Assembly: GCA_963665295.1 (NCBI GenBank) | Contig: OY762209.1 | Span: 1,184,001-1,248,000, forward strand | DNA from: Syntrophorhabdaceae bacterium | GTDB lineage: Bacteria > Desulfobacterota > Syntrophorhabdia > Syntrophorhabdales > Syntrophorhabdaceae | Length of the DNA: 64,000 bases | Direction: 5' to 3' | Shown here: positions 1-64,000 of the stretch, one piece after another | How positions within the stretch are numbered: position 1 is the first letter of the stretch | Layout: each line of letters starts with the position of its first letter | The notes under the pieces: model-generated | Database searches by the model: none | Seen by the model: the letters and a program-made list of their open reading frames with translations, nothing else | What the model was told of the DNA's origin: nothing | Program-made: the position numbers and the translations under genes

Positions 1-315
1 CATGAATACGCGGGGTTTGCAGTGCCGCTTCACTCTCCAGCATGCAATGCCGGCATAGCGGGAAACCATCTTCACGTCCATGAGGCTCCGCGCCATGTGA
101 TACGCAAGGGGGCTCAACGTGCCCTGTTTCACCTGGTCGAGGATTTCGGCAAGCTCCTGCTCCACCAGGTCCCATGCCTGCCGGTTGGCCCAATTCGCCG
201 GTTCCCATCCGGCGCTCGGAGTGAGCACATATTTCCCGTCCTCGTCAACGGCATAGTTGATGCCGTGCCACCGGCCGTATATGCCTTCGTCCTGGGGTAC
301 GTCCTTCTCTTTCAT
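1..315 (-). CDS. Conserved hypothetical protein (partial, runs off window edge), family recalled from flexirubin/DAR-type clusters
   Basis: Not in the ORF track. Manual translation from ATG 315: MKEKDVPQDEG..YAVDEDGKY..GWEP..SPLAYHM..WRVKRHCKPRVF. ATGA overlap with the upstream gene. Confidence 0.8.
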   Translation of the reverse strand, partial: MKEKDVPQDEGIYGRWHGINYAVDEDGKYVLTPSAGWEPANWANRQAWDLVEQELAEILDQVKQGTLSPLAYHMARSLMDVKMVSRYAGIACWRVKRHCKPRVFM

Positions 316-1169
316 TTCGTCGTTATCCTCCCGAAACCCTTCGGGAATGAATCTGTATCCTCCATCCTCCACGTTTGACCGGCCCCCGACCCCGTTCCTT
401 GGGGATATCCGAGGAGATAGGTAATCGGGACAGGCCCGTGGGGACACTTTATGGTCCCCGCCTCCCATGTGTAATTCTTATGGATGTCTCTCGTCAATTC
501 GCGAAGTTCCGAGGGGGAATAGGTGCGGAGGCAGGATATGAAGGAGTCGTAAAGCTGGGCCACCGGGGCAATGGGGATCAAATAGGTCCACATCAGCCTC
601 GACCACCGGAAAGGCCGGAGAAAGGGTACGCAAAACGGCATGATCAGGGAGATGACCATGAAAATAAACATGGTTCGGAAGGTCCGCTCCGTTATCTCGA
701 AAATGGCGATCCCCTGTTGACAATTCACCGCATCCCGGAGGATGGCGCGGGCTTCGGGGGGCTGAAAATGATGAAACGCCGCGCAAAGGGTCCTGAAGCC
801 GTTCAGGGCCTTGGGCACGTGTGCGGCGTCGACGGGCTCCGGAGAAAAGCCGAGCTTGCCCTCGGAATGGTCACAGGCGTACCGGAGGGCGGGGATGTTC
901 GGGTACTTGTCCGTGAGGCACACCTTGACGGGCGGCCTTGTGTCTTCGAAAGCCTTGACCATGCCGAGCCACGGCCCCCCGCTCCCTGAACACAGGTCGA
1001 CGACCTGATGCACCCCGAGACGGTCGAGGGCCTCTCTGAGGAGGGACGCTATGGCAATATCGGATTTCCACATGGTTACGCCGAATTGTATATAGTCCGT
1101 AACAGCCCCGCGAAGAGACTGGGGGCACCACTTTTTGTCGGTAATCTCGAAGAGGTGTAATCTGCGCAT
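312..1169 (-). CDS. Class I SAM-dependent methyltransferase
   Basis: VVDLCSGSGGP motif I, LTDKYP, AFHHF. Start re-assigned to ATG 1169 (TGATG coupling). Confidence 0.8.
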   Translation of the reverse strand: MRRLHLFEITDKKWCPQSLRGAVTDYIQFGVTMWKSDIAIASLLREALDRLGVHQVVDLCSGSGGPWLGMVKAFEDTRPPVKVCLTDKYPNIPALRYACDHSEGKLGFSPEPVDAAHVPKALNGFRTLCAAFHHFQPPEARAILRDAVNCQQGIAIFEITERTFRTMFIFMVISLIMPFCVPFLRPFRWSRLMWTYLIPIAPVAQLYDSFISCLRTYSPSELRELTRDIHKNYTWEAGTIKCPHGPVPITYLLGYPQGTGSGAGQTWRMEDTDSFPKGFGRITTK

Positions 1170-1765
1170 CAAAAGAAACGGCCTAATGTCAATGTGACGG
1201 AGTTGATGCCCGTATTGTCGTGGTTGAGTCCGCCGTTCGAGATATGGTGGAGCCTGAGACCGGCGAGGCACGTGGTGTCGGAACCCACCGTGAACTCGGT
1301 GCCGATACCTACCTGGGGGTTGAAATTGACCCGAAGCCCCTGCCCATCGACCTGAAAATCGGTATAGATCAGACCGATCCCTCCTTCGACGTAGGGCCGA
1401 AAGGTTTTGAATGCAAGCCTCTTGAGATAGTAGAGGGCAAATATGTTCGCCGAGGTCATGAGCTTCCTGTCGGGTCTCGTGGTGGTCCCGACGCTGGTCT
1501 CCACCTTGAACCGGAGCGGTTCAGGGGCCTTGTGACCCCAGACCGATTCGTAATCAAAGAGGGCGAAACCCGAGAGGAGCACAAAGGATATATCGTTTTC
1601 AGGGGTATAGCTGTTGCCCCCGGTTACGGCCATGCCGTAGCGGGTGGGCACATGCTTCGCTGCGGCATCTTCGGCCCGGACCTTTCCCGGAAGGAACGCC
1701 CCGGAAGAGAAGAACACCGCGCACATGAGAATGAGAATAATCCCGTCCTTCCTCAACACTGTCAT
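1169..1765 (-). CDS. PagL-like outer-membrane lipid deacylase (acyloxyacyl hydrolase family)
   Basis: Signal peptide; PYVEGGIG; FNPQVGIG; HHISNGG..NTGIN catalytic-type motif; C-terminal Phe. GGAG precedes ATG 1765. Confidence 0.8.
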   Translation of the reverse strand: MTVLRKDGIILILMCAVFFSSGAFLPGKVRAEDAAAKHVPTRYGMAVTGGNSYTPENDISFVLLSGFALFDYESVWGHKAPEPLRFKVETSVGTTTRPDRKLMTSANIFALYYLKRLAFKTFRPYVEGGIGLIYTDFQVDGQGLRVNFNPQVGIGTEFTVGSDTTCLAGLRLHHISNGGLNHDNTGINSVTLTLGRFF

Positions 1766-1772
1766 CACTCCT

Positions 1773-2876
1773 TTACGCGGCCCTCGGGGCAAGGGTGATC
1801 ATCCCCGTATCCGTTCCTCTGCCGAGTTTGAGGCAGCATATGGAATGTGCGCGAAGGTCCCGGGGGAGCGTGGAAATATTCATGAGGGGCGGAAGGGTGA
1901 TCCCGGCCGGAGGGGCATACAGCGTTCCCTCCCTGATGGATGCACATGCCGCCGCCATGTCGAAGGCCATATTTGTGGGAAAACTCCCGTAGACGGGCGC
2001 GTAGGACGTTACCTTCATCTCGTCCGTGATCAATTGTTTGTACCGCGAACCGGATTGGGCGTTTCCATCGGCCCCGAGGATAAACAGGGTTTGATCCGGC
2101 CGGGGAAGGGGGGCGCTGTCCCGGTATTCCGTAAGGGCCCCTGTGACACGACCGTAATCGTTCCCTGACCCGCCTGTGCGGGAAAGGAGAAAGAAGGCGG
2201 CCCCTTCCCCGATAACCGCCGTCTGCCGGTCGAAGAGGAAGGGTTCGGTCCCGGCATCGGACCGGTTCGGTCCGAAGAAACGATGCCAACAATATGCCCA
2301 CACGTCACAGTACTCGTCCACCGCGCCGAAGAGCACCCTTTCCACCCTTCCTTCCTGCAGCCAGTGAAGGGCGGTAATAAGCGCGGAGGGAACGGACATC
2401 TCGAACTGGCTCACCGTGAGGCACGGACCGGTTGCGCCGAGGAAGATGGAGACGTGCGCCGCAGCGGCATTGTGGACCGAGTTCGAAAAATGGGTGGGAG
2501 AGGAGTACGCGTCGTTGCCGTTGATAAACGAATCGAGAAAAGCAAAGGTCGTGGCGCCCGCGCCATATCCGCTCGCCACGACGATGCCGAGGCCCTTGCG
2601 GTCGATATCGAGCATTTGGGCGTCTTCCAGGGCGAGGTATGATGCGAGGACAGCCATTTTTGCATGATGGTCTATCCTTCGCAACGCCTTCTTCGGAACA
2701 TATATATCGAGACGCGCCGTGTCCGCGAGAAAGGCGGGCATTTCCCCGGTCCCTTCCCCTGTGTGAAAAGAAACGGACCGCACCCGCCTTGTTCCATGGG
2801 CGAGGGCTGCCGAGAATTCCTTAATGTCTGCGCCGAACCCCCCGACAATACCGATCCCTTCGACAAAAGCTTCCAT
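1773..2876 (-). CDS. Ketosynthase-like chain length factor (non-catalytic)
   Basis: KS N-terminal motifs (SPTHFSNSVHNAAA); catalytic Cys position reads TVSQFEMS; no HGT motif. Confidence 0.8.
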   Translation of the reverse strand: MEAFVEGIGIVGGFGADIKEFSAALAHGTRRVRSVSFHTGEGTGEMPAFLADTARLDIYVPKKALRRIDHHAKMAVLASYLALEDAQMLDIDRKGLGIVVASGYGAGATTFAFLDSFINGNDAYSSPTHFSNSVHNAAAAHVSIFLGATGPCLTVSQFEMSVPSALITALHWLQEGRVERVLFGAVDEYCDVWAYCWHRFFGPNRSDAGTEPFLFDRQTAVIGEGAAFFLLSRTGGSGNDYGRVTGALTEYRDSAPLPRPDQTLFILGADGNAQSGSRYKQLITDEMKVTSYAPVYGSFPTNMAFDMAAACASIREGTLYAPPAGITLPPLMNISTLPRDLRAHSICCLKLGRGTDTGMITLAPRAA

Positions 2877-2878
2877 AT

Positions 2879-4078
2879 TCAGTCCTCCCTCCTGCCCAGC
2901 ACCAGGACCCCGTTGCACCCGCCGAAGGCGAGAGATTGGGAGACGGCAGTGCCGCCTGTGATGGTAGTTGCGGCCGCTGACGGGGATACGGCCATCTCGG
3001 GATCGAGGTTCGCGAAGCCCGCATTGCCGGGTATCATGCCCTTTTCAAGGCACGCCACCGTAAAGGCAGCCTCGATGGCCCCGGCTGCTCCCAGGGTATG
3101 TCCCGTGTAGCCTTTTGTGGAGAAGAAGGGGACGCCGGGGAGTGTTTCTTTAAGCACCTTGCCCTCGATGCGGTCATTGTCGGGTGTCGCGGTGCCGTGG
3201 GCATTTACAAAGGCGATATCCGACGCTTCCCTGCGGGAGAGTCTGAGCGCTTCGAGAAGGGCCCGCTTCAATCCCTCGCCCTGAGGGTGGGGTGCGGTAA
3301 GGTGGTGGGCGTCGCTTGACGACGCATAGCCGAGAAAACGCGCCCGGGGGAGCCTTTCCCTTTTCCCGCACGAGTTTTCCGGCTCCAGTATGAGCACGGC
3401 TGCGCCCTCTCCCAGGTTAAGCCCTTTTCTGTCCCGGTCAAAGGGCTTGCAGGGGGTGTCATCGGTGATCATGAGGGAGATAAAGCCGTTATACGTTACA
3501 TGACAAAGCTCATCGGCTCCCCCTGCAATAACGATATCGCAGAGGCCCGATTGAATCCACGATGCCCCTATGCCCACGGCATCGGTGCCGGAGGAGCACG
3601 CGTTCACCACTGTCTGGCACGGCCCCGTAAGCTCGAACTCCCGGGCAATCAGGTCGGCGGGATTGCTCGTGATGAAGCGGGCAATGGGCGCCATATCGGG
3701 GCTACCCCCTTGGAGAAACTCTCCATAGAACATCTCGTTGTTCATTGCCACGCCCACCGTCGTGCCCAGGCACACCCCCACTTTTTTCCCCTTGAGGGCA
3801 ATGCGGTCGAGGCCTGCGTCGCTTATTGCCTCGTAAGCGGCGGCGAGGGCGAGCTTGCCCGTGAGGGAGATCTTCGTAGAGGCCATGATATGACCGGGGA
3901 TTGCGGCTTCAGGCACCTCGAACACAGGATAGGAGACGGGGTGGGTGCTTTGGAACCTCGTGGGCGGCGCAGGACTTCGCGTGCCCCTGAACAGGGAATT
4001 CATGCATTCCCCGAGCGTCCCTCCGGCTCCCGAGAGGCAACCCGCTCCGGTTATGTCGACAGGGACGGTTTTGTTCAC
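2879..4078 (-). CDS. Beta-ketoacyl-ACP synthase (FabF-like)
   Basis: NACSSG, NAHGT, KGYTGHTLGA, AFGG. GTG start overlaps the ACP stop. Confidence 0.92.
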   Translation of the reverse strand: MNKTVPVDITGAGCLSGAGGTLGECMNSLFRGTRSPAPPTRFQSTHPVSYPVFEVPEAAIPGHIMASTKISLTGKLALAAAYEAISDAGLDRIALKGKKVGVCLGTTVGVAMNNEMFYGEFLQGGSPDMAPIARFITSNPADLIAREFELTGPCQTVVNACSSGTDAVGIGASWIQSGLCDIVIAGGADELCHVTYNGFISLMITDDTPCKPFDRDRKGLNLGEGAAVLILEPENSCGKRERLPRARFLGYASSSDAHHLTAPHPQGEGLKRALLEALRLSRREASDIAFVNAHGTATPDNDRIEGKVLKETLPGVPFFSTKGYTGHTLGAAGAIEAAFTVACLEKGMIPGNAGFANLDPEMAVSPSAAATTITGGTAVSQSLAFGGCNGVLVLGRRED

Positions 4079-4329
4079 AGGGCTCTCCTTTCCTCGACAA
4101 AGGCGGCAAGGGTGTTGATGCATTGAAAGGCCTCACGCCCCTCGTCGATGTTTTTGACGGCGATCCCGAAATGTTTCTCAAGGAGGACGACCAGTTCCAC
4201 GGCGTCCAGGGAATCGAGACCGAGACCCTCCCCGAAAAGGGGTGTATCGTCTTCGATCTCTTCGGGTGTAACATCCTCCAGGTTAAGCTCTTCCACAAGA
4301 ATCTTCTTCAGTTGTTCCTTGATAGTCAT
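4075..4329 (-). CDS. Acyl carrier protein (aryl-polyene-type)
   Basis: PLFGEGLGLDSLDAVEL phosphopantetheine motif; acidic, 84 aa. Confidence 0.92.
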   Translation of the reverse strand: MTIKEQLKKILVEELNLEDVTPEEIEDDTPLFGEGLGLDSLDAVELVVLLEKHFGIAVKNIDEGREAFQCINTLAAFVEERRAL

Positions 4330-4349
4330 CAAACTTCCCTCTCCTTTCA

Positions 4350-5294
4350 TCAATGGTCGGCGTTATCGAGCCTCCACATGTCGTAAAAATTATAGAACTG
4401 GTAGGGGTGTTCAGTTGTATAGGATTCAAGGGCCCGTGCGAACTGACCGACATAGGGGAGAAAATCCCTATTGCTCTTTCCTGCGTCGTGGGGTACGCGG
4501 ATCACCTTCGCAACCTCCAGGGTGTAGGTGGAGGGGCCCGACTTGTGGGAAAAGAAGACCACCACGGGCGCCCCTGTTGCCGAGGCTATCTTGAAGGCGC
4601 TGAAAGGGAAGAGAACCTTCCCTCCAAGGAAATCTACGGCGGCGGCCCCTTTCGAACTGCCGAAAAGCCTGTCTCCCATCACACAGAGGACCTCACCCCT
4701 CTTAAGCAGGCCCATCATCTCCAAAACGCCGCCCATGTAGCCCCTCGGGTCGATTATACCGTAAGGGCACGGAATCCCCGCGTGTTCAAAGTAGTGAAGG
4801 TCAATATCGCCCTCCTCGCGCTGCAGGAGGAGATGGACAGGCGCGTTGAGGAACCGCAGGGCCGACATGGCGGCCTGCCAGCATCCCACGTGGGCCGTCA
4901 TGAGGATCATGCCTTTGCCTTCGCGCATAATGTCGAATATCTCGTTCCTTTGTGCGAATTCCACGGTCATCTTCTCTTCGCCCAGGATGCCGGTCACTGC
5001 CCGGTCTATGAGCGCCTTCCCAAGGCTGAGAAATATGCGGTAACTGTCTCCGAGCCTTCCCGCCGTTCCCTTCCCCCTGAACCTCCGGGAGAGGTAATAG
5101 TCCGCCTTTCTTCGTATTGACGGCGCCAGGAAGACATAGAAGAGCACGACAAAGGAAAGAACGAAATATGCAAATCTTCGTCCCGCATACCTGATGAGGA
5201 GATAGAAGAACGTGTGGCCGAAGTGCGAACCGATGCTGCGGCTTGTCCATTGCCCTTCTCCCGCAGGGGTCGGTCCGGGGTCAGTCGTTTCCAT
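4350..5294 (-). CDS. LpxL/HtrB-like lipid acyltransferase
   Basis: N-terminal membrane anchor; TAHVGCWQ; VMGDR; VDFLG; HPYQFYNFYDMW C-terminus. Confidence 0.82.
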   Translation of the reverse strand: METTDPGPTPAGEGQWTSRSIGSHFGHTFFYLLIRYAGRRFAYFVLSFVVLFYVFLAPSIRRKADYYLSRRFRGKGTAGRLGDSYRIFLSLGKALIDRAVTGILGEEKMTVEFAQRNEIFDIMREGKGMILMTAHVGCWQAAMSALRFLNAPVHLLLQREEGDIDLHYFEHAGIPCPYGIIDPRGYMGGVLEMMGLLKRGEVLCVMGDRLFGSSKGAAAVDFLGGKVLFPFSAFKIASATGAPVVVFFSHKSGPSTYTLEVAKVIRVPHDAGKSNRDFLPYVGQFARALESYTTEHPYQFYNFYDMWRLDNADH

Positions 5295-6465
5295 GGGTTT
5301 CCCTTTTGAGGCATAGGGCGGTTACGTAAATGGCGGCTGCAGTAAGGATACCTATCACGGGTCCGAGAATGAGAGAGCCGAGGAACCACTCGAAAATCCT
5401 CTCAAGGGCCTGATACCCGAGGGTCTCCAAGGAGACTTCGGTGAGGAACCTGCCGTGGCGCATAAAGTATCCCGCTTCAATGCAGAGCGCGGGGACCAGC
5501 GGGGGTATGCAGATCTGGCCCGCGGCAAGGGCCATCAATTTGTTCAACCGGAAATAGTTCGCCGCGAAGAGGGTAGTGATGCTCTGGCACGCAATGAGGG
5601 GCAACGCTCCGATGAATACGCCGAGTCCCCCTGCCACGGCAAGCCTTTCCGGCGAGTTATTCCCTGTGAGCAGCAACCTAAGGGACTTGAGAGGCCTGAG
5701 GAGGGTGACCTTTTCCGTCTCCTTCCTTCCTGTCCTGAACCTTTTGTGCGGGTAAGGAGTAAGGGCCCTCAGGGTGAGCCTTGTATTGAGGATGCTGAGG
5801 CGGAGATTGTCCATAAAGAGACGGAAGTGGGACACACGCAGGGAAGAGGGGGGATAATATACGGATATATCGACCTCTTTCAGGATCACTCCCGCCCACA
5901 CGGCCTTCACGAGAACCTCCACCTCGAAGTCGTAGTGCCGCTCCCTCAGTTTCAGCCATTCAAGGAGGGCAAGGGGATAGGCGCGAAAGCCGCTCTGGGT
6001 ATCTTTCAGCTTATATCCCGTCTGGACCCTCAGCCAGAAGTTGGAGAAGGCCCGGCCGAACCGGGAAAGAAGGGGGGTGGTGGCCGAATCGAATGCCCGG
6101 GTGCCCACGATGATCGCATCGGGGTCTTCGTCGATCAAAGGGAGAAACCGGGGGTAGTCGGCGGGGTCATGCTGGCCGTCCGCGTCGATGGTCACTATGT
6201 GGGTTGCCCCTCTTGTGCGCGCTTCGTGGGCGGCGGTGATGATCGCGGCGCCCTTGCCCCTGTTCAGGGGGTGCCTTATTTCCGTTACGGGGAGTCCTGC
6301 GAGGGTCTCTGCGCCGCCGTCGGTGCTCCCGTCGTCAACAACTATCACATTATCGTTCACCGCGAGGGCCCGGACCACCACGTCCCTCAGAGTCTTCCCG
6401 TGGTTGTACACCGGGATGACAAGGAAGACCTTCGGCATTTCAGGGCTCTTTTTCTCCAAATTCAT
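5281..6465 (-). CDS. Glycosyltransferase family 2 fused to DUF2062-like membrane domain
   Basis: VIPVYN, VVDDGSTD, NRGKG, DADGQH, DTQSGFR; hydrophobic C-terminal domain. Confidence 0.88.
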   Translation of the reverse strand: MNLEKKSPEMPKVFLVIPVYNHGKTLRDVVVRALAVNDNVIVVDDGSTDGGAETLAGLPVTEIRHPLNRGKGAAIITAAHEARTRGATHIVTIDADGQHDPADYPRFLPLIDEDPDAIIVGTRAFDSATTPLLSRFGRAFSNFWLRVQTGYKLKDTQSGFRAYPLALLEWLKLRERHYDFEVEVLVKAVWAGVILKEVDISVYYPPSSLRVSHFRLFMDNLRLSILNTRLTLRALTPYPHKRFRTGRKETEKVTLLRPLKSLRLLLTGNNSPERLAVAGGLGVFIGALPLIACQSITTLFAANYFRLNKLMALAAGQICIPPLVPALCIEAGYFMRHGRFLTEVSLETLGYQALERIFEWFLGSLILGPVIGILTAAAIYVTALCLKRETHGND

Positions 6466-6474
6466 GGGCAGTCA

Positions 6475-7389
6475 TCATTCCTGGCGCGTAAGGAACTCAA
6501 GGATCTTTCTGTTTACCGTCTCCGGCTGCTCCACCGTAAGGCCATGACCGGCGTGGGGAATAATCTCCGTATCCATACGGGGCGCCACCCTGTTGAGACG
6601 CAGAACAGCCTTCCGGGCCGGATAGATCCTGTCGTTTTCACCGATCAGACAGAGCACGGGTATCCCGATGCTCCCCAATTCCTCGTCCGTGAGGACGGTC
6701 GGCCGCACAAAAGGCTTACGTGTGAAGCATTGCGAAGCGACGAACATGTCGTCCGCCGCATTCGTGAGCGCCGCCCGGTCGGCCGCGCCTCCGCGGGCGA
6801 GGTCGGCGAAGGCCCATCGCATGAAGCTCCTGGTAAAGGTGCGGCAGGGTAGTGTGGTGAGGACCGCCCGGAACATAAAGGCGACCCCCATGGGCAGCAC
6901 CGTGCACGCGGGTGCAAGGAGCACTGTCTTCGCAAGTCTGTGGGGAAAACGGAGGGTGTAGAGACATGCCAGCCAGCCCCCATAGGAGAGACCCATAAGA
7001 TTGATCGCGTCTTTGAGTTCAAGGACGCGAAACAGCTCGTCAAGCCAGCGCACAAAATCATCGGCGCCTTTGACGGCGCGGGTGTATACGCTTCGCCCGT
7101 AGTCATAGATGTTATCCACCGCATAGGTTCTGAAGGGCCCTGACAGGGCCTTTATGTTCGGGACCCACATGAGCGACGTGCTTCCTGCCCCGGGCAGCAA
7201 TACCAGGGGCGGCCCATGGGCAGGCCCGCTCACGCGTACGAATGTGGGGCCGTAAGACGTGTCCGCCGTTACAGCCTCGGAAGCGACGGGCCACTGTTTC
7301 GCCCTCCTCTCATAGAGGTCGAGGTACCGCTCTTTCGCCTGCGCCGACCGAAAAGGGTGATACGGGGGCAAGGGCCTTGCTTCAGCCAT
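6475..7389 (-). CDS. Alpha/beta hydrolase
   Basis: GLSYGG nucleophile elbow, GENDRI, AGHG. Confidence 0.88.
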   Translation of the reverse strand: MAEARPLPPYHPFRSAQAKERYLDLYERRAKQWPVASEAVTADTSYGPTFVRVSGPAHGPPLVLLPGAGSTSLMWVPNIKALSGPFRTYAVDNIYDYGRSVYTRAVKGADDFVRWLDELFRVLELKDAINLMGLSYGGWLACLYTLRFPHRLAKTVLLAPACTVLPMGVAFMFRAVLTTLPCRTFTRSFMRWAFADLARGGAADRAALTNAADDMFVASQCFTRKPFVRPTVLTDEELGSIGIPVLCLIGENDRIYPARKAVLRLNRVAPRMDTEIIPHAGHGLTVEQPETVNRKILEFLTRQE

Positions 7390-8827
7390 GCCGCTTGTCG
7401 GTCCATGCGAATTTCAGGAACGCCATGAGATGGGAGACGAACCGTATCCAGCTATCGGGTGAGCGCCATATCATGGTGAAATAATGCCAGATCCCCTTGG
7501 GCCTCAAGATGTGCTTCCGGTAGAACAGGGTGAAGAGCTTTTCCAGCTTCTCCCGTGTCATTCCCGCGGGTATGAACTGAAAATGCATGCAGTCCATCTT
7601 CTCCCAGTCCTCGTCAAAGGCCCCATAGTCCCCTATGTTCTTATAGAGGGCGGACCCGGGAAAGGGTGTGAATTTCGATACGTTGATATAATCGATGGGG
7701 AGGGAAAAGACATAGTCCATGCTCTTCTTCACGCTTTCCTGCGTCTCCCCGGGTAATCCCATCATCATGAGCCCCTTGACCAGAATCCCCGCTTTCTTGA
7801 TGAGCCTCACCTTGTCCGCCACAAGGTCGAGTTTGACATTATTCCGATGCTGGGAAAGGAGTTCTTCATCTCCATTCTCGATGCCCAGGCTGATCATCCA
7901 GCACCCTGCGGCCTTGAGCCGTTCCAGGAGGTCAAGGTCGATATGGTCCGCCCTCACGGCACAGTTAAAGGTCATTCCCGGGGGATGGTCGATCATCATG
8001 CGGGTAAAAGCCTCCACCCTCTTCCGGTGAAAGGTGAACTGGTCGTCGTAAAGGTTGACGTGCCGTATCCCGAAGCGCCCTTTCAGGTACCGCAGGTGCT
8101 CATAGAGATACTCCGCCGAGTTGTACCGGTAGCCTGCGGGAAAGACCGACCTGTCGCAATAGGTGCACCGATACGGGCAGCCGCGGCTCGAAGTGCAACT
8201 GGAGTTGGGGGTGTGGGGGTAGTTGAAGATGGGAAGCCTGTATGTCTCCGGATAGCCGTCGAGTTCTTCATATGCAGGAAAGGGGAGGGTGTCGAGGTCA
8301 AGAAGGGGGGAACGGTAGCCCGTAAAGCGGACATCGCCCGAAGCCTCCCTGTAAAGCAGGCCCCCGATTGAAGAAACCCCTTCTCCTTCGGCCTGAATGA
8401 GTTCCGTCATGGTCATTTCTCCTTCGCCCACAACGGCAAAGTCGATGACAGGGAACGAGTCGAGGGCCTCTTCCTTCAGGGCCGACACATGGTGGCCTCC
8501 GAATACCGTTTTTATCCCGGGCAGAACGTTCTTCGCCCTCTCCGCGATGCGGAGTCCGTCACGGAAGTTCGCGGTGGCACAACTGAATCCGATGAAGGCG
8601 GGCCTCGCGTCTCTCAGGTATTCATCAATAAGGTGACCCGAATGCGGCTTGGCGTAGCAATCCATGATCTTCCCTTCGATCCCTCTTTCTTTCAAATAGG
8701 AAGCGATGCTCGCAAGCCCCAGGGGGGGCATGATGTTGGCCATCCTTGAAATATCTCCGCCTGCGGCGTCGGTGTGATAGCCGAGGGGATGGATAAGAAG
8801 CACTTTCTTGAAGTCGAGAACGGTCAT
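7382..8827 (-). CDS. B12-binding radical SAM enzyme
   Basis: MPPLGLASIA..GGHHVS N-terminal domain; SRGCPYRCTYC; LGIENG. Start set at ATG 8827. Confidence 0.9.
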   Translation of the reverse strand: MTVLDFKKVLLIHPLGYHTDAAGGDISRMANIMPPLGLASIASYLKERGIEGKIMDCYAKPHSGHLIDEYLRDARPAFIGFSCATANFRDGLRIAERAKNVLPGIKTVFGGHHVSALKEEALDSFPVIDFAVVGEGEMTMTELIQAEGEGVSSIGGLLYREASGDVRFTGYRSPLLDLDTLPFPAYEELDGYPETYRLPIFNYPHTPNSSCTSSRGCPYRCTYCDRSVFPAGYRYNSAEYLYEHLRYLKGRFGIRHVNLYDDQFTFHRKRVEAFTRMMIDHPPGMTFNCAVRADHIDLDLLERLKAAGCWMISLGIENGDEELLSQHRNNVKLDLVADKVRLIKKAGILVKGLMMMGLPGETQESVKKSMDYVFSLPIDYINVSKFTPFPGSALYKNIGDYGAFDEDWEKMDCMHFQFIPAGMTREKLEKLFTLFYRKHILRPKGIWHYFTMIWRSPDSWIRFVSHLMAFLKFAWTDKRHG

Positions 8828-8831
8828 GATG

Positions 8832-10196
8832 TCAGTGTCTGGACAAGGGTTGTCGAAAAGAAATGAGTCTCTGCCACGGGGGACCCCGATGGCCGAAACG
8901 GTACATGATGTCGAGTTTTGACTGAAACGATGAGGGAGGGAATATGCGGTCCCTCCGGCCCCTGAAGGCATTCTCAAGGGTTTCGTTCATGCGCGCCGCA
9001 TCTATGTCCGGAGAAAAATAGAATACAGGCTTCAAAAGGGGGTCTTCTTCTCCCACCACGCCTTTCTCTACGGACAATCCGTGGAGGGCGGCGCCCGGAT
9101 AGATGCGTACCCCCGAGAACGCAAGGACCACGCAGTCCCTGAGGGACGTCATATTGCTCAGTCCTTCTCCGAGGCTACGCTCCGTTTCTCCCGGACCCCC
9201 GAACATTACGTAGTGGACACAGGGGGTCTTCTCGTCAACGCACGCGTCATTGAAATGAACCACATCGTCGAAACAGAATGGCTTGTTGAGGCCCTGGAGG
9301 GTCGTGTCGCTTGCCGCATCCGTACCTGTTTCCACAGCCGCGAGTCCCGAGCGCTTCAACAATCGCAGGTCTTTGCCGTGGAGCCCCCGGGGCTGAAAAA
9401 ACGCGGACCATTCGATGCGGATTTCCCGGCGCACCATCTCCTCGACAATCTCGAGATAGTTGCCTTCACCGTCATTGAACACCGAGTCGGTGAAGAACAC
9501 ACTCTCAACATGGTGATCTTTTTGCAGTTGCAGGATATCTTCTATCACGGACCCCGGTTCTCTGCACCGGTAGGTCGTCCCTTCCACAGCCGGATAGGTG
9601 CAATAAATGCAATTGTACGGGCAGCCGCGCTTGGTGTGAAGACCGACCACCCCGCTCTTCTTTACATAGTATTTGATCAGTTTCCTGTCCCAGAGGGGTC
9701 GGAACACCATGTCTCCGGGGCCGGCCGTTTCCGCGTTTCGCGAGATGGCCTGCGCCGGCTCTCCGCTCTCTATCTTCGCGATGAGAGCGTTGAAGAGAAT
9801 CCCCCCTTCTCCTACGATCCCGTAATCTCCCCCTACATAGGCGAGGATATCCTCGGGCATGATGGAAAAGGCCGATCCGCCCAAAACCACGGGGGCCCGC
9901 GTCACCTTCCTGATGATTTCTATCAATGCCCGCACTGAGGTGAGGGTCCAGGCATCCTCCGCCGTAAAGGAATCGACGTTGTCGATATTGCGGAGCGACA
10001 GGCCGACAACATCGGGCTTGAATGCCCTGATCGCATTGCCGAGCCTTTCGGAGTCGCCCTTTTCAGCGAGGAGATCGAACTGTTTTACCCTGTGTCCCCG
10101 GGAGGTCAGGGCAGAGGCAACTACCGCCATCCCCAGGGGGTATACCGGGTAAGGCCCGGTCATGGTGTTGGTGGAAAGGAGAAATACCCTGCTCAC
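8832..10196 (-). CDS. B12-binding radical SAM enzyme, lipid-biosynthesis-associated type
   Basis: PYPVYPLGM, SLRNIDNV, LGGSAFS, KRGCPYNCIYCTYP. Confidence 0.9.
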   Translation of the reverse strand: MSRVFLLSTNTMTGPYPVYPLGMAVVASALTSRGHRVKQFDLLAEKGDSERLGNAIRAFKPDVVGLSLRNIDNVDSFTAEDAWTLTSVRALIEIIRKVTRAPVVLGGSAFSIMPEDILAYVGGDYGIVGEGGILFNALIAKIESGEPAQAISRNAETAGPGDMVFRPLWDRKLIKYYVKKSGVVGLHTKRGCPYNCIYCTYPAVEGTTYRCREPGSVIEDILQLQKDHHVESVFFTDSVFNDGEGNYLEIVEEMVRREIRIEWSAFFQPRGLHGKDLRLLKRSGLAAVETGTDAASDTTLQGLNKPFCFDDVVHFNDACVDEKTPCVHYVMFGGPGETERSLGEGLSNMTSLRDCVVLAFSGVRIYPGAALHGLSVEKGVVGEEDPLLKPVFYFSPDIDAARMNETLENAFRGRRDRIFPPSSFQSKLDIMYRFGHRGPPWQRLISFRQPLSRH

Positions 10197-11458
10197 CCGT
10201 TCGTCCTTGGGGCCCCGAAGGAGCGCTTTTTCCGCGTGTCGTACCTCCGGTATGTCCCGTCGTCCATTTCCCGGCGGATGATCTTTTTGAACAGCTCACC
10301 CATCTTAAGCTGGTAGCCGCCTCCCGCGTAAAAGGTGTCCCATGCGTAACGATACATTTCAAGGAGCTTTTCGGGAGTCATCAATTTTGGTTGAAAAACC
10401 ACCTTATCCGCCGTGTAATCGATCCAGTTGTTGCTCAGGATCCTTCCTTCTCCTTCAAGGCGATCCCGTATCGGGGAATGGGGGAAGGGGGTCAGGATGG
10501 TGAACTCCGCCATATCGAGGTCTATCTCAAGAAGGAAATCCACCAGCCTCTTGATGTAATCTTCGTCCTGTTCGTCGGTCCCGAGGATGATGGTCCCCTC
10601 GACGCCGATGCCGTAGTCTTTCAGTCTTCTGACTCTGGTCCGGATCACGTCCGATGTATCGAAGATGGCCTGATACACATACCAGCTCCCTGCCTCCGCC
10701 GCAAGGCTCAACACCTTGTCGTCATCCAGAATGGGATGGGAGACCCACTTTTTTTTCAGGGGGACCATGGCGGTAAAGAGGTCGATGAGCCACTGCCGGT
10801 CCTGGGACAGGGAATTGTCAACGATGAACATCCTGTTATTGGGGATGGAGGCCATTTCTTCGATGACCATGTCAATCGGCCGCGGGCGGAATTGCCTTCC
10901 TCCGAGAAAACCCGTACAGCACGGAAAACAATTGAACTTGCACCCTCTCGACGCATGGACGAGATCGAACATCTGGACGCCCCGGTAGTTGTAAAGGGAA
11001 CGGTCAAGGATCTCCCGCCTCGCCTTTCCCACGAGGTGAATGTCCGGGTAGGCGGTCATGTAGTCATAGATCTTCCTGAGCCTTCCCCTCTTGAAGTCTT
11101 CGAGCACCCCGGCGAACCTGCCCTCCACCTCGCCGATGAACACGCTGTCCGCATGGTGCACGACCTCTTCGCTGTGGAGCATTACCGCGATCCCGCCGAA
11201 TATGACGGGAATCCCCATCTTTCTGTAGACGCGGGATATCTCGTAGGCCCTCGGGAGCTGGCTGGTGAGCATCACCGATAGGGCGACAAGATCGGGACCC
11301 GCATCAAAGGTTATCTCCTGGACGTTGTCGTCGATGAAGGTGATGTCAACCTCGGGGGGAACCTCTGCGGCAAAGACCGCCGGGCCGTGGGGCGGCAGGT
11401 GGAACTCCGTTTGTCCTTCCAGCTTGGGCCAGGACGGGTAGATGAGCGTCATCTTCAT
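10193..11458 (-). CDS. B12-binding radical SAM enzyme
   Basis: FHLPPHG, FGGIA, SRGCKFNCFPCC, LTPFPHSP. ATGA-coupled start at 11458. Confidence 0.88.
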   Translation of the reverse strand: MKMTLIYPSWPKLEGQTEFHLPPHGPAVFAAEVPPEVDITFIDDNVQEITFDAGPDLVALSVMLTSQLPRAYEISRVYRKMGIPVIFGGIAVMLHSEEVVHHADSVFIGEVEGRFAGVLEDFKRGRLRKIYDYMTAYPDIHLVGKARREILDRSLYNYRGVQMFDLVHASRGCKFNCFPCCTGFLGGRQFRPRPIDMVIEEMASIPNNRMFIVDNSLSQDRQWLIDLFTAMVPLKKKWVSHPILDDDKVLSLAAEAGSWYVYQAIFDTSDVIRTRVRRLKDYGIGVEGTIILGTDEQDEDYIKRLVDFLLEIDLDMAEFTILTPFPHSPIRDRLEGEGRILSNNWIDYTADKVVFQPKLMTPEKLLEMYRYAWDTFYAGGGYQLKMGELFKKIIRREMDDGTYRRYDTRKKRSFGAPRTNG

Positions 11459-12198
11459 TTGTCTCGATTGCCCCCTTTTTGGTCGCGCATGGATGCAGTA
11501 CACATGCTCGCAAGATTATTCAGGTCTTCTACCTGTACTCCATTGAACAGGGTAGCACCCTCCCCGTTTTGCGTCAATGCGCCGTACGAGGGGCCCCGGT
11601 CGGATATCCCGTCCTGTATTACAAAAAAGAGCGCCCCCGGAGCGCCGCTGCCTGTTCCGGCAAGCGACGGGGGAATCCCGACGTCGCACACGCCCGCCAC
11701 AGCCGTAGCATATTCCCCGCCCGCGATGCCGCTCATGGCCATGCGCAAACCCTGGAGGCCTGAAAGCGTTGGTTCACAGAGGACAAAGCCCGGGCCCGTG
11801 AGTCCGAAGTGGACTGCCGCTTCTCCGAGATACGTATTCGCAAGGGTGTAGGCAAAAAGGTTGGGGCTTGCGAGGCGGCCCCCTTCGGGAATAACCGTAT
11901 CGTAGTAGTCATTGTCCAGGCTCAGGCATCCGTAAACCGTGGAAGCGATAACGGCGATGTCCCGCGGGTTCGACCATTCGTCGAGTCCCGCATCCTTAAG
12001 GGCGAAGGATATGGCGGATACGCCGAGACGGGAATAGGCATCCATCCTGCCGAACCGCGGGAAGGGCCTGGAGGAGACATCCTTTCGCGAGAGCTTCGGC
12101 AATGGTCCGTCACCGCCCGCGAGGAAGGGAACCTGTCTTCCGCATCCCGCCCCTGCGGCATTGATCCAGCCCACACCAATGAGTTCGACTCTCAGCAT
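11455..12198 (-). CDS. Truncated ketosynthase-like protein (N-terminal domain only; CLF-like)
   Basis: RFGRMD, ASPNLFAYTLAN; 247 aa; lacks the His-His half. Confidence 0.8.
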   Translation of the reverse strand: MLRVELIGVGWINAAGAGCGRQVPFLAGGDGPLPKLSRKDVSSRPFPRFGRMDAYSRLGVSAISFALKDAGLDEWSNPRDIAVIASTVYGCLSLDNDYYDTVIPEGGRLASPNLFAYTLANTYLGEAAVHFGLTGPGFVLCEPTLSGLQGLRMAMSGIAGGEYATAVAGVCDVGIPPSLAGTGSGAPGALFFVIQDGISDRGPSYGALTQNGEGATLFNGVQVEDLNNLASMCTASMRDQKGGNRDK

Positions 12199-13325
12199 GA
12201 TCCTCCCCGCTTAAGCAGGATTGCCGCATTGATCCCGCCAAATCCGGAGTTCGTGGTGAGAAGGCAGTCGCCCGCCATGGAGACGGGTTCCGAGCCGACA
12301 AGGCCTTCCGCGCCCTCCTCGGGATTGACAAGACCGACAGTGGGCGGAATCGTGTATTCGGCGAGGGCCTTCGTCCCCAGGGCGACCTCGATGCCCCCTG
12401 CCGCGCCGAAAGTGTGCCCTATACACCCTTTTACAGAGTAGAGGGGCGGGCAATCGCTGCCGAAGATTATGTGAAAAGCGGTAAGTTCCATGAGGTCGTT
12501 CTGATAGGTTCCGGTTCCGTGGGCGCTTATGCCTGCGATATCACGGCGATCCATCCCTGCCCGGGCAATTGCTTTGGAGACTGCCTTGACGAGGCCTGAG
12601 CCTTTGGCGTCCGGGGCCGTCACATGAAAGGCATCGTTGGCTACGCCGAAGCCTTTCACGGTACACATGGGGGAATAGCCTTCCCGCCGGGCACAGGTTG
12701 AGCTCATGAGCAGGAGAAATGCCGCCCCCTCTCCGGGGGAGAGGCCTGCCCGGTCCCTGTCGAAGGGTTTGCATGGCACGGGCGAGAGGGCCTGAAGCGC
12801 GGAAAAACCCGAAAATATGAATTCCGTAACCCCATCCGCACAGCAGATAAGCACTGATTCCGCGCTTCCCGATGCGATCATGGCTGCCCCCTCCGCCACT
12901 GCAATCGTGGAAGACGCGCACGCCGCGCTTATGGTTATTACGACGCCGGAGAGACCCAGTCTCGCCGACACCCTTTCCCCTATGGATGACGGAAGAATCT
13001 CGCCCGGGTTGGAGGCAAGGCCCCGTTTCATCTTTTGCAGGTTATCGATGCCTGCCTTTGTGGTAGCGGCGATGACCAGGGAACCGGCGGGAACCCTCGT
13101 GATCTGACCGAGGAGCATGTCCACTATCGCCGAAACCAGAGAGCCCGGTCCTTCGGCTTCCAGACCGGGGATGATTCCACCCACCGTGCTGCGGTAGGCC
13201 TCTACGGGAAAGCGGTCTATTTCACTTATCGCCGTCTTGCCGGACAGCATCTTGAGCCACGTGGCGTCGAGGCTGTTCCCTGCCGACGTCACCATGCCGA
13301 CGTCCGTGATCCAGACTTCCCTCAA
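12192..13325 (-). CDS. Beta-ketoacyl-ACP synthase (FabF-like)
   Basis: AACASS, SAHGTGT, KGCIGHTFGA, NSGFGG. Probable TTG start overlapping the thioesterase stop. Confidence 0.9.
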   Translation of the reverse strand: MREVWITDVGMVTSAGNSLDATWLKMLSGKTAISEIDRFPVEAYRSTVGGIIPGLEAEGPGSLVSAIVDMLLGQITRVPAGSLVIAATTKAGIDNLQKMKRGLASNPGEILPSSIGERVSARLGLSGVVITISAACASSTIAVAEGAAMIASGSAESVLICCADGVTEFIFSGFSALQALSPVPCKPFDRDRAGLSPGEGAAFLLLMSSTCARREGYSPMCTVKGFGVANDAFHVTAPDAKGSGLVKAVSKAIARAGMDRRDIAGISAHGTGTYQNDLMELTAFHIIFGSDCPPLYSVKGCIGHTFGAAGGIEVALGTKALAEYTIPPTVGLVNPEEGAEGLVGSEPVSMAGDCLLTTNSGFGGINAAILLKRGGSC

Positions 13326-13783
13326 TGGAACTGGCCCGCCTTCCACTTTTCGCAAAATTCCCGGTAAAAGGGAGGCGGAATGAGAAGGAGATTGCCATCC
13401 ATATCGAGCATTATCTGCACCGTGTAGCCCGTGGTGGCCAGGAGGCCCTCCTTGTCGCGTATCACGTACTCAATATCGATGCGCGCCGCCTCGGTCCAGT
13501 GGAGAATGCTTTCGATGGTAAAATTATCCAGATATCTCAAGGGCCGGTGATAGTCCGAATGCATGATTCTTATTGGGGCGATCACGCCATTCCGGACAAG
13601 GTCCGGATAGCCGAGGCCATACCTTTCCCCCGCCGCGCAGCGCGCGTCTTCAAAATAGCTCGCATACCGGCCATGCCAGACAATGCCGAGGGGATCGGTC
13701 TCTTCGAATCGTACCCGCCTCTCCACGGTGGTCCTGAGCGGCGCGGGAGAACCTTTCCTGACAGGAAAATATGGTTTACGCAT
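13322..13783 (-). CDS. Acyl-CoA/ACP thioesterase (4HBT hot-dog family)
   Basis: RVRFEETDPLGIVWHGRYASYFEDAR. Confidence 0.88.
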   Translation of the reverse strand: MRKPYFPVRKGSPAPLRTTVERRVRFEETDPLGIVWHGRYASYFEDARCAAGERYGLGYPDLVRNGVIAPIRIMHSDYHRPLRYLDNFTIESILHWTEAARIDIEYVIRDKEGLLATTGYTVQIMLDMDGNLLLIPPPFYREFCEKWKAGQFH

Positions 13784-13795
13784 AATTCTTACCCC

Positions 13796-14206
13796 TTATG
13801 AAGTGGTGTCTAAATTTTCTATTGCGTCCTGTTCCGTGCGGCGTACGGTAAGGAGCAAAGAGGCGGCGAGGCTTTCAGCAACGGAAAGGGTTACCTCGAT
13901 GCCTGTCGCTCCCCTGACGGCACGCTCGCGATACCGCACCTCCACTTCCCGGTCGGGGTGGATTTCGGTGCGAAACTTGGCCTTGACAATGGAAACAAGT
14001 GTGAGCCCGCGCCCCTCAACCTCTTCCGCCATGGAAAGGGCGGTGAGCACCTGGAGAAACGCGGGAAGGACCGGGTAGCCGGGAAAGTGGCCCGAAAAGC
14101 CTATGAAATCAGGGGCAAAGGAATAGGACTTCACGAAAATGCCCCCTTCCGTCTCCTTTGCAGGGCCTATTGCCGATAAAGAAATGGCGGTCTTGAGTTT
14201 ATCCAT
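13796..14206 (-). CDS. 3-hydroxyacyl-ACP dehydratase (FabZ/ApeI-like)
   Basis: FSGHFPGYPVLP, AKF..IHP. Start set at ATG 14206. Confidence 0.82.
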   Translation of the reverse strand: MDKLKTAISLSAIGPAKETEGGIFVKSYSFAPDFIGFSGHFPGYPVLPAFLQVLTALSMAEEVEGRGLTLVSIVKAKFRTEIHPDREVEVRYRERAVRGATGIEVTLSVAESLAASLLLTVRRTEQDAIENLDTTS

Positions 14207-16607
14207 TTTCCGGGCAGGACTCCCGCTCGGTCCTCCGCGAATGATAGAGGGCAGGTATGACAAAAAGGGCGGAGGGTATGGCGCCGCACATGCCGAGAAG
14301 CACTGATATTCCGATGGAGTACAGGGCGGGGTGGCGGGCAAGGGCAAGGGCGCCCATACCCACAAGGCTCGTGAGTCCGCCGAGGAGCACCGCCATGCTC
14401 GTATTGTGATCGTTTCCTTCAGAAATCCGGCTCACCATGAAGATGCCGAGGTCCACACTCAAGCCGATCACCAGGATCGTCGCGATGATGTTGAAGAGGT
14501 TGAACTCGATGCCCCTCCACCCCATGGCGCCGAACATAAAAAGGAGGCCTGCGGCAACAGGAACGGCGGCGTAAAGCACTTTTGCCGGCGAGCGGAAGAC
14601 CATGCAGAGAAAGACGACTATCACGATCGATGCAACGATGATGTACCTGACGAAATTGTTCACCATGGCCCTGCTGATGGTATCATTGAAGCGGGTATTC
14701 GACACAAAGCGCTCCACGAAAGGCGTACGTGCCCGATCCTTGAAGAGCGCGGCCACTTCCGGGGTATCGGGCACCAGGGTGAGGACTCGCCGGCCGGGGC
14801 CGTCACGGATGATCATGGAGTCTATCAGATCGCCAAACCCGGCTTTTCTGAGGCCCTCCATGGTGACCGGGGCGGGCTTGACTTTAAGCCTTTCCAGAAA
14901 AGCCTCGAAGGCCTGCGGGGTGAAGCCTTCCTTTGCGCCCTCCCGTTCAATAAGCCCTGCCACCATGTTCCTGTTCTCTTGTGACCATTGCCCTTCCCAG
15001 CGCCGCCGGTTCGCCTCCTGGGTTGCCGCCGAAGGGAGGAGGGGGGCGAGACTGATGACCCCATCGTCGGGAATCTTCCCTTTGAGGTATGAGAAGAGCC
15101 GGTCGTTATTCACCAGCGCGGACTCCAGGTCCTTACCTTCCGCAAAGACCATTGCCTTTCCGCGGAAATCTCCCCAGGTCTGTTTCAGTTGTTCCTCCAT
15201 CGCGTGTATTGCCCCGGGGATCATGCTTATGGCGCGCATATCTCCGTTGAACCTGATGTGGCTTCCCTGCCACAGGCAGAGCCCCATGAGCAGGAACCAT
15301 CCCGTAATAACGGTACCCCGATAGAGGGGTCCCCTGACAGGGTGAGGGGCGGCGGGAAAGCCTTTCCCCGGCGGCAGGCCCCGGATGAAATGGGGCAGAA
15401 TTATCAGGGAAAAGATGAGGGACGCAATGATACCGATAATGGAAAAGAGCGCAATCTGGCGCTGGCCGGGGAGGTCGGAAAAGAAAAGGGCGCTGAAGGT
15501 CGCCATGGTGGTTACGCCGCTCATAAGAACGGGACGGGAGATCCGGGCAACCGCCTCTCCCTTGTAGTCACCTGTGCCTCTCAGGGAAAAGTACGTGAAT
15601 ATGGGATAATCATCGGCAATTCCCATGAGCACCGAACCAAAGGCGATGGTCACGGCGGAGATGGTGCTGTAGACACACAACACTCCCGCAGTGGCGATGC
15701 AGACTACCGATGTGGGCACCAGAAAGACAAAGATGGCCCTCCAGTTCCGCATGAAAAGAAAAAGGAGCGCGAGAATGGTAACGGATGCACAGGTGAGTAT
15801 CACATAGAGGTCTTCTTTTATGGTCTCTGCGTTGGCGGTGGTGTAGGAGTGGCCGCTTAAGAAGGAAACGGAAATGCCCGGCACGTTATGGGCGTCCACA
15901 ACCTTCTTTGTGTAGGCGACAAGGTTCTTTGCCCCCTCGGCGTCCGTGATCTTGATGGGGGTTTCACCGATGAGAAGGGCATTTTTGCCGTCGGCGCTTA
16001 TGAAATGGTTTTCTTTAAGGACCATTCCCCCGAACATATTCATGGAACGGAGTTTCCCGAGAATGATGAGATAAAACTGAAGGGGGTCCGCCTGAAGCAG
16101 GGGTTTCATGACCCATCCCTGAGGAGAATTGAGGATGGTCCGGATATCATTGAGCCGGGCGTCAACCTTCTCGGGGGTAAGGAGTCCCCTTACCTGTTCC
16201 ATGTCCTTCTCCGTCATAAGCGAGGGGCCGGCCTGGAGGACCCAGGAGAAGAATTCATCGGGCGCCGGCATCTCCGGACCGGCGATCACGCGACTGTAAT
16301 AAGGCGCCTTCAACGCCCCTGCAAGGGCATCAGCGGCTTCCACAAGGGTCTTCCCGTCAACCCCGGGGCCGGCCTTGAGGTTGAACACTATTTTCTGCAT
16401 AAAAGGAGCCTGCTGCAGAAGGCGGAAATCTATCGCCGCGTCCGATGCGCCGTCAGGAAGCAAAGGCTGGACATCCTCGCTGAGTTTGATGCTTTTGAGA
16501 AGGAAGGCGCTTGAAGCCACGACTGCGAAAATTATCGCATACAGGAGTATGCGGCGACGCTCGAAAAACTCGAAAGCCCTCGAAAATATGGCGTAAAAGG
16601 GGGCCAT
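14199..16607 (-). CDS. MMPL/RND-family exporter
   Basis: 802 aa with two TM bundles; GIADDY and GLSVDLGIF motifs. Confidence 0.88.
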   Translation of the reverse strand: MAPFYAIFSRAFEFFERRRILLYAIIFAVVASSAFLLKSIKLSEDVQPLLPDGASDAAIDFRLLQQAPFMQKIVFNLKAGPGVDGKTLVEAADALAGALKAPYYSRVIAGPEMPAPDEFFSWVLQAGPSLMTEKDMEQVRGLLTPEKVDARLNDIRTILNSPQGWVMKPLLQADPLQFYLIILGKLRSMNMFGGMVLKENHFISADGKNALLIGETPIKITDAEGAKNLVAYTKKVVDAHNVPGISVSFLSGHSYTTANAETIKEDLYVILTCASVTILALLFLFMRNWRAIFVFLVPTSVVCIATAGVLCVYSTISAVTIAFGSVLMGIADDYPIFTYFSLRGTGDYKGEAVARISRPVLMSGVTTMATFSALFFSDLPGQRQIALFSIIGIIASLIFSLIILPHFIRGLPPGKGFPAAPHPVRGPLYRGTVITGWFLLMGLCLWQGSHIRFNGDMRAISMIPGAIHAMEEQLKQTWGDFRGKAMVFAEGKDLESALVNNDRLFSYLKGKIPDDGVISLAPLLPSAATQEANRRRWEGQWSQENRNMVAGLIEREGAKEGFTPQAFEAFLERLKVKPAPVTMEGLRKAGFGDLIDSMIIRDGPGRRVLTLVPDTPEVAALFKDRARTPFVERFVSNTRFNDTISRAMVNNFVRYIIVASIVIVVFLCMVFRSPAKVLYAAVPVAAGLLFMFGAMGWRGIEFNLFNIIATILVIGLSVDLGIFMVSRISEGNDHNTSMAVLLGGLTSLVGMGALALARHPALYSIGISVLLGMCGAIPSALFVIPALYHSRRTERESCPENG

Positions 16608-17269
16608 TACGGGTTAAACAGATCGTGAGGCAACGGTTCGTCCAGGAGGATGTGGGAAAATTTGATACGTACGTAATCCCCGCCTTTCTCGTGTATCTCC
16701 ACTGAACGGACGTGGGACCAATCCTTGGAAAAGGCAATGATGAGGTGGGAGACATACTTTTTTTCCTGGGAGGAAAGGGGATTGAGTTTCAGGGCCGTCG
16801 GCCTGTCTTCCGCCACGGTAATCCTGTACCTCTTTTCGAGCCAGGGGAAATCCGCCCGTGCCCATGCAAATACCTGCTCCACAATGGCCTTTGCCACGGG
16901 CTCCTTCTGTACGTCAAATGTCTCTGCCTTATTGACGTCTCCCTCCCACCGCTTTGCCCTGGTTCCTCGTACCACAAATCCCGCGGGAGACGGTTTTGTG
17001 ATCTCCCAGTAAAGACGATCCGGTTTCTCGTATGCAAACCGTCCGCTCGAAACGAGGGGGTCTTTCAGCATGGACGAATACTTTTCCTGGGTAAAGCCGC
17101 TTGAGATGGTCCGGAGGGCTGTTGCTGCGGCGGCAATACGGGAGAAGGCCTCCGATCTCACGTCCCGCTTCTCCGGCTCATCTTTTGGTTCCGCCGCGAA
17201 TCCGAGGGCCGCCCAAAGGAGCATAGGGATGATAAGGGAAGAGAGATAAAGAAATGTCCTCCTGGTCAT
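16607..17269 (-). CDS. LolA-like periplasmic carrier protein
   Basis: Signal peptide; FTQEK..SSGRFAYEKPDRLYWE; EKGGD. Confidence 0.85.
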   Translation of the reverse strand: MTRRTFLYLSSLIIPMLLWAALGFAAEPKDEPEKRDVRSEAFSRIAAAATALRTISSGFTQEKYSSMLKDPLVSSGRFAYEKPDRLYWEITKPSPAGFVVRGTRAKRWEGDVNKAETFDVQKEPVAKAIVEQVFAWARADFPWLEKRYRITVAEDRPTALKLNPLSSQEKKYVSHLIIAFSKDWSHVRSVEIHEKGGDYVRIKFSHILLDEPLPHDLFNP

Positions 17270-17712
17270 TGTGCCTCCCTGGGAACCCAGACCATGACGC
17301 TTCCGGAGGCTATTGCCTCTCCTTCCCGCATTACCGTGCCTTCTGCCAGGGCAAATTCGTCCATGTCCCCTGTCTTCCTTATGATGATCGACAATTTGTC
17401 GCCCCCGTGAGCGGTTCCGAACAACTCGAACCTTTTCACCTCCACGAGAAAACCTTTCGCCACCGCTCCCCCTTCCGTGAGGTCCTCATACCCTTTGACT
17501 GCCGCAAAGGATTGAGCGATAAGCTCGACAAACACGGTGGGCTCGACTGAACCGTCATTTCGAAGGAAGATGCTGTCCGGCCTTATGGTCGACTCCGCCA
17601 CGCCGCCGTGGCCCGCCCGGAACCCGGTCAAGCGGTCGATTGCGAGCATAGGCGGCCTCTGAGGCAGCAGCTTCGCGGCTGCGACAGGGAGATCGAGGGG
17701 ATGTCCGCTCAC
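17266..17712 (-). CDS. Hot-dog dehydratase (ApeP-like)
   Basis: LLPQRPPMLAIDRL, ELIAQS, GFLV. Confidence 0.8.
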   Translation of the reverse strand: MSGHPLDLPVAAAKLLPQRPPMLAIDRLTGFRAGHGGVAESTIRPDSIFLRNDGSVEPTVFVELIAQSFAAVKGYEDLTEGGAVAKGFLVEVKRFELFGTAHGGDKLSIIIRKTGDMDEFALAEGTVMREGEAIASGSVMVWVPREAQ

Positions 17713-18488
17713 AACCCCCTCATGGCTGTCACGGTTTCCGTCATGATGGCTTTTGTATGTTTTCCCATCTTGATATGGGCAAGAGGCTCGTCAAAGTCTT
17801 TCGGGTCAACAGGGGGAAGCACGGTGATACACACCCTGGCAGGCAGCATCCACCATCTCCCCGGCGGCAGCAGCACATCGGTGCCCGTGAGACAGAGGGG
17901 GAGAATTTTCGTGCCTGTCCGCAATGAAAGCTTGAATGCCCCCGAAAAGAAGCGCTGCATCTTTCCGTCCTTGCTTCTGTGCCCCTCGGGAAAAAACAGG
18001 ACCGACCCGCCTTCCGAGAGTATTCCGGCGCCCTTTTCGAGATATCCGGCGGCGCCGAGTGATTCCACGTTGAGGTAACCGGCAAGCCGCATGAACGGCG
18101 CATACCACGGCATCTTGAAGGGCCATGCGCGCACGGCCGCGGCGACATTGGTGAAGGGAAGCAAACCCATGCAGTAGAAATCAAAGAAAGAGAAATGGTT
18201 TATCACCATGACGTAAGGAGGCCCGATCACAACCTTCTCAAAGCCCCTTCTCTTGAACCTCACGAAGGGCGACGTTATGGCGACCCACCCTTTTCCGTAA
18301 AACCAGATAAAAAGGCGCATAATGCGGCCGCTACCCCAGTTTGTAAAGATCTTCCAGAAACCGAAAAGAAAAGGCATGGCCACGATCCCCAGCAAGGTCC
18401 AGAGGATAATCATGGGATAGACAAAGAGATTCATGGGGACAGACCAGAGAAGGGAGATGATACCCGGTTTCCTTACCGCCCGCCCCAC
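17709..18488 (-). CDS. Lysophospholipid acyltransferase (PlsC-like)
   Basis: NHFSFFD (HX4D), FFPEGHRS. Confidence 0.88.
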   Translation of the reverse strand: MGRAVRKPGIISLLWSVPMNLFVYPMIILWTLLGIVAMPFLFGFWKIFTNWGSGRIMRLFIWFYGKGWVAITSPFVRFKRRGFEKVVIGPPYVMVINHFSFFDFYCMGLLPFTNVAAAVRAWPFKMPWYAPFMRLAGYLNVESLGAAGYLEKGAGILSEGGSVLFFPEGHRSKDGKMQRFFSGAFKLSLRTGTKILPLCLTGTDVLLPPGRWWMLPARVCITVLPPVDPKDFDEPLAHIKMGKHTKAIMTETVTAMRGL

Positions 18489-18494
18489 CCTGTT

Positions 18495-18776
18495 TCAGTC
18501 CTTAAGCGGTGCGCCCTGGGTCGATTCCAGGCCCTTCATCTTGTTGATCACGAACCGGTGAATGTCGCCAAGGGTAATGATCTCCCGGATCGCCCCCTCG
18601 TCCCGTATCTTGAATTTGAAGGCGTTCTCCAGCAGAATCACTGTATCCACCCTGTCCAGACTGTCCAGCCCAAGATCGTCATAGAGGTGAGCCTCGGGAA
18701 CCATCTTCTCCGGATCGAGTTCGAACTCTTCGGCAAGCGAGGCGTTTATCACCTCGATTATCTTCTCGTCGGTCAT
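18495..18776 (-). CDS. Acyl carrier protein
   Basis: LYDDLGLDSLDRVD. Confidence 0.92.
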   Translation of the reverse strand: MTDEKIIEVINASLAEEFELDPEKMVPEAHLYDDLGLDSLDRVDTVILLENAFKFKIRDEGAIREIITLGDIHRFVINKMKGLESTQGAPLKD

Positions 18777-18777
18777 G

Positions 18778-19998
18778 TCAATACCTCCTCAACACAGTGC
18801 ACGTGTTCACGCCGCCCAAGGCGAAATTATTTTTGATTGCTGTCTCTATGGGGGACTCCTCAACCTTGAAGATATGGGCAAGGTTTTCGCACAAGGGGTC
18901 GACGTTCTCCAGGTTGCGGGTGGGTATCAGGCAATTCCGGTTCATCATTCCGATTGTGGCGATGGCCTCCAAGGCCCCCGATGCCGCCATTGTATGTCCA
19001 AGGTGTCCCTTCAGACTGCTCACCCGCGCTTTACTGCCGAAAATTCTTCTTATGGCCTCGCCCTCCGAGATGTCCCCCAGGGTTGTGCCCGTGGCATGGG
19101 CATTCACATAGTCCACATCCCCGGGTTCAACGCCCGCGTCCAGAAGGGCCTGCCGGATACACGACTCTATGGAATCCGAGTGCGGATCGGCGATGTTGGC
19201 AGGGTCGGACACGGTGGCGAACCCGATCACTTCCGCGAGGATGGGAACGCCGCGGCTGAGCGCCGACTCCAGGGATTCCAGAAGGATAATGCCGGAGCCT
19301 TCAGCACAGACCACGCCGTCCCGGTTGAGGTCAAAAGGACGGGGCGTCATGTGGGGCCGGTCGTTATAGCTTGTTGACCCCGCATTGATAATGTCGAATG
19401 TAGCCGCTGAAAGGGGGTGAAACTCATCGGCCCCTCCGCAGAGCATGAAGTCCTGTTTTCCGAAGGCGATCATCTCATACCCGTACCCTATGGCCTGGTT
19501 TCCCGTTGAACAGGCCGACGACGGGGCGAACATCCTGCCTGTTATGCCCAGGACCTGAGCGACATTGGAAGCGCAGGAATGGTTCATGATCTGAAAGAAG
19601 AAGGTGGCCCGGGTGTTTTCGATAGTATTGCCGGGAATGAACTCCTTGTAGAAATCATGGGTAGCAATCGGGCTGCCCACGGTGGAGCCTATACAAAGTC
19701 CCATCCGGCCGCCCGAACAGTCCTGGCCGGTGATACGACCCGCGGCGCACGCCTCCCGGGCGGCCAAGGTGGCGTAAATGGACATATTCGACATGGAACG
19801 TCTGAACTTGCGGGGTATTTCCTTTGGATCTACACCGGTCACCAGCGCCGCTACCCTTGATCTCATGCCTCCTATGTGAGCGAGTTCCGGGACGGCCGTT
19901 ACGGCGCTTTTGCCTGCCATGAGCGCATCCATGAGCCCGTCGACGCCTACTCCAAAGGGCGATACGGAACCCATCCCGGTCACCACAACTCTTCTCAT
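18778..19998 (-). CDS. Beta-ketoacyl-ACP synthase
   Basis: MRRVVVTGMG, SSACSTG, NAHATGT, KGHLGHTMA, NNFALGG. ATGA coupling at 19995-19998. Confidence 0.92.
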   Translation of the reverse strand: MRRVVVTGMGSVSPFGVGVDGLMDALMAGKSAVTAVPELAHIGGMRSRVAALVTGVDPKEIPRKFRRSMSNMSIYATLAAREACAAGRITGQDCSGGRMGLCIGSTVGSPIATHDFYKEFIPGNTIENTRATFFFQIMNHSCASNVAQVLGITGRMFAPSSACSTGNQAIGYGYEMIAFGKQDFMLCGGADEFHPLSAATFDIINAGSTSYNDRPHMTPRPFDLNRDGVVCAEGSGIILLESLESALSRGVPILAEVIGFATVSDPANIADPHSDSIESCIRQALLDAGVEPGDVDYVNAHATGTTLGDISEGEAIRRIFGSKARVSSLKGHLGHTMAASGALEAIATIGMMNRNCLIPTRNLENVDPLCENLAHIFKVEESPIETAIKNNFALGGVNTCTVLRRY

Positions 19999-21482
19999 GC
20001 CCATCTTCTTATCTCCTCCATGAGTTTTTCGTGTCCAAAAATACTCCCGCACGCAAGGAACCCGGAGACCACGGCACCCATGATGCCCGGGGCAGTGATT
20101 GCCTGTCCTGCAAGGAAGAGGTTCCTTATCTTCGTCACGGGCATAGGGTTATACTGGTCAACCTTGTGTTTTACCCCATAGATGCTCCCCACGGGACTAT
20201 GGGTGTATCTCTTCAGGGTCAGCGGCGTCCCGCACTCCACGTGGGTTATCCTGTTTCTGAATTCCGGGGCCGAGGTTTCGAGGTGCGCAAGCATTCTCCC
20301 GGTCATGTCATCCTTATAGGATTTGTAGGCTTCTGAATCGTCTTCAGGGACGGAAGCCGACCAGTGTTCCGTTCCCATGTTCGGTTCCGGGCAGATAATG
20401 ATATATCCTTCCCGGGAAGTCGTGCCCCCATCCTGGGGCGCATGGGTTATAAAGAGCGGTCTTCCCTCCACGGGGCCGTTACCTTGAGGAATCGTAAGGC
20501 GGGGGGAAGGAAAGAGGAGGAGGTTTGTCCTGTCGAGGCCTTGCAAAGGACGATCGGTTTCCACATAGAGTATGATTGCCGAACCGGTATCTTCAAGGGT
20601 CTCAAGCCGTTTCCTGTAGATGGGGCGGAAGGCCGGACCGGGGACAAGCGGCAGGAGTTGCCGGGGATGTATGGTGGAGACACACCTCTCGCAGTGCAGG
20701 ACCTCATCATCACCAAAACGAAGGCCCGATACGGAGCGGTCCCCGGAAAGGATGATCTCTTTCACCTCCGAACCGGAGAAGACATCGACCCCCAACTCGG
20801 AGAGACGGGCATCGAAAGCCTCCGAGAGGCTTAAACCCCCGCCTTTTATGCCGTTGGCCGATTCATAATAAGATCCCGCAACGCAGGCATGACAGAGAAA
20901 AGAGACCTCCTCCGGATATACCCCATGAAGCAGGCAATGCATGGAAAGGATGCACTTGAGCATCTCATTGTCCGTTATCCTGTCGAGGAACTCCTTGAGA
21001 CTTTGCCCCTGTGCGGGGGGGAATCCCTGCATATCCACGCCGGCGTTGAGGTCGATGTAGGGCTGACACCGGTACGTATGCCTTACTGCCTCAAGGTAGA
21101 CGTCGATAGCCCGGACATCTCCCGGAAATGTCTCATGAAGCCTCTCGCGGATACGGTCATACCCGTAGGGAAAGGAGAATTCGAAGTGAGGATCGAGACA
21201 GCGGAAAGCATCGAACCCATCTTCATGAAAGGGGTATTTCTGTATTTTGCCGGACAGTCCAAGGTACCGGAAGAGGACGTCCAAGGGTTCTCCATCATTC
21301 AGGCCCCCCGTATAGTGAAAGCCCGTGTCGAAAAAAAGGCCTCTTCGGCTGAACCCCCTGATGGTGGGGGCCGTGGTGCGCCCTGTCTCCAGGAGGGCGG
21401 TGCGGTAGCCCGCTTTTGCCATGATAATGGCGGTGGTCATTCCGGATACGCCGCCGCCGATAACCGCACATCCGTAATTCAT
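19995..21482 (-). CDS. CrtI/retinol-saturase-like FAD oxidoreductase
   Basis: VIGGGVSG Rossmann motif, FDTGFHYTG, GTPLT, GSIYG, NLFLAGQ..PGIMG. Confidence 0.88.
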   Translation of the reverse strand: MNYGCAVIGGGVSGMTTAIIMAKAGYRTALLETGRTTAPTIRGFSRRGLFFDTGFHYTGGLNDGEPLDVLFRYLGLSGKIQKYPFHEDGFDAFRCLDPHFEFSFPYGYDRIRERLHETFPGDVRAIDVYLEAVRHTYRCQPYIDLNAGVDMQGFPPAQGQSLKEFLDRITDNEMLKCILSMHCLLHGVYPEEVSFLCHACVAGSYYESANGIKGGGLSLSEAFDARLSELGVDVFSGSEVKEIILSGDRSVSGLRFGDDEVLHCERCVSTIHPRQLLPLVPGPAFRPIYRKRLETLEDTGSAIILYVETDRPLQGLDRTNLLLFPSPRLTIPQGNGPVEGRPLFITHAPQDGGTTSREGYIIICPEPNMGTEHWSASVPEDDSEAYKSYKDDMTGRMLAHLETSAPEFRNRITHVECGTPLTLKRYTHSPVGSIYGVKHKVDQYNPMPVTKIRNLFLAGQAITAPGIMGAVVSGFLACGSIFGHEKLMEEIRRWA

Positions 21483-22699
21483 GAGCCGAATCTCAGGATC
21501 AGGCAGGAGTTGGTGCCGCCGAACCCCGCGGAATTGCACAAAACCAGACGGGGCGGCCGGGAAACGGCCTCTCGCACGATATTCAGCCTTTCCGTGTATC
21601 GGTCGGGTTTTTCAAAATTGATGTTGGGCGCGATAAAACCGTGCTCGGCCATGATCGCCGAATAGACTACCTGGGAAGCGCCGGACATCCATAACTCGTG
21701 ACCTGTCATCGATTTTGTGGAAGAGACCAGGGGTCCTTCATCGCCGAAGACGGAAAGGATGCACGCTGCTTCAGCGGCATCCCCCAGGGGGGTCGAGGTG
21801 GCATGGGCACAGATATAGTCTATCTCGGAGGGTTTTACCCGGGCGCTGCTCAGCCCTCTTTGCATGGCGGCCGCAATGCCTTCTTCACTCGGAACCGAGA
21901 TGTTGTTTCCATCCGAAGAAAAGGCGTAGGAGAGGATTTCGCCGAGAATTCTTGCCCCTCTTTTCTCCGCCAGATCGTATCGCTCGAGTATGACTGCGGC
22001 GGCCCCTCCGCTTGGGACCAGACCGTCCCGGCTTTCGTCAAAGGGCCTGCAGGCGGCTTCGGGGTTGTCGATCCTTGTGGAAAAGGCGTTGATTCCATCG
22101 AAGCTGCACATGGACTCCCAACTGATCTCCTGGGCTCCCCCGCAAATTATTCGTTCCTGTCGTCCCAGGGCAATCAAGTCCGATGCCTGCCCCACTGCAT
22201 GACCTCCGCTGGAACACGCGGAGCTGATGGACCAGCACGCGCCCTTCGTTTTCAAAAGGGTATTCAGATTCATGGTTATTGTGGAGGTCATGGAGCGGAA
22301 GATAAGACCGCTGCCGATGCCCTTCGTATCTCCCTGGTCAAGGACGATTCTTGCCTGCTCGATGGCGGCTACACAGCTTGAGTCGCACCCGAAGATCAGG
22401 CCTGTTTCTCCATTCTGAATTTCCTCCGGGGCCAAACCGGACATGGCCAGGGCGTCCATTGCGGCGGTGTAGGTCTGGACCGCGAAGTCGGGCATGGTTT
22501 TGAGTTGTTTCCTTGAGAGACTGCGATGGGGGGCAAAGCCCTTTATCGCCCCTGTCAGGGGACTGCGAAACCCCAGTTCCCTTCTCTTTTCGTCGATAAC
22601 GATGCCGGATTTTCCCTGCCGAAGCGACATGCCGACAGTTTCTGAATCCGTGCCGAGACAGGAGATAATGCCGATGCCGGTTATGGCTACCCTGAACAT
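21479..22699 (-). CDS. Beta-ketoacyl-ACP synthase (FabB-like)
   Basis: SSACSSG, CAHATST, TKSMTGHELWM, NSAGFGG. Confidence 0.92.
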   Translation of the reverse strand: MFRVAITGIGIISCLGTDSETVGMSLRQGKSGIVIDEKRRELGFRSPLTGAIKGFAPHRSLSRKQLKTMPDFAVQTYTAAMDALAMSGLAPEEIQNGETGLIFGCDSSCVAAIEQARIVLDQGDTKGIGSGLIFRSMTSTITMNLNTLLKTKGACWSISSACSSGGHAVGQASDLIALGRQERIICGGAQEISWESMCSFDGINAFSTRIDNPEAACRPFDESRDGLVPSGGAAAVILERYDLAEKRGARILGEILSYAFSSDGNNISVPSEEGIAAAMQRGLSSARVKPSEIDYICAHATSTPLGDAAEAACILSVFGDEGPLVSSTKSMTGHELWMSGASQVVYSAIMAEHGFIAPNINFEKPDRYTERLNIVREAVSRPPRLVLCNSAGFGGTNSCLILRFGS

Positions 22700-22801
22700 T
22701 TGACCCTCTCAATCCCCCTTTCTATCTGGTAATTCATATGACGGTTCCCCGGAGCGGTTACGGCAGGAGTATCTGTGCGGAGCGTGGCGCAGGAAAGCCA
22801 T

Positions 22802-23692
22802 TCATGGAAGGGCCCCGGCCAAGGGGAGGGAGGAGCCCGACGTGCCGGCCGCATAGGCGAGGAAGGAACGGTATGCGGTCTTCAGGGGGGCAAATTTGAA
22901 CTGTCGCGCGAGGTGTGACAGGTGGTGCTTGTATATACCGAAGTAGATCCCGTAAAAAGCGGCGCAGACCGAGCTGTATTTCCATGGATGCCTGTTGATC
23001 CCTTGAGGATGGATCTCAAAAGGGTGACAATAATAATTGAAGGGCATGCCCTTTCGGTTCAACCGCCGGTAATGGCGGATCTGGATAGCTATGGGCACGT
23101 AGGCGCAGAAAAGTCCTCCGTTAAAAGGAAAGTCACGCCCGAGCAGCCTGCGCGAGGTTACGGGAATGACAGCGAGAGAATCCTTGTACACGAAGGGGGT
23201 CATGTCTTCCGGACACCGCCCCAGGAACTTCAACAACGATGGCTGGGCGGTATTATCGACACGGTAACCCGCGGAGATGAGCTCATCGTAGGCCCAGGGC
23301 GTACGGGGCGTGATACCCCACTCAGGCGCCTTGTACGTGTCTACCTCCACGGAGAGGATATCCTCGAGCATCTTTTTGCTTATGAGGGCGTCCTCGCGAA
23401 AACCTTCCCTCTTTAACCGTTCGGGCACCATATGGGTGCAGCCGTGGGAGCCCACTTCATGACCGGCCCGGCCAATCTCCCTCACGAGGCGGGGGAAGCG
23501 CCGGGCCACATACCCCGGGACGAACATGGTGGCCCTGATACCCATCTCCGCCAATGATTCCAGCAGGGCGTAGGTCTCTTTCTCCACGAGGTCCCCGGAG
23601 GGCAGACATGTCCCGTTCCTCATATTGAGGCCATACGCCAGGTCATCGATGTCGAAACATAACGCGTTTACCAGATCAGGGATAGAGGCCAC
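22802..23692 (-). CDS. Polysaccharide deacetylase family protein (DUF3473-like C-terminus)
   Basis: FDIDD, ATMFV, GHEVGSHGCTH, YKAP, YYCHPFEI. Confidence 0.82.
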   Translation of the reverse strand: MASIPDLVNALCFDIDDLAYGLNMRNGTCLPSGDLVEKETYALLESLAEMGIRATMFVPGYVARRFPRLVREIGRAGHEVGSHGCTHMVPERLKREGFREDALISKKMLEDILSVEVDTYKAPEWGITPRTPWAYDELISAGYRVDNTAQPSLLKFLGRCPEDMTPFVYKDSLAVIPVTSRRLLGRDFPFNGGLFCAYVPIAIQIRHYRRLNRKGMPFNYYCHPFEIHPQGINRHPWKYSSVCAAFYGIYFGIYKHHLSHLARQFKFAPLKTAYRSFLAYAAGTSGSSLPLAGALP

Positions 23693-23695
23693 CTC

Positions 23696-24424
23696 TCACC
23701 GGTACGCGCCGCCGTTCACGGAGATGACCTGACCCGTGATGTACGAGGCCCGCTCCGAGCAAAGGAAGCTCACCACCCCTGCCACCTCCATGGGCGTCCC
23801 ATAACGGCCCATGGGGATCATGGGCAGGACCTTGTCCTTGGGAAGGTCTTTTACCATTTCAGTATCTATGAAGCCGGGCGAGACTGCGTTGACAAGGACG
23901 TTCCGTCTTGCCACTTCCACGGCCAGGGCTTTCGTGGCACCTATAAGGCCTGCTTTTGCAGCGGCGTAATTTGTCTGACCCGCAACCCCGCTCTGTCCCG
24001 AGGTCGAGACAATGTTGATGATACGGCCCTCTCTTTTTCTGAGCATGTTGTTTATGACGGGCTTGGTTATGTGAAAGAAACCGCCGAGGCTGACGGAGAG
24101 GACATCGTCCCATTCCTCCTGTGTCATCCAGGCGAGGATCACATCCTTGCTGAAGCCTGCGTTATTGATAAGGGCATAAGGCGTTTCTTTCTCCAACAGG
24201 GGCAGAAGGTGCGCCTCGACGCCCTTCGGATCGGACACGTCGAAGGGGAGCAAAGTGCACCTCCGCCCTGCCTGCTCCACCGATCGCGCCACATTTGATG
24301 CCCCCTCGTGGTCGCTCCTGTAGTTCAGCCAGATGTCAAAACCGTCGCCGGCGAGGGCCGACGCCATCGCCGCCCCGATCCCTTTGCTTCCGCCCGTTAT
24401 CAATGCTATTCTGCCGGATGCCAT
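23696..24424 (-). CDS. fabG: 3-oxoacyl-ACP reductase
   Basis: TGGSKGIG, NNAG, NYAAAK, PGFIDT. Confidence 0.93.
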   Translation of the reverse strand: MASGRIALITGGSKGIGAAMASALAGDGFDIWLNYRSDHEGASNVARSVEQAGRRCTLLPFDVSDPKGVEAHLLPLLEKETPYALINNAGFSKDVILAWMTQEEWDDVLSVSLGGFFHITKPVINNMLRKREGRIINIVSTSGQSGVAGQTNYAAAKAGLIGATKALAVEVARRNVLVNAVSPGFIDTEMVKDLPKDKVLPMIPMGRYGTPMEVAGVVSFLCSERASYITGQVISVNGGAYR

Positions 24425-24444
24425 GTCCTTGTCCTGCGGGCTGT

Positions 24445-25023
24445 CTAGTCGATGATTTTGACTACTTTCCCTTTTGAATTGAATTCAACGGCGATGGACT
24501 TCCACCTGTTTGTCCAGTAATACCAGGTATTGCTGTCAAGGGAAGGGGTCTTGTGTACGGCAGGATAACCGAGGGCGATTCTCACCCCTTCTTTTGTCAT
24601 GCCCGTGTGCGCCTTTCCTTCCTTAATGCCCTTGAGGTCGATATGTGAGAAGCCGTTAAGGCTTACGGGCTGAGTCGATGTGATGACATTGATGTACTGC
24701 TCGTTGGTCATGCCCATTCTTTCTTCATCAAATTCAAAATTGATGGTTTGGTTGGTGTCCAGGGTTTCAATGGTCAGGTCCCTTCTCGAGGTCCATATCG
24801 ATACGGGCGTATTTACGGGGATTATTACATGTCCTGCGCCGGGGTCGGTCCAGTTTGAATAGGCTGCCCTTATTTCCTTCGGTTGCTTTTCAGCGTGGAT
24901 GTTATTCTTAAGGAACCTGGGGGCAACCTTGTCACCGTAATGAGTCGAACCGCCGCACCCGGCGAGACCCACAAGGAATAGACAACAGAGAATAAGGCAT
25001 ATGATTGTTTTGTGTGTGTGCAT
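24445..25023 (-). CDS. Hypothetical lipoprotein, first gene of the cluster
   Basis: Lipobox LAGC; GMTKEGVRIALGYP..WYYW (SmpA/BamE-like C-terminus); AGGAGG RBS. Confidence 0.8.
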   Translation of the reverse strand: MHTHKTIICLILCCLFLVGLAGCGGSTHYGDKVAPRFLKNNIHAEKQPKEIRAAYSNWTDPGAGHVIIPVNTPVSIWTSRRDLTIETLDTNQTINFEFDEERMGMTNEQYINVITSTQPVSLNGFSHIDLKGIKEGKAHTGMTKEGVRIALGYPAVHKTPSLDSNTWYYWTNRWKSIAVEFNSKGKVVKIID

Positions 25024-25526
25024 AGTTCCTCCTATGTATTTTGATTAAGATATAAGGGAGAAGTAACCGGCACCATGGTATACCTTCGGGTCGAGGTAAG
25101 CTACCGCCATTGGGGCAGGTCGCAAAACGCGCCGCGATACACAAAGGAAAGACAAAGGTCAATTTTGCGAGATATTCTCAGGAGCAGATCCCGCATCAGA
25201 AGATAGGATATGTAACATAGAACACCCCGCCAATACATGTTTATTAAGGGAAGTTTAGTAAAAAAGGCAGGAAAATGCAATAAATATTTGGGCGGAGCCC
25301 GGGTCTTTTCAGCGCATCCGGGCCGGCACACCGTAGCCCGGGGGCGCCGGCCCGGAACGATCCCACAGTAATGCAAAAAAAGACTTGTTCTGTCTCTCCG
25401 GGTGGGTGTAGAATCTCCCGAAAGGCGCGTGGGTGAGAAAAACACCCGCCGGGAACAGAACCGTAATGGACGAGTCCGGATTCGATGGTCAGTGTGGCCC
25501 GGTATACGGGCACCTGTGGCAATAGC

Positions 25527-27158
25527 ATGCGTGACGCCGACACGATCGTTATCGGGTCAGGTGCAGGGGGGCTTACTGCGGCTTTAGCTCTGGCCCAGGC
25601 AGGCGAAGGGGTGCTTGTCCTCGAGCAGCACACCCACCCCGGCGGATTATGTCACAGCTTCCGGCGCGGAGGCTATCGCTTCAGCCCCGGCGTCCATTAC
25701 ATCGGGCAACTTGGGCCCGGTGGATGGTTGCGGAGAATCTACGAGGGACTCGGCGTCGCGGACGACCTCGCCTTCTTTGAGATGAACCCCCAGGGGTTTG
25801 AACACATCCATGTGGGCCGTGAGGTTTTCGACCTTCCAAGCGGCAAGGCCGCCATGATCGAGCGTTTCAAGATGCGATTTCCGGATCAGGCCAAGGGAAT
25901 CGAAGAATATCTGTCTCTTCTCCACACGGTATGCGAGGAAATGGCGTGTATTCCGGAAGCCAGAAGCTTCATGGACTTTGCGACCATACCCTTCCGGACC
26001 TGGAATATGGGCCGGTACGGACTTTACAGTCTCGACCGCATCCTTCGCGACAGGATATCCGATCCGTTGCTGCGCGCTTTTCTGTCCATCCAGTGCGGCG
26101 ACCATGGGCTTCCCCCCTCCAAAATCCCCTTTATCATGCATGCGCCGGTGACGGGCCATTATATGGATGGCGCGTACTACCCCGCCGGTGGCGCGAGCGT
26201 CATCCCGGAAGCCATGATCCGGGGCCTTCGCAAAGAAGGCGGCGAGGTTCTGCTCTCGACGCCCGTGGAAAAGATACTTATTGAAAAAAGGGGAGGCAGG
26301 CGCCGTGCCGTCGGCGTTCGCCTCGACAACGGCACCGAGCTTCGCGCGGGCCGCGTGATCTCCAACGCGTCGCCCCACATCACGTACGATAGCCTCGTGG
26401 GCCGCGAGCATCTGAGCCTTCGCCTTCGACGAAAACTCGACCGGACGCGTTACTCGATAGCGGCTTTGACCCTTTTTCTGGCCACCGATATGGATCTCGA
26501 GTCCATGGGTCTGGATTCGGGAAACTACTGGTACACCCCCGACACCGATTTGGAGTCCGTCTTCACCCGTGCTCAAGACCCCGAAACGTTAAAGGACCAA
26601 CTCCCGAGCATTTTTTGCGGGATCACGAGCATCAAGGACCCGGGCAACTTTCATGACGGGCGCCATACCATCGAGGTGGTGCGTTTTCTGACCTATTCCG
26701 CCTTCAGCGCCTACGCGGGTTCCACATCGGGAAGACGCCCCGGGGATTACCTGGACCTCAAAGGCAGACTCACCAGGGCCATGCTGAACTCCCTGGAACG
26801 GATCATTCCGGGGATTACGGGCCGCATACTCTTCAGTGAGCTGGGAACCCCGCTCACCAACGAACACTATGTGCGCTCGACCCGGGGGTCCTGCTACGGA
26901 ACGGCAAAGGTCCTGAGCCAGATAGGCCCTTTCAGTTTCAAACAGTTCTCGGAGATCGACGATCTTTATCTTTGCGGGGCGAGCATTCTCCATGGGGTAT
27001 CGGGAGCAACCACGTCGGGGCTCACCCTCGTCGCGGCGATCCTCGGGTGTCGGCCGAGCGAACTGCTCAAGGTCAAGGGCCGGGACCTGCGGATATTCGC
27101 GTCCGGACGGCCCACGCCCCTTGACACTGCTCATCCCCGAATCTTAGGTTCCGGTTAA
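25527..27158 (+). CDS. CrtI/retinol-saturase-like FAD oxidoreductase (divergent from the cluster)
   Basis: VIGSGAGGL, LEQH..PGG, FSPGVHYIG, YYPAGG, GTPLT, LYLCGAS. Confidence 0.88.
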   Translation: MRDADTIVIGSGAGGLTAALALAQAGEGVLVLEQHTHPGGLCHSFRRGGYRFSPGVHYIGQLGPGGWLRRIYEGLGVADDLAFFEMNPQGFEHIHVGREVFDLPSGKAAMIERFKMRFPDQAKGIEEYLSLLHTVCEEMACIPEARSFMDFATIPFRTWNMGRYGLYSLDRILRDRISDPLLRAFLSIQCGDHGLPPSKIPFIMHAPVTGHYMDGAYYPAGGASVIPEAMIRGLRKEGGEVLLSTPVEKILIEKRGGRRRAVGVRLDNGTELRAGRVISNASPHITYDSLVGREHLSLRLRRKLDRTRYSIAALTLFLATDMDLESMGLDSGNYWYTPDTDLESVFTRAQDPETLKDQLPSIFCGITSIKDPGNFHDGRHTIEVVRFLTYSAFSAYAGSTSGRRPGDYLDLKGRLTRAMLNSLERIIPGITGRILFSELGTPLTNEHYVRSTRGSCYGTAKVLSQIGPFSFKQFSEIDDLYLCGASILHGVSGATTSGLTLVAAILGCRPSELLKVKGRDLRIFASGRPTPLDTAHPRILGSG

Positions 27159-27232
27159 TGACCGGCGGGATGTCATCAGCCCCGGGGAAGAAGGGCGGAC
27201 CACCCATATCACACGAAGAGGAGGAAACAGGA

Positions 27233-27697
27233 ATGAAGTCACGTGGATTTTCGACATTGGTCACCATACTCTGTGCCGGGGCAATCACAATTGCCGGGGC
27301 GACGTTTGGAAACAGTTTGCGGGCGGAAACCGTTCAGGGGACCGAGCCCGCGGCCCAGGAAAGGGAAGGGGTGACCGAGCCCGGTTCCAAGGGGCCGGAA
27401 GCATCCCAGGAAGGACAGCACCGGACTTTAAAGAAGGATGCGAAAAAGGCGCTCCGGGACCTCAATGAACAGATAGCGGTCCTCGGCAAGCAGGTCAAGG
27501 AACAGGGATCGAAGGCGGAATCGGGCGTAAAAGAGAGTTGGGATGATGTGAAGGAAAAGCAGCGTGCTGCAAAGCTGAAACTCAAGGAACTTTCTTCGGC
27601 CGGCAGAGAGGCCCGGGAAAAGGCAAAGTCGGACTTCAAGTCCGCCCTTGACGATCTCCGGAAGTCCTACGAAAAGACCGTATCCTACTTCAAGTAA
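27233..27697 (+). CDS. Secreted, charged coiled-coil hypothetical protein
   Basis: Signal peptide after AGGAGGA-like RBS; K/E/A-rich helices. Confidence 0.7.
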   Translation: MKSRGFSTLVTILCAGAITIAGATFGNSLRAETVQGTEPAAQEREGVTEPGSKGPEASQEGQHRTLKKDAKKALRDLNEQIAVLGKQVKEQGSKAESGVKESWDDVKEKQRAAKLKLKELSSAGREAREKAKSDFKSALDDLRKSYEKTVSYFK

Positions 27698-27893
27698 GGA
27701 ATCCGGGCGCGGGCCGGGTCTGCGGCCCGGCCGCCGACGGTTCCCGGCTTGACGTCGTGTGTCGAGGATTACCGCTCCCGATCCGGGCTGCGCTCCTTGA
27801 GGTTCACCACCGTTTCCGGTTGAAGGATGTTCTGTTCTGTGATATCTGTGATAGTCGATGGAAGGGTGAATAATTCATATCGGGGAGGAGAGC

Positions 27894-28379
27894 GTGGCTG
27901 ATTTGGCGGATAAGGAGTCCGGTGGGATTTTGTACCTGGAGGACCATGTGCCGGGATCGGTGGTGAGATTCGGGACGGTTTTGGCGGAAGAAGGGGCAAT
28001 GATCGAGTTTGCTTCGAGGTATGATCCGCAGGTGTTTCATGTTGACCCCGTCGCGGCCCGGAAGACCTCCTTCGGGGGTCTTGTGGCGAGCGGGCTGCAT
28101 ACCATGTGCATGGCCATGCGGCTCCTTGTGGACAACTATATTTGTCGCGTGGCGAACCTGGGGTCGCCGGGGGTGGATGAGCTGCGATGGCTGAAACCGG
28201 TGCGTCCCGGGGATGAACTGTCGGTGAGGCTCACCGTTCTGGAGGCGAGGCCTTCGGAATCGAAGCCCGACAGGGGTGTGATCAAGGCCCTGGTGGAAGT
28301 GCTGAATCAGACAGGAGAGATAGTGACGAGCTGGAAGGGGACGGCCATTATCCTGCGGAGGCCAACCTTACAGGCATAA
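27894..28379 (+). CDS. MaoC-family dehydratase
   Basis: YDPQVFHVD, FGGLVASGLHT, LRWLKPVRPGD. Confidence 0.88.
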   Translation: MADLADKESGGILYLEDHVPGSVVRFGTVLAEEGAMIEFASRYDPQVFHVDPVAARKTSFGGLVASGLHTMCMAMRLLVDNYICRVANLGSPGVDELRWLKPVRPGDELSVRLTVLEARPSESKPDRGVIKALVEVLNQTGEIVTSWKGTAIILRRPTLQA

Positions 28380-28590
28380 CCGGTTCAGGGTTTACTTCTC
28401 CTTTTCGCCGGTCATAGTGTCCGTTGACCGGGCTGTACCCTCCCGGGCCAATTTCGGCCAATATTGCTTCGTTACGGGTCTTGCCGGGACCGGCGGGGCA
28501 CAGGAGGTACTTCACGAGGTAATGCCTTTCTTTGAGGCCGAGATTGAAGTAACACCCACTTTCCATCAGGATGCTCACCGTTTCTCTCAT
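28348..28590 (-). CDS. Small hypothetical protein
   Basis: ORF only (MRETVSILMESGCYFNLGLKERHYLV); overlaps the MaoC 3' end. Confidence 0.35.
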   Translation of the reverse strand: MRETVSILMESGCYFNLGLKERHYLVKYLLCPAGPGKTRNEAILAEIGPGGYSPVNGHYDRRKGEVNPEPVMPVRLASAG

Positions 28591-28852
28591 TGAGTGCAGG
28601 CGCCACATTTTCTATCTCCAAAGAATTGAACTGCAAATCGTGTGCCGGGACCGGGGGAGAGGGTGCGTCCTGTCCCTGGGACCGGGCCGTAGGGCCGGAA
28701 AGGCGGCGCCCCGTTGCGTGCCCGCGTCGCTTGGAGGAAAGGTATCCGACAAATTTGTCTTATATCATGCCGAAAACGACAAAAAAGATGGCCGGTTGCG
28801 TGACAGTGTTTCGTTTATGCCATTATTTCAGTTAGTTTGAAGATACCCCTTC

Positions 28853-28869
28853 CTGGCACGACCCTTGCT
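28853..28869 (+). promoter_or_regulatory. Sigma-54 (-24/-12) promoter
   Basis: CTGGCACGACCCTTGCT matches YTGGCACGRNNNTTGCW; about 97 nt upstream of ATG 28966. Confidence 0.8.
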
Positions 28870-28965
28870 TTGTATTGTATGGGACCCGAAGACCGGGGTA
28901 GCCGACCGGGGCCTGAATCACGCAGGCCGCAAAGAGGTCCCATGCGTCATGCGAAGGAGAGTGTC

Positions 28966-29154
28966 ATGAAAACACTGATTGCGGCAATTGTGGCAGCAAC
29001 GTTGATGGCAGGATGTGCGATCGTCCCCATCGGTTACTACGAGCCCGGCCCGTATTACGGACCTCGGTACTACAGTCCGCCCGCGTACGGGAGCTATCCG
29101 CGCGGCTACTATGGACATGGCTACTACGGACCGAGGTATTATGGACATTATTGA
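28966..29154 (+). CDS. Small Tyr/Gly/Pro-rich lipoprotein
   Basis: AAGGAG RBS; lipobox MAGC; repeated YYGPRYY. Confidence 0.75.
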   Translation: MKTLIAAIVAATLMAGCAIVPIGYYEPGPYYGPRYYSPPAYGSYPRGYYGHGYYGPRYYGHY

Positions 29155-29839
29155 AAGGGGTTTTTACAAAATTAGAAGAAAGGGCGCGGCAGTGGTGTGC
29201 GTGGTCGCCCTTGTTTCAATATTTGTCTTCTCCGGCACGGCCATGGCTTTCAATAAGGGGAACCTGAGCCGCTTGAACGCGACAGGCAAATGTCCGGACT
29301 GCGACCTTACGAACGTGGACCTTTTCGGCGTAAACCTTTCCCGGGCCGACCTTATCAAGGCCAACCTCTCCGGCGCGAACCTTTCGGGGGTAAACCTTTC
29401 CCGGGCAGGGCTTTCCCGGGCGGAACTGACGGGGGTGAACCTCGTGGGTGCGAACCTTGCGGGGGTGGACCTTTCGGGCGCGAACCTTTCCGAGGCAAAC
29501 CTCATTAACGCGGTCCTTTCCGGGGGAAACCTTTCCGATGCGCACCTTGTCAACGCGGACCTTTTCGGCGCGAACATGGCGGGGGCAAACCTCACCCAGG
29601 CGAACCTTACGAGTGCGGTCCTTTCCGGCTCGAACCTTTACAGGGCGAATCTCGCAGGGGTAAACTTCACCGGGGCGGACCTCTATGGCGCGAACCTCAC
29701 CAGCGCGAACATGACGGGGGTGAACCTTTTCCAGGCAAACCTGCGGGGCACCGATCTCACCAATGTGAATCTCTCGGGCGTCACGTGGACGGACGGGAGT
29801 GTATGCAAGCCCGGTTCGAAGGGAAAGTGCAGGAAGTAA
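29141..29839 (+). CDS. Secreted pentapeptide-repeat protein (start uncertain)
   Basis: Signal peptide ending AMA; CPDCDL; tandem A(N/D)LxG repeats. Confidence 0.85.
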   Translation: MDIIERGFYKIRRKGAAVVCVVALVSIFVFSGTAMAFNKGNLSRLNATGKCPDCDLTNVDLFGVNLSRADLIKANLSGANLSGVNLSRAGLSRAELTGVNLVGANLAGVDLSGANLSEANLINAVLSGGNLSDAHLVNADLFGANMAGANLTQANLTSAVLSGSNLYRANLAGVNFTGADLYGANLTSANMTGVNLFQANLRGTDLTNVNLSGVTWTDGSVCKPGSKGKCRK

Positions 29840-29893
29840 AAGGGACCGGCTTGCCGCCGGACCGAATGGGGCTCGTTGCCGCCGGGGACGGCT

Positions 29894-30457
29894 TCAATTC
29901 CCGCCTAACTCCCCATGGCGGAAACAGTCCTTCACGTGGTCGTTTACCATTCCTATCGCCTGCATGAAGGCGTAGCAGATCGTGGTTCCCGTGAACTTGA
30001 AGCCCCTTTTCTTGAGGTCCCTGCTCATGGCGTCCGACTCGGGGGTGCGGGAGGGGACTTCGCTCAGCGTTCTCCAGGCGTTTTGGATCGGTTTCCCGCC
30101 GGTGAACCCCCAGATGTAGCGGTCGAAGCTCCCGAATTCCTTTTGTATTTCGAGGAAGGCCCTTGCGTTGGTGACGGCTGCGTTGATCTTGAGTTTGTTC
30201 CGTACAATCCCGGGGTCTGCGAGGAGGCGCCCTATGTCGGCCTCGGAGTAGCAGGAGACCTTGCGGGCGTCAAAATTGTCGAAAGCCTTTCTGTAGTTTT
30301 CCCGTTTCCTCAAGATGGTGGACCAACTCAGGCCCGCCTGGGCTCCTTCCAGAATGAGAAATTCGAAGAGGGTCCGCTCGTCGTGGGTCTCCACGCCCCA
30401 TTCGTTGTCGTGGTAAGCCTGATACTCGCCTTCACCCGCCCATCCGCATCGCGTCAT
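29894..30457 (-). CDS. tag: DNA-3-methyladenine glycosylase I
   Basis: RCGW..YHDNEWG, LEGAQAGLSW, MVNDHVKDC. Confidence 0.93.
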   Translation of the reverse strand: MTRCGWAGEGEYQAYHDNEWGVETHDERTLFEFLILEGAQAGLSWSTILRKRENYRKAFDNFDARKVSCYSEADIGRLLADPGIVRNKLKINAAVTNARAFLEIQKEFGSFDRYIWGFTGGKPIQNAWRTLSEVPSRTPESDAMSRDLKKRGFKFTGTTICYAFMQAIGMVNDHVKDCFRHGELGGN

Positions 30458-30873
30458 CTGTCGTCATCCATCAGGAGCGTCCCGCCCTGTTGCCTTTCGC
30501 CGCCCAGCGAGTTTTGGAGGATGTCCTCCTCTCCCCGTTTCCTTGCGGCCTCGATGGCCTGCATCCGCTCGGCTTCGAGGTTCCTTGCGCCCTGTGGGGA
30601 GTCCCCTTCCCGGCCCTGGAACGCGCCTCTTACGGATTGCCAGGAATCCCTTGCCGTCGCCTTCGCCGCACTGTCCCGGCTCGGGCCGCTGCCCCCTGAC
30701 CCGTCTTCCTTGATTACCCGCTCCTGCGGCCGGTCGCTTCCGCCCCAGTTCCAGAACTTCACTATTTCCTTGATGGTGTTTATGAGGTCTCCCACGGACG
30801 TATCCCCATGGGAGGGCGTTGCAAAGAGGACGAAGGCCATGGCAACGACGAGCAAAAAGGGCCTTATTTTCAT
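30454..30873 (-). CDS. Secreted hypothetical protein
   Basis: Signal-peptide-like N-terminus; ATGA coupling to tag; start uncertain. Confidence 0.6.
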   Translation of the reverse strand: MKIRPFLLVVAMAFVLFATPSHGDTSVGDLINTIKEIVKFWNWGGSDRPQERVIKEDGSGGSGPSRDSAAKATARDSWQSVRGAFQGREGDSPQGARNLEAERMQAIEAARKRGEEDILQNSLGGERQQGGTLLMDDDR

Positions 30874-30993
30874 CTTTTCACTCATACAGACATAAGTATA
30901 CACCTTACCCGCGGGCCTTGTGTACTGTAAAGACGGGGTGAGGAGGGCCGCGGCGCGGTCCTTACGGACGGGAAGGGGTTTACGCGAGCCATT

Positions 30994-31581
30994 CTAGTCT
31001 TCGGGACTGATGCCGAACAGCGGGTGGGGTGATTTCGCGACGGCGTCCCTCATGTCGAGGACATAGGGAGGCCTGATCCAGTCCTTCCATCTCGGGTAGC
31101 CGCCCAGCCAGATGTAGTTCAGGAGATTGTGAAACTGGAGCCTGGTGAAGACGTATTCGCCGATGGCGACAATAATGCCGGAGGCCGGGTCTCTTTCCTC
31201 CCTCACGGTTATGGAGGTAAGGGGCGCGTACTGCGTGATTATGCCCTCGATGATGCCCCGGGTCTTGTATCCCTCGGGGTTTTGCCTGAATGCCTCAGGC
31301 TCCGCGGGAAAGGGGAATATCTTGTAGGTCTCCCCTATGAAACCCTGATAACGGGTGCCTTGTATGGCGCCCATGAGGTCTCCCGCATCCCTTTCGTCAA
31401 GGACATATGCGTCGATGTCCGCCCGGACGGGGCCCTGCTCTCGTGCGGCGAGGTCCGAAACACAGGCCGAGAAATCGCTCGCAAAGAAGAAGTACTGGTT
31501 GAGAAGGACCATATCGGTCTCTATATTGAAGAAACCGAAGACCACTTCTCCGTGGCTCAGGGACTCATAGGCAAGGGGCAT
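30994..31581 (-). CDS. Conserved hypothetical protein
   Basis: GGAGG RBS; 195 aa; FGFFNIETDM and W.GGYPRW look like conserved motifs. Confidence 0.7.
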   Translation of the reverse strand: MPLAYESLSHGEVVFGFFNIETDMVLLNQYFFFASDFSACVSDLAAREQGPVRADIDAYVLDERDAGDLMGAIQGTRYQGFIGETYKIFPFPAEPEAFRQNPEGYKTRGIIEGIITQYAPLTSITVREERDPASGIIVAIGEYVFTRLQFHNLLNYIWLGGYPRWKDWIRPPYVLDMRDAVAKSPHPLFGISPED

Positions 31582-31598
31582 AAAACCTCCGTGGGAGC

Positions 31599-31626
31599 AA
31601 AAAAATTGGGGGGCAAAAGCCCCCCA
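31599..31626 (-). terminator. Rho-independent terminator after groEL
   Basis: Minus strand TGGGGGGC-TTTT-GCCCCCCA followed by a T7 tract. Confidence 0.85.
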
Positions 31627-31644
31627 TAGTTTGTTTCTTTCTTC

Positions 31645-33596
<1,952 letters not shown>

Positions 33597-33626
33597 CGTA
33601 TCACGCTCCTTCCAGAATTTTGTTTG

Positions 33627-33653
33627 TTGGCAATAAGCCGAATTGATTGCTAA
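33627..33653 (-). promoter_or_regulatory. CIRCE-like operator (HrcA)
   Basis: Minus strand TTAGCAATC-N9-TATTGCCAA vs TTAGCACTC-N9-GAGTGCTAA (8/9 and 6/9 matches), just downstream of the -10. Confidence 0.7.
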
Positions 33654-33657
33654 TGAT

Positions 33658-33687
33658 AGTATAGTGATTGGAACAGGTTTTTGTCAA
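33658..33687 (-). promoter_or_regulatory. Sigma-70 promoter of groESL
   Basis: TTGACA-N18-TATACT. Confidence 0.75.
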
Positions 33688-33698
33688 GTCCCAAGGGA

Positions 33699-34478
33699 CT
33701 AAATTTTCATGAGCAGGTTGACGCCCTCTTTGTACCAGCGGGAGAATTGTTTGTTTTCGATCATATTCGCCTCCCGGTCGTTCCGGATGGAAGCGAAGAT
33801 CTCGTCCTTGTCTATCTCGATGTTGTACTCCGTTTCGGCCTGGGCGGCAAGCCGGTCCAGCATGGCGGAAAGGGCTTTATCGAGGTCGCCGCCACAGAGC
33901 CAGAGGCCCCACCACTCGGCGAATATGTTCCGTATGGCCTTCGGCTGCCTGTCGTAATAGCTCGCGAGGCAGGGGACCCAGGTTTTGAGGCATGTCCGTG
34001 ATTCGTCGAATATCTCCTCTACCCTGGGGTAGCGCTCCATAATGTCCATCTCGATCCTGATCTTCTGTATAAATCCCTGTATGATGCTCTCGGGACCGTG
34101 CTTCTTCACGTAGACCTTGTCCTTGAGGCTGTTCCATACCTCGATTACAGGGTAGATCTCCATGTTTTCCTTCGAGTAGTTGACGATTTCAAGGTTCCTG
34201 ATCGAGGGTTTCGCCTTGTCGGGGACCCCGTAAAGGAGGAGGCCCAGGAGGTCGGAGACCACGTGCATGAGGAGGGACCTGTTCTTCGGCCTCATGGCAG
34301 GGAACATGTAGCATATGAACTCGTTAAGCTCCAGGGCTTCCACGAGGTGGTCCTTCTTGTATTTCGGGTCGAGGTGTTTTATCGCGTCGATGGCGAGGGT
34401 CACCGTGCACATGGGGACGAGGTCATCCTTGTTCTTGACGAATTCGCACACATCGAGGATATGTCTTCTCGGCAGCAT
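33699..34478 (-). CDS. Hypothetical protein
   Basis: 259-aa ORF, TGATG-coupled to the J-domain gene; no motif recognised. Confidence 0.75.
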   Translation of the reverse strand: MLPRRHILDVCEFVKNKDDLVPMCTVTLAIDAIKHLDPKYKKDHLVEALELNEFICYMFPAMRPKNRSLLMHVVSDLLGLLLYGVPDKAKPSIRNLEIVNYSKENMEIYPVIEVWNSLKDKVYVKKHGPESIIQGFIQKIRIEMDIMERYPRVEEIFDESRTCLKTWVPCLASYYDRQPKAIRNIFAEWWGLWLCGGDLDKALSAMLDRLAAQAETEYNIEIDKDEIFASIRNDREANMIENKQFSRWYKEGVNLLMKI

Positions 34479-35416
34479 CAGAGTCCTTCCTTCCTGAGTT
34501 CATCGACAAGGGTTTTCTGCTTTTCCGTGAGTTTCTTGGGTACGTCGAGGACAACCTGCACATATTGGTCTCCCGGGACCCCTTTGTCAAGGGCGGGGAC
34601 GCCGAGACCTTTCAACCGCACCTTGGCGCTGCTCTTCGTGCCCGCCGGGATCTTGACGCGCTTGTGGCCGTCGATGGACGGGACTTCCACTTCCGCCCCG
34701 AGGAGGGCATCGGTGATCTTTATCTCCTTCGTCACGTAAAGGTCGTTTCCCACCCGTTTGAACACGGGGTGCTCCCCGACTTTCATGGTGATATACAGGT
34801 CGCCCTTCGCGCCCGTGCGGGGGTCGGTATTGCCTTTCCCCTGAAGACGGAGTTTCTTGCCTGTGGAGATGCCCGGGGGTATCTTCACGTTTACCTCTTC
34901 GCTCCCGTAAGGCGTGGTGAAAGCGACGCTCTTCTGGCTCCCCTTGATGGCGTCCATGAAGGGAATTTCCAGTTCATAATGAAGGTCCAGGCCCGCGCCG
35001 CGTCCTTCGGGCTGTTCCCGGGTGATGAAGTCGCGGAAGTCGTAACCCGGCTGCTGCTGCTGTCTCTGCCTGCCGCCGCCCCGGCGCCCGAAGATGTTGT
35101 TGAACATGTCCCCGCCGCCGAAGCCGAGGTCCCTGAAAAGGTCCTCCATCTTGAACCCTTTGAATATGTCCTCTTCGGAATATCTCTGCTGAAAGCCGCC
35201 CATGCCGTACGTATCGTACTGGGTCCTCTTGTCTTTATCGGAGAGGACCGCGTAGGCTTCGCTTATCTCCTTGAATTTTTCTTCAGCGCTCTTATCGCCG
35301 GGATTCTTGTCGGGATGGTACTTCAAGGCAAGCTTTCTGTACGCCTTCTTCAGTTCTTCGCCCGAAACATCCTTCGATACGCCCAGGATCTGATAATAGT
35401 CTTTCTTACCTGCCAT
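34478..35416 (-). CDS. DnaJ-class (CbpA-like, no zinc finger) co-chaperone
   Basis: [16 protein letters not shown]-domain, G/F region, C-terminal domain; no CxxCxGxG repeats. Confidence 0.92.
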
Positions 35417-36245
35417 TCTCTTCACCACCTAAGATAGCGATATATGACCCCATGGGGTGACCCGCGGTCTTCGCCACGGCGTCGCACTTTATCTTCATTA
35501 CGTGTATTACGGGACGGTCGGGGCCGAACTCGCTCAGGGTCTCATAATTGCCCATGCCTTTCGCGATTACCACGGAATCCCCTTCCCACAAGTCCTTTAG
35601 CGCGCCTTTGATGTCGGCCTTTCTCAAGCCTACCTCTCCCGTGCCGGTGGAGATGATGTTATCACAGAACGACGCGAGATTAAAGGAGGTAACCTCTTTC
35701 AGGGACAGGTCGTTCTGGACCGGGTGCTCCCGGGCCGCATAAGATACCCGCTTGCCGAGGCCTTCGAGATAACGCATGAGCTTGATGTCGAAAAAGAAGT
35801 CGCCCACATTGTCGCCCAGTATCAGGACCTCTCTTCCTCTAATATAAATCTCCTCGGCGATTTTTTCCACAGATGCGATGAAATGGAAGTGCTCCGGGTC
35901 GAAGGCCGCGTCGTCGAGGAAATAGTCCGTGGAATTTCCCAGGGCGGAAAACCTGAGCGCCCCCTCGAGGGTATCCTCGAAGAGCCCCTTCGTCTCCCGG
36001 ACCGCCTTGCGGGCCTTCACGAACTCCCGTAGTTTCACCGGCTCAAAAGGGTCGTAAGCGCCGGTCAGTTCCTTGATGTATGCAAGGAGACTGTTGGCAA
36101 TGAAGGGCGGTGTGTCTCCTCCTCCGAAGAGTTCGTCGAGGCGGGCGACGGCAGCGGAAAGGGCGTCCCCGTCCCCGAAGGAAAGGGCCACGGTCTTTTC
36201 CACAAGCCCCTTCAGACAGCCATAGCAGTCTTCCGTCACTTTCAT
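35406..36245 (-). CDS. DUF89/ARMT1-like damage-control phosphatase
   Basis: [35 protein letters not shown]. Confidence 0.82.
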
Positions 36246-36474
36246 AGTCATTAGAATATACCTAAAATAAAGACCAATGCAACGAAACATTGAAAGAGAC
36301 CCTGGCCATGCCTCGCACGGCGGGCGCGAGGGGCGGCTCCATCGGCTTCCGGTGGAAGGGTCTTCCATGACATTTCCCTTCCGGGAGGAAGGAGGGCGGG
36401 AAAGAGAATTCAGGAGACTCCCGTGCAGATGATAGTTGAAATATTTTCATTTTGTGCCATAATGGGAGGAGACT

Positions 36475-36819
36475 ATGCTCTTACTCCTTAAATGGCTGAT
36501 TATGACCGTGTCCATCATGGCGGCGTGCTATGTGATCCCCGGCGTGGTGGTGAGCGGCTTCTTCGCGGCCATGTGGGTCGCCCTGTTCCTCGGGATCGTG
36601 AACGTGCTCATAAGACCCGTTCTCATACTCGTCACCCTTCCCATCAATATCCTTACCCTGGGTCTGTTCACCTTTGTCATCAACGCCGTCCTCATACTTC
36701 TCGCGTCCTCAGTGATAAAGGGTTTTCAGGTGAACGGCTTCTGGAGCGCCATGTTTTACAGCATCGTGGTGTCCATAGTAAACTACATCCTCGGGCACCT
36801 GCTCGGGACCTCCCGTTAA
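36475..36819 (+). CDS. YvlD/holin-4-family membrane protein
   Basis: IRPVLILVTLPINILTLGLFTFVINA; 4 TM segments. Confidence 0.85.
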   Translation: MLLLLKWLIMTVSIMAACYVIPGVVVSGFFAAMWVALFLGIVNVLIRPVLILVTLPINILTLGLFTFVINAVLILLASSVIKGFQVNGFWSAMFYSIVVSIVNYILGHLLGTSR

Positions 36820-36956
36820 CCTTAACCCCCGATACCTCTCAGCCCTTTGATCGTTCCCGCGTTTCGGGAATAATCGCACGGACCGGAACGCCGGCCTCTC
36901 TCCGCCCCCATCTCAACGGGGAACAGGAAAGGGGCGCGGCAACAACCGGTGCGTGC

Positions 36957-37706
36957 TTATGCGGCGAGGTCGGTGCGGCGCACGATCTCGCCGCGGGCGC
37001 TCACAACGACCACCTCCACGGGTATCTTCGTGCCCGACAGGGCCAGGCCCTCTTTCACGACGAGGGGAAGGCGCGAGCAGCAGGGGACTTCCATGATGAG
37101 GACGGTAACGTCCTTTATTCCTGCGGTGAGAAAGATATCCCTGAACTTCCGGGCGTACTCCTCCGTATCGTCGAACTTGGGGCAGCCGATGAGGACCGTT
37201 TTTCCTCTCAGGAAGTCCCTGTGGAAGTCCGGGCAGGCGACGGGCGCGCAGTCCGCGGCCACGAGCAGACGGGCCCCCTTGAGGAAGGGCGCGGTGGGGG
37301 GCACGAGTCTGATCTGGACGGGCCAATGAGAAAGGGCCGAAGGGGCGGCCTTGCCGGAGTCCTGAAGACCGGCGACGTCCGCGGGGGCGGAGAAGACCTG
37401 CACGTGGGATGAGGGGCAGCCGCAGGGAAGGAACTCCAGCGGGGGCCTGGGCGCCTCTTTTCCGGTCTTCAAATGTTCCTCCACCGCCGCGGCGTCGAAC
37501 ACGTCGGCCTCGCGCTCTACGATGGCGAGGGCCCCTTCGGGACACTCGCCGATGCAGGCGCCCAGTCCGTCGCAGTAAGTCTCCTTCACCACGCGGGCCT
37601 TGCCGCCGGTGATCTCTATGGCGCCCTCGGCGCAGGCCGTTGCGCAGATCCCACAGCCGTTGCATTTTGTCTCGTCGATCTCGATTATCTTCCTTTGTAT
37701 CTTCAT
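36957..37706 (-). CDS. 4Fe-4S ferredoxin-domain protein (FrdX-like)
   Basis: CNGCGICATACAE and CDGLGACIGECP; CGCP; HWPVQ; AADC; GCPK; MEVPCC. Confidence 0.88.
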   Translation of the reverse strand: MKIQRKIIEIDETKCNGCGICATACAEGAIEITGGKARVVKETYCDGLGACIGECPEGALAIVEREADVFDAAAVEEHLKTGKEAPRPPLEFLPCGCPSSHVQVFSAPADVAGLQDSGKAAPSALSHWPVQIRLVPPTAPFLKGARLLVAADCAPVACPDFHRDFLRGKTVLIGCPKFDDTEEYARKFRDIFLTAGIKDVTVLIMEVPCCSRLPLVVKEGLALSGTKIPVEVVVVSARGEIVRRTDLAA

Positions 37707-37774
37707 ATCCGCCTCCAGGCACGCTCACGGCCCCAAAACCTTCGGGCCCATGGTGCGTTTTCTTTTATGATTAC

Positions 37775-37818
37775 ATTATAAGGCAACCCGCGGGCAGGGG
37801 ATATGACTTAAGTCAAAA
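37775..37818 (-). promoter_or_regulatory. Class II Crp/Fnr (HcpR-like) activated promoter
   Basis: Minus strand TTGAC-TTAA-GTCAT (37803-37816) and TATAAT (37775-37780); site centre about -41.5. Confidence 0.72.
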
Positions 37819-37904
37819 GGGCGGGAAAGTTCCCGCAGGGTTGCGGGCCGGGTCGCCGGGACCCGCATGGGAGGCCCTTCGAAATTGTATCCATCCTATT
37901 TGGG

Positions 37905-37934
37905 TTGACAAAGGGAGCTTTCGGGCTTTAATAT
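37905..37934 (+). promoter_or_regulatory. Possible sigma-70 promoter
   Basis: TTGACA-N18-TAATAT upstream of 38082. Confidence 0.5.
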
Positions 37935-38081
37935 AGTGAGAGACGTAATGGAAGTATGCGACTTTACGGTAGTTTTACGAAGTGAATGTGTGTGACAGGG
38001 ACCGGATTTCCGGAAATAAAAGAACACACGAGGGAACCAATAAGCACGAATCAGAGTAAACCGGATAAGGAGGAACACGGG

Positions 38082-38312
38082 ATGGCAGGAAAAATCTTTT
38101 ACAGGGAGCGGGAGAAGGTTACGGAAAGCAAGAAACAGCCGAGGTTTAAACTCATCGCGGTTGCCGACGTCAACCTGAAGGTTTACGGCAAACACCTGAG
38201 GAGAAGCGAGTTGGAGCAGATTGCTGCGGCTGTGGGGGCCGAGCTTATCCTCCTTACTCACGGGGACAAGAAGTACAAAGAAGAAGACGAGGACGTGGAA
38301 GTGAAAGAGTAG
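38082..38312 (+). CDS. Small hypothetical protein with acidic tail
   Basis: AAGGAGG upstream; 76 aa starting MAGKIFYRER. Confidence 0.72.
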   Translation: MAGKIFYREREKVTESKKQPRFKLIAVADVNLKVYGKHLRRSELEQIAAAVGAELILLTHGDKKYKEEDEDVEVKE

Positions 38313-38387
38313 AAGGCCGGTCCGCGGGGCAGGTCCGTTTCCTGAGCAACCGCAGGGGGTACTATAAATTAAGGGTGGTGCAACAAG

Positions 38388-39218
38388 ATGACACTAGTAA
38401 GAGACCGGGATGGCCGGCGTCTGCACATCAAAAGCAGGCTCATGGGCGAGAGCCTTGTGAGTAAATCGTTTATCGACGGATTGGCCGTGGCGCCCCAGAA
38501 GAGGCTTTTCCCTGATGTGAACATATTGAAAATAGGGGGCCAGTCGATATGCGACCGGGGCGCGAAAGCCCTTCCCGCTGTTATCAATGAGATTGCGGCA
38601 AACAAGCAGGACCATAAGATGCTCATAACCACGGGCGGGGGCACGAGAAGCCGCCATATTTACGCCATAGGCCTCGAACTCGGCATGCCCACGGGCATTC
38701 TCGCGAAATTCGGGAACTCCATATCCGAGCAGAACGCCCTCCTTGTCACCATGCTCCTCGCGCAGCACGGCGGGATCAAGATCGGGCACGACGAGATCGT
38801 GAAGCTCACGAGTTATTTCGTGCAGGGCTGCATTCCCGTCATGCACGGTATGCCGCCCTATGATTATTTCGCCATCCCTCCGGGGAAGGGCAGGATACCC
38901 TTGCACCGCACGGACGTGGGCACCATCATCCTTGCCGACCTGATCGGCGTGAAGAACTGCATCTTTGTGAAAGACGAGCGGGGCCTCTTTACGGGCGACC
39001 CGAAGAAGAGCCCCGACGAGACATTTATCCCGGAAATAGGCGCGAAAACCCTCATGGAGAAGGACCAGGACGACCTGATCATCGAGCGGCCCTGCCTGGA
39101 GATCCTCCAGAATAGCGAGGTCCTTGAACGGATCACCATCATCAACGGCCTGGAAGAGGGAAATATCACCCGCGCCCTGAACGGCGAGACGGTAGGGACG
39201 GTCATTTTCAAGGAGTGA
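38388..39218 (+). CDS. Amino-acid-kinase/uridylate-kinase family protein, molybdenum storage protein (MosB)-like
   Basis: LKIGGQS..DRG, GGGTRSRH, GMPPY, IP.HRTD, FVKDE.GL...DPK. Confidence 0.78.
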   Translation: MTLVRDRDGRRLHIKSRLMGESLVSKSFIDGLAVAPQKRLFPDVNILKIGGQSICDRGAKALPAVINEIAANKQDHKMLITTGGGTRSRHIYAIGLELGMPTGILAKFGNSISEQNALLVTMLLAQHGGIKIGHDEIVKLTSYFVQGCIPVMHGMPPYDYFAIPPGKGRIPLHRTDVGTIILADLIGVKNCIFVKDERGLFTGDPKKSPDETFIPEIGAKTLMEKDQDDLIIERPCLEILQNSEVLERITIINGLEEGNITRALNGETVGTVIFKE

Positions 39219-39337
39219 CCCTTCAGCCCGCGAACTTCTTTTCAAAAGGGCGTTCCTTCCCGATGGAAGGGGAATCGCAGGCGTGAGGCCCAAAGGCAAG
39301 GGGATGGTTGTGTGCAGGCAGGCGAACCAGCGACGCC

Positions 39338-40631
39338 GGCAATGTCAAGACTTATGTGTCAGCGAGAAAATGGGGGACGTCCCCTTCGATCTGTTCTCAT
39401 ACATGAAGATGGCATAGAGAATCCTGTCCATGCTCGTTTTATCACTGAACACCCCCATAGGTCTCGTCCTCCTCTTCACCTCTTTGAATCTCCTTTCTAT
39501 GAGGTTGGTAGTGCGTATGCTCTTCCGGAAGGCAAGGTCCTTAAACATGAAACAGGTAAAGAGATCATCAATATCGGCAAAGAGGCACGTCACCGCATCA
39601 GGGTACGTGTCTTTCCATTTCTCTTTCCATAGCCCCGCATATTTCCTCGCCTCACGGATATGGGCGGCATTATAGATATCTCGTAGTCCTTCCCTTACCG
39701 CGTCCTGATCCTTCCTCTTTACCTTATCGGTGATGTTACGTATCTTATGAGCCCAGCAGCGCTGGATGGGGATGGAGGTATAATAATGACGGAGAACGGA
39801 AAGGAGTCCCTTTCCCCCGTCTACCGAGACTACCTCCACATTCTTCCCGGTGAGCCCTCTTGCAGAGAGATCACGAAGGAAGACATCCCATTCTGCGCTG
39901 CTCTCGGAGGAGGCAAGGCGGAAGTCGATGACCTCTTTCCTGCCGTCCTCGCGTATGCCCAGGACTACGAGGACAGGTCTCTTTGCGGCCCCCATGCCGG
40001 TCTTCCTGGAGAGGACCACCCCATCCAAGATGAGCGCCTTGTAGATATTGGAGAGATGTCTCCTGTGGAATGCGGCCACATCCGCGTCGAGTGTCTTTAC
40101 CACCCTGCTCACCGTACCGGGGCTCACCTTCTCCCCGAGAATGGTAAGGAGCGTTGCTCCTACCTTCCTGGTGGAGAGACCCAACAAGAAGCAGGAGAGG
40201 ATGAGCCGGTCTACTTCCTTGCTTCTCCTCGCATAGGCTTCAATCACGTGAATCGGGTTATAGGTCCGCGTCCGGGGTATAGAGAGGGCTATATCTCCTA
40301 TCTCGGTCAGCACGTGCCTGGGGTAACTTCCGTTCCTTCTGTCTGCTCCTTCGGGTACACGACCAAGATAATCGCTTATGGACTCCTTCATACGGTCCCG
40401 GAGGAAATTCCCTATGGCGTTGCGTCCGACCTCCCGGTAGTCATCGGTCCACCGCTCTTCTGAAAAACCATCCATTTCCTTTACCATTTTCATTGCCTGT
40501 GATAGATTGTTTACCATTACATGCTGATTCATTCGGGGTACCTCCTCCTTGTCTATGTGCTTGGCGGTGCAAACGGCAAAGATCGAATGGTACCCCATCT
40601 TCTTTCTTGACACAAGAGATTGTACATTGCC
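39338..40631 (-). mobile_element. IS256-family insertion sequence, 1294 bp
   Basis: 24-bp imperfect terminal IRs (GGCAATGT...TGTGTCA, 18/24 identical); perfect 8-bp TSD GCGACGCC at 39330-39337 and 40632-40639. Confidence 0.95.
39345..40532 (-). CDS. IS256-family DDE transposase
   Basis: RNGSY.R, GLSTRKV, ILDG, SVDG, QRCWAH (CxxH), RTTNLIER; AGGAGG RBS before ATG 40532. Confidence 0.95.
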   Translation of the reverse strand: MNQHVMVNNLSQAMKMVKEMDGFSEERWTDDYREVGRNAIGNFLRDRMKESISDYLGRVPEGADRRNGSYPRHVLTEIGDIALSIPRTRTYNPIHVIEAYARRSKEVDRLILSCFLLGLSTRKVGATLLTILGEKVSPGTVSRVVKTLDADVAAFHRRHLSNIYKALILDGVVLSRKTGMGAAKRPVLVVLGIREDGRKEVIDFRLASSESSAEWDVFLRDLSARGLTGKNVEVVSVDGGKGLLSVLRHYYTSIPIQRCWAHKIRNITDKVKRKDQDAVREGLRDIYNAAHIREARKYAGLWKEKWKDTYPDAVTCLFADIDDLFTCFMFKDLAFRKSIRTTNLIERRFKEVKRRTRPMGVFSDKTSMDRILYAIFMYENRSKGTSPIFSLTHKS

Positions 40632-40646
40632 GCGACGCCATCGTTG

Positions 40647-40676
40647 TTGACAAAGTGGTACCTGTCCGGATATAAT
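40647..40676 (+). promoter_or_regulatory. Sigma-70 promoter of the leuA leader
   Basis: TTGACA-N18-TATAAT. Confidence 0.85.
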
Positions 40677-40682
40677 AGCCTT

Positions 40683-40763
40683 ATGAAGGCTTTGAAACTC
40701 CTCCTCGCAGTGCGACTCGACAGCTTCGACTTCGACCGGAGCCGTTGCTGGGGAGGGTTTTAG
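40683..40763 (+). CDS. Leucine attenuator leader peptide (26 aa)
   Basis: MKALKLLLAVRLDSFDFDRSRCWGGF*; three tandem CTC codons; not in the ORF track. Confidence 0.8.
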   Translation: MKALKLLLAVRLDSFDFDRSRCWGGF

Positions 40764-40803
40764 AGACCGCTTTAAGACATAACCAGTAACAGCGTGGAGC
40801 ATC

Positions 40804-40836
40804 AAGGCCACGGGCTTCGGTCCGTGGCCTTTTTTT
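40804..40836 (+). terminator. Attenuator terminator upstream of leuA
   Basis: AAGGCCACGGGC-TTCG-GTCCGTGGCCTT plus T tract. Confidence 0.88.
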
Positions 40837-40890
40837 GTTTTGTGCGCCCTGCGGGAAGGACGCGCCTATTTCATAAAAAGGAGGACCCAC

Positions 40891-42573
40891 ATGAAGAGTA
40901 TGCCCGTTCACAAGTACAAGCCTTACGAGGGCGTCGAACTGCCGGGGCGCACCTGGCCGGGAAGGACGATAGAGTCCGCCCCCTACTGGTGCAGCGTCGA
41001 TTTGAGGGACGGCAATCAGGCCCTTATCGACCCCATGAGCCTGGACGAAAAACTGGAGGTCTACAGGCTCCTCCTCGAAATAGGGTTCAAGGAGATCGAA
41101 GTGGGGTTTCCCTCTGCCTCAGCCACGGAGTTCGAGTTTCTCCGGCTCCTGGTGGAAAAGGACCTGATACCGGACGATGTGACCATCCAGGTGCTGACCC
41201 AGGCACGGGAACGCCTGATAAGGAAGACCTTCGAGGCATTGAGGGGGGTGAAGCGGTCCATAGTCCACCTCTACAACTCCACCTCCACTCTCCAGCGCCG
41301 GGTGGTGTTCGGCAAGGATATGCCGGGCATCATCGCCATGGCGGTGGAAGGGGCGAGGATCATTAAGGAGGAGGCGGTGCGCGCGGCAAAGGCTGAAGGC
41401 ACGGAGATTGCCTACGAGTACAGCCCCGAGAGCTTCACAGGCACGGAACTCGACTTTTCCCTGGAGATATGCGAGGCAGTGGCCGGGGTCTGGAAGCCCA
41501 CCCCAGGGCAGAGGATGATCGTTAACCTGCCCGCCACAGTGGAGATGTCCACCCCCAATGTGTACGCGGACCGGATCGAATGGTTCTCGACCCACATGAA
41601 GGGGAGGGAATCGGTGATCCTGAGTGTTCACCCCCATAACGACCGGGGGACGGCAGTGGCTGCCGCGGAACTTGCCCTCATGGCAGGGGCCGAGCGGGTC
41701 GAGGGCACCCTCTTCGGCAACGGCGAGCGGACGGGCAACGTGGACCTGGTTACCCTTGCTCTCAACATGCTCTCCCAGGGCGTTGATCCCCGCCTTGACC
41801 TCCACGACATCAACCGGGTGATCGAAACGTGCGAGAGGTGCACGAGGCTGCCTGTCCACATGCGCCACCCCTATGCGGGCGACCTTGTGTACACTGCTTT
41901 TTCCGGATCCCACCAGGATGCGATACACAAAGGCATGAAGGTATACCGGGAGGCGAAGTCCGTGTACTGGGAGGTGCCTTACCTTCCCATCGACCCCTCG
42001 GACGTGGGGAGGACTTACGAGTCGATCATCAGGATCAACAGCCAGTCGGGCAAAGGGGGCATTGCCTACGTGCTCGAGAAGGAGTATGGGATGATCCTCC
42101 CCAAGCAGATGCACCCTGAGTTTGCGGGCATAATCCAGAAGATTTCCGACGCGGAGGGGACGGAGATATTGCGGGACGCGATCTGGGAGGCCTTTGAGAA
42201 GGAATACCTGGGCCGCACGGAGCCCCTCTCGCTCAAAAGATGCGCGGTAAAGGCGGACGGCGACCGGTGCGCGCCGTCCGGGGCCTCCATCGAGGCGGTT
42301 ATTGTCGAAGGCGGCCGGGAGAGGACGATCCGGGGCGAGGGCAACGGCCCCATAGATGCCTTCACCAATGCGGTCCGGTGTCTCGGCTTCGATTTCCGGC
42401 TCGCCGACTACCACGAACACGCCCTGTCGCAGGGCTCGGATTCGCTGGCCGCCGCCTATGTGCGCATGGAGGACGGCGAAGGACGCTCCTGGTGGGGCGT
42501 GGGACTGGACGGGAGCATCGATCTTGCCTCCTTCAAGGCTATCTTGAGCGCCCTTAACAGGGCGGCGGGTTGA
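40891..42573 (+). CDS. leuA: 2-isopropylmalate synthase (yeast/actinobacterial type)
   Basis: SVDLRDGNQAL, EYSPESF, NLPATVE, HPHNDRG, FSGSHQDA, INSQSGKGG; AGGAGG RBS. Confidence 0.96.
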   Translation: MKSMPVHKYKPYEGVELPGRTWPGRTIESAPYWCSVDLRDGNQALIDPMSLDEKLEVYRLLLEIGFKEIEVGFPSASATEFEFLRLLVEKDLIPDDVTIQVLTQARERLIRKTFEALRGVKRSIVHLYNSTSTLQRRVVFGKDMPGIIAMAVEGARIIKEEAVRAAKAEGTEIAYEYSPESFTGTELDFSLEICEAVAGVWKPTPGQRMIVNLPATVEMSTPNVYADRIEWFSTHMKGRESVILSVHPHNDRGTAVAAAELALMAGAERVEGTLFGNGERTGNVDLVTLALNMLSQGVDPRLDLHDINRVIETCERCTRLPVHMRHPYAGDLVYTAFSGSHQDAIHKGMKVYREAKSVYWEVPYLPIDPSDVGRTYESIIRINSQSGKGGIAYVLEKEYGMILPKQMHPEFAGIIQKISDAEGTEILRDAIWEAFEKEYLGRTEPLSLKRCAVKADGDRCAPSGASIEAVIVEGGRERTIRGEGNGPIDAFTNAVRCLGFDFRLADYHEHALSQGSDSLAAAYVRMEDGEGRSWWGVGLDGSIDLASFKAILSALNRAAG

Positions 42574-42652
42574 AACGGAGGGTTATGACGTTTTACGCGG
42601 GGCAGCGGGTCCGGGAGACGAAAGGGGCGCAAATAGGGCGCCCCGGCCCGCC

Positions 42653-43441
42653 CTATTTGCCTTCGAACCTCGGCTTCCTCTTTTCGAGAAAGGCTCGCGC
42701 TGCCTCCTGGTGGTCTTCCGTCTCGGAGAGAAGGGACAACTGGGAGGAGATGTAGTCGAGGTGGGCCCGAAGGGTGCTCGTCTGGGCCTGATACACGGCC
42801 CGCTTCATCATGCGCACCGCGAGGGGCGGTTTGGCGGCCATGACCTCCGCGAACCTCAAGGTCTCCTCCATGAGCTTGTCGTGGGGGGCCACGCGGTTTA
42901 CGATCCCCAGGTCCCGGGCCTCCTCGGCAGTAAGGACATCCCCTGTGAGGAGAAGTTCGAGGGCCTTTGACGTGCCCACCAGCCTTGGAAGGAACCAGGC
43001 GCCGCCATCCCCCGGGATGAGCCCCAGGTTGATGTAAGATTCGGCGAGCCTCGCCCGGTCGGAGGAGACCCTGAAATCACACATGAGGGCCATGTCGAGT
43101 CCCGCGCCCATGGCCGCGCCGTTGATTGCTGCAATGACGGGCTTGTCCAGGTCCTCGAGAGTGAGTGCGATGCGGTGCACGCCGTCCCACAGGAACCTCT
43201 TCATATCCCATGACTTGAGTTTCCCTTCGGCCATATCGCGGATATCGCCGCCGGAGCAGAAGGTCTCGCCCTTGCCCGTCACTATGATTACCCGTACATT
43301 CCGGTCGTCCCGCGCCTTCTCGAGGAAATCCTTCCAGAGGGTGATCATCTCGGGGCTGAAGGCGTTCTTGGCCCGGGGGCGGTTAAGGGTAATGACCGCC
43401 ACCTGTCCCCTCACTTCATACAGCACATGCGCATCTCCCAT
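42653..43441 (-). CDS. Enoyl-CoA hydratase/isomerase family protein
   Basis: ITLNRP, FCSGGD, KPVIAAING.A.GAG, GLIPGDGG. Confidence 0.92.
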   Translation of the reverse strand: MGDAHVLYEVRGQVAVITLNRPRAKNAFSPEMITLWKDFLEKARDDRNVRVIIVTGKGETFCSGGDIRDMAEGKLKSWDMKRFLWDGVHRIALTLEDLDKPVIAAINGAAMGAGLDMALMCDFRVSSDRARLAESYINLGLIPGDGGAWFLPRLVGTSKALELLLTGDVLTAEEARDLGIVNRVAPHDKLMEETLRFAEVMAAKPPLAVRMMKRAVYQAQTSTLRAHLDYISSQLSLLSETEDHQEAARAFLEKRKPRFEGK

Positions 43442-43911
43442 GGTTCTTCTCCTTTGCAGATCGCAGCTATTCGGGCTGGACCATCCAGCCCCTAAAAATG
43501 ACACAAATCAGCGCAGATGGCAAGCCGGAAAAGGCCGGTGCAGAAGAAATCCGCCCGGCCCATTCCGGGACAGGCGGTATGAGGCAGTATTTTGTCAAAA
43601 TATTCCGCGAAAAATGCCCCAAAAGAACGCTGAACCCTTGACGGCAGGCGCGATATCTGCTAGACTCATCATGGAAAGTAACGCACCACGCCAGGCCCAT
43701 CCGGTAAAACCCCGCTTTTGCGCGACTGCATAAGGATATGAGGGCGGAAAGGGGACGGGCGGGTTAGTGCAATAGACGATATATGCATACCGAAAGACCA
43801 GCCAGGACCAGAGAAATGACACATTTCCGCACAAACCTCTTGACATATGGTCTGATTTGTTTTATCAACTATTGCTTTTTGCGAACTGCTTATACTATAA
43901 TTACAGTTTCC

Positions 43912-43984
43912 GCTGGTGTAGCTCAATCGGCAGAGCAGCTGATTTGTAATCAGCAGGTTGCGGGTTCGAGTCCCATCACCAGCT
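43912..43984 (+). tRNA. tRNA-Thr(TGT)
   Basis: Cloverleaf with anticodon TGT; CCA not encoded. Confidence 0.95.
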
Positions 43985-43987
43985 AAT

Positions 43988-44072
43988 GGAGAGGTTCCCG
44001 AGCGGCCAAAGGGGGCAGACTGTAAATCTGTTGTCTCAGACTTCGGAGGTTCGATCCCTCCCCTCTCCACCA
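43988..44072 (+). tRNA. tRNA-Tyr(GTA)
   Basis: Long variable arm, anticodon GTA, CCA encoded. Confidence 0.96.
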
Positions 44073-44246
44073 TATTTCTCAGGTGGTGGCAAATAACCCC
44101 TGGCGAACGGCCGGAAAAGAGTTCGCCGGAGGGGCTGTATATTGTGTCAAGGAAAGATGTTTTTTCTGATGTGACGTGGTCAATAAGCGGCGGATGTCTT
44201 ATATTATCATTATTGGCCAAAAAGGGAACTAAAGAAATTAAAGAAG

Positions 44247-44323
44247 GCGGGAGTAGCTCAGTTGGTTAGAGCATCAGCCTTCCAAGCTGAGGGTCGCGGG
44301 TTCGAGTCCCGTTTCCCGCTCCA
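44247..44323 (+). tRNA. tRNA-Gly(TCC)
   Basis: GCGGGAG acceptor stem, anticodon TCC, TCCA end. Confidence 0.96.
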
Positions 44324-44331
44324 AAAATCGT

Positions 44332-44427
44332 AGCGGGTGATTCGTCGCCCGCTCCAAAAAACACGAGTAGGTTGTTACATCGCCTGCTGGAAAAGAATAA
44401 GGCGGGTCAAAAGTTCAGCCCGCTCTA
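44332..44427 (+). repeat. Three tandem related hairpins (about 35-nt period) resembling the tRNA-Gly acceptor stem
   Basis: GCGGGT..GCCCGCT, GTAGGT..GCCTGCT and GCGGGT..GCCCGCT starting at 44333, 44367 and 44402, with A-rich linkers. Confidence 0.7.
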
Positions 44428-44430
44428 TTT

Positions 44431-44505
44431 GCCCGCGTAGCTCAGTGGTAGAGCACCTCCTTGGTAAGGAGGTGGTCACCGGTTCAATCCCGGTCGTGGG
44501 CTCCA
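44431..44505 (+). tRNA. tRNA-Thr(GGT)
   Basis: Cloverleaf, anticodon GGT, CCA encoded. Confidence 0.96.
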
Positions 44506-44530
44506 TAAAAAACAGTAACGGAGGTTCTAT

Positions 44531-45730
<1,200 letters not shown>

Positions 45731-45751
45731 AATAAGGGCAAGGTGTAGAAA

Positions 45752-45901
45752 ATGAGGCAATTAGTGATACTTGCATGTACCGACTGCAAGAATAGAAACT
45801 ATACAACGACGAAGAACAAACAGAAGACGCCGGACAGGCTGGAACTCAAAAAATATTGCAACAACTGTAAGAAGCACACCTCTCACAGGGAGACAAAATA
45901 A
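45752..45901 (+). CDS. rpmG: 50S ribosomal protein L33 (zinc-binding form)
   Basis: Manual translation [49 protein letters not shown]. Confidence 0.96.
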
Positions 45902-45903
45902 AA

Positions 45904-45977
45904 AGGCCAGTAGCTCTAACGGATAGAGCACCGGACTCCAAATCCGGGTGTTGGGGGTTCGAATCCCTCCTGGCCTG
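45904..45977 (+). tRNA. tRNA-Trp(CCA)
   Basis: Cloverleaf, anticodon CCA; 3' end followed by CAA rather than CCA. Confidence 0.95.
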
Positions 45978-45995
45978 CAAAACTATGGAGACACC

Positions 45996-46199
45996 ATGGA
46001 TTTCAAAGAAAAGACTGAAAAGGTCAAGGACTACTTCCGGGAAGTGTACATGGAAGGTAAAAGGGTCACCTGGCCGTCCAGAAAGGACGCGCTGAAGGGG
46101 ACCTATGTGGTCCTCATCACCACGGTGATAGCGGCCGCGTTCCTCGGTATAGTGGACGTGGGGCTGGCAAAGACGATACAGGCGATATTGCGTGGATAA
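45996..46199 (+). CDS. secE: Preprotein translocase SecE
   Basis: KRVTWPSR plus a single TM; GGAG RBS. Confidence 0.95.
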   Translation: MDFKEKTEKVKDYFREVYMEGKRVTWPSRKDALKGTYVVLITTVIAAAFLGIVDVGLAKTIQAILRG

Positions 46200-46767
46200 T
46201 AATAACGATATGACCGCAGAGACTGCAGGGACCGTGGAGAAGAAGTGGTACGTAGTCCACACGTACTCCGGGTACGAGCAGAAAGTAAAGGAAGCCCTTG
46301 AGGATGCGATCAAGACCGCCAAGATGGAAGGCCAGTTTGGCGATATCATCGTTCCCTCCGAGGTCATCATGGAGCGGGTAAAGGGCAACATCAAGAAATC
46401 CCAGAGAACAGTCTTCCCAGGGTATATTATCGTAAACATGGCCATGAATAACGATACCTGGTATCTGGTGCGGAATACGCCGAAGGTAACGGGTTTCGTG
46501 GGTTATGACAAGATGAACCCCCCTCCTTTGCCGGAAAAGGAAGTAAAAGACATTATATATGCGATCCAGGAAGGGAAGGGAAAGATCAAGCCGAAGATCC
46601 GGTTCGAAAAGGGTGATACCATCAAGGTCACGGAAGGGCCTTTCATGAATTTCACCGGGACCGTCGAGGAGATCAAGCCGGAGAAGGGCAAGGTGAAGGT
46701 GCTCCTTAACATCTTCGGCAGAACCACTCCCGTGGAACTGGATTTTATACAGATTGAAAAAACGTAA
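46192..46767 (+). CDS. nusG: Transcription factor NusG (alternative start 46210)
   Basis: WYVVHTYSGYE, FPGY, KOW motif, IFGRTTPVEL. Confidence 0.97.
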   Translation: MDNNNDMTAETAGTVEKKWYVVHTYSGYEQKVKEALEDAIKTAKMEGQFGDIIVPSEVIMERVKGNIKKSQRTVFPGYIIVNMAMNNDTWYLVRNTPKVTGFVGYDKMNPPPLPEKEVKDIIYAIQEGKGKIKPKIRFEKGDTIKVTEGPFMNFTGTVEEIKPEKGKVKVLLNIFGRTTPVELDFIQIEKT

Positions 46768-46779
46768 AGGAGTTTTGAA

Positions 46780-47208
46780 ATGGCGAAAAAAGTCGTTGCT
46801 ATGGTAAAATTGCAGTTGCAAGCAGGTCAGGCAACCCCTTCACCGCCTGTTGGACCGGCCCTTGGCCAGCACGGTGTAAATATAATGGAATTCTGTAAGG
46901 CTTTCAACGAGAAGACGAGAAGCCAGGAAGGCACCATTATCCCGGCTCAGATTACCATTTTTTCCGACAGGACTTTCACATTTGTGACCAAGACGCCCCC
47001 GGCCACGTTCCTCATCAAGAAGGCGGCGAAGCTCGCGAAAGGCGCCAACAACCCGAAGAAGGAAGTGGCGGGCAGTATCACGAAATCACAGATAGAAGAG
47101 ATTGCGCAGTTGAAGATGCCGGACCTCAATGCGAAGGATATGGCCGGAGCCATGAAGATTATCGAAGGCTCGGCGCGGAGCATGGGGCTAGAAGTAGTGG
47201 AAGGATAG
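46780..47208 (+). CDS. rplK: 50S ribosomal protein L11
   Basis: [18 protein letters not shown]. Confidence 0.98.
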
Positions 47209-47324
47209 ACGAATCAGCTATCTTAATGAGATGGCTATCAGCTTTCAAAAAGAGACCGAAGCCTCCGGGCCACGGTCTTTTGGTGATTGCTGACCGATGA
47301 CCGCTTAAGAATAAGGAGCAGGAG

Positions 47325-48029
47325 ATGCCAAAGGATACGAAGAAGTATGGAGAAGCGAAAGGAAAGGTAGACAGAGAGAAGAGATACATGATGGACGAGG
47401 CGATGGAGCTGTTGCCTCAGATCGCGTACGCGAAATTTGACGAGACCGTCGAACTGGCCCTCAGACTCGGTGTTGACCCGAGACATGCGGACCAGATGGT
47501 AAGAGGAAGCGTGGTTCTGCCCAATGGATTGGGCAAGAAGGTGCGCGTCCTTGTCTTCGCAAAAGGCCAGAAAGAGAAGGAAGCGGAAGAGGCAGGGGCC
47601 GATTTCGTGGGCGCCGAGGATTTGATCGACAAGATTCAAAAAGGTTGGACCGATTTCGATAAGACCATCGCGACACCCGATATGATGGGCCAGGTGAGTA
47701 AACTTGGTAAGATACTGGGACCCCGCGGGCTTATGCCCAACCCTAAAGTCGGCACCGTTACCTTTGAAATAGGCAAGACCGTAAAGGAAATGAAGGCAGG
47801 AAGGGTTGAGTTCAGGGTCGATAAGGCCGGGAACCTGCACATTCCTGTGGGAAAAGTAAGTTTTGGAAAAGATAAGCTGTTAGAGAACGTTAACTCACTC
47901 ATTGACGCCGTTATCAGGCTCAAGCCTCCTTCAAGCAAAGGGACCTACGTAAAGGGCATTGCCGTTTCCACCACCATGAGTCCCGGTATAAAGGTCGACC
48001 CCGCCTATGCGCGGAGCCTGACGAAATAG
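47325..48029 (+). CDS. rplA: 50S ribosomal protein L1
   Basis: [18 protein letters not shown]. Confidence 0.98.
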
Positions 48030-48035
48030 GGAACA

Positions 48036-48114
48036 GGTCAGAGAAAGTAGGTGCTATATGTTAAACGAATACGGCCTACTGAGACTTTCTACATTGCCGT
48101 CTCCCTGACTTTCC
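48036..48114 (+). promoter_or_regulatory. L10 leader (autoregulatory RNA)
   Basis: GTCAG..GAAAGTAGGTG..TTAA..CCTACTGAG..CTGAC pairing upstream of rplJ. Confidence 0.72.
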
Positions 48115-48149
48115 ATACATATCTTAGTAGAAAGGAGGGATGAAAACCA

Positions 48150-48674
48150 TTGGAAAGACAAAAGAAAGAACAGGTTGTTGTGGAACTTGGAGCGAAGCTT
48201 AAGAAGCTGGACTGCATGTTCCTCGCAGAGTACAGCGGCATGAGCGTCGCCCAGACGACGAAGCTCAGGCGCGAACTGCGCAACGTGGACACCGAGTTCA
48301 ATGTCGTGAAGAACAGTCTTCTCACGATAGCCTCGGAAGGCACCAAAGCTGCAGTGCTGAAGGACCGGTTTTCCGGACCTAACGCGATCATCTGCATCAA
48401 CAAGGACCCCACAGGCGCAGCAAAAGTCATCGCGGGCCTTGCGAAAGAAATGCCTAATCTGAAGCTCAAGGCGGGTTATCTGGGGACCCAGGTAATGTCG
48501 CCTGAAGAGATTCTGAAGCTTGCAACGTTGCCGTCTCACGATATCCTCGTGGCCCAGTTGCTCGGGCTGCTGCAGGGCGTGCCGCAGAGATTCGTATACG
48601 TGCTTTCGGGCAATCTTCAGAAGCTGATGAATGCGTTGAATGCGATAAAAACTCAAAAAGAAGAAGCAGCGTAA
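48150..48674 (+). CDS. rplJ: 50S ribosomal protein L10 (TTG start)
   Basis: LRRELR, VVKNSL, LATLPS; synteny. Confidence 0.96.
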   Translation: MERQKKEQVVVELGAKLKKLDCMFLAEYSGMSVAQTTKLRRELRNVDTEFNVVKNSLLTIASEGTKAAVLKDRFSGPNAIICINKDPTGAAKVIAGLAKEMPNLKLKAGYLGTQVMSPEEILKLATLPSHDILVAQLLGLLQGVPQRFVYVLSGNLQKLMNALNAIKTQKEEAA

Positions 48675-48689
48675 AAGGAGGATATAAGA

Positions 48690-49073
48690 ATGGCTACAAG
48701 AGAAGAAGTCATACAGTACATTGAGAACATGACAGTTCTCGAACTCTCTGAATTTATAAAGGTTTTGGAAGAGAAATTCGGAGTCAGCGCAGCAATGCCC
48801 ATGATGGCGGCAGCAGGCCCGGCAGCACCCGCGGCAGCAGCAGCGCCGGTAGAGGAGCAGACTGAATTCAACGTAATCCTTACGGGTTATGAGGCAGAGA
48901 AGAAGATCCAGGTGATCAAGGTCGTAAGACAGATCACGAGCCTGGGCCTTAAGGAAGCAAAAGACCTGGTCGAGGGCGTACCCAAGCCGGTAAAGGAAGC
49001 CGTATCCAAGGACGAAGCTGCAAATATCAAGAAGCTTCTTGAAGAAGTGAGCGGTCAGGTGAAAGTAGAGTAG
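48690..49073 (+). CDS. rplL: 50S ribosomal protein L7/L12
   Basis: EEKFGVSA, Ala-rich hinge, [11 protein letters not shown]. Confidence 0.98.
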
Positions 49074-49098
49074 TCACGCAGCAACAATCAGGATATAG

Positions 49099-49134
49099 TA
49101 GCGTATAGCGGCCGAAAGCGGCCGCTATACGCTA
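49099..49134. repeat. Perfect 16-bp inverted repeat between rplL and rpoB
   Basis: TAGCGTATAGCGGCCG-AAAG-CGGCCGCTATACGCTA. Confidence 0.85.
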
Positions 49135-49146
49135 ATCCATTAAGAG

Positions 49147-52100
49147 GTGAACAAAAATATGAGGGAAACCTTTAACAACAGGATATTTAGAAAGAACTAC
49201 GGGAAGATTAAAGAGGTCCTCGACATCCCGAACCTGATCGAGATCCAGCTTGATTCCTATGAGAAGTTCCTTCAGGAGGATATTCCTCTCGACCAGCGGG
49301 ATAACATAGGTCTGCAAGCGGTATTCAACAGTGTCTTTCCAATAAAAGATTCCCACGACACCACCTCCCTTGAGTTTGTGAAATATGAGATAGGTGACCC
49401 GAAGAATACCGAAGAAGAATGCCTCGTGAGAGGACTTAACTTTGCCGCGCCCATGAAGGTGACCATTCGCCTTGTGGTATGGAATGTTGACCCGGACACA
49501 AAGATTAAAGATATCAGGGCAATAAAAGAACAGGATGTATATTTCGGAGAGATCCCTCTTATGACGGAGAGGGGCACGTTCATTATAAACGGCACCGAGA
49601 GAGTGATCGTAAGCCAGTTGCACAGGTCTCCCGGCGTCTATTTCGATACGGACCAGTCAAAGTCGCCGTTGAGCGGCACTGTTTCTTACACGGCACGGAT
49701 AATCCCATACAGAGGCTCATGGCTGGATTTTGAGTTTGATTCCAAAGAGCTCGCGTATGTGAGGATAGATAAGAAGAAGAAAATACCCGTTACACTCCTC
49801 CTGAAGTCTCTCGGGTTCCCGGAGAAAGAGATTCTCGATTACTTCTATGACAAGGAGATCGTTAAGATAAAGGATGACAGGCTGTTCAAGGAAACGCCCC
49901 CCGCGCTCCTCGTGGGGCAGAAGTCGCCGTCGGACATCGTGAACGCGGAGACGGAAGAAGTGCTGGTGAAGAAACACAAGAAGATCACCAAGGGCGTGAT
50001 AAAGAAGATGGAACATGCCCACATAACGGAGATCGCCGTAGAGGAAGAGGACGTGGTGGGCAGAATTACCGCGAACAACGTGCTTGACCCCGAGACGAAG
50101 GAAGTGCTGATCCCCATAAACAGGGAGGTCACGAAGGAAGAACTGACCAAGGCAATAGACAGGGGCGTGACGAGCTTCGAGATCCTTTTCATCGATAACC
50201 TCACGGTAAGCTCCTCACTCAGGAATACGCTCCTCACGGACAAGGCTTCGGCCAAAGAGGACGCCCTTCTTGAGATATACAGAAAACTAAGGCCCGGCGA
50301 TCCCCCCACCATAGAATTCGCCGAGGCGCTGATTCATAACATGTTCTTCAGCCCCGAAAGGTACGACCTTTCGAGGGTGGGACGGCTTAAGATCAACCAC
50401 AGACTTAACCTCGACATTCCCCTCGATGTTTCGGTCCTCCGCAAGGAAGACATCATCGAAGTGGTGAAGCAGCTTATAAGATTGAAAGACGCGAGGGGAC
50501 CCGGGGACGACATCGACCACCTGGGGAACAGGCGCGTGAGGACTGTGGGCGAGCTTCTTGAAAACCAGTTCCGTATGGGACTTGTAAGGATGGAGAGGGC
50601 CATCAAGGAAAGGCTCACCTTCCCCGAGATGGAAACCCTCATGCCCCACGACCTCGTGAACCCGAAACCCGTGGCCACGGCGGTGAAGGATTTCTTTGCA
50701 AGCAGTCAGCTTTCCCAGTTCATGGACCAGACCAACCCTCTGAGCGAGATCACGCACAAGAGACGGCTTTCCGCTCTTGGACCGGGTGGACTCACGAGGG
50801 AAAGGGCGGGATTCGAGGTGAGGGACGTACACCCCACCCATTACGGGAGGATATGCCCCATCGAGACGCCTGAAGGACCGAATATCGGGTTGATCGCCTC
50901 TCTTTCCACCTACGCGAAGGTCAACGAATTCGGGTTTATCGAGGCCCCTTACCGACAGGTACTCGACGGACGGGTAACGGACAACATACACTACCTGAGC
51001 GCCCTTGAAGAGGAGCAGTTCTTCATCGCCCAGGCAAACGCGCCTGTTGACAAGGACGGGAGGTTTACGGAAGAACTTGTTTCCGCACAGAAAGGCGGAG
51101 GATTCTACCTCATCACTCCCGACCAGGTGAATTTCATGGACGTTTCTCCGAAGCAGCTCGTAAGCGCTTCGGCATCGCTCATCCCCTTCCTGGAGCACGA
51201 TGATGCAAACAGGGCCCTCATGGGCTCGAACATGCAGAGGCAGGCGGTGCCCCTCGTAATTACCGAGACCCCCTTCATCGGCACGGGCATGGAAAAGGTG
51301 GTGGGAAGGGACTCGCGGGTTACCGTCTCCGCCAAACATACGGGCGTGGTCAAGAGTGTGGACGCGAACCGGATCATCCTCAAGTACGAGGAGAAGGGAA
51401 AGAACGACGAGCCTGTTACGAAAATAGACGTATATAATCTCTTGAAATTCAGAAGATCGAACCAGGATACCTGCATAAATCAAAGGGTTATCGTAAAAGA
51501 GGGCGATTATGTGAAGAAGGGCGACGTCCTCGCCGACGGGCCGTCCACGGAGAGAGGGGAACTCGCCCTCGGAAAGAACGTGATGGTCGCCTTCATGCCC
51601 TGGAGAGGATACAACTACGAGGACTCCGTGCTCATAAACGAGAGACTCGTGAAGGAAGACGTGCTCACCTCCATCCACATAGAGGAACTGGAGTGCGTAT
51701 TGAGGGACACCAAGCTCGGAAAGGAAGAAGTGACCCGGGACATCCCGAACGTGGGCGAGGAGACTTTGAAAGACCTCGATGAAAGCGGCATCGTGCGCAT
51801 CGGCGCCACGGTGAAGCCCGGAGACATACTGGTGGGAAAGGTGACCCCCAAAGGGGAGACCCAGCTCACACCGGAAGAGAAGCTGCTCCGCGCCATATTC
51901 GGCGAAAAGGCGGGGGACGTGAAGGACACGTCGCTCAGGGTGCCCCACGGCATCGAAGGTATCGTCACCGATGTGAAGGTGTTGTCCCGCAGGGGAATAG
52001 ACAAGGACGACAGAAGCAAGGACATCGAGGATAAAGAGATATCGAACATATTGAAGGACCAGGAAGATCAGATCAAGATCATCCTCGAGGGGACGAGGGA

Positions 52101-53274
52101 AAAGGTAAGGGCCCTCCTTCTCGACAAGCCCCTTGCAGGGGATGTAAAGGACGAGAAGGGCAAGGTCTTCATGAAGAAGGGAGAGGTGCTCGCGAGGGAG
52201 AAGATCGACGCCATCGGTCTCGACAAGCTTGCGGACATGGACTTCGGAGAGGAACAGATGAATGGGAGGATCGCGAAGATCCTCGACAGCAAAGACAACC
52301 AGATAGAGATCATAAGGCTCTATTACGAAGATAAGATCAACAAGATAAAGAAGGGCGATGAGCTTCCGCCCGGGGTCATCAAGACCATCAAGGTCTACGT
52401 GGCCATGAAAAGGAAGATTGCGGTGGGCGACAAGATATCGGGGCGCCACGGCAACAAGGGTATCGTATCCGTCATCCTTCCCGAGGAAGACATGCCGTTC
52501 ATGGAAGACGGGACCGCGTTGGACATCGTGTTGAACCCCCTCGGTGTGCCCTCGCGAATGAACGCGGGCCAGATCCTGGAGACCCATCTCGGATGGGCCG
52601 CCAAGGAGCTGGGCAAGAGAATAGGCGACATGGTGGACAATTACTACAAACGCTGCTGTTCACCGGAGATAATAAAGAACTACCTTCACAAGGTGTTCGA
52701 TAACAATGAGCTGAGAGGCTTTGTGGAAAGGTTGTCCGATGAGGACATAGTCACCCTTGCCGAGCAGATGAGGAACGGGGTCCACATCGCCGTCCCTGTC
52801 TTCGACGGCGCCAAGGAAGAAGAGATCCATGAGCTCTTCAAAACGGCGGGTCTCCGCGACAGCAGGCAGACTACCCTTTTCGACGGGCGGACAGGAGTGC
52901 CCTTCCACCACCAGATTACGGTCGGCTACATGTACTTCCTGAAACTGCATCACCTTGTTGACGATAAGATCCATGCCCGGTCCATCGGGCCGTACTCCCT
53001 CGTTACCCAGCAGCCTCTCGGAGGAAAGGCCCAGTTCGGCGGCCAGAGGCTCGGGGAAATGGAAGTGTGGGCCCTCGAAGGGTATGGCGCCGCATATTCG
53101 CTCCAGGAGTTTCTCACCATCAAGTCGGATGACGTGAACGGGAGGATCAGGGCGTATGAGGCTATCGTGAAGGGAGAGGATGTGCTTGAACCGAGCCTGC
53201 CGGAATCCTTCAACGTTCTGGTGAAGGAATTACAGAGCTTGTGCATAAATGTGGACCTCATAAAAGAGGAATAG
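49147..53274 (+). CDS. rpoB: RNA polymerase beta subunit
   Basis: [39 protein letters not shown]. Confidence 0.99.
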
Positions 53275-53286
53275 GAGGGCATAACA

Positions 53287-56200
53287 TTGGACGATTATTT
53301 TAAGATATTAGATAAACAGAAAGACCCGCTCAGTTATGCAGCCATCAAAATATCTCTCGCATCCCCGGATCTGATCGAAAAATGGTCATACGGAGAGGTG
53401 AAGAAACCGGAAACTATCAATTACCGCACCTTTAAACCGGAGCGGGACGGACTTTTCTGCGCAAAGATTTTTGGGCCTGTGAAGGATTACGAGTGCATCT
53501 GCGGGAAGTACAAGCGGATGAAACACAGGGGCATCATCTGTGAGAAGTGTGGTGTAGAGGTTATACAGTCGAAGGTAAGAAGGGAAAGGATGGGCCATAT
53601 TCAGCTCGCCTGCCCCGTTGCCCATATATGGTTTTTGAAGAGCATGCCCAGCAAGATCGGGACCCTCCTCGAACTTACCATAAAAGAGGTTGAGAGGGTT
53701 CTTTACTTTGAGCAGTACATCGTTATCGAGCCGGGCAACTCCCCTCACGAATTCTGTGAGCTTATAAGCGAGGAGAAATACCTCGAAGGAAGAGAAAAAT
53801 ACGGCGCCACCTTTATTGGTGGGATCGGTGCCGAGGCAATGAGAGAGTGCCTCAAGAAGATTGAAATAGAAGACCTCACCAGGAAACTGAGAGAGGAGAT
53901 GCGGGATACGGCGAGCGACGCAAAGAAGAAGAAACTCGCCCGCAGGCTGAAGGTCGTCGATGCGTTCAGGGTCTCCGGCGTGAAACCCGAATGGATGATA
54001 CTCGACATCATACCCGTTCTTCCGCCGGAACTGAGGCCTCTCGTGCCTCTCGACGGAGGCAGGTTTGCCACATCCGACCTGAACGACCTTTACCGCAGGG
54101 TCATAAACAGGAACAACAGGCTGAAAAGGCTCATGGAGCTCAATGCGCCGGAGATCATCATAAGGAACGAAAAACGGATGCTCCAGGAGGCGGTGGACGC
54201 CCTCTTCGACAACTCGAAGAGAGGCAGGGTCGTAACGGGAGCGAGCAAAAGACCGCTCAAATCGTTGAGCGATATGCTCCGTGGGAAGCAGGGAAGGTTC
54301 CGTCAGAACCTCCTTGGAAAAAGGGTTGACTACTCAGGCAGGTCCGTCATCGTGGTGGGACCCGAACTGAGGCTGCACCAGTGCGGCCTTCCGAAATACA
54401 TGGCCCTCGAGCTCTTCAAGCCTTTTGTGTACAACGGGCTTATCCAGAAGGGCTTTGCCACTACCATAAAGAACGCGAAAAAGATCGTGGAGAAGGAAAG
54501 GCCCGAGGTTTGGGACGTGCTCGAAGAGGTGATCAAAGAGCACCCCGTGCTCCTGAACAGGGCGCCCACGCTGCACAGGCTCGGCATTCAGGCCTTTGAG
54601 CCGCAGCTTATCGACGGAAAGGCGATACAGCTTCATCCTCTCGTATGTCCTGCCTACAATGCGGACTTCGACGGGGACCAGATGGCAGTGCACATTCCGC
54701 TGTCCACCGAGGCCCAGACGGAAGCGAGGGTCCTCATGATGTCAACGAACAACATCCTGTCCCCGGCGAGTGGAAAGCCTATTATAGTACCCACCCAGGA
54801 CATCGTCCTCGGTCTCTACTACCTCACCATCGACAGAAAATACGTGAAGGGTGAGGGCAAGATCTTTGCCGACCCGGAAGAGGTAATCATCGCCTACGAT
54901 GCAGGCGAGGTAGACCTCCATGCGAAGATAAAGGTAAGGATACTCGGTGAAATCCTCGACACCACCACCGGAAGGGTAATGCTCCGGGACGTGGTGGAGA
55001 ATGCCCTCATGGAACTGGAAGAGGAGCAGAGGGCGAAAATTGTAAAGGACATGTGGAGCCTCATGAACCGGGTCATGGACAAGAAGACCATAGCCCAGCT
55101 CGTTGACAAGTGCTACAGGGAAGGCGGAGAAAAGGTCACCGTCATCCTTTCCGACAGGCTCAAGGACCTCGGTTACTTCTATGCGACCCTGGGCGGCATT
55201 TCCATAAGTGTTGACGATATGAAGATCCCCACCAAAAAGAAGGATCTCCTGGATCAGGCGAACAAGGACGTTATCGATGTCCAGAGGCAGCACTCCGAGG
55301 GTCTCATCACGGATGGCGAGCGGTACAACAAGGTTATCGATATCTGGGCCGACGTCACCGAGAGGATTGCAGACGAGTTGATGAAGGAACTCGGGTCCGA
55401 GAAGGTGCAGAGCCCCACAGGGGAATGGGAGTACCAGAACAGCCTCAACCCCATATTCATGATGGCCCACTCAGGCGCGAGAGGAAGCGCGCAGCAGATC
55501 AGGCAGCTCGCGGGCATGAGGGGACTCATGGCGAAACCTTCGGGCGAAATCATAGAAACACCGATTACAAGCAATTTCAGGGAGGGTCTGGACGTCCTCC
55601 AGTACTTTATATCGACTCACGGCGCCAGGAAGGGTCTCGCGGATACGGCGCTTAAAACCGCAAATTCAGGCTACCTTACAAGGAGGCTCGTTGACGCGGC
55701 CCAGGATGTGGTGGTGTCCGAAATCGACTGCGGCACCTTTGACGGTATCGAGGTAAGCTCCCTCATCGAGGGCGGCGAGGTAATAGAACACTTGGGCGCC
55801 AGAATCCTGGGCAGGGTAGTGCTCGAAGACCTCAAAGACCCTGATGGTGAGACCATAGTCGCAAAGAACGAAGAGATCAGGGAAGTTCACCTGAAGGCCA
55901 TAGAGGACGCGGGCTACGAAAAGATCAGGATACGGTCCGCCCTTACGTGCCGGTCCAAGAGAGGCGTCTGCGTACTCTGCTACGGCAGGGACCTGTCACG
56001 AGGACGGCTTGTAAGCATCGGCGAAGCAGTGGGTATCGTCGCAGCTCAGTCGATCGGCGAGCCGGGAACGCAGCTCACCATGAGGACATTCCATATCGGC
56101 GGCGCTGCATCCAGGCGTGTCGAGCAGTCCACCCTTGAGGCAAGAGGGGAGGGCTACATAAAGCTCATCAACGTGAAGGTCGTGGTAAACAGGGACAACA

Positions 56201-57441
56201 TCAGCGTCGCCATGAACAGGAACGGCGAAATTGCGATCCTGGACGAAGCGGGCAGGGAAAGGGAGCGGTACCCGGTCATCTATGGGGCAAGACTCAAAGT
56301 GGCCGACGGGGAACTTGTGGCCGACGGCCAGATACTGGCTGAATGGGACCCGTACACCATACCGATCCTCTCGGAAGAGACGGGAAAGGTAAAGTTCGGC
56401 GACATCACCGAAGGCGTTACCATGCAGGAGAGCAAGGACGAACTGACAGGCCTCTCTTACAAGGTCGTAGTGGAGCCCAAGGATGCGGAACTCAAACCCC
56501 GTATTTCGATAAAAGACGAGAAGGGCAAGACGAAGGTAATCGCGGTGAGCAACAGTCCCGCCCGGTATATGCTGCCTGTGGGCGCACATATCGTGGTCAA
56601 TGAAGGGGACATGATCTTCGCCGGTGACGTAATCTCCAAGATGCCCCGTGAGACTACCAAGACAAAGGATATCACCGGTGGTCTTCCCAGGGTCGCGGAA
56701 CTTTTCGAAGCGAGAAGGCCGAAAGAGAACGCCATGGTAAGCGAGGTAAACGGCTTCGTCGAATTCGGCAAGATGACCAAAGGCAAGCGAGAGATACTCG
56801 TGAAGCCCGAGCGCGGCGATCCAAGAAAGTACAGCATCCCGAGAGGAAAACACATCATCGTCCATGAAGGAGATTACGTGAAGGCGGGCGAACCCCTTAT
56901 GGACGGGCCGGTGAACCCTCACGACGTGCTCCGGATCAACGGAATCAAGGCCCTCCAGCGTTACCTCGTGGATGAGATCCAGGAGGTGTACCAGCTTCAG
57001 GGCGTGAAAATCAACGATAAGCATATTGAGGTCATTGTGCGGCAGATGTTGAAGAGGGTCCGCATAAAGGACGTAGGCGATACGAACTTCATCATAGACG
57101 AGCCGGTCGAGTGGTGGGTATTTGAAGAGGAGAACCGCCGGGTAATGGAGCAGGGAGGAAGACGGGCAGAAGCGGAACCCCTTTTCCTCGGTATTACCAA
57201 GGCATCCCTCATCACCGACAGCTTTATCTCAGCGGCGAGCTTCCAGGATACCACAAAGGTGCTGACCCAGGCATCGATAGAGGGACGGGTCGATTATCTG
57301 CGCGGCCTCAAAGAGAATGTCATTATGGGAAGAATCATCCCGGCGGGAACGGGCTACTCCAAGTATAGAAACTACGAGATGGCAGCCCTTGAAAAGCCGG
57401 AGGAAGTGAAGGAAGAACCTTTAGAGATTCAGACCCCTTAG
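53287..57441 (+). CDS. rpoC: RNA polymerase beta' subunit
   Basis: [10 protein letters not shown]; zinc finger CICGKYK..CEKC. Confidence 0.99.
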
Positions 57442-58170
57442 CTTCCGCTCCGCGATAGCGGCTTCTTCGGATTTAGGATAAAGCTCCATGACCTTCTTCA
57501 GGATGGTCATGGAGCTTTTTTTATCGTTCAGGCCCCTGAAGGCATCCGCCTGTGAGAGGAGGGCCTTGGGCGCCATTTCGGTCTTCGGGTATTTGTCGAG
57601 AAGCTCCTGGAAGGAAAGGATCGCCTTGTCGTAATCCTTGAGCATCATGTTGGAGTCTGCAAGCCAGTAAAGGGCATTGGGTGCAAGGGACGATTTCGGG
57701 TACATCTGGACGAAGGCGGTGAATTTATCGACAGACTCCCTGTACAAGCCCTTCTGGTAGAGGTCGAAAGCTTCCTTGTAAGGCGCCTCGGCATCCTCTT
57801 CCCTCGCATCCTTTACTGCGGGCAGGGCCTTTGACGGCCCGGCAACGGCTCCTCCTCTTTTTGCGGCGGCAAGCTCGTTCTTGGTCTCCTTCCAGTATGT
57901 GTCAAGCTGGTGTTGAAGCTCATCCAGCCTTCCCATGATCGTCCTTGTCTTGTCTTCCTTCTCGTCCGTGGAAGCAGTCATGGTGAACATCTGCTTTCTT
58001 ATGCTCTCCATCTCCCTTGACAGGCCGGCCATCTTCTGGCTCGTTTCGGTCTTGAATGCCCCCAGCTCCTGGTCGGTCATGTGGACGGACCGCCTCAACT
58101 GGTCTACGTCATGGGAAGACGCACATGCGGACAAGAGAAGAAAAAGGCCTACGATCGTAATTGTTCTCAT
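57421..58170 (-). CDS. cpoB: Tol-Pal system protein CpoB/YbgF (lipoprotein)
   Basis: Lipobox LSAC, coiled coil, TPR repeats (YPKS..APNALYW); downstream of pal. Confidence 0.88.
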
Positions 58171-58182
58171 GACTTACCCCTT

Positions 58183-58767
58183 CTATTCGACGTTAAGATG
58201 GGCCCGCCTGTTCTTGGCCCACGCTTCTTCGGTATGGCCCGCGTCGAGAGGCGCTTCCTTGCCGTAAGAGACGGTCTTGACCCTCTTCTCGTCCACGCCG
58301 AGCTTTACAAGATAGTCTTTCACCACCTCAGCCCTCTTCTGGCCGAGGACGAGGTTGTATTCCTGGGTCCCTCTTTCATCGCAGTGGCCTTCCACCGTCA
58401 GATGAGCGCCCTTGCGCCCTTCGAGCCATTTGGCGATGTCCTTGAGGCGTGCGAGGTCGTCTCCCTTTATGGTGTAGCTGTCATACTCGAAATGGACATC
58501 CTGGAAGAGGGCCGACTTTTCCTGGCCTGCCGCCCGCTCCTGTTCGAGCCTCTGCCGTTCTCTCGCCATCCTTTCCCTGTCCGCTTTCGAGGCGAGGTCT
58601 TCCTCGGTCATATCCGTTGAGGCCCGCGCCTTCCGGTCCTGCTCGGTTTTTGACAGTTCGTCCTGGCCCGGAGTTGTTGCCTGACGCTCGGGGGCAATGG
58701 TCTTTGGGCTGCATCCGTAAGATAGAGAAAACATCAAGGCTACGAGAAAAATGGCAACATATTTCAT
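58183..58767 (-). CDS. pal: Peptidoglycan-associated lipoprotein
   Basis: Lipobox; VEGHCDERGTQEYN; SYGKE; KNRRA. Confidence 0.95.
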   Translation of the reverse strand: MKYVAIFLVALMFSLSYGCSPKTIAPERQATTPGQDELSKTEQDRKARASTDMTEEDLASKADRERMARERQRLEQERAAGQEKSALFQDVHFEYDSYTIKGDDLARLKDIAKWLEGRKGAHLTVEGHCDERGTQEYNLVLGQKRAEVVKDYLVKLGVDEKRVKTVSYGKEAPLDAGHTEEAWAKNRRAHLNVE

Positions 58768-58819
58768 GAGAATCCCCTCCTGGAGGCCGGTGACGGGTGA
58801 CCTTACGGCCGCACGTCGA

Positions 58820-60109
58820 TCACGGCATGAATTTTGGTTGGTCCTCGTTCCCGTTCAGGAATTTGAGGACCCGCTGATTTTCGCCGTTGAAAAGCATAAG
58901 GTTGATAGTGGACCTTCCGCCGTTTTTGGATGAATAGATGATGTATCTCCCGCATGGGGAAAAGCTGGGGGAGTCGTTCACCGCGCCCCTGCCCGTGGTA
59001 AGGACGCGCTGGTTCGAGCCGTCCACGTTCATGGTGCATATCTCGAAGGAACCTTCGAGGCTGGACACGAAGGTGATCAGGTCCCCTTTGGGCGAGAAGG
59101 ATGGCGCTGAGTTGTATCTGCCTGAATAAGTGAGCCTTTTCATGTTACCGGAACCCAGGTCGGTGATGTAGACCTGGGCCGAGCCGCCCATGTCGGAGAC
59201 GAAAACCATTTTGGAGCCGTCGGGCGAGAACGAGGGTGAGGCAAGGATGCCGTCCTTCCGGAGGATCTGTCTCTTTGCTCCGCTCTCCACGTCGAAGGCA
59301 TAGATCGTGGAATATCTTCCCGATGTGTGGGAGAAGCCGAGGGTACCCCCGTTCAGCCACTGGGAGCCTAGTTTCATGCCTTCTTCCTTCTGGGAGCGGA
59401 CCTCCCTGTTACTCTGGATATCCATGACATAGAGATTGGGCCTTCCTTCTTTATAAGACGTGAAAGCGAGGTATTTTCCTGAGGGGGAGATGGACGGCGA
59501 GAGGGTAATGCTCTTGTAGCTTGTCAGTTTCTTCGTATTGCCGCCGTCGAGGTCGGCCGTGTAAAGTTCCTTGTGGAAACGGGAGCCGGACACGAAGAGG
59601 ACCCGGGAGCTCATGATGCCCTTTTCACCGGTGACCGTCTGGATGATGTCGTCCGCGAGCTTGTGGACGACCTTTCGCCAATCCGAGTCAGGCGCCTTGT
59701 ATCTCTTGGCGAGCATGAGGGAGCCTTCGACCGTGTCGTACAGGTAGGCTTCAAGGGCAACCTGCCCGTCCGAATTCTGGAGCCTTGCCTTGCAGAGCAG
59801 ATCGACCCCTATGGACTTCCAGTTGGTAAACCTGATCTCGGCTTTCTCCACACCTTCGCCGGAGAGTTCCTTGTCAAAGAGGGTCGGGGGCGCCACGATA
59901 AAGAAACCCGAAATATCGAGGTCTTTATTGAGAAGATCGCTCATCTCGGCTTTGAGCTTGTCGGCGTTCGCGCTCTTGAAAGCGGGGGCCGCTATGGTGA
60001 GCCTCTTGAAGCTCTTTCCGTATATGTCGATATAGGGTTTTGCTTCCGCCGCCGCCGAGGCGACGAAAGCGAGAAGCACGCCCATGATGATCCATTTAAG
60101 TCTTTTCAT
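58820..60109 (-). CDS. tolB: TolB beta-propeller protein
   Basis: Signal peptide, TolB N-domain (HKLADDI..TGEKG), SP.FSPDG PD40 repeats. Confidence 0.9.
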   Translation of the reverse strand: MKRLKWIIMGVLLAFVASAAAEAKPYIDIYGKSFKRLTIAAPAFKSANADKLKAEMSDLLNKDLDISGFFIVAPPTLFDKELSGEGVEKAEIRFTNWKSIGVDLLCKARLQNSDGQVALEAYLYDTVEGSLMLAKRYKAPDSDWRKVVHKLADDIIQTVTGEKGIMSSRVLFVSGSRFHKELYTADLDGGNTKKLTSYKSITLSPSISPSGKYLAFTSYKEGRPNLYVMDIQSNREVRSQKEEGMKLGSQWLNGGTLGFSHTSGRYSTIYAFDVESGAKRQILRKDGILASPSFSPDGSKMVFVSDMGGSAQVYITDLGSGNMKRLTYSGRYNSAPSFSPKGDLITFVSSLEGSFEICTMNVDGSNQRVLTTGRGAVNDSPSFSPCGRYIIYSSKNGGRSTINLMLFNGENQRVLKFLNGNEDQPKFMP

Positions 60110-60995
60110 GTAATCTCCAGTTTTCTAAAATGTCCACGAATGCCTTCACCTGGGGCAGAGGGGTTTTTCCTTTCTTGGTGACCAGATAAAAGGACCGCTT
60201 TATGTCCGGAAGGCCCTCCACGTGAAGGAGCTTCAGGTCGCCGTGGGCGAGTTCGTCGGTGAGGGCCATGCGTGAGATGTAGGCAATGCCCATCCCGCTT
60301 TTGATGGCCTCTTTTATGGCCTGCGTGCTCGTGAGTTCGGCCACTGTTTTGAGGTCCTGGGACGTGAGGGTCGAGAGCTTCCTGAGGGCCTGTTCGAAGC
60401 CGGCACGCGTGCCGGACCCTGTCTCGCGGGTGATGAACGGGTATTGGGTCAGTTCCTTGAGGAGGATCGAGTCGGGATAGTCACGGGGGGCGGCGATGAC
60501 GATGGTGTCGTTGAAAATCCTCTTGTATTCCACCTTCCGTGTCTCGTCCTTTGCGCCCACGAAGCCGATGTCGATTTCCCCCAGGTCGGTCTTGTTCAAT
60601 ATGTCCTTGGAATCGGAGATGATCAGTTTGAGTTGTATGCCCGTGTAGCGCCCGTTGAAGAGGTTGAGTATCCGGGGGAGCATGTAGGTGCCGGGGATGG
60701 TGCTCGCGCCGATGACCATGGTGCCCTTCTTGACCCCTCTGAAGGCGGCGATGGCATCGATGGCTTCCTTCTTCAGTGCAAGGAATTCAATGGCATAGCC
60801 GAGCAGTATCTCGCCGGCCTTGGTGAGGACCACGCTCCTCTTCGTGCGGTCGATGAGCTTTACCTCGAAGAACCGTTCGAGGTCGACGATCTGTTTGCTT
60901 ACCGTGGGCTGAGTGAGATAGAGCAACTCCGCGGCCTTGGTAAAGCTTTTCAGTTCAGCGATCTTGACGAAAGTCTCTAAGTGCCGTAAATCCAT
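60096..60995 (-). CDS. LysR-family transcriptional regulator (CysL/selenium-associated type)
   Basis: SFTKAAELLYLTQPTVS HTH; GASTIPG; RETGSGTR. Confidence 0.92.
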   Translation of the reverse strand: MDLRHLETFVKIAELKSFTKAAELLYLTQPTVSKQIVDLERFFEVKLIDRTKRSVVLTKAGEILLGYAIEFLALKKEAIDAIAAFRGVKKGTMVIGASTIPGTYMLPRILNLFNGRYTGIQLKLIISDSKDILNKTDLGEIDIGFVGAKDETRKVEYKRIFNDTIVIAAPRDYPDSILLKELTQYPFITRETGSGTRAGFEQALRKLSTLTSQDLKTVAELTSTQAIKEAIKSGMGIAYISRMALTDELAHGDLKLLHVEGLPDIKRSFYLVTKKGKTPLPQVKAFVDILENWRLHEKT

Positions 60996-61276
60996 ATCGA
61001 AAGAATATTATATCACCCCGGCCATTGCAAGTAAAATGATCGGAGATAACACGCCGCACGACACCCCGCAAGCGTTGAGAGTCGACCACGGGGTTTGGTG
61101 GGCGCCTGACGCACTACAGATGCGGAGAGGACGGGAGGAATGGAGGTGCGAATGTCCCGTGGAGGGACGGGCGATGTTGGGGGTCCCGGTAGTTGCGGGG
61201 CAGTCGCTTTGTATCAGCGGATGCCGGAAATAAAAGCCGGTCGGGAAAGGGCAAGGATGGCGTATACCGAACCTTC

Positions 61277-62098
61277 TCAGTCCGGTTCTGTCCCTATCAG
61301 GCTCTTTTCCGTCAGCTTTGCCCGGTACAGTTTTGCATCTTTCAGTTTTGCCCCTCTCAGGTCTGCCCCTCTCAGGTCGGACTCACTCAGGTCCGCTTCT
61401 CTCAGATCCGCTTTTGTCAGGTCCGCCTCCCTGAGGTTTGCCCACGCCAGGTTTGCTCCTCTCAGGTTTGCCCCGCTGAGGTTTACTTCCGTCAGGTCCG
61501 CCCCCGCCAGATTTAACCCGCTCAGGTTCGCAGCCCATAGTTTTGCCCCGGACAGGTTTGCATTTGTCAGGCTGTGTACGTCTCGCAGGTTTACCCCGCT
61601 CATATCCGCCTCGCTCAGGTTTACCCCTTTGAGACTTACTCCTCCCAGGCTTGCCCCGACGAGGTTCACCCTCTCCATATTCGCGTTTCTGAGTTTGGCA
61701 TCTTTAAGGTTCGCCTTCTCCATGCGTGCATCCTTGAGCTTCGCCCCTCTCAGGTCCGCTTCACTCAGGTTCGCCCCATAGAGGTCCGCCCCTCTCAGGT
61801 TTGTCTCAACCAGCTTTGCCCTCTCCAGCCTTGCATTTTTCAGCTTCGCCTTCTTCAGCTTCGCGATCCCCAGGTTCGCATCGTTCAGCTTCGCCCCTTC
61901 CAGGTTCGCCCCATAGAGGTCCGCTCCGCTCAGGTCCACCTTCTCCAGGCTTGCCCCGCTCAGGTCGCAGGATGGACACGCATTGGTGGTCCTCAATTGT
62001 TCCAACTGCGCAGGATCAAAGGCTGCCGCATCGCCGGGGAGCAAACATATCCCCGGAAGCATGGCCAGGCAAACCAAGGCGGTAATCTGTTTCATCAT
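61277..62098 (-). CDS. Secreted pentapeptide-repeat protein
   Basis: Signal peptide; CPSCDL; many A(D/N/K)Lxx repeats. Confidence 0.9.
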   Translation of the reverse strand: MMKQITALVCLAMLPGICLLPGDAAAFDPAQLEQLRTTNACPSCDLSGASLEKVDLSGADLYGANLEGAKLNDANLGIAKLKKAKLKNARLERAKLVETNLRGADLYGANLSEADLRGAKLKDARMEKANLKDAKLRNANMERVNLVGASLGGVSLKGVNLSEADMSGVNLRDVHSLTNANLSGAKLWAANLSGLNLAGADLTEVNLSGANLRGANLAWANLREADLTKADLREADLSESDLRGADLRGAKLKDAKLYRAKLTEKSLIGTEPD

Positions 62099-62340
62099 GT
62101 CTATCCCCCTTCTCTATCCTTACGGCATCGCTTCGCCGTGCGCCGTCTGACGCGCCGTTAGAAGATATGATGCATTTCAGGGGATTTGCAAGCATATTAG
62201 GGCAACCAGGACCGGCATATCATGAAAACGGTTTGCTTTCACGCCCCTGTTCCGCATGATCTTCCGTGTTGACGGATGACGCATGGAGCTACTAAGATAG
62301 CAGCAAAAACATTTCAGTAAAACTATATTCGTTATATTTA

Positions 62341-62368
62341 TTGACATACGCAACGAATATCGTATAAT
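62341..62368 (+). promoter_or_regulatory. Sigma-70 promoter of panB
   Basis: TTGACA-N16-TATAAT. Confidence 0.8.
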
Positions 62369-62410
62369 TACCTTCACAGCTTAACTAAACGCCTTTAAGG
62401 GGGAGAGAAT

Positions 62411-63226
62411 ATGAGCAGAAAAAAGGTCACCATTGCCGAGTTACAGGAAAAGAAGGTGAGGAAAGAGAAAATCACCATGGTCACCGCCTACGATTATCCT
62501 ACCGCGAGAATATTGGATCAGGTTGAGATCGACACGGTCCTTGTGGGCGATTCCGGGGGCATGGTTGCCCTCGGGTATGAATCAACGGTGCCCGTTACCA
62601 TGGATGAGATGCTGGTCCTCTCCAAAGCGGTTGCCAGGGGCATTAAAAGCGCCTTTCTTATTGCGGATATGCCTTTCATGTCCTACCAGGCAAGTGACGA
62701 GAGGGCCGTTGAAAACGCCGGGCGTTTGATCAAAGAGGCGGGGTGTGACGCGGTGAAACTGGAGGGAGGAAGTGAATTCGCTTCCACGGTCAGGGCCATT
62801 GTCAGGGCAGGGATACCTGTATGCGCCCACATAGGCCTGACCCCCCAGACGGCGACCATGCTGAGCGGGTTCAAGGTGCAGGGGAAAGACGCGGAAGGAG
62901 CCGGGAGGCTTATGCAATCGGCCAAGGACCTTGAAGAGGCGGGGGCCTTCATGATCGTCTTTGAATGCGTGCCGGAATCCCTGGCAGCGAAGATCACGGA
63001 AGAATTGAAGATCCCCACCATAGGCATCGGCGCAGGGAAGTACTGTGACGGGCAGGTCCTTGTGTACCATGACGTGGTGGGTCTCTTCGAAAGGTTCACC
63101 CCCAAGTTCGCCAAGCAATTCATCAACCTTACGCCCATGATCCGGGATGCGGTCAGCCGGTACAAGACGGAAGTGGAGACAGGGGTTTTTCCCGGCCCTG
63201 AGCATACCTTTACCGTGAAGAGCTGA
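62411..63226 (+). CDS. panB: 3-methyl-2-oxobutanoate hydroxymethyltransferase
   Basis: TAYDY, LVGDS, ADMPF, VKLEGG, HIGLTPQ, IGIGAG..DGQVLV. Confidence 0.97.
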   Translation: MSRKKVTIAELQEKKVRKEKITMVTAYDYPTARILDQVEIDTVLVGDSGGMVALGYESTVPVTMDEMLVLSKAVARGIKSAFLIADMPFMSYQASDERAVENAGRLIKEAGCDAVKLEGGSEFASTVRAIVRAGIPVCAHIGLTPQTATMLSGFKVQGKDAEGAGRLMQSAKDLEEAGAFMIVFECVPESLAAKITEELKIPTIGIGAGKYCDGQVLVYHDVVGLFERFTPKFAKQFINLTPMIRDAVSRYKTEVETGVFPGPEHTFTVKS

Positions 63227-63273
63227 GAAGACGGCATTGCTCAGAAGAAGGCTCGCATGATCAGGGAGGGTGT

Positions 63274-63741
63274 ATGGCAGTCGAAAAGAGAAATATCGAT
63301 GACCTCGATGCAAAGATAATCGCCATCCTTCAGTCGGACGGCAGAATAAGCAACACGGAAATAGGGAAGTCCCTCGCAGTCTCGGAGGCAACGATACGGG
63401 GGAGAATAAAACGCCTCATGGATGATGAAATTATCCAGATCGTTGCAGTATCGAATCCTCTCAAGCTCGGGTTTGAGATCACCGGTGATCTCTATATCAC
63501 CGTTGACATGAGAAAGATGGAAAATGTAATAAAGTCGATCAGTAAATTCAAAGAATTATGGTACATAGTCGCCACAACGGGCAGGTCCAATCTGAACGCC
63601 GAATTTGTCGTCAAAGACCTGGAAGACCTTCACGATCTTGTATACAACCGCCTCAGCCGCATAGACGGCATACAACAGGTGGAGACTGCCGTTATTATAA
63701 AATATGTAAAACGGAGGTATGACTTCGGGACTCCCCCTTGA
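63274..63741 (+). CDS. Lrp/AsnC-family transcriptional regulator
   Basis: DDLDAKIIAILQSDGR..SEATIRGRIKRL; GGGAGG RBS. Confidence 0.93.
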   Translation: MAVEKRNIDDLDAKIIAILQSDGRISNTEIGKSLAVSEATIRGRIKRLMDDEIIQIVAVSNPLKLGFEITGDLYITVDMRKMENVIKSISKFKELWYIVATTGRSNLNAEFVVKDLEDLHDLVYNRLSRIDGIQQVETAVIIKYVKRRYDFGTPP

Positions 63742-63802
63742 TTGAAGGGAAAGAATCGATGTCAGGATATCGGCGTGTTCACAGGGGCATGGGGCAACAG
63801 CT

Positions 63803-64000
63803 TCATCTGATGACCAGCTTTGACCCGTAACAGCACTTTACGAGTTCGTCGAATACTCCGGGCTCGACATTGACGCATCCGCCCGTGATCCTGTTGCGGC
63901 GCTTCGGGTCCGGACTCTTAAGCCGGACGAGCCTCTGCTGGCCGCGCACGTCGATCACCCGATGGATACAATAGAGGTCGTTCCTTGTTTCCTTGAATGA
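63803..64000 (-). CDS. Partial L,D-transpeptidase (YkuD-like) C-terminus
   Basis: Manual translation ..YCIHRV..RITGGCVNV..KLVIR*; open to the window edge. Confidence 0.6.
   Translation of the reverse strand, partial: SFKETRNDLYCIHRVIDVRGQQRLVRLKSPDPKRRNRITGGCVNVEPGVFDELVKCCYGSKLVIR

Follow-up and report, generated by a model that had tools for sequence, protein, structure and literature searches.

A B12-binding radical SAM gene in the place of darA in a ladderane-type lipid gene cluster of a Syntrophorhabdaceae bacterium

Introduction

Gene clusters with members of the radical SAM family TIGR04072 are common in anaerobes and are routinely labelled 'ladderane', and the route of ladderane biosynthesis is still open (PMC13459092). 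One such cluster in the genome of a Syntrophorhabdaceae bacterium (GCA_963665295.1, contig OY762209.1, here G000:C1) raises the questions of which lipid it provides for, and of which enzyme acts on the ring made by its dialkylresorcinol module, where darA is missing. The analysis started from a stretch of 64,000 nucleotides (contig positions 1,184,001 to 1,248,000; the window) and was extended to the left of it; plain positions below are those of the window.

Gene content and extent of the cluster

All 27 co-oriented genes counted in the original prediction are present on the minus strand between positions 1 and 25023, as judged by ORF and profile checks, and 15 of the 26 junctions overlap by 1-14 bases, given plausible start codons, in agreement with the predicted number of about 15; the junction from the LpxL-like gene to ACP2 is a possible 16th. 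The proposed extent of at least 25 kb also held, but the whole cluster measures 31 kb, with a left end 6 kb beyond the window, in the dialkylresorcinol module; this end, with darB, darG, darH and a fourth radical SAM gene, had been missed.

For chain building, the cluster encodes four ketosynthases with Cys-His-His motifs (KS_a, 2879..4078, best PDB match 9s5h_B; and, each by profile and motif, KS_b, 12192..13325; KS_c, 18778..20004; KS_d, 21479..22699) and two CLF-like ketosynthases that lack the catalytic triad (CLF_a, 1773..2876, best PDB match 9s5h_C; the short CLF_b, 247 aa, 11455..12198, by profile). These are accompanied by two acyl carrier proteins (ACP1, 18495..18776; ACP2, 4075..4329, with the motif LGLDSLD; both PF00550), a hot-dog thioesterase (13322..13783; PF13279), and a FabG-type ketoreductase (23696..24424; over the cut-off of the FabG model NF004200, best NCBIfam match FlxB with 302 bits, under the cut-off of 340). 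The two dehydratases that had been proposed, FabZ-like DH1 (17266..17712; NF000582) and FabA/Z-like DH2 (13796..14206; PF07977 and NF000582), were recovered, but with weak matches (E about 2e-4 and 3e-5).

For tailoring, three B12-radical SAM genes are predicted: rSAM1 (10193..11458; B12-binding and DUF4070 domains, CxxxCxxC invariant in 25/25 homologues), rSAM2 (8832..10196; TIGR04072, the 'ladderane-type' lipid family, 633 bits, cut-off 360), and rSAM3 (7382..8827; profile and motif). A CrtI/CrtD-like FAD oxidoreductase is encoded at 19995..21482 (PF01593; TIGR02733 with 99 bits, far under cut-off). The accessory gene at 312..1169 is a putative class I SAM methyltransferase, for which a DLCSGSGG motif and an Atlas lead of 0.89 agree with the earlier assignment, but no Pfam, NCBIfam or PDB match was obtained; PDB searches with KS_b and DarA likewise gave no specific match.

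Genes for attachment and export are those of a PlsC-like acyltransferase (17709..18488; PF01553, NHxxxxD), an LpxL-like acyltransferase (4350..5294; PF03279), a GT2 glycosyltransferase with DUF2062 (5281..6465; PF00535 and PF09835), an MMPL/RND exporter (14199..16607; PF03176), a LolA-like carrier (16607..17269; PF03548; NF053544 with 92 bits, under the cut-off of 125), and a PagL-family outer-membrane beta-barrel with an HxSNG motif (1169..1765; PF09411, 74 bits). The other parts named in the earlier gene list were thus found; it had left unnamed an accessory alpha/beta hydrolase (6475..7389; PF12697, GxSxG), which is a cluster member in same-genus relatives only, a polysaccharide deacetylase with DUF3473 (22802..23692; PF01522 and PF11959), a lipoprotein with a BamE-like domain as the first gene of the operon (24445..25023; PF04355), and the darG-family gene at the window edge (1..315, and 78 bases beyond it; NF053536 with 143 bits, cut-off 70). 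A second CrtI-like FAD oxidoreductase gene (25485..27158, plus strand; profile matches) is divergent from the operon; it adjoins the cluster in G001 (81%) and lies within it in L070 (77%), and is probably an accessory cluster member.

Left of the window, beyond darG, six further genes were found. The gene for DarH, a BtrH-related acyltransferase (G000:C1:1182909-1183922, minus strand; NF053550 with 470 bits, cut-off 300), is followed by those for an ABC ATPase, an ABC permease and a third ACP (minus strand, down to 1180482; profile matches); with darG, these genes prolong the core operon through overlapping junctions. The remaining two genes are on the plus strand and converge on the main operon: rSAM4 (432 aa; G000:C1:1178032-1179330; Pfam B12-binding and Radical_SAM) and darB, for a StlD/DarB ring-forming ketosynthase (G000:C1:1179311-1180495). 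A scan for promoters and terminators around this pair gave signals at the level of shuffled sequence. DarB scores over the cut-off of NF005293 (550 bits, cut-off 450) and under that of the narrower NF053539 (453 bits, cut-off 550); it matches StlD (5gk0) at E 1e-121, with Cys, His and Asn kept and Glu replaced by Asp. Together with rSAM4, the dar module suggests that the chemistry includes a ring, either a resorcinol or a cyclohexanedione. Genes for cobalamin synthesis are located about 36-40 kb to the left.

The core gene order is nearly unchanged in the six relatives whose regions were examined and recurs in other families, hence the core is not a chance assembly.

Comparison with known systems

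The cluster is real and of a known type. Its likeness to aryl-polyene/flexirubin clusters and to islands of anammox bacteria and deltaproteobacteria had been recognised correctly (TIGR04072, 633 bits; PMC2649909), but its description as an undescribed system did not stand: the type was described in 2009 (PMC2649909), is covered by a curated HMM, and 88/401 genomes of the phylum score over the TIGR04072 cut-off.

'Ladderane-type' FAS II islands are reported, in the parts of the literature consulted, for Kuenenia (kuste3335-3352), Desulfotalea, Geobacter and Pelobacter (PMC2649909, PMC4790861; TIGR04072). As in these islands, a TIGR04072 gene within a KS/ACP cluster is accompanied here by non-canonical FabF paralogues in addition to KS genes, two ACPs, FabG, a FabZ-like dehydratase, a phytoene-desaturase-like FAD enzyme, further radical SAM genes, a glycosyltransferase, a polysaccharide deacetylase and a lipoprotein. 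As far as the published gene lists allow comparison, four KS and two CLF-like genes stand against two and one in Kuenenia, and the cluster here has four B12-radical SAM genes and a dar module that is absent from the Kuenenia list. No phenylacetyl-CoA-ligase-like gene, as in Kuenenia and Desulfotalea, is present in the cluster, and this gene is optional in relatives. According to the portions available of the expression study, related Kuenenia genes in E. coli yielded no new fatty acids, and the protein was poorly soluble (PMC4790861).

With the flexirubin clusters of Chitinophaga and Flavobacterium and the arcuflavin cluster of Azoarcus (PMC3992019, PMC3949708), the locus has in common a KS set, dehydratases, deacetylase, acyltransferase, glycosyltransferase, LolA and exporter; the dar cassette of Azoarcus (darB, a conserved hypothetical gene, BtrH-like gene, ABC pair and ACP) matches in kind and partly in order. 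Unlike these clusters, it has rSAM4 for darA, four B12-radical SAM genes and a PagL-like gene, and it lacks an ammonia-lyase and an aryl-CoA ligase. The genome as a whole also gave no match for an ammonia-lyase (PF00221, 0 hits) or for a chorismate lyase of the UbiC type (PF04345, 0 hits), and no FlxY-type ligase (NF053551, best score 197 of the 520 bits needed). The starter in this genome is probably not a dedicated aryl acid.

The aryl-polyene lipid (APEL) clusters of Xenorhabdus and E. coli (apeA-R), which provide the enzymes for a glyco-phospholipid that carries two polyketide chains (bioRxiv 2020.12.19.423268), share two ACPs, KS/CLF, ketoreductase, dehydratase, glycerol-phosphate acyltransferase, glycosyl/acyltransferase, RND-type exporter and LolA-like carrier with the cluster, by gene family and not by orthology to ape genes. 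In contrast to APEL clusters, it has no starter ligase, and has extra KS pairs, radical SAM genes, the FAD oxidoreductase and the dar module.

Compared with the DarAB, StlCD and BrtCD pathways, as far as covered by the sections consulted (PMC6836626, PMC13748660), a DarB-family protein over cut-off with catalytic Cys/His/Asn is encoded, whereas a gene for the flavodoxin-like aromatase is missing, its slot being taken by a radical SAM gene that is unrelated to it. In the same sections, divergent DarB clades without DarA are described for cyanobacteria and no radical SAM partner is named for them.

Distribution of darA and rSAM4

The same 401 genomes of the phylum were searched for darB, for DarA (a query family whose name is taken from the sources) and for rSAM4. 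darB was found in 35/401 genomes. DarA is encoded in 19 of these 35 (full-length in 18, as a contig-end fragment in one), and rSAM4 orthologues (at least 52% identity) in the other 16, in each case directly upstream of darB; no genome has both and none has neither. rSAM4 thus occupies the gene slot held by darA in related clusters. At 99 further rSAM4 loci, darB is located downstream in 93/93 that have room for it (91 within 700 bases), and darA at 0/99. Nineteen further genomes, of which 18 carry rSAM4, yielded no full-length DarA, nor did the genome studied here, a 98%-complete single contig (best E 0.043). Orthologues of rSAM4 are also encoded in the named species Geoalkalibacter halelectricus and Desulfuromonas versatilis. 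The three-rSAM core occurs with darA (G083, G117) as well as with rSAM4 (G287, G331, G420, G216), and darG and darH accompany it in both kinds of cluster.

On the DarB tree (the partial DarB of G350 left out) the swap is one ancient split. This single change rules out many independent swaps, and the partition of the 35 genomes therefore represents one event followed by long co-inheritance, not independent cases. Tree distances of rSAM4 and DarB correlate with rho 0.66, and 12/26 splits are shared; no alignment column of DarB is diagnostic for the darA-type or the rSAM4-type clade. No published account of the swap was found in the literature searched.

A distant DarA acting in trans was considered and rejected: 15 weak matches (E 1e-15 to 1e-23) belong to a shorter flavodoxin-like family; four of them sit at unrelated loci of rSAM4 genomes, and the other 11 come from genomes that lack darB; one more match was found among the 19 further genomes and none in this genome. 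A role of rSAM4 as an oxygen-free substitute for DarA on account of anoxia is unsupported as well, as heme-copper oxidase family genes, a proxy for oxygen respiration that includes NO reductases, occur in 10/16 rSAM4 and 9/19 DarA genomes (p 0.5).

Proposed product and pathway

Our main reading starts from what was observed: the gene content, intact active-site motifs in the KS and in DarB, a genome without darA, and the mutually exclusive presence of darA and rSAM4 in front of darB. We consider the chances evenly balanced that the aryl-polyene/flexirubin family is represented here in an anaerobe's version, that the products are outer-membrane lipids with a radical-tailored polyketide chain, and that rSAM4 takes over the function of the missing DarA. 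A radical-altered envelope lipid, originally proposed as a methylated or cyclised polyene (glyco)lipid, remains the best interpretation; the predicted ring component goes beyond that proposal.

In such a pathway, the four KS, two CLF-like proteins, FabG and the two dehydratases would extend chains on ACP1 and ACP2; as a gene for an enoyl reductase is missing, these chains are probably polyenes. While bound to ACP, they may be methylated, cross-linked or reduced by rSAM1-3 and the FAD enzyme, and, by analogy with aryl-polyene lipids, the PlsC-like, LpxL-like and GT2 enzymes would attach them to a glyco(phospho)lipid. From one beta-keto chain and one enoyl chain, DarB would form a carboxy-cyclohexanedione. 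rSAM4 might then remove a hydrogen from the ring position beta to the carboxylate, with oxidative decarboxylation to a dialkylresorcinol; HemN catalyses chemistry that resembles this step. DarH would ester-link a chain to the dialkylresorcinol ring, as in flexirubin, and MMPL, LolA and the ABC pair would carry the products to the outer membrane. Carboxy-cyclohexanediones are the substrate of DarA, and CO2 is lost on aromatisation, according to the part of the literature consulted (PMC6836626).

rSAM4 and DarA are unrelated by profile comparison (hhalign probability 0.2), which lowers the likelihood that rSAM4 is a DarA, not that it works like one. With an N-terminal B12-binding domain and CxxxCxxC, rSAM4 is assigned from its sequence to class B of the radical SAM enzymes; it is a putative cobalamin-binding protein in which GEGE is replaced and Cys11 is invariant.

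Alternative explanations

The main rival to ring aromatisation by rSAM4 is ring methylation, which we regard as unlikely though deserving serious weight: rSAM4 would be a cobalamin-dependent C-methylase acting on an unactivated carbon of the DarB ring, with a methylated cyclohexanedione as head group. Since a ring methylated there could not aromatise, darA would be useless and lost, and the either-or pattern is accounted for equally well, with no link to oxygen needed. The best NCBIfam match is the hopanoid C-3 methylase HpnR (TIGR04367; 200 bits), but far under its cut-off of 650, and clusters labelled 'hopanoid C-3 methylase family' are among its Atlas neighbours. rSAM4 forms its own clade in the tree, and the GEGE and RGC motifs of the sister family are replaced specifically in rSAM4 orthologues (36/36 rows). 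The fold search did not separate methylases from other enzymes: TsrM and MgmA, at the head of the matches, belong to the former, but the non-methylases OxsB and AprD4 match equally well. That darG, darH, ACP and the ABC pair are kept with both kinds of cluster fits a shared acceptor and speaks against the methylase.

That the locus holds two adjoining pathways is improbable, in our estimate; the core would then make a non-polyene, ring-containing or branched membrane acyl chain, by chemistry like that proposed for ladderanes, and the dar module an alkyl-resorcinol or cyclohexanedione in free form. The core can do without the dar module, as darB went unmatched in 8/29 genomes that carry the closest TIGR04072 subtype; 6/35 darB genomes have no TIGR04072 match, and the rSAM4-darB pair, here on the opposite strand, is also found where the core is not nearby. 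Three radical SAM enzymes exceed the needs of a polyene, and KS_a and CLF_a have their best PDB matches in two chains of one entry (9s5h). However, darB is concentrated with the close subtype (21/29 genomes, against 8/69 with a distant subtype and 6/303 without the family), the operon of the core runs on through overlapping junctions into darG, darH, the ABC pair and ACP3, and no ladderanes were found in Desulfotalea psychrophila despite its syntenic island (PMC2649909).

An ordinary aryl-polyene/flexirubin pigment, with an aryl starter from host aromatic metabolism and radical SAM enzymes that only add ring methyls, is very improbable: the gene kinds shared with flexirubin clusters (PMC3992019, PMC3949708), six distant PaaK-like CoA ligases elsewhere in the genome and FlxY-like ligases in 8/35 darB genomes (within the cluster in some relatives) would allow for it, but the genome has no darA, ammonia-lyase or FlxY orthologue, the flexirubin-specific models FlxB and LolA2 remain under their cut-offs, with DarG graded likewise, and the gene lists consulted for characterised clusters name no radical SAM enzyme.

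Significance

Tentatively, and with somewhat less than even confidence, we propose that rSAM4 represents a new class of B12-domain radical SAM aromatases that convert carboxy-cyclohexanediones to resorcinols, and that 'ladderane-type' clusters of Desulfobacterota make radical-tailored polyene-resorcinol and polyene-glycolipid envelope pigments. The dar module offers a chemical handle: since the chemistry of DarB is known, assays of rSAM4 can use a small substrate of defined structure. Whether rSAM4 turns out to be a radical aromatase or a ring methylase, its reaction would be new among the lipid modifications by radical SAM enzymes, and the head group would be defined by it; an aromatase of this kind, if true, would give access to a cluster family that has resisted assignment since 2009.

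Gene content and extent of the cluster

The original prediction of 27 co-oriented genes at 1-25023 was borne out in full, on the minus strand; 15 of the 26 junctions overlap with plausible start codons and one more may (about 15 were predicted), and Cys-His-His motifs were found in four ketosynthases (KS) and were absent from two KS-like genes, in line with the four KS and two CLF-like genes proposed. The proposed families agree with the family assignments, with weak matches only for the two dehydratases; the methyltransferase remains a candidate, from a motif and an Atlas lead. The cluster is real and is present in single copy in the source genome (one contig, 5.5 Mb, 98% complete), where an ordinary FabF-like gene stands apart from it. 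The four KS form separate lineages in a quick tree, each conserved across the phylum.

The operon continues beyond the window's left edge with darG (window 315 to 78 bases outside the left edge, minus strand), darH (NF053550, 470 bits, cut-off 300), an ABC ATPase, an ABC permease and a third ACP. A two-gene unit, comprising a fourth B12-binding radical SAM gene (rSAM4) and, downstream, the ring-forming ketosynthase gene darB (NF005293, 550 bits, cut-off 450; StlD structure, E 1e-121), converges on the operon's end, so that the cluster comprises about 31 kb and 33 genes. Regions were examined in six relatives, i.e. those with the 'ladderane-type' B12-radical SAM family TIGR04072 over cut-off among 40 searched: the core is in nearly identical order in all six, and the dar module (darB, darG, darH, ABC pair, third ACP) adjoins it in five.

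A second CrtI-like FAD oxidoreductase gene (25485-27158, plus strand) is divergent from the operon; in G001, L070 and L165 such a gene adjoins the cluster or falls within it. Housekeeping genes (groEL, groES, dnaJ, five tRNAs, tuf, ribosomal protein genes, rpoB, rpoC) follow at 31645-35428 and 43912-57441. To the left of the window (contig C1, about 1161600-1176900), a CRISPR array with cas3/cas5/cas8/cas7/cas4/cas1/cas2-like genes, probably of type I-C to judge from their translations, flanks the cluster; the cobalamin synthesis genes cbiL, cbiF, cbiG-like and cbiH (C1:1144081-1147035, L244) lie on the same side, about 36-40 kb from the window edge. The cluster of G003 (L048:10402-14511) carries inserted NAD-dependent epimerase-like, serine-palmitoyltransferase-like and GNAT genes.

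Relation to known cluster types

The gene at 8832-10196 scores 633 bits for TIGR04072, a family that 88 of the 401 phylum genomes match above its cut-off. In the sections available, Rattray et al. (PMC2649909) report similar islands in Kuenenia, Geobacter, Pelobacter and also Desulfotalea, where they detected no ladderanes; Javidpour et al. (PMC4790861) list the Kuenenia genes, whose expression in E. coli yielded no new fatty acids, and did not find CrtI activity for the desaturase-like genes. Excerpts of a metagenome study (PMC9902471) describe Desulfobacterota that express 'ladderane' clusters of unknown function, and those of a 2026 review (PMC13459092) state that the ladderane ring-forming enzymes are still unknown. 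As a cluster, the predicted 'undescribed system' is of a known type (TIGR04072 islands). The exchange between darA and rSAM4 is a variant of this type, for which no description was found in the literature searched, with most subscription journals outside its coverage.

Distribution of darA and rSAM4

The aromatase DarA is the partner in characterised DarB pathways, as far as the accessible parts of PMC6836626, PMC13748660 and PMC13192835 extend; none was found in the source genome. DarB, DarA and rSAM4 were each searched in one set of 401 genomes, made up of the source genome and 400 sampled from the phylum. darB is present in 35. A profile built from 14 of the DarA genes found, which the sources name DarA, detects full-length DarA in 18 and a fragment at a contig end in one more; excluded from this count are 15 weak hits to a flavodoxin-like family of shorter proteins, four of them in genomes with rSAM4 and 11 in genomes that lack darB. 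rSAM4 orthologues (at least 52% identity, well separated from a sister family, which reaches 34-40%) are present in 16. The DarA and rSAM4 sets do not overlap, and their union is the darB set; the 366 genomes without darB yielded neither gene. DarA and rSAM4 are unrelated proteins. Members of the shorter DarA-like family (about 230 aa) are found whether or not a genome has darB (L130:18345-19055, L155:3537-4214, L156, L157).

rSAM4 is directly upstream of darB in 16/16 genomes. Among 99 further loci (the best 80 of at least 128 confirmed metagenome loci and 19 genome loci, including a few near-duplicates or loci from genomes already counted), darB lies at most 700 bases downstream in 91 and further away in two, and the sequence ends too soon in six; darA is in none. 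Full-length DarA was likewise not found in a search of 19 additional genomes, a good number of which are incomplete. The three-rSAM core pairs with either gene (darA in G083 and G117; rSAM4 in G287, G331, G420 and G216). In a Cloacimonadales record (L058), rSAM4-darB lies near housekeeping plsX-fabH-fabD-fabG-fabF, without the core in the 21 kb available.

History of the exchange

On an unrooted DarB tree (47 rows) the darA/rSAM4 label changes once (support 99/95), which indicates one old event in either direction, and rSAM4 forms one clade (support 100). Distances on the rSAM4 and DarB trees correlate (rho 0.66, a value reached in 0/2000 permutations) and the trees share 12 of 26 splits, part of which kinship alone could give. 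Heme-copper oxidase genes were found in 10/16 rSAM4 genomes versus 9/19 DarA genomes; the swap does not follow them, which speaks against a simple oxygen explanation.

Predicted chemistry of rSAM4

Cys, His and Asn are kept in every full row of the DarB alignment, the fourth site is Glu or Asp, and no column separates the darA-type from the rSAM4-type; DarB of the latter type thus probably still makes carboxy-cyclohexanedione. A radical SAM enzyme could aromatise this compound with CO2 loss by removing the hydrogen that is beta to its carboxylate, followed by oxidation of the radical, as HemN does. DarA aromatises the same compound with loss of CO2, according to the part of PMC6836626 available, citing Mori et al. 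We give about an even chance to rSAM4 being an aromatase with a linked polyene-type envelope lipid, a scheme of which we infer every chemical step.

The main rival, rather unlikely in our estimate, is that rSAM4 is a methylase, and that ring methylation blocks aromatisation; it predicts the identical darA/rSAM4 gene pattern. The fold does not decide, since the predicted structure (pLDDT 84.5) resembles TsrM, MgmA, OxsB, AprD4, CysS and TokK to a similar degree. The GEGE and RGC motifs, kept in 14/14 sister-family rows, are lost in rSAM4 (G[LI]G[KR] replaces GEGE), and an extra cysteine, Cys11, is invariant in 30/30 orthologues (L001:4032-5330); the motif loss hints at altered chemistry and is not diagnostic. 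The source genome also encodes a sister-family protein (36% to rSAM4; C1:990557-992185) and a distant TIGR04072-like paralogue (30%; C1:293172-294593), both with no KS cluster seen around them.

Link to the core, starter and implications

darB occurs in 21/29 genomes with the closest TIGR04072 subtype versus 8/69 with distant subtypes and 6/303 without the family; the dar module is tied to this subtype, yet not required, and rSAM4 is also absent from four core-bearing genomes checked. That core and dar module serve separate pathways appears improbable to us. Attachment and export genes have counterparts in aryl-polyene lipid clusters (bioRxiv 2020.12.19.423268); the dar genes resemble those of an Azoarcus cassette (PMC3949708) and flexirubin clusters (PMC3992019), as described in the available portions of the latter two. 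The source genome yielded no ammonia-lyase, FlxY-type ligase or UbiC-type lyase, and only 8/35 darB genomes carry an FlxY-like ligase, which makes an aryl starter doubtful; an ordinary pigment cluster is very improbable. In many relatives, plsC is followed by genes for an FlxY-like CoA ligase and a SPASM-type radical SAM protein (L056:7408-9788, L110, L113), both absent from the source genome. The exchange between darA and rSAM4 gives one sharply testable enzyme hypothesis, i.e. that rSAM4 may be the aromatase.

Follow-up and report, generated by a model that had tools for sequence, protein, structure and literature searches.

Organization of the locus

The window analysed here (64,000 nucleotides, positions 1,184,001 to 1,248,000 of contig OY762209.1, assembly GCA_963665295.1, from a Syntrophorhabdaceae bacterium) contains three consecutive genes for B12-binding radical SAM proteins, rS1, rS2 and rS3, in a neighbourhood on the scale of 43 genes (Table 1). 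The frames are tightly packed: four-base overlaps join CLF2 to rS3 and rS3 to rS2, five bases separate the rS2 stop from the rS1 start, and the rS1 stop overlaps the next ATG. Promoter and terminator scans performed at chance level.

Table 1. Features in and beside the window (window positions, except for the rS4–darB operon)
Feature	Position	Strand	Remarks
rS4–darB operon	G000:C1:1178032-1183922	convergent	left of window; the cluster continues into it by way of darH, ABC pair and ACP3
DarG-family gene	1..315	-	NF053536 above cut-off; cut by window edge
Methyltransferase-like ORF	312-1271	-	without family match; read from its own sequence alone
PagL-like outer-membrane barrel	1169-1792	-	
CLF-like partner of KS1	1773-2918	-	
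KS1	2879-4123	-	triad intact; best model PRK09185
ACP1	4075..4353	-	NF006617 above cut-off
Lipid A-type acyltransferase	4350-5294	-	
GT2-DUF2062 glycosyltransferase	5281-6465	-	
Alpha/beta hydrolase	6475..7389	-	not seen at related loci compared; variable insert
rS1	7382..8827	-	481 aa; B12/radical SAM protein, ordinary motifs
rS2	8832..10196	-	454 aa, GTG start; TIGR04072 B12/radical SAM protein, TsrM-like
rS3	10193..11458	-	421 aa; B12-binding radical SAM protein, remodelled SAM site; no curated family
CLF-like partner of KS2 (CLF2)	11455-12198	-	short, catalytically bare
KS2	12192-13355	-	Cys-His-His intact
Thioesterase	13322-13783	-	
FabA/ApeI-like dehydratase	13796-14365	-	
MMPL exporter, LolA, second hot-dog dehydratase-like protein	14199..17712	-	
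PlsC-type acyltransferase, ACP2, KS3, CrtI-like flavoprotein, KS4	17709..22699	-	
Polysaccharide deacetylase, FabG, BamE-domain lipoprotein	22802..25023	-	operon start; FabG scores 302/340 on FlxB model
Second CrtI-like flavoprotein	25485..27158	+	divergent; cluster membership uncertain

All three products exceed the cut-off (32.1 bits) of the Pfam B12-binding model PF02310, with scores of 82.6, 67.2 and 36.3 bits, and each has a single CxxxCxxC. They show the class B layout of an N-terminal cobalamin-binding Rossmann domain, with the folds checked for rS2 and rS3, followed by this motif and a partial TIM barrel. The Radical_SAM model PF04055 (cut-off 29.5) was matched by rS1 (85.4 bits) and rS2 (49.9 bits), but not at E<=0.001 by rS3, which instead gave DUF4070 alone, at 24.8 bits. 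The SAM-binding motifs (an aromatic residue before the third Cys, the ribose motif and helix a4a) are present in rS1 and rS2 and altered in rS3. The original prediction, of three tandem and strongly divergent genes of this kind, is thus confirmed, with one correction, to the motif of rS3: the genes are real, coupled and mutually very different, and because pairwise identities are only 22–24% a recent duplication is ruled out. The middle gene had been likened to TIGR04072, and rS2, which contains PYPVYPLG and RNIDNV, does belong there (633.5 bits; cut-off 360), as the sole member among the trio (rS1 83.7, rS3 42.8 bits).

A cluster of flexirubin type

Judged by its genes, the neighbourhood is of the flexirubin/aryl-polyene type, not ladderane-specific. 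The ACP-bound polyene assembly line envisaged originally is there in the form of a type II polyketide system (KS/CLF pairs, ACPs, KR, DH, TE and export genes), and darB is accompanied by darG, darH and an ABC pair. Just left of the window, dar models scored above their cut-offs (DarH 470/300, DarG family 143/70, StlD/DarB 550/450), these DarB and DarG assignments being at family level, as the flexirubin-specific models FlxB, LolA2, DarB and DarG all stay below cut-off in this cluster. Gene set and order match Bacteroidota loci with FlxA (PMC3992019). With the flexirubin (flx/dar) clusters of Chitinophaga and Flavobacterium (PMC3992019) and with arcuflavin (PMC3949708), this cluster has in common FabG, four KS, CLFs, ACPs, a thioesterase, dehydratases, acyltransferases, a deacetylase, LolA, GT, an exporter, darB, darG, darH and the ABC pair. 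Unlike them, the present genome has B12 radical SAM genes added and lacks matches to FlxA, FlxY and DarA: no FlxA/ammonia-lyase match was found, and the nearest to FlxY were PaaK-like ligases elsewhere, at 27% identity, so the product may lack an aryl head. (In flexirubin, the aryl ring bears a methionine-derived methyl group: PMC3992019.) An aromatic amino acid ammonia-lyase gene is found at 53 of 74 distant rS2 loci, one of these genomes having FlxA and FlxY above cut-off. Among the open-access papers listed on these subjects, we found none that links TIGR04072 or radical SAM genes with flexirubin, darB, dialkylresorcinols or aryl polyenes of Desulfobacterota; those listed on ladderanes and aryl polyenes are surveys, to judge by their titles. 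The aryl-polyene survey of Cimermancic (2014) reportedly may mention these clusters.

TIGR04072 proteins above cut-off were encoded in 63 of 301 sampled genomes of this non-anammox phylum (about one-fifth). The best 20 TIGR04072 genomes among the 301 (that of the window and 19 others) have rS1, rS2 and rS3 together, in tandem in eight cases, and rS3 almost always adjoins rS2. Assembly-line genes were present at 78 of 80 rS2 loci (the other two were contigs of <3 kb), which is the lipid-biosynthesis context of TIGR04072. In anaerobic Bacteroidales rS2 occupies the darA–darB slot, with an acyltransferase gene upstream at 64/74 loci and a dehydratase gene downstream at 70/74, and neither darA nor darB was seen at any of the 80 rS2 loci. 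Strict replacement of darA–darB by rS2 was ruled out, as two rS2-bearing Bacteroidales genomes (G303 and G304) keep both genes elsewhere; rS3 also persists in DarA-bearing Desulfobacterota, mostly together with rS1 and rS2, so that neither DarA nor DarB is replaced by the trio. Neither rS2 nor rS3 occurs in the other 12 Bacteroidota genomes with DarH, so flexirubin chemistry as known can do without both. One Bacteroidales rS2 cluster also includes an ordinary O-methyltransferase-fold gene, so rS2 may be dispensable for ring methylation. rS1 was not found in the four Bacteroidota tested, and its position varies within clusters. Flexirubin-type (pigment-lipid) clusters of this kind are widespread in anaerobic bacteria.

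The individual B12 enzymes

The closest structure to rS2 is TsrM, a tryptophan C2 methyltransferase, both by sequence (PDB 6WTE/6WTF, E 9e-27) and by fold (TM 0.85; next protein 0.69). The next-best family models are those of the methyltransferases BzaD (188 bits) and TsrM (TIGR04428; 124.9 bits, below its cut-off of 500); BzaD has the same domain layout, but the match is far below the curated cut-off and there is no common pathway context. TsrM and rS2 share Gly65-x-Ser/Thr67-x-Arg69, the ribose Asp, the a4a Lys and the beta6 Arg, and these residues are well kept among 96 aligned sequences (Arg69 95/96, Lys305 96/96, Arg364 93/96, Asp293 84/96). Arg69, at the lower face of the cobalt, favours methyl-cation transfer in TsrM (PMC9204698, PMC8992657). 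The two proteins differ in that rS2 is about 120 residues shorter, with 22–24% identity, and lacks both Glu236 and the Glu273 that ligates the unique iron, the latter site being Val239 (Val in 73/96 aligned sequences, Glu in 0/96). The mechanism of TsrM therefore does not carry over whole: Glu273 is what keeps SAM off the cluster in that enzyme, and without it rS2 may follow a radical route. The pattern of residues nevertheless points to methylation of an sp2 carbon, and of the radical tailoring originally suggested for all three enzymes, the part that concerned rS2 has to be qualified: it looks nearer to this methyl-cation transferase than to a radical cyclase.

In rS3, the SAM site is rebuilt. 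The motif is CxxxC[FY]PC, in which Pro takes the place of the aromatic residue found in most radical SAM enzymes, the ribose motif and helix a4a are lost, and the site is altered in all of 120 homologues. An AlphaFold model (pLDDT 91.9) matches B12/radical SAM structures even though PF04055 does not; AprD4 matches in fold (TM 0.77) and domain layout, without common pathway context. All three cluster cysteines are kept, identity across two phyla is 55–84%, and the neighbours in the ESM Atlas are all uncharacterised clusters. The gene directly downstream encodes an ammonia-lyase in 7 of 45 genomes.

HpnJ (190/578), BchE (175/481) and AprD4 have the domain layout of rS1 and are its top weak matches, all far below curated cut-offs and from pathways with no common context. 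It may be added that HpnJ and BchE are non-methylating, an observation that runs against reading rS1 as a methylase.

A fourth B12 enzyme, rS4, precedes darB; its top match is again weak (HpnR, 200/650, below cut-off), with the same domain layout and no common pathway context. The aromatases DarA, StlC and BrtC operate with the cyclases DarB and StlD (PMC6836626), and darB lies here too beside darG, darH, the ABC pair and ACP, but the gene before it encodes the unrelated rS4. rS4 was present in all nine darB genomes that lack DarA and in none of 12 that have it; in this count, DarA means a gene of about 300 aa, so named because it stands before darB (PMC3992019, PMC3949708) and gives a faint flavodoxin match (E 0.011), and kinship was handled by counting families alone. 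No curated DarA model matched this gene; NF053538, considered as a candidate DarA model, was set aside because it matched 3-keto-5-aminohexanoate-cleavage-type genes. Plasmid DarB matches showed no darA context. Two DarA queries found nothing in the genome of the window (one contig, 98% complete). By position and co-occurrence, rS4 appears to replace the DarA aromatase.

What the trio may do

The reading that we favour, at a probability of about one-half, is that the trio is a conserved component of a lipid cluster of flexirubin/aryl-polyene type found in anaerobes, and that its likely role is to tailor the predicted product through C-methylation dependent on cobalamin; for rS2, the predicted acceptor of the methyl taken from methylcobalamin is an electron-rich sp2 carbon. 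The observations behind this concern which genes are present and occur together, their residues and the predicted folds, and from them we infer the chain of events. On ACP, a starter would be lengthened to a polyene by the KS/CLF pairs, FabG and the dehydratases, in the manner of flexirubin. Either the aryl head or the polyene would be methylated by rS2, whose Arg beneath the cobalt is of TsrM type; rS1, whose SAM motifs are ordinary, would be a standard radical enzyme acting at an unactivated carbon; and rS3, nearly always next to rS2 and with its SAM site rebuilt, would bind SAM unusually, serving as a second non-radical methylase or as a helper of rS2. DarB and rS4 would make a resorcinol-type anchor, and the acyltransferases, GT2, MMPL and LolA would assemble the lipid and export it to the outer membrane. 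Stepwise action on an ACP-bound polyene and new C–C chemistry may both apply to rS1 and rS3.

TIGR04072 had originally been linked to ladderane candidate islands. That link holds good: the island of Kuenenia (kuste3335-3352), Desulfotalea, Geobacter and Pelobacter was described in 2009 (PMC2649909), and kuste3342, in the Kuenenia candidate operon, is of TIGR04072 type by its motifs. Like the present cluster, the island has FabF paralogues with bare active sites, a phytoene-desaturase-like gene, MMPL, GT and a deacetylase. The present cluster differs in its four B12 enzymes and its dar module, in having no aryl-CoA ligase in this copy, and in offering no counterpart of kuste3343, a non-B12 radical SAM protein judging by its N-terminus. 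That the cluster makes true ladderanes, the trio closing cyclobutane rings, is nevertheless highly improbable: Desulfotalea has the island and neither made ladderanes nor yielded any ring-bearing lipid (PMC2649909), a preprint places the anammox-conserved candidate in a separate cluster, kuste3603-3608 (bioRxiv 10.64898/2026.05.19.726425), about one-fifth of the sampled genomes of a non-anammox phylum have TIGR04072 genes, and the dar and export genes point, as in flexirubin/dialkylresorcinol clusters, to a flexirubin-type product. More generally, one or more of the three might use radical chemistry to form C–C rings or cross-links in the polyene lipid (cyclopropane, cyclopentane, cyclobutane or a contracted sugar ring) without net methylation, as GrsA/B, BchE and HpnJ do; we regard this as rather unlikely. 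HpnJ and BchE are the best models for rS1, lipids are substrates of B12/radical SAM ring synthases (PMC13459092), GT2 and a deacetylase occur as in the HpnI–HpnK–HpnJ route, and the N-termini of kuste3608 and kuste2803 resemble, by eye, the B12 domain of rS3; but those rS1 scores, about one-third of the cut-offs, are not diagnostic, and the TsrM cobalt face of rS2 and the Desulfotalea lipids tell against it.

The mutual exclusion of rS4 and DarA, and the Bacteroidales slot, might instead suggest that the trio are oxygen-independent oxidases which, like BchE, replace the desaturation, aromatisation and hydroxylation enzymes of aerobes; this is unlikely, given the darA–darB pairs kept elsewhere in the two Bacteroidales and the persistence of trio members in DarA-bearing Desulfobacterota. 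Action away from the ACP-bound chain, after release, on a sugar, anchor or starter, or a non-catalytic partner role for rS3, would accord with the ammonia-lyase neighbour, the patchy and mobile rS1 and the lost SAM-binding elements of rS3; it is distinctly improbable, as the kept cysteines and conservation of rS3 fit an enzyme. An ambitious extension, also unlikely, would be a new class of outer-membrane polyene lipid with carbocycles on the fatty-acyl chain, made with the help of all four cobalamin enzymes: rS4 would aromatise without oxygen, rS2 would donate a methyl cation in the manner of TsrM and could thereby start rings on the polyene, and rS3, with its rebuilt SAM site, would represent a mechanism of a new type. 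If this were true, carriers that can be grown in culture would offer the first tractable system for studying how kuste3342 and the anammox enzymes work.

Among fatty-acyl lipids, a 2026 review names only ladderanes and the Jaw5 product as proposed targets of radical SAM enzymes (PMC13459092), so a characterised member of this trio would extend B12 chemistry to polyketide lipids. On the flexirubin-type reading, one anammox candidate operon is set apart from ladderanes, and the expected lipid would be an outer-membrane polyene ester that carries methyl groups.

Three coupled genes for B12-binding radical SAM proteins

The original prediction of three tandem, mutually divergent genes for B12-binding proteins with a CxxxCxxC motif held: rS3, rS2 and rS1 are translationally coupled and pairwise 22–24% identical, each with a B12-binding domain above the Pfam cut-off and one such motif. 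The middle gene was rightly placed in the lipid-biosynthesis B12/radical SAM family TIGR04072 (633.5 bits; cut-off 360), which rS2 alone of the trio matched; the Radical_SAM profile that had been proposed alongside found no match in rS3, the sole member to miss in the Pfam search. Neither rS1 nor rS3 reached a cut-off in the curated profile search, and rS1, which has ordinary motifs, gave weak and non-diagnostic matches only. The closest named relatives are Syntrophorhabdaceae (rS3 identity 86%), and one related locus, L003, shows near-full synteny.

Positions of the genes discussed (window positions unless G000:C1, the window's own contig, or locus L001 on it is named)
Feature	Position	Strand	Description
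rS3	11458-10193	-	B12-binding + CxxxCxxC
rS2	10196-8832	-	TIGR04072, B12-binding + CxxxCxxC
rS1	8827-7382	-	B12-binding + CxxxCxxC
groEL	31645-33291
rS4-darB operon, left of window	G000:C1:1178032-1180495 (L001:12032-14495)	+	rS4, fourth B12 radical SAM gene, in DarA's place

A flexirubin-type cluster

The trio lies in an operon running from 25023 to beyond the left window edge, with four ketosynthases (Cys-His-His intact), two bare CLF-like partners, ACPs, FabG, two dehydratase-like genes, a thioesterase, two acyltransferases, a GT2, a deacetylase, a CrtI-like flavoprotein, MMPL, LolA and a PagL-like barrel. Left of the window are darG, darH, an ABC pair, a third ACP and the convergent rS4-darB operon, with the DarH, DarG-family and StlD/DarB models above cut-off. 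This gene set matches that of flexirubin clusters (PMC3992019, PMC3949708), as a direct comparison of genomes confirmed. DarH was above cut-off in 13 of 251 Bacteroidota genomes; leaving aside the centre genome, 10 of the other 12 have a gene of ~300 aa and darB just ahead of darG-darH. The search of the window's genome gave no DarA or FlxA match, and the ligases it matched were PaaK-like ones at 27%, located elsewhere; for these reasons the cluster, by gene content, is to be classed as flexirubin-type and not as a flexirubin member. At 17266-18488 two genes abut, at a junction that holds FlxA- and FlxY-like genes in genome G184 and a FlxY-like gene in G255 (whose cluster pairs a SPASM enzyme with a FlxY-like ligase), which suggests that aryl-starter genes were lost here.

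The cluster's left end adjoins cas-like genes (L001:2330-10922), presumably type I-C from their starts. An ORF at 39345-40811 resembles an IS256-type transposase. Five tRNA genes, tuf and a pair of very long ORFs, likely rpoBC, lie in 43912-57441; with groEL they make up an ordinary housekeeping region.

Genomic distribution, and the mutual exclusion of rS4 and DarA

Of 301 genomes sampled from the phylum, 63 have TIGR04072 above cut-off. Twenty of them, including the window's, scored 565-672, with the next at 426. These and the following counts include kin, which are not independent of one another, and many of the assemblies are in fragments. Among the 19 others, rS3 is the immediate upstream neighbour in 18 and rS1 the immediate downstream neighbour in seven, and both were present in all 19 at genome level (one rS1 match partial). 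rS3 occurred in 45 of the 301, 41 of these with a TIGR04072 match at E<=1e-60 and 37 with rS1 at at least 41% identity. From 212 confirmed relatives of rS2, 80 loci were compared, and 78 of them hold assembly-line genes. In the 74 distant ones, mostly labelled Bacteroidales, an acyltransferase precedes rS2 (64) and a dehydratase follows (70), the slot held by darA-darB in flexirubin clusters, and 53 have an ammonia-lyase. In one of these genomes FlxA and FlxY are above cut-off and an rS3 orthologue is present at 58%; the searches of the other 250 Bacteroidota genomes sampled found neither rS2 nor rS3.

darB was above cut-off in 21 of the 45 rS3-positive genomes. Full DarA lay directly 5' of it in 11 and a DarA fragment at a contig end in one (three families), all 12 lacking rS4; in the remaining nine (seven families) rS4 was directly 5' of darB, and DarA was not found there, bar one weak 24% match elsewhere. 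rS4 and DarA are mutually exclusive across these 21 genomes, and the search turned up no rS4 orthologue in the 24 rS3-positive genomes without darB. In metagenomes, four of six close rS4 loci extend downstream; darB is there in all four and darA in none. Proteins of the DarA type act as aromatases (PMC6836626). Since DarA-bearing genomes retain rS3, the trio does something other than stand in for DarA.

Several other arrangements were seen. An aromatic amino acid ammonia-lyase, scoring 240-308 bits with the FlxA model and thus under its cut-off, is directly 3' of the rS3 orthologue in G249, G295, G076, G225, G078, G265 and G272. A TIGR04072-like paralogue in the window's genome (G000:C1:293175-294434, L002; 288 bits, below cut-off) adjoins an MFS transporter and a NUDIX gene, with zero fatty-acyl genes within 10 kb. 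A second cluster type (L109, L111, L114, L115, L117) combines lower-scoring TIGR04072 genes and GFES-bearing rS3 relatives with ACP, acyltransferase and thioesterase, and few nearby ketosynthases. A Bacteroidales cluster (L140-L144, G301:C89) has doubled darG-darH, rS2, rS3, an rS4-like gene, a B12 radical SAM–3-hydroxyacyl-CoA dehydrogenase fusion (859 aa), a C45 acyltransferase, a sulfotransferase and an O-methyltransferase, interspersed with gas-vesicle-like genes.

Predicted active sites

By sequence and fold, the closest solved relative of rS2 is the non-radical tryptophan C2 methylase TsrM (model pLDDT 95.6; TM 0.85, runner-up 0.69). The next family by score for rS2, BzaD, is a methyltransferase (PMC8123684). 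The TsrM sites Gly65-x-Thr67-x-Arg69, ribose Asp335, a4a Lys346 and beta6 Arg412 (PMC9204698) align with rS2 Gly65-x-Ser67-x-Arg69, Asp293, Lys305 (within one column) and Arg364, which are conserved in 95, 84, 96 and 93 rows of a 96-row alignment (rS2 plus 95 full-length picks among 150 listed representatives). In TsrM, Arg69 blocks the cobalt on its lower side and tips the reaction towards handing a methyl cation to an sp2 carbon (PMC8992657). TsrM Glu273, which keeps SAM off the cluster, is Val239 in rS2 and Glu in none of the 96 rows; Glu236 is Tyr201, where TokK likewise has an aromatic. With the TsrM-type sites kept but both glutamates replaced, rS2 is likely to transfer methyl groups, by a route that may be polar or radical.

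rS3 is the most conserved of the trio (55-84% across two phyla) and also the least ordinary. CxxxC[FY]PC and, at strand 4, YVYQA occur in all 120 homologues listed (of 6137 matches), and YVYQA in 39 of 40 locus ORFs at an identity of at least 50%; the first Cys lies 115 residues from strand 5, against 134-135 in four GFES-bearing relatives (30-33%). In the model, whose top fold match is AprD4 (TM 0.77), strand 4 runs directly into helix 4 and a4a is absent. From this conservation, shorter span and modelled loss of a4a, two SAM-holding elements appear to have been rebuilt under strong selection.

Ladderanes and other alternatives

The predicted link of TIGR04072 to a ladderane candidate island is supported: the kuste3342 start (Javidpour 2016 supplement, PMC4790861) has the rS2 motifs PYPVxPLG and GLSIRNIDN, and the kuste3343 start is a non-B12 radical SAM domain. 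This pair is mirrored by P0151, in which a SPASM-type radical SAM domain is fused to TIGR04072; P0152 and P0174, too, have 300-370 additional N-terminal residues. The island is already known, in print since 2009: kuste3335-3352 is syntenic with Desulfotalea, Geobacter and Pelobacter, and ladderanes were not found in Desulfotalea (Rattray 2009, PMC2649909). In E. coli neither the kuste3342 nor the kuste3343 protein was detected, and a new lipid was absent; the anammox-conserved candidate is a separate cluster, kuste3603-3608, itself without direct evidence (bioRxiv 10.64898/2026.05.19.726425; PMC10139942). We regard true ladderanes as a very improbable product.

That the trio forms rings is unlikely, that it carries out an oxygen-free oxidation somewhat more so, and its action off the chain seems improbable. 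We found no prior mention, in the open-access literature searched, of the flexirubin reading, the TsrM-like site or the rebuilt rS3 site. The best reading, with a probability of about one-half, is that the trio would tailor a lipid of the flexirubin type by cobalamin-dependent methylation.
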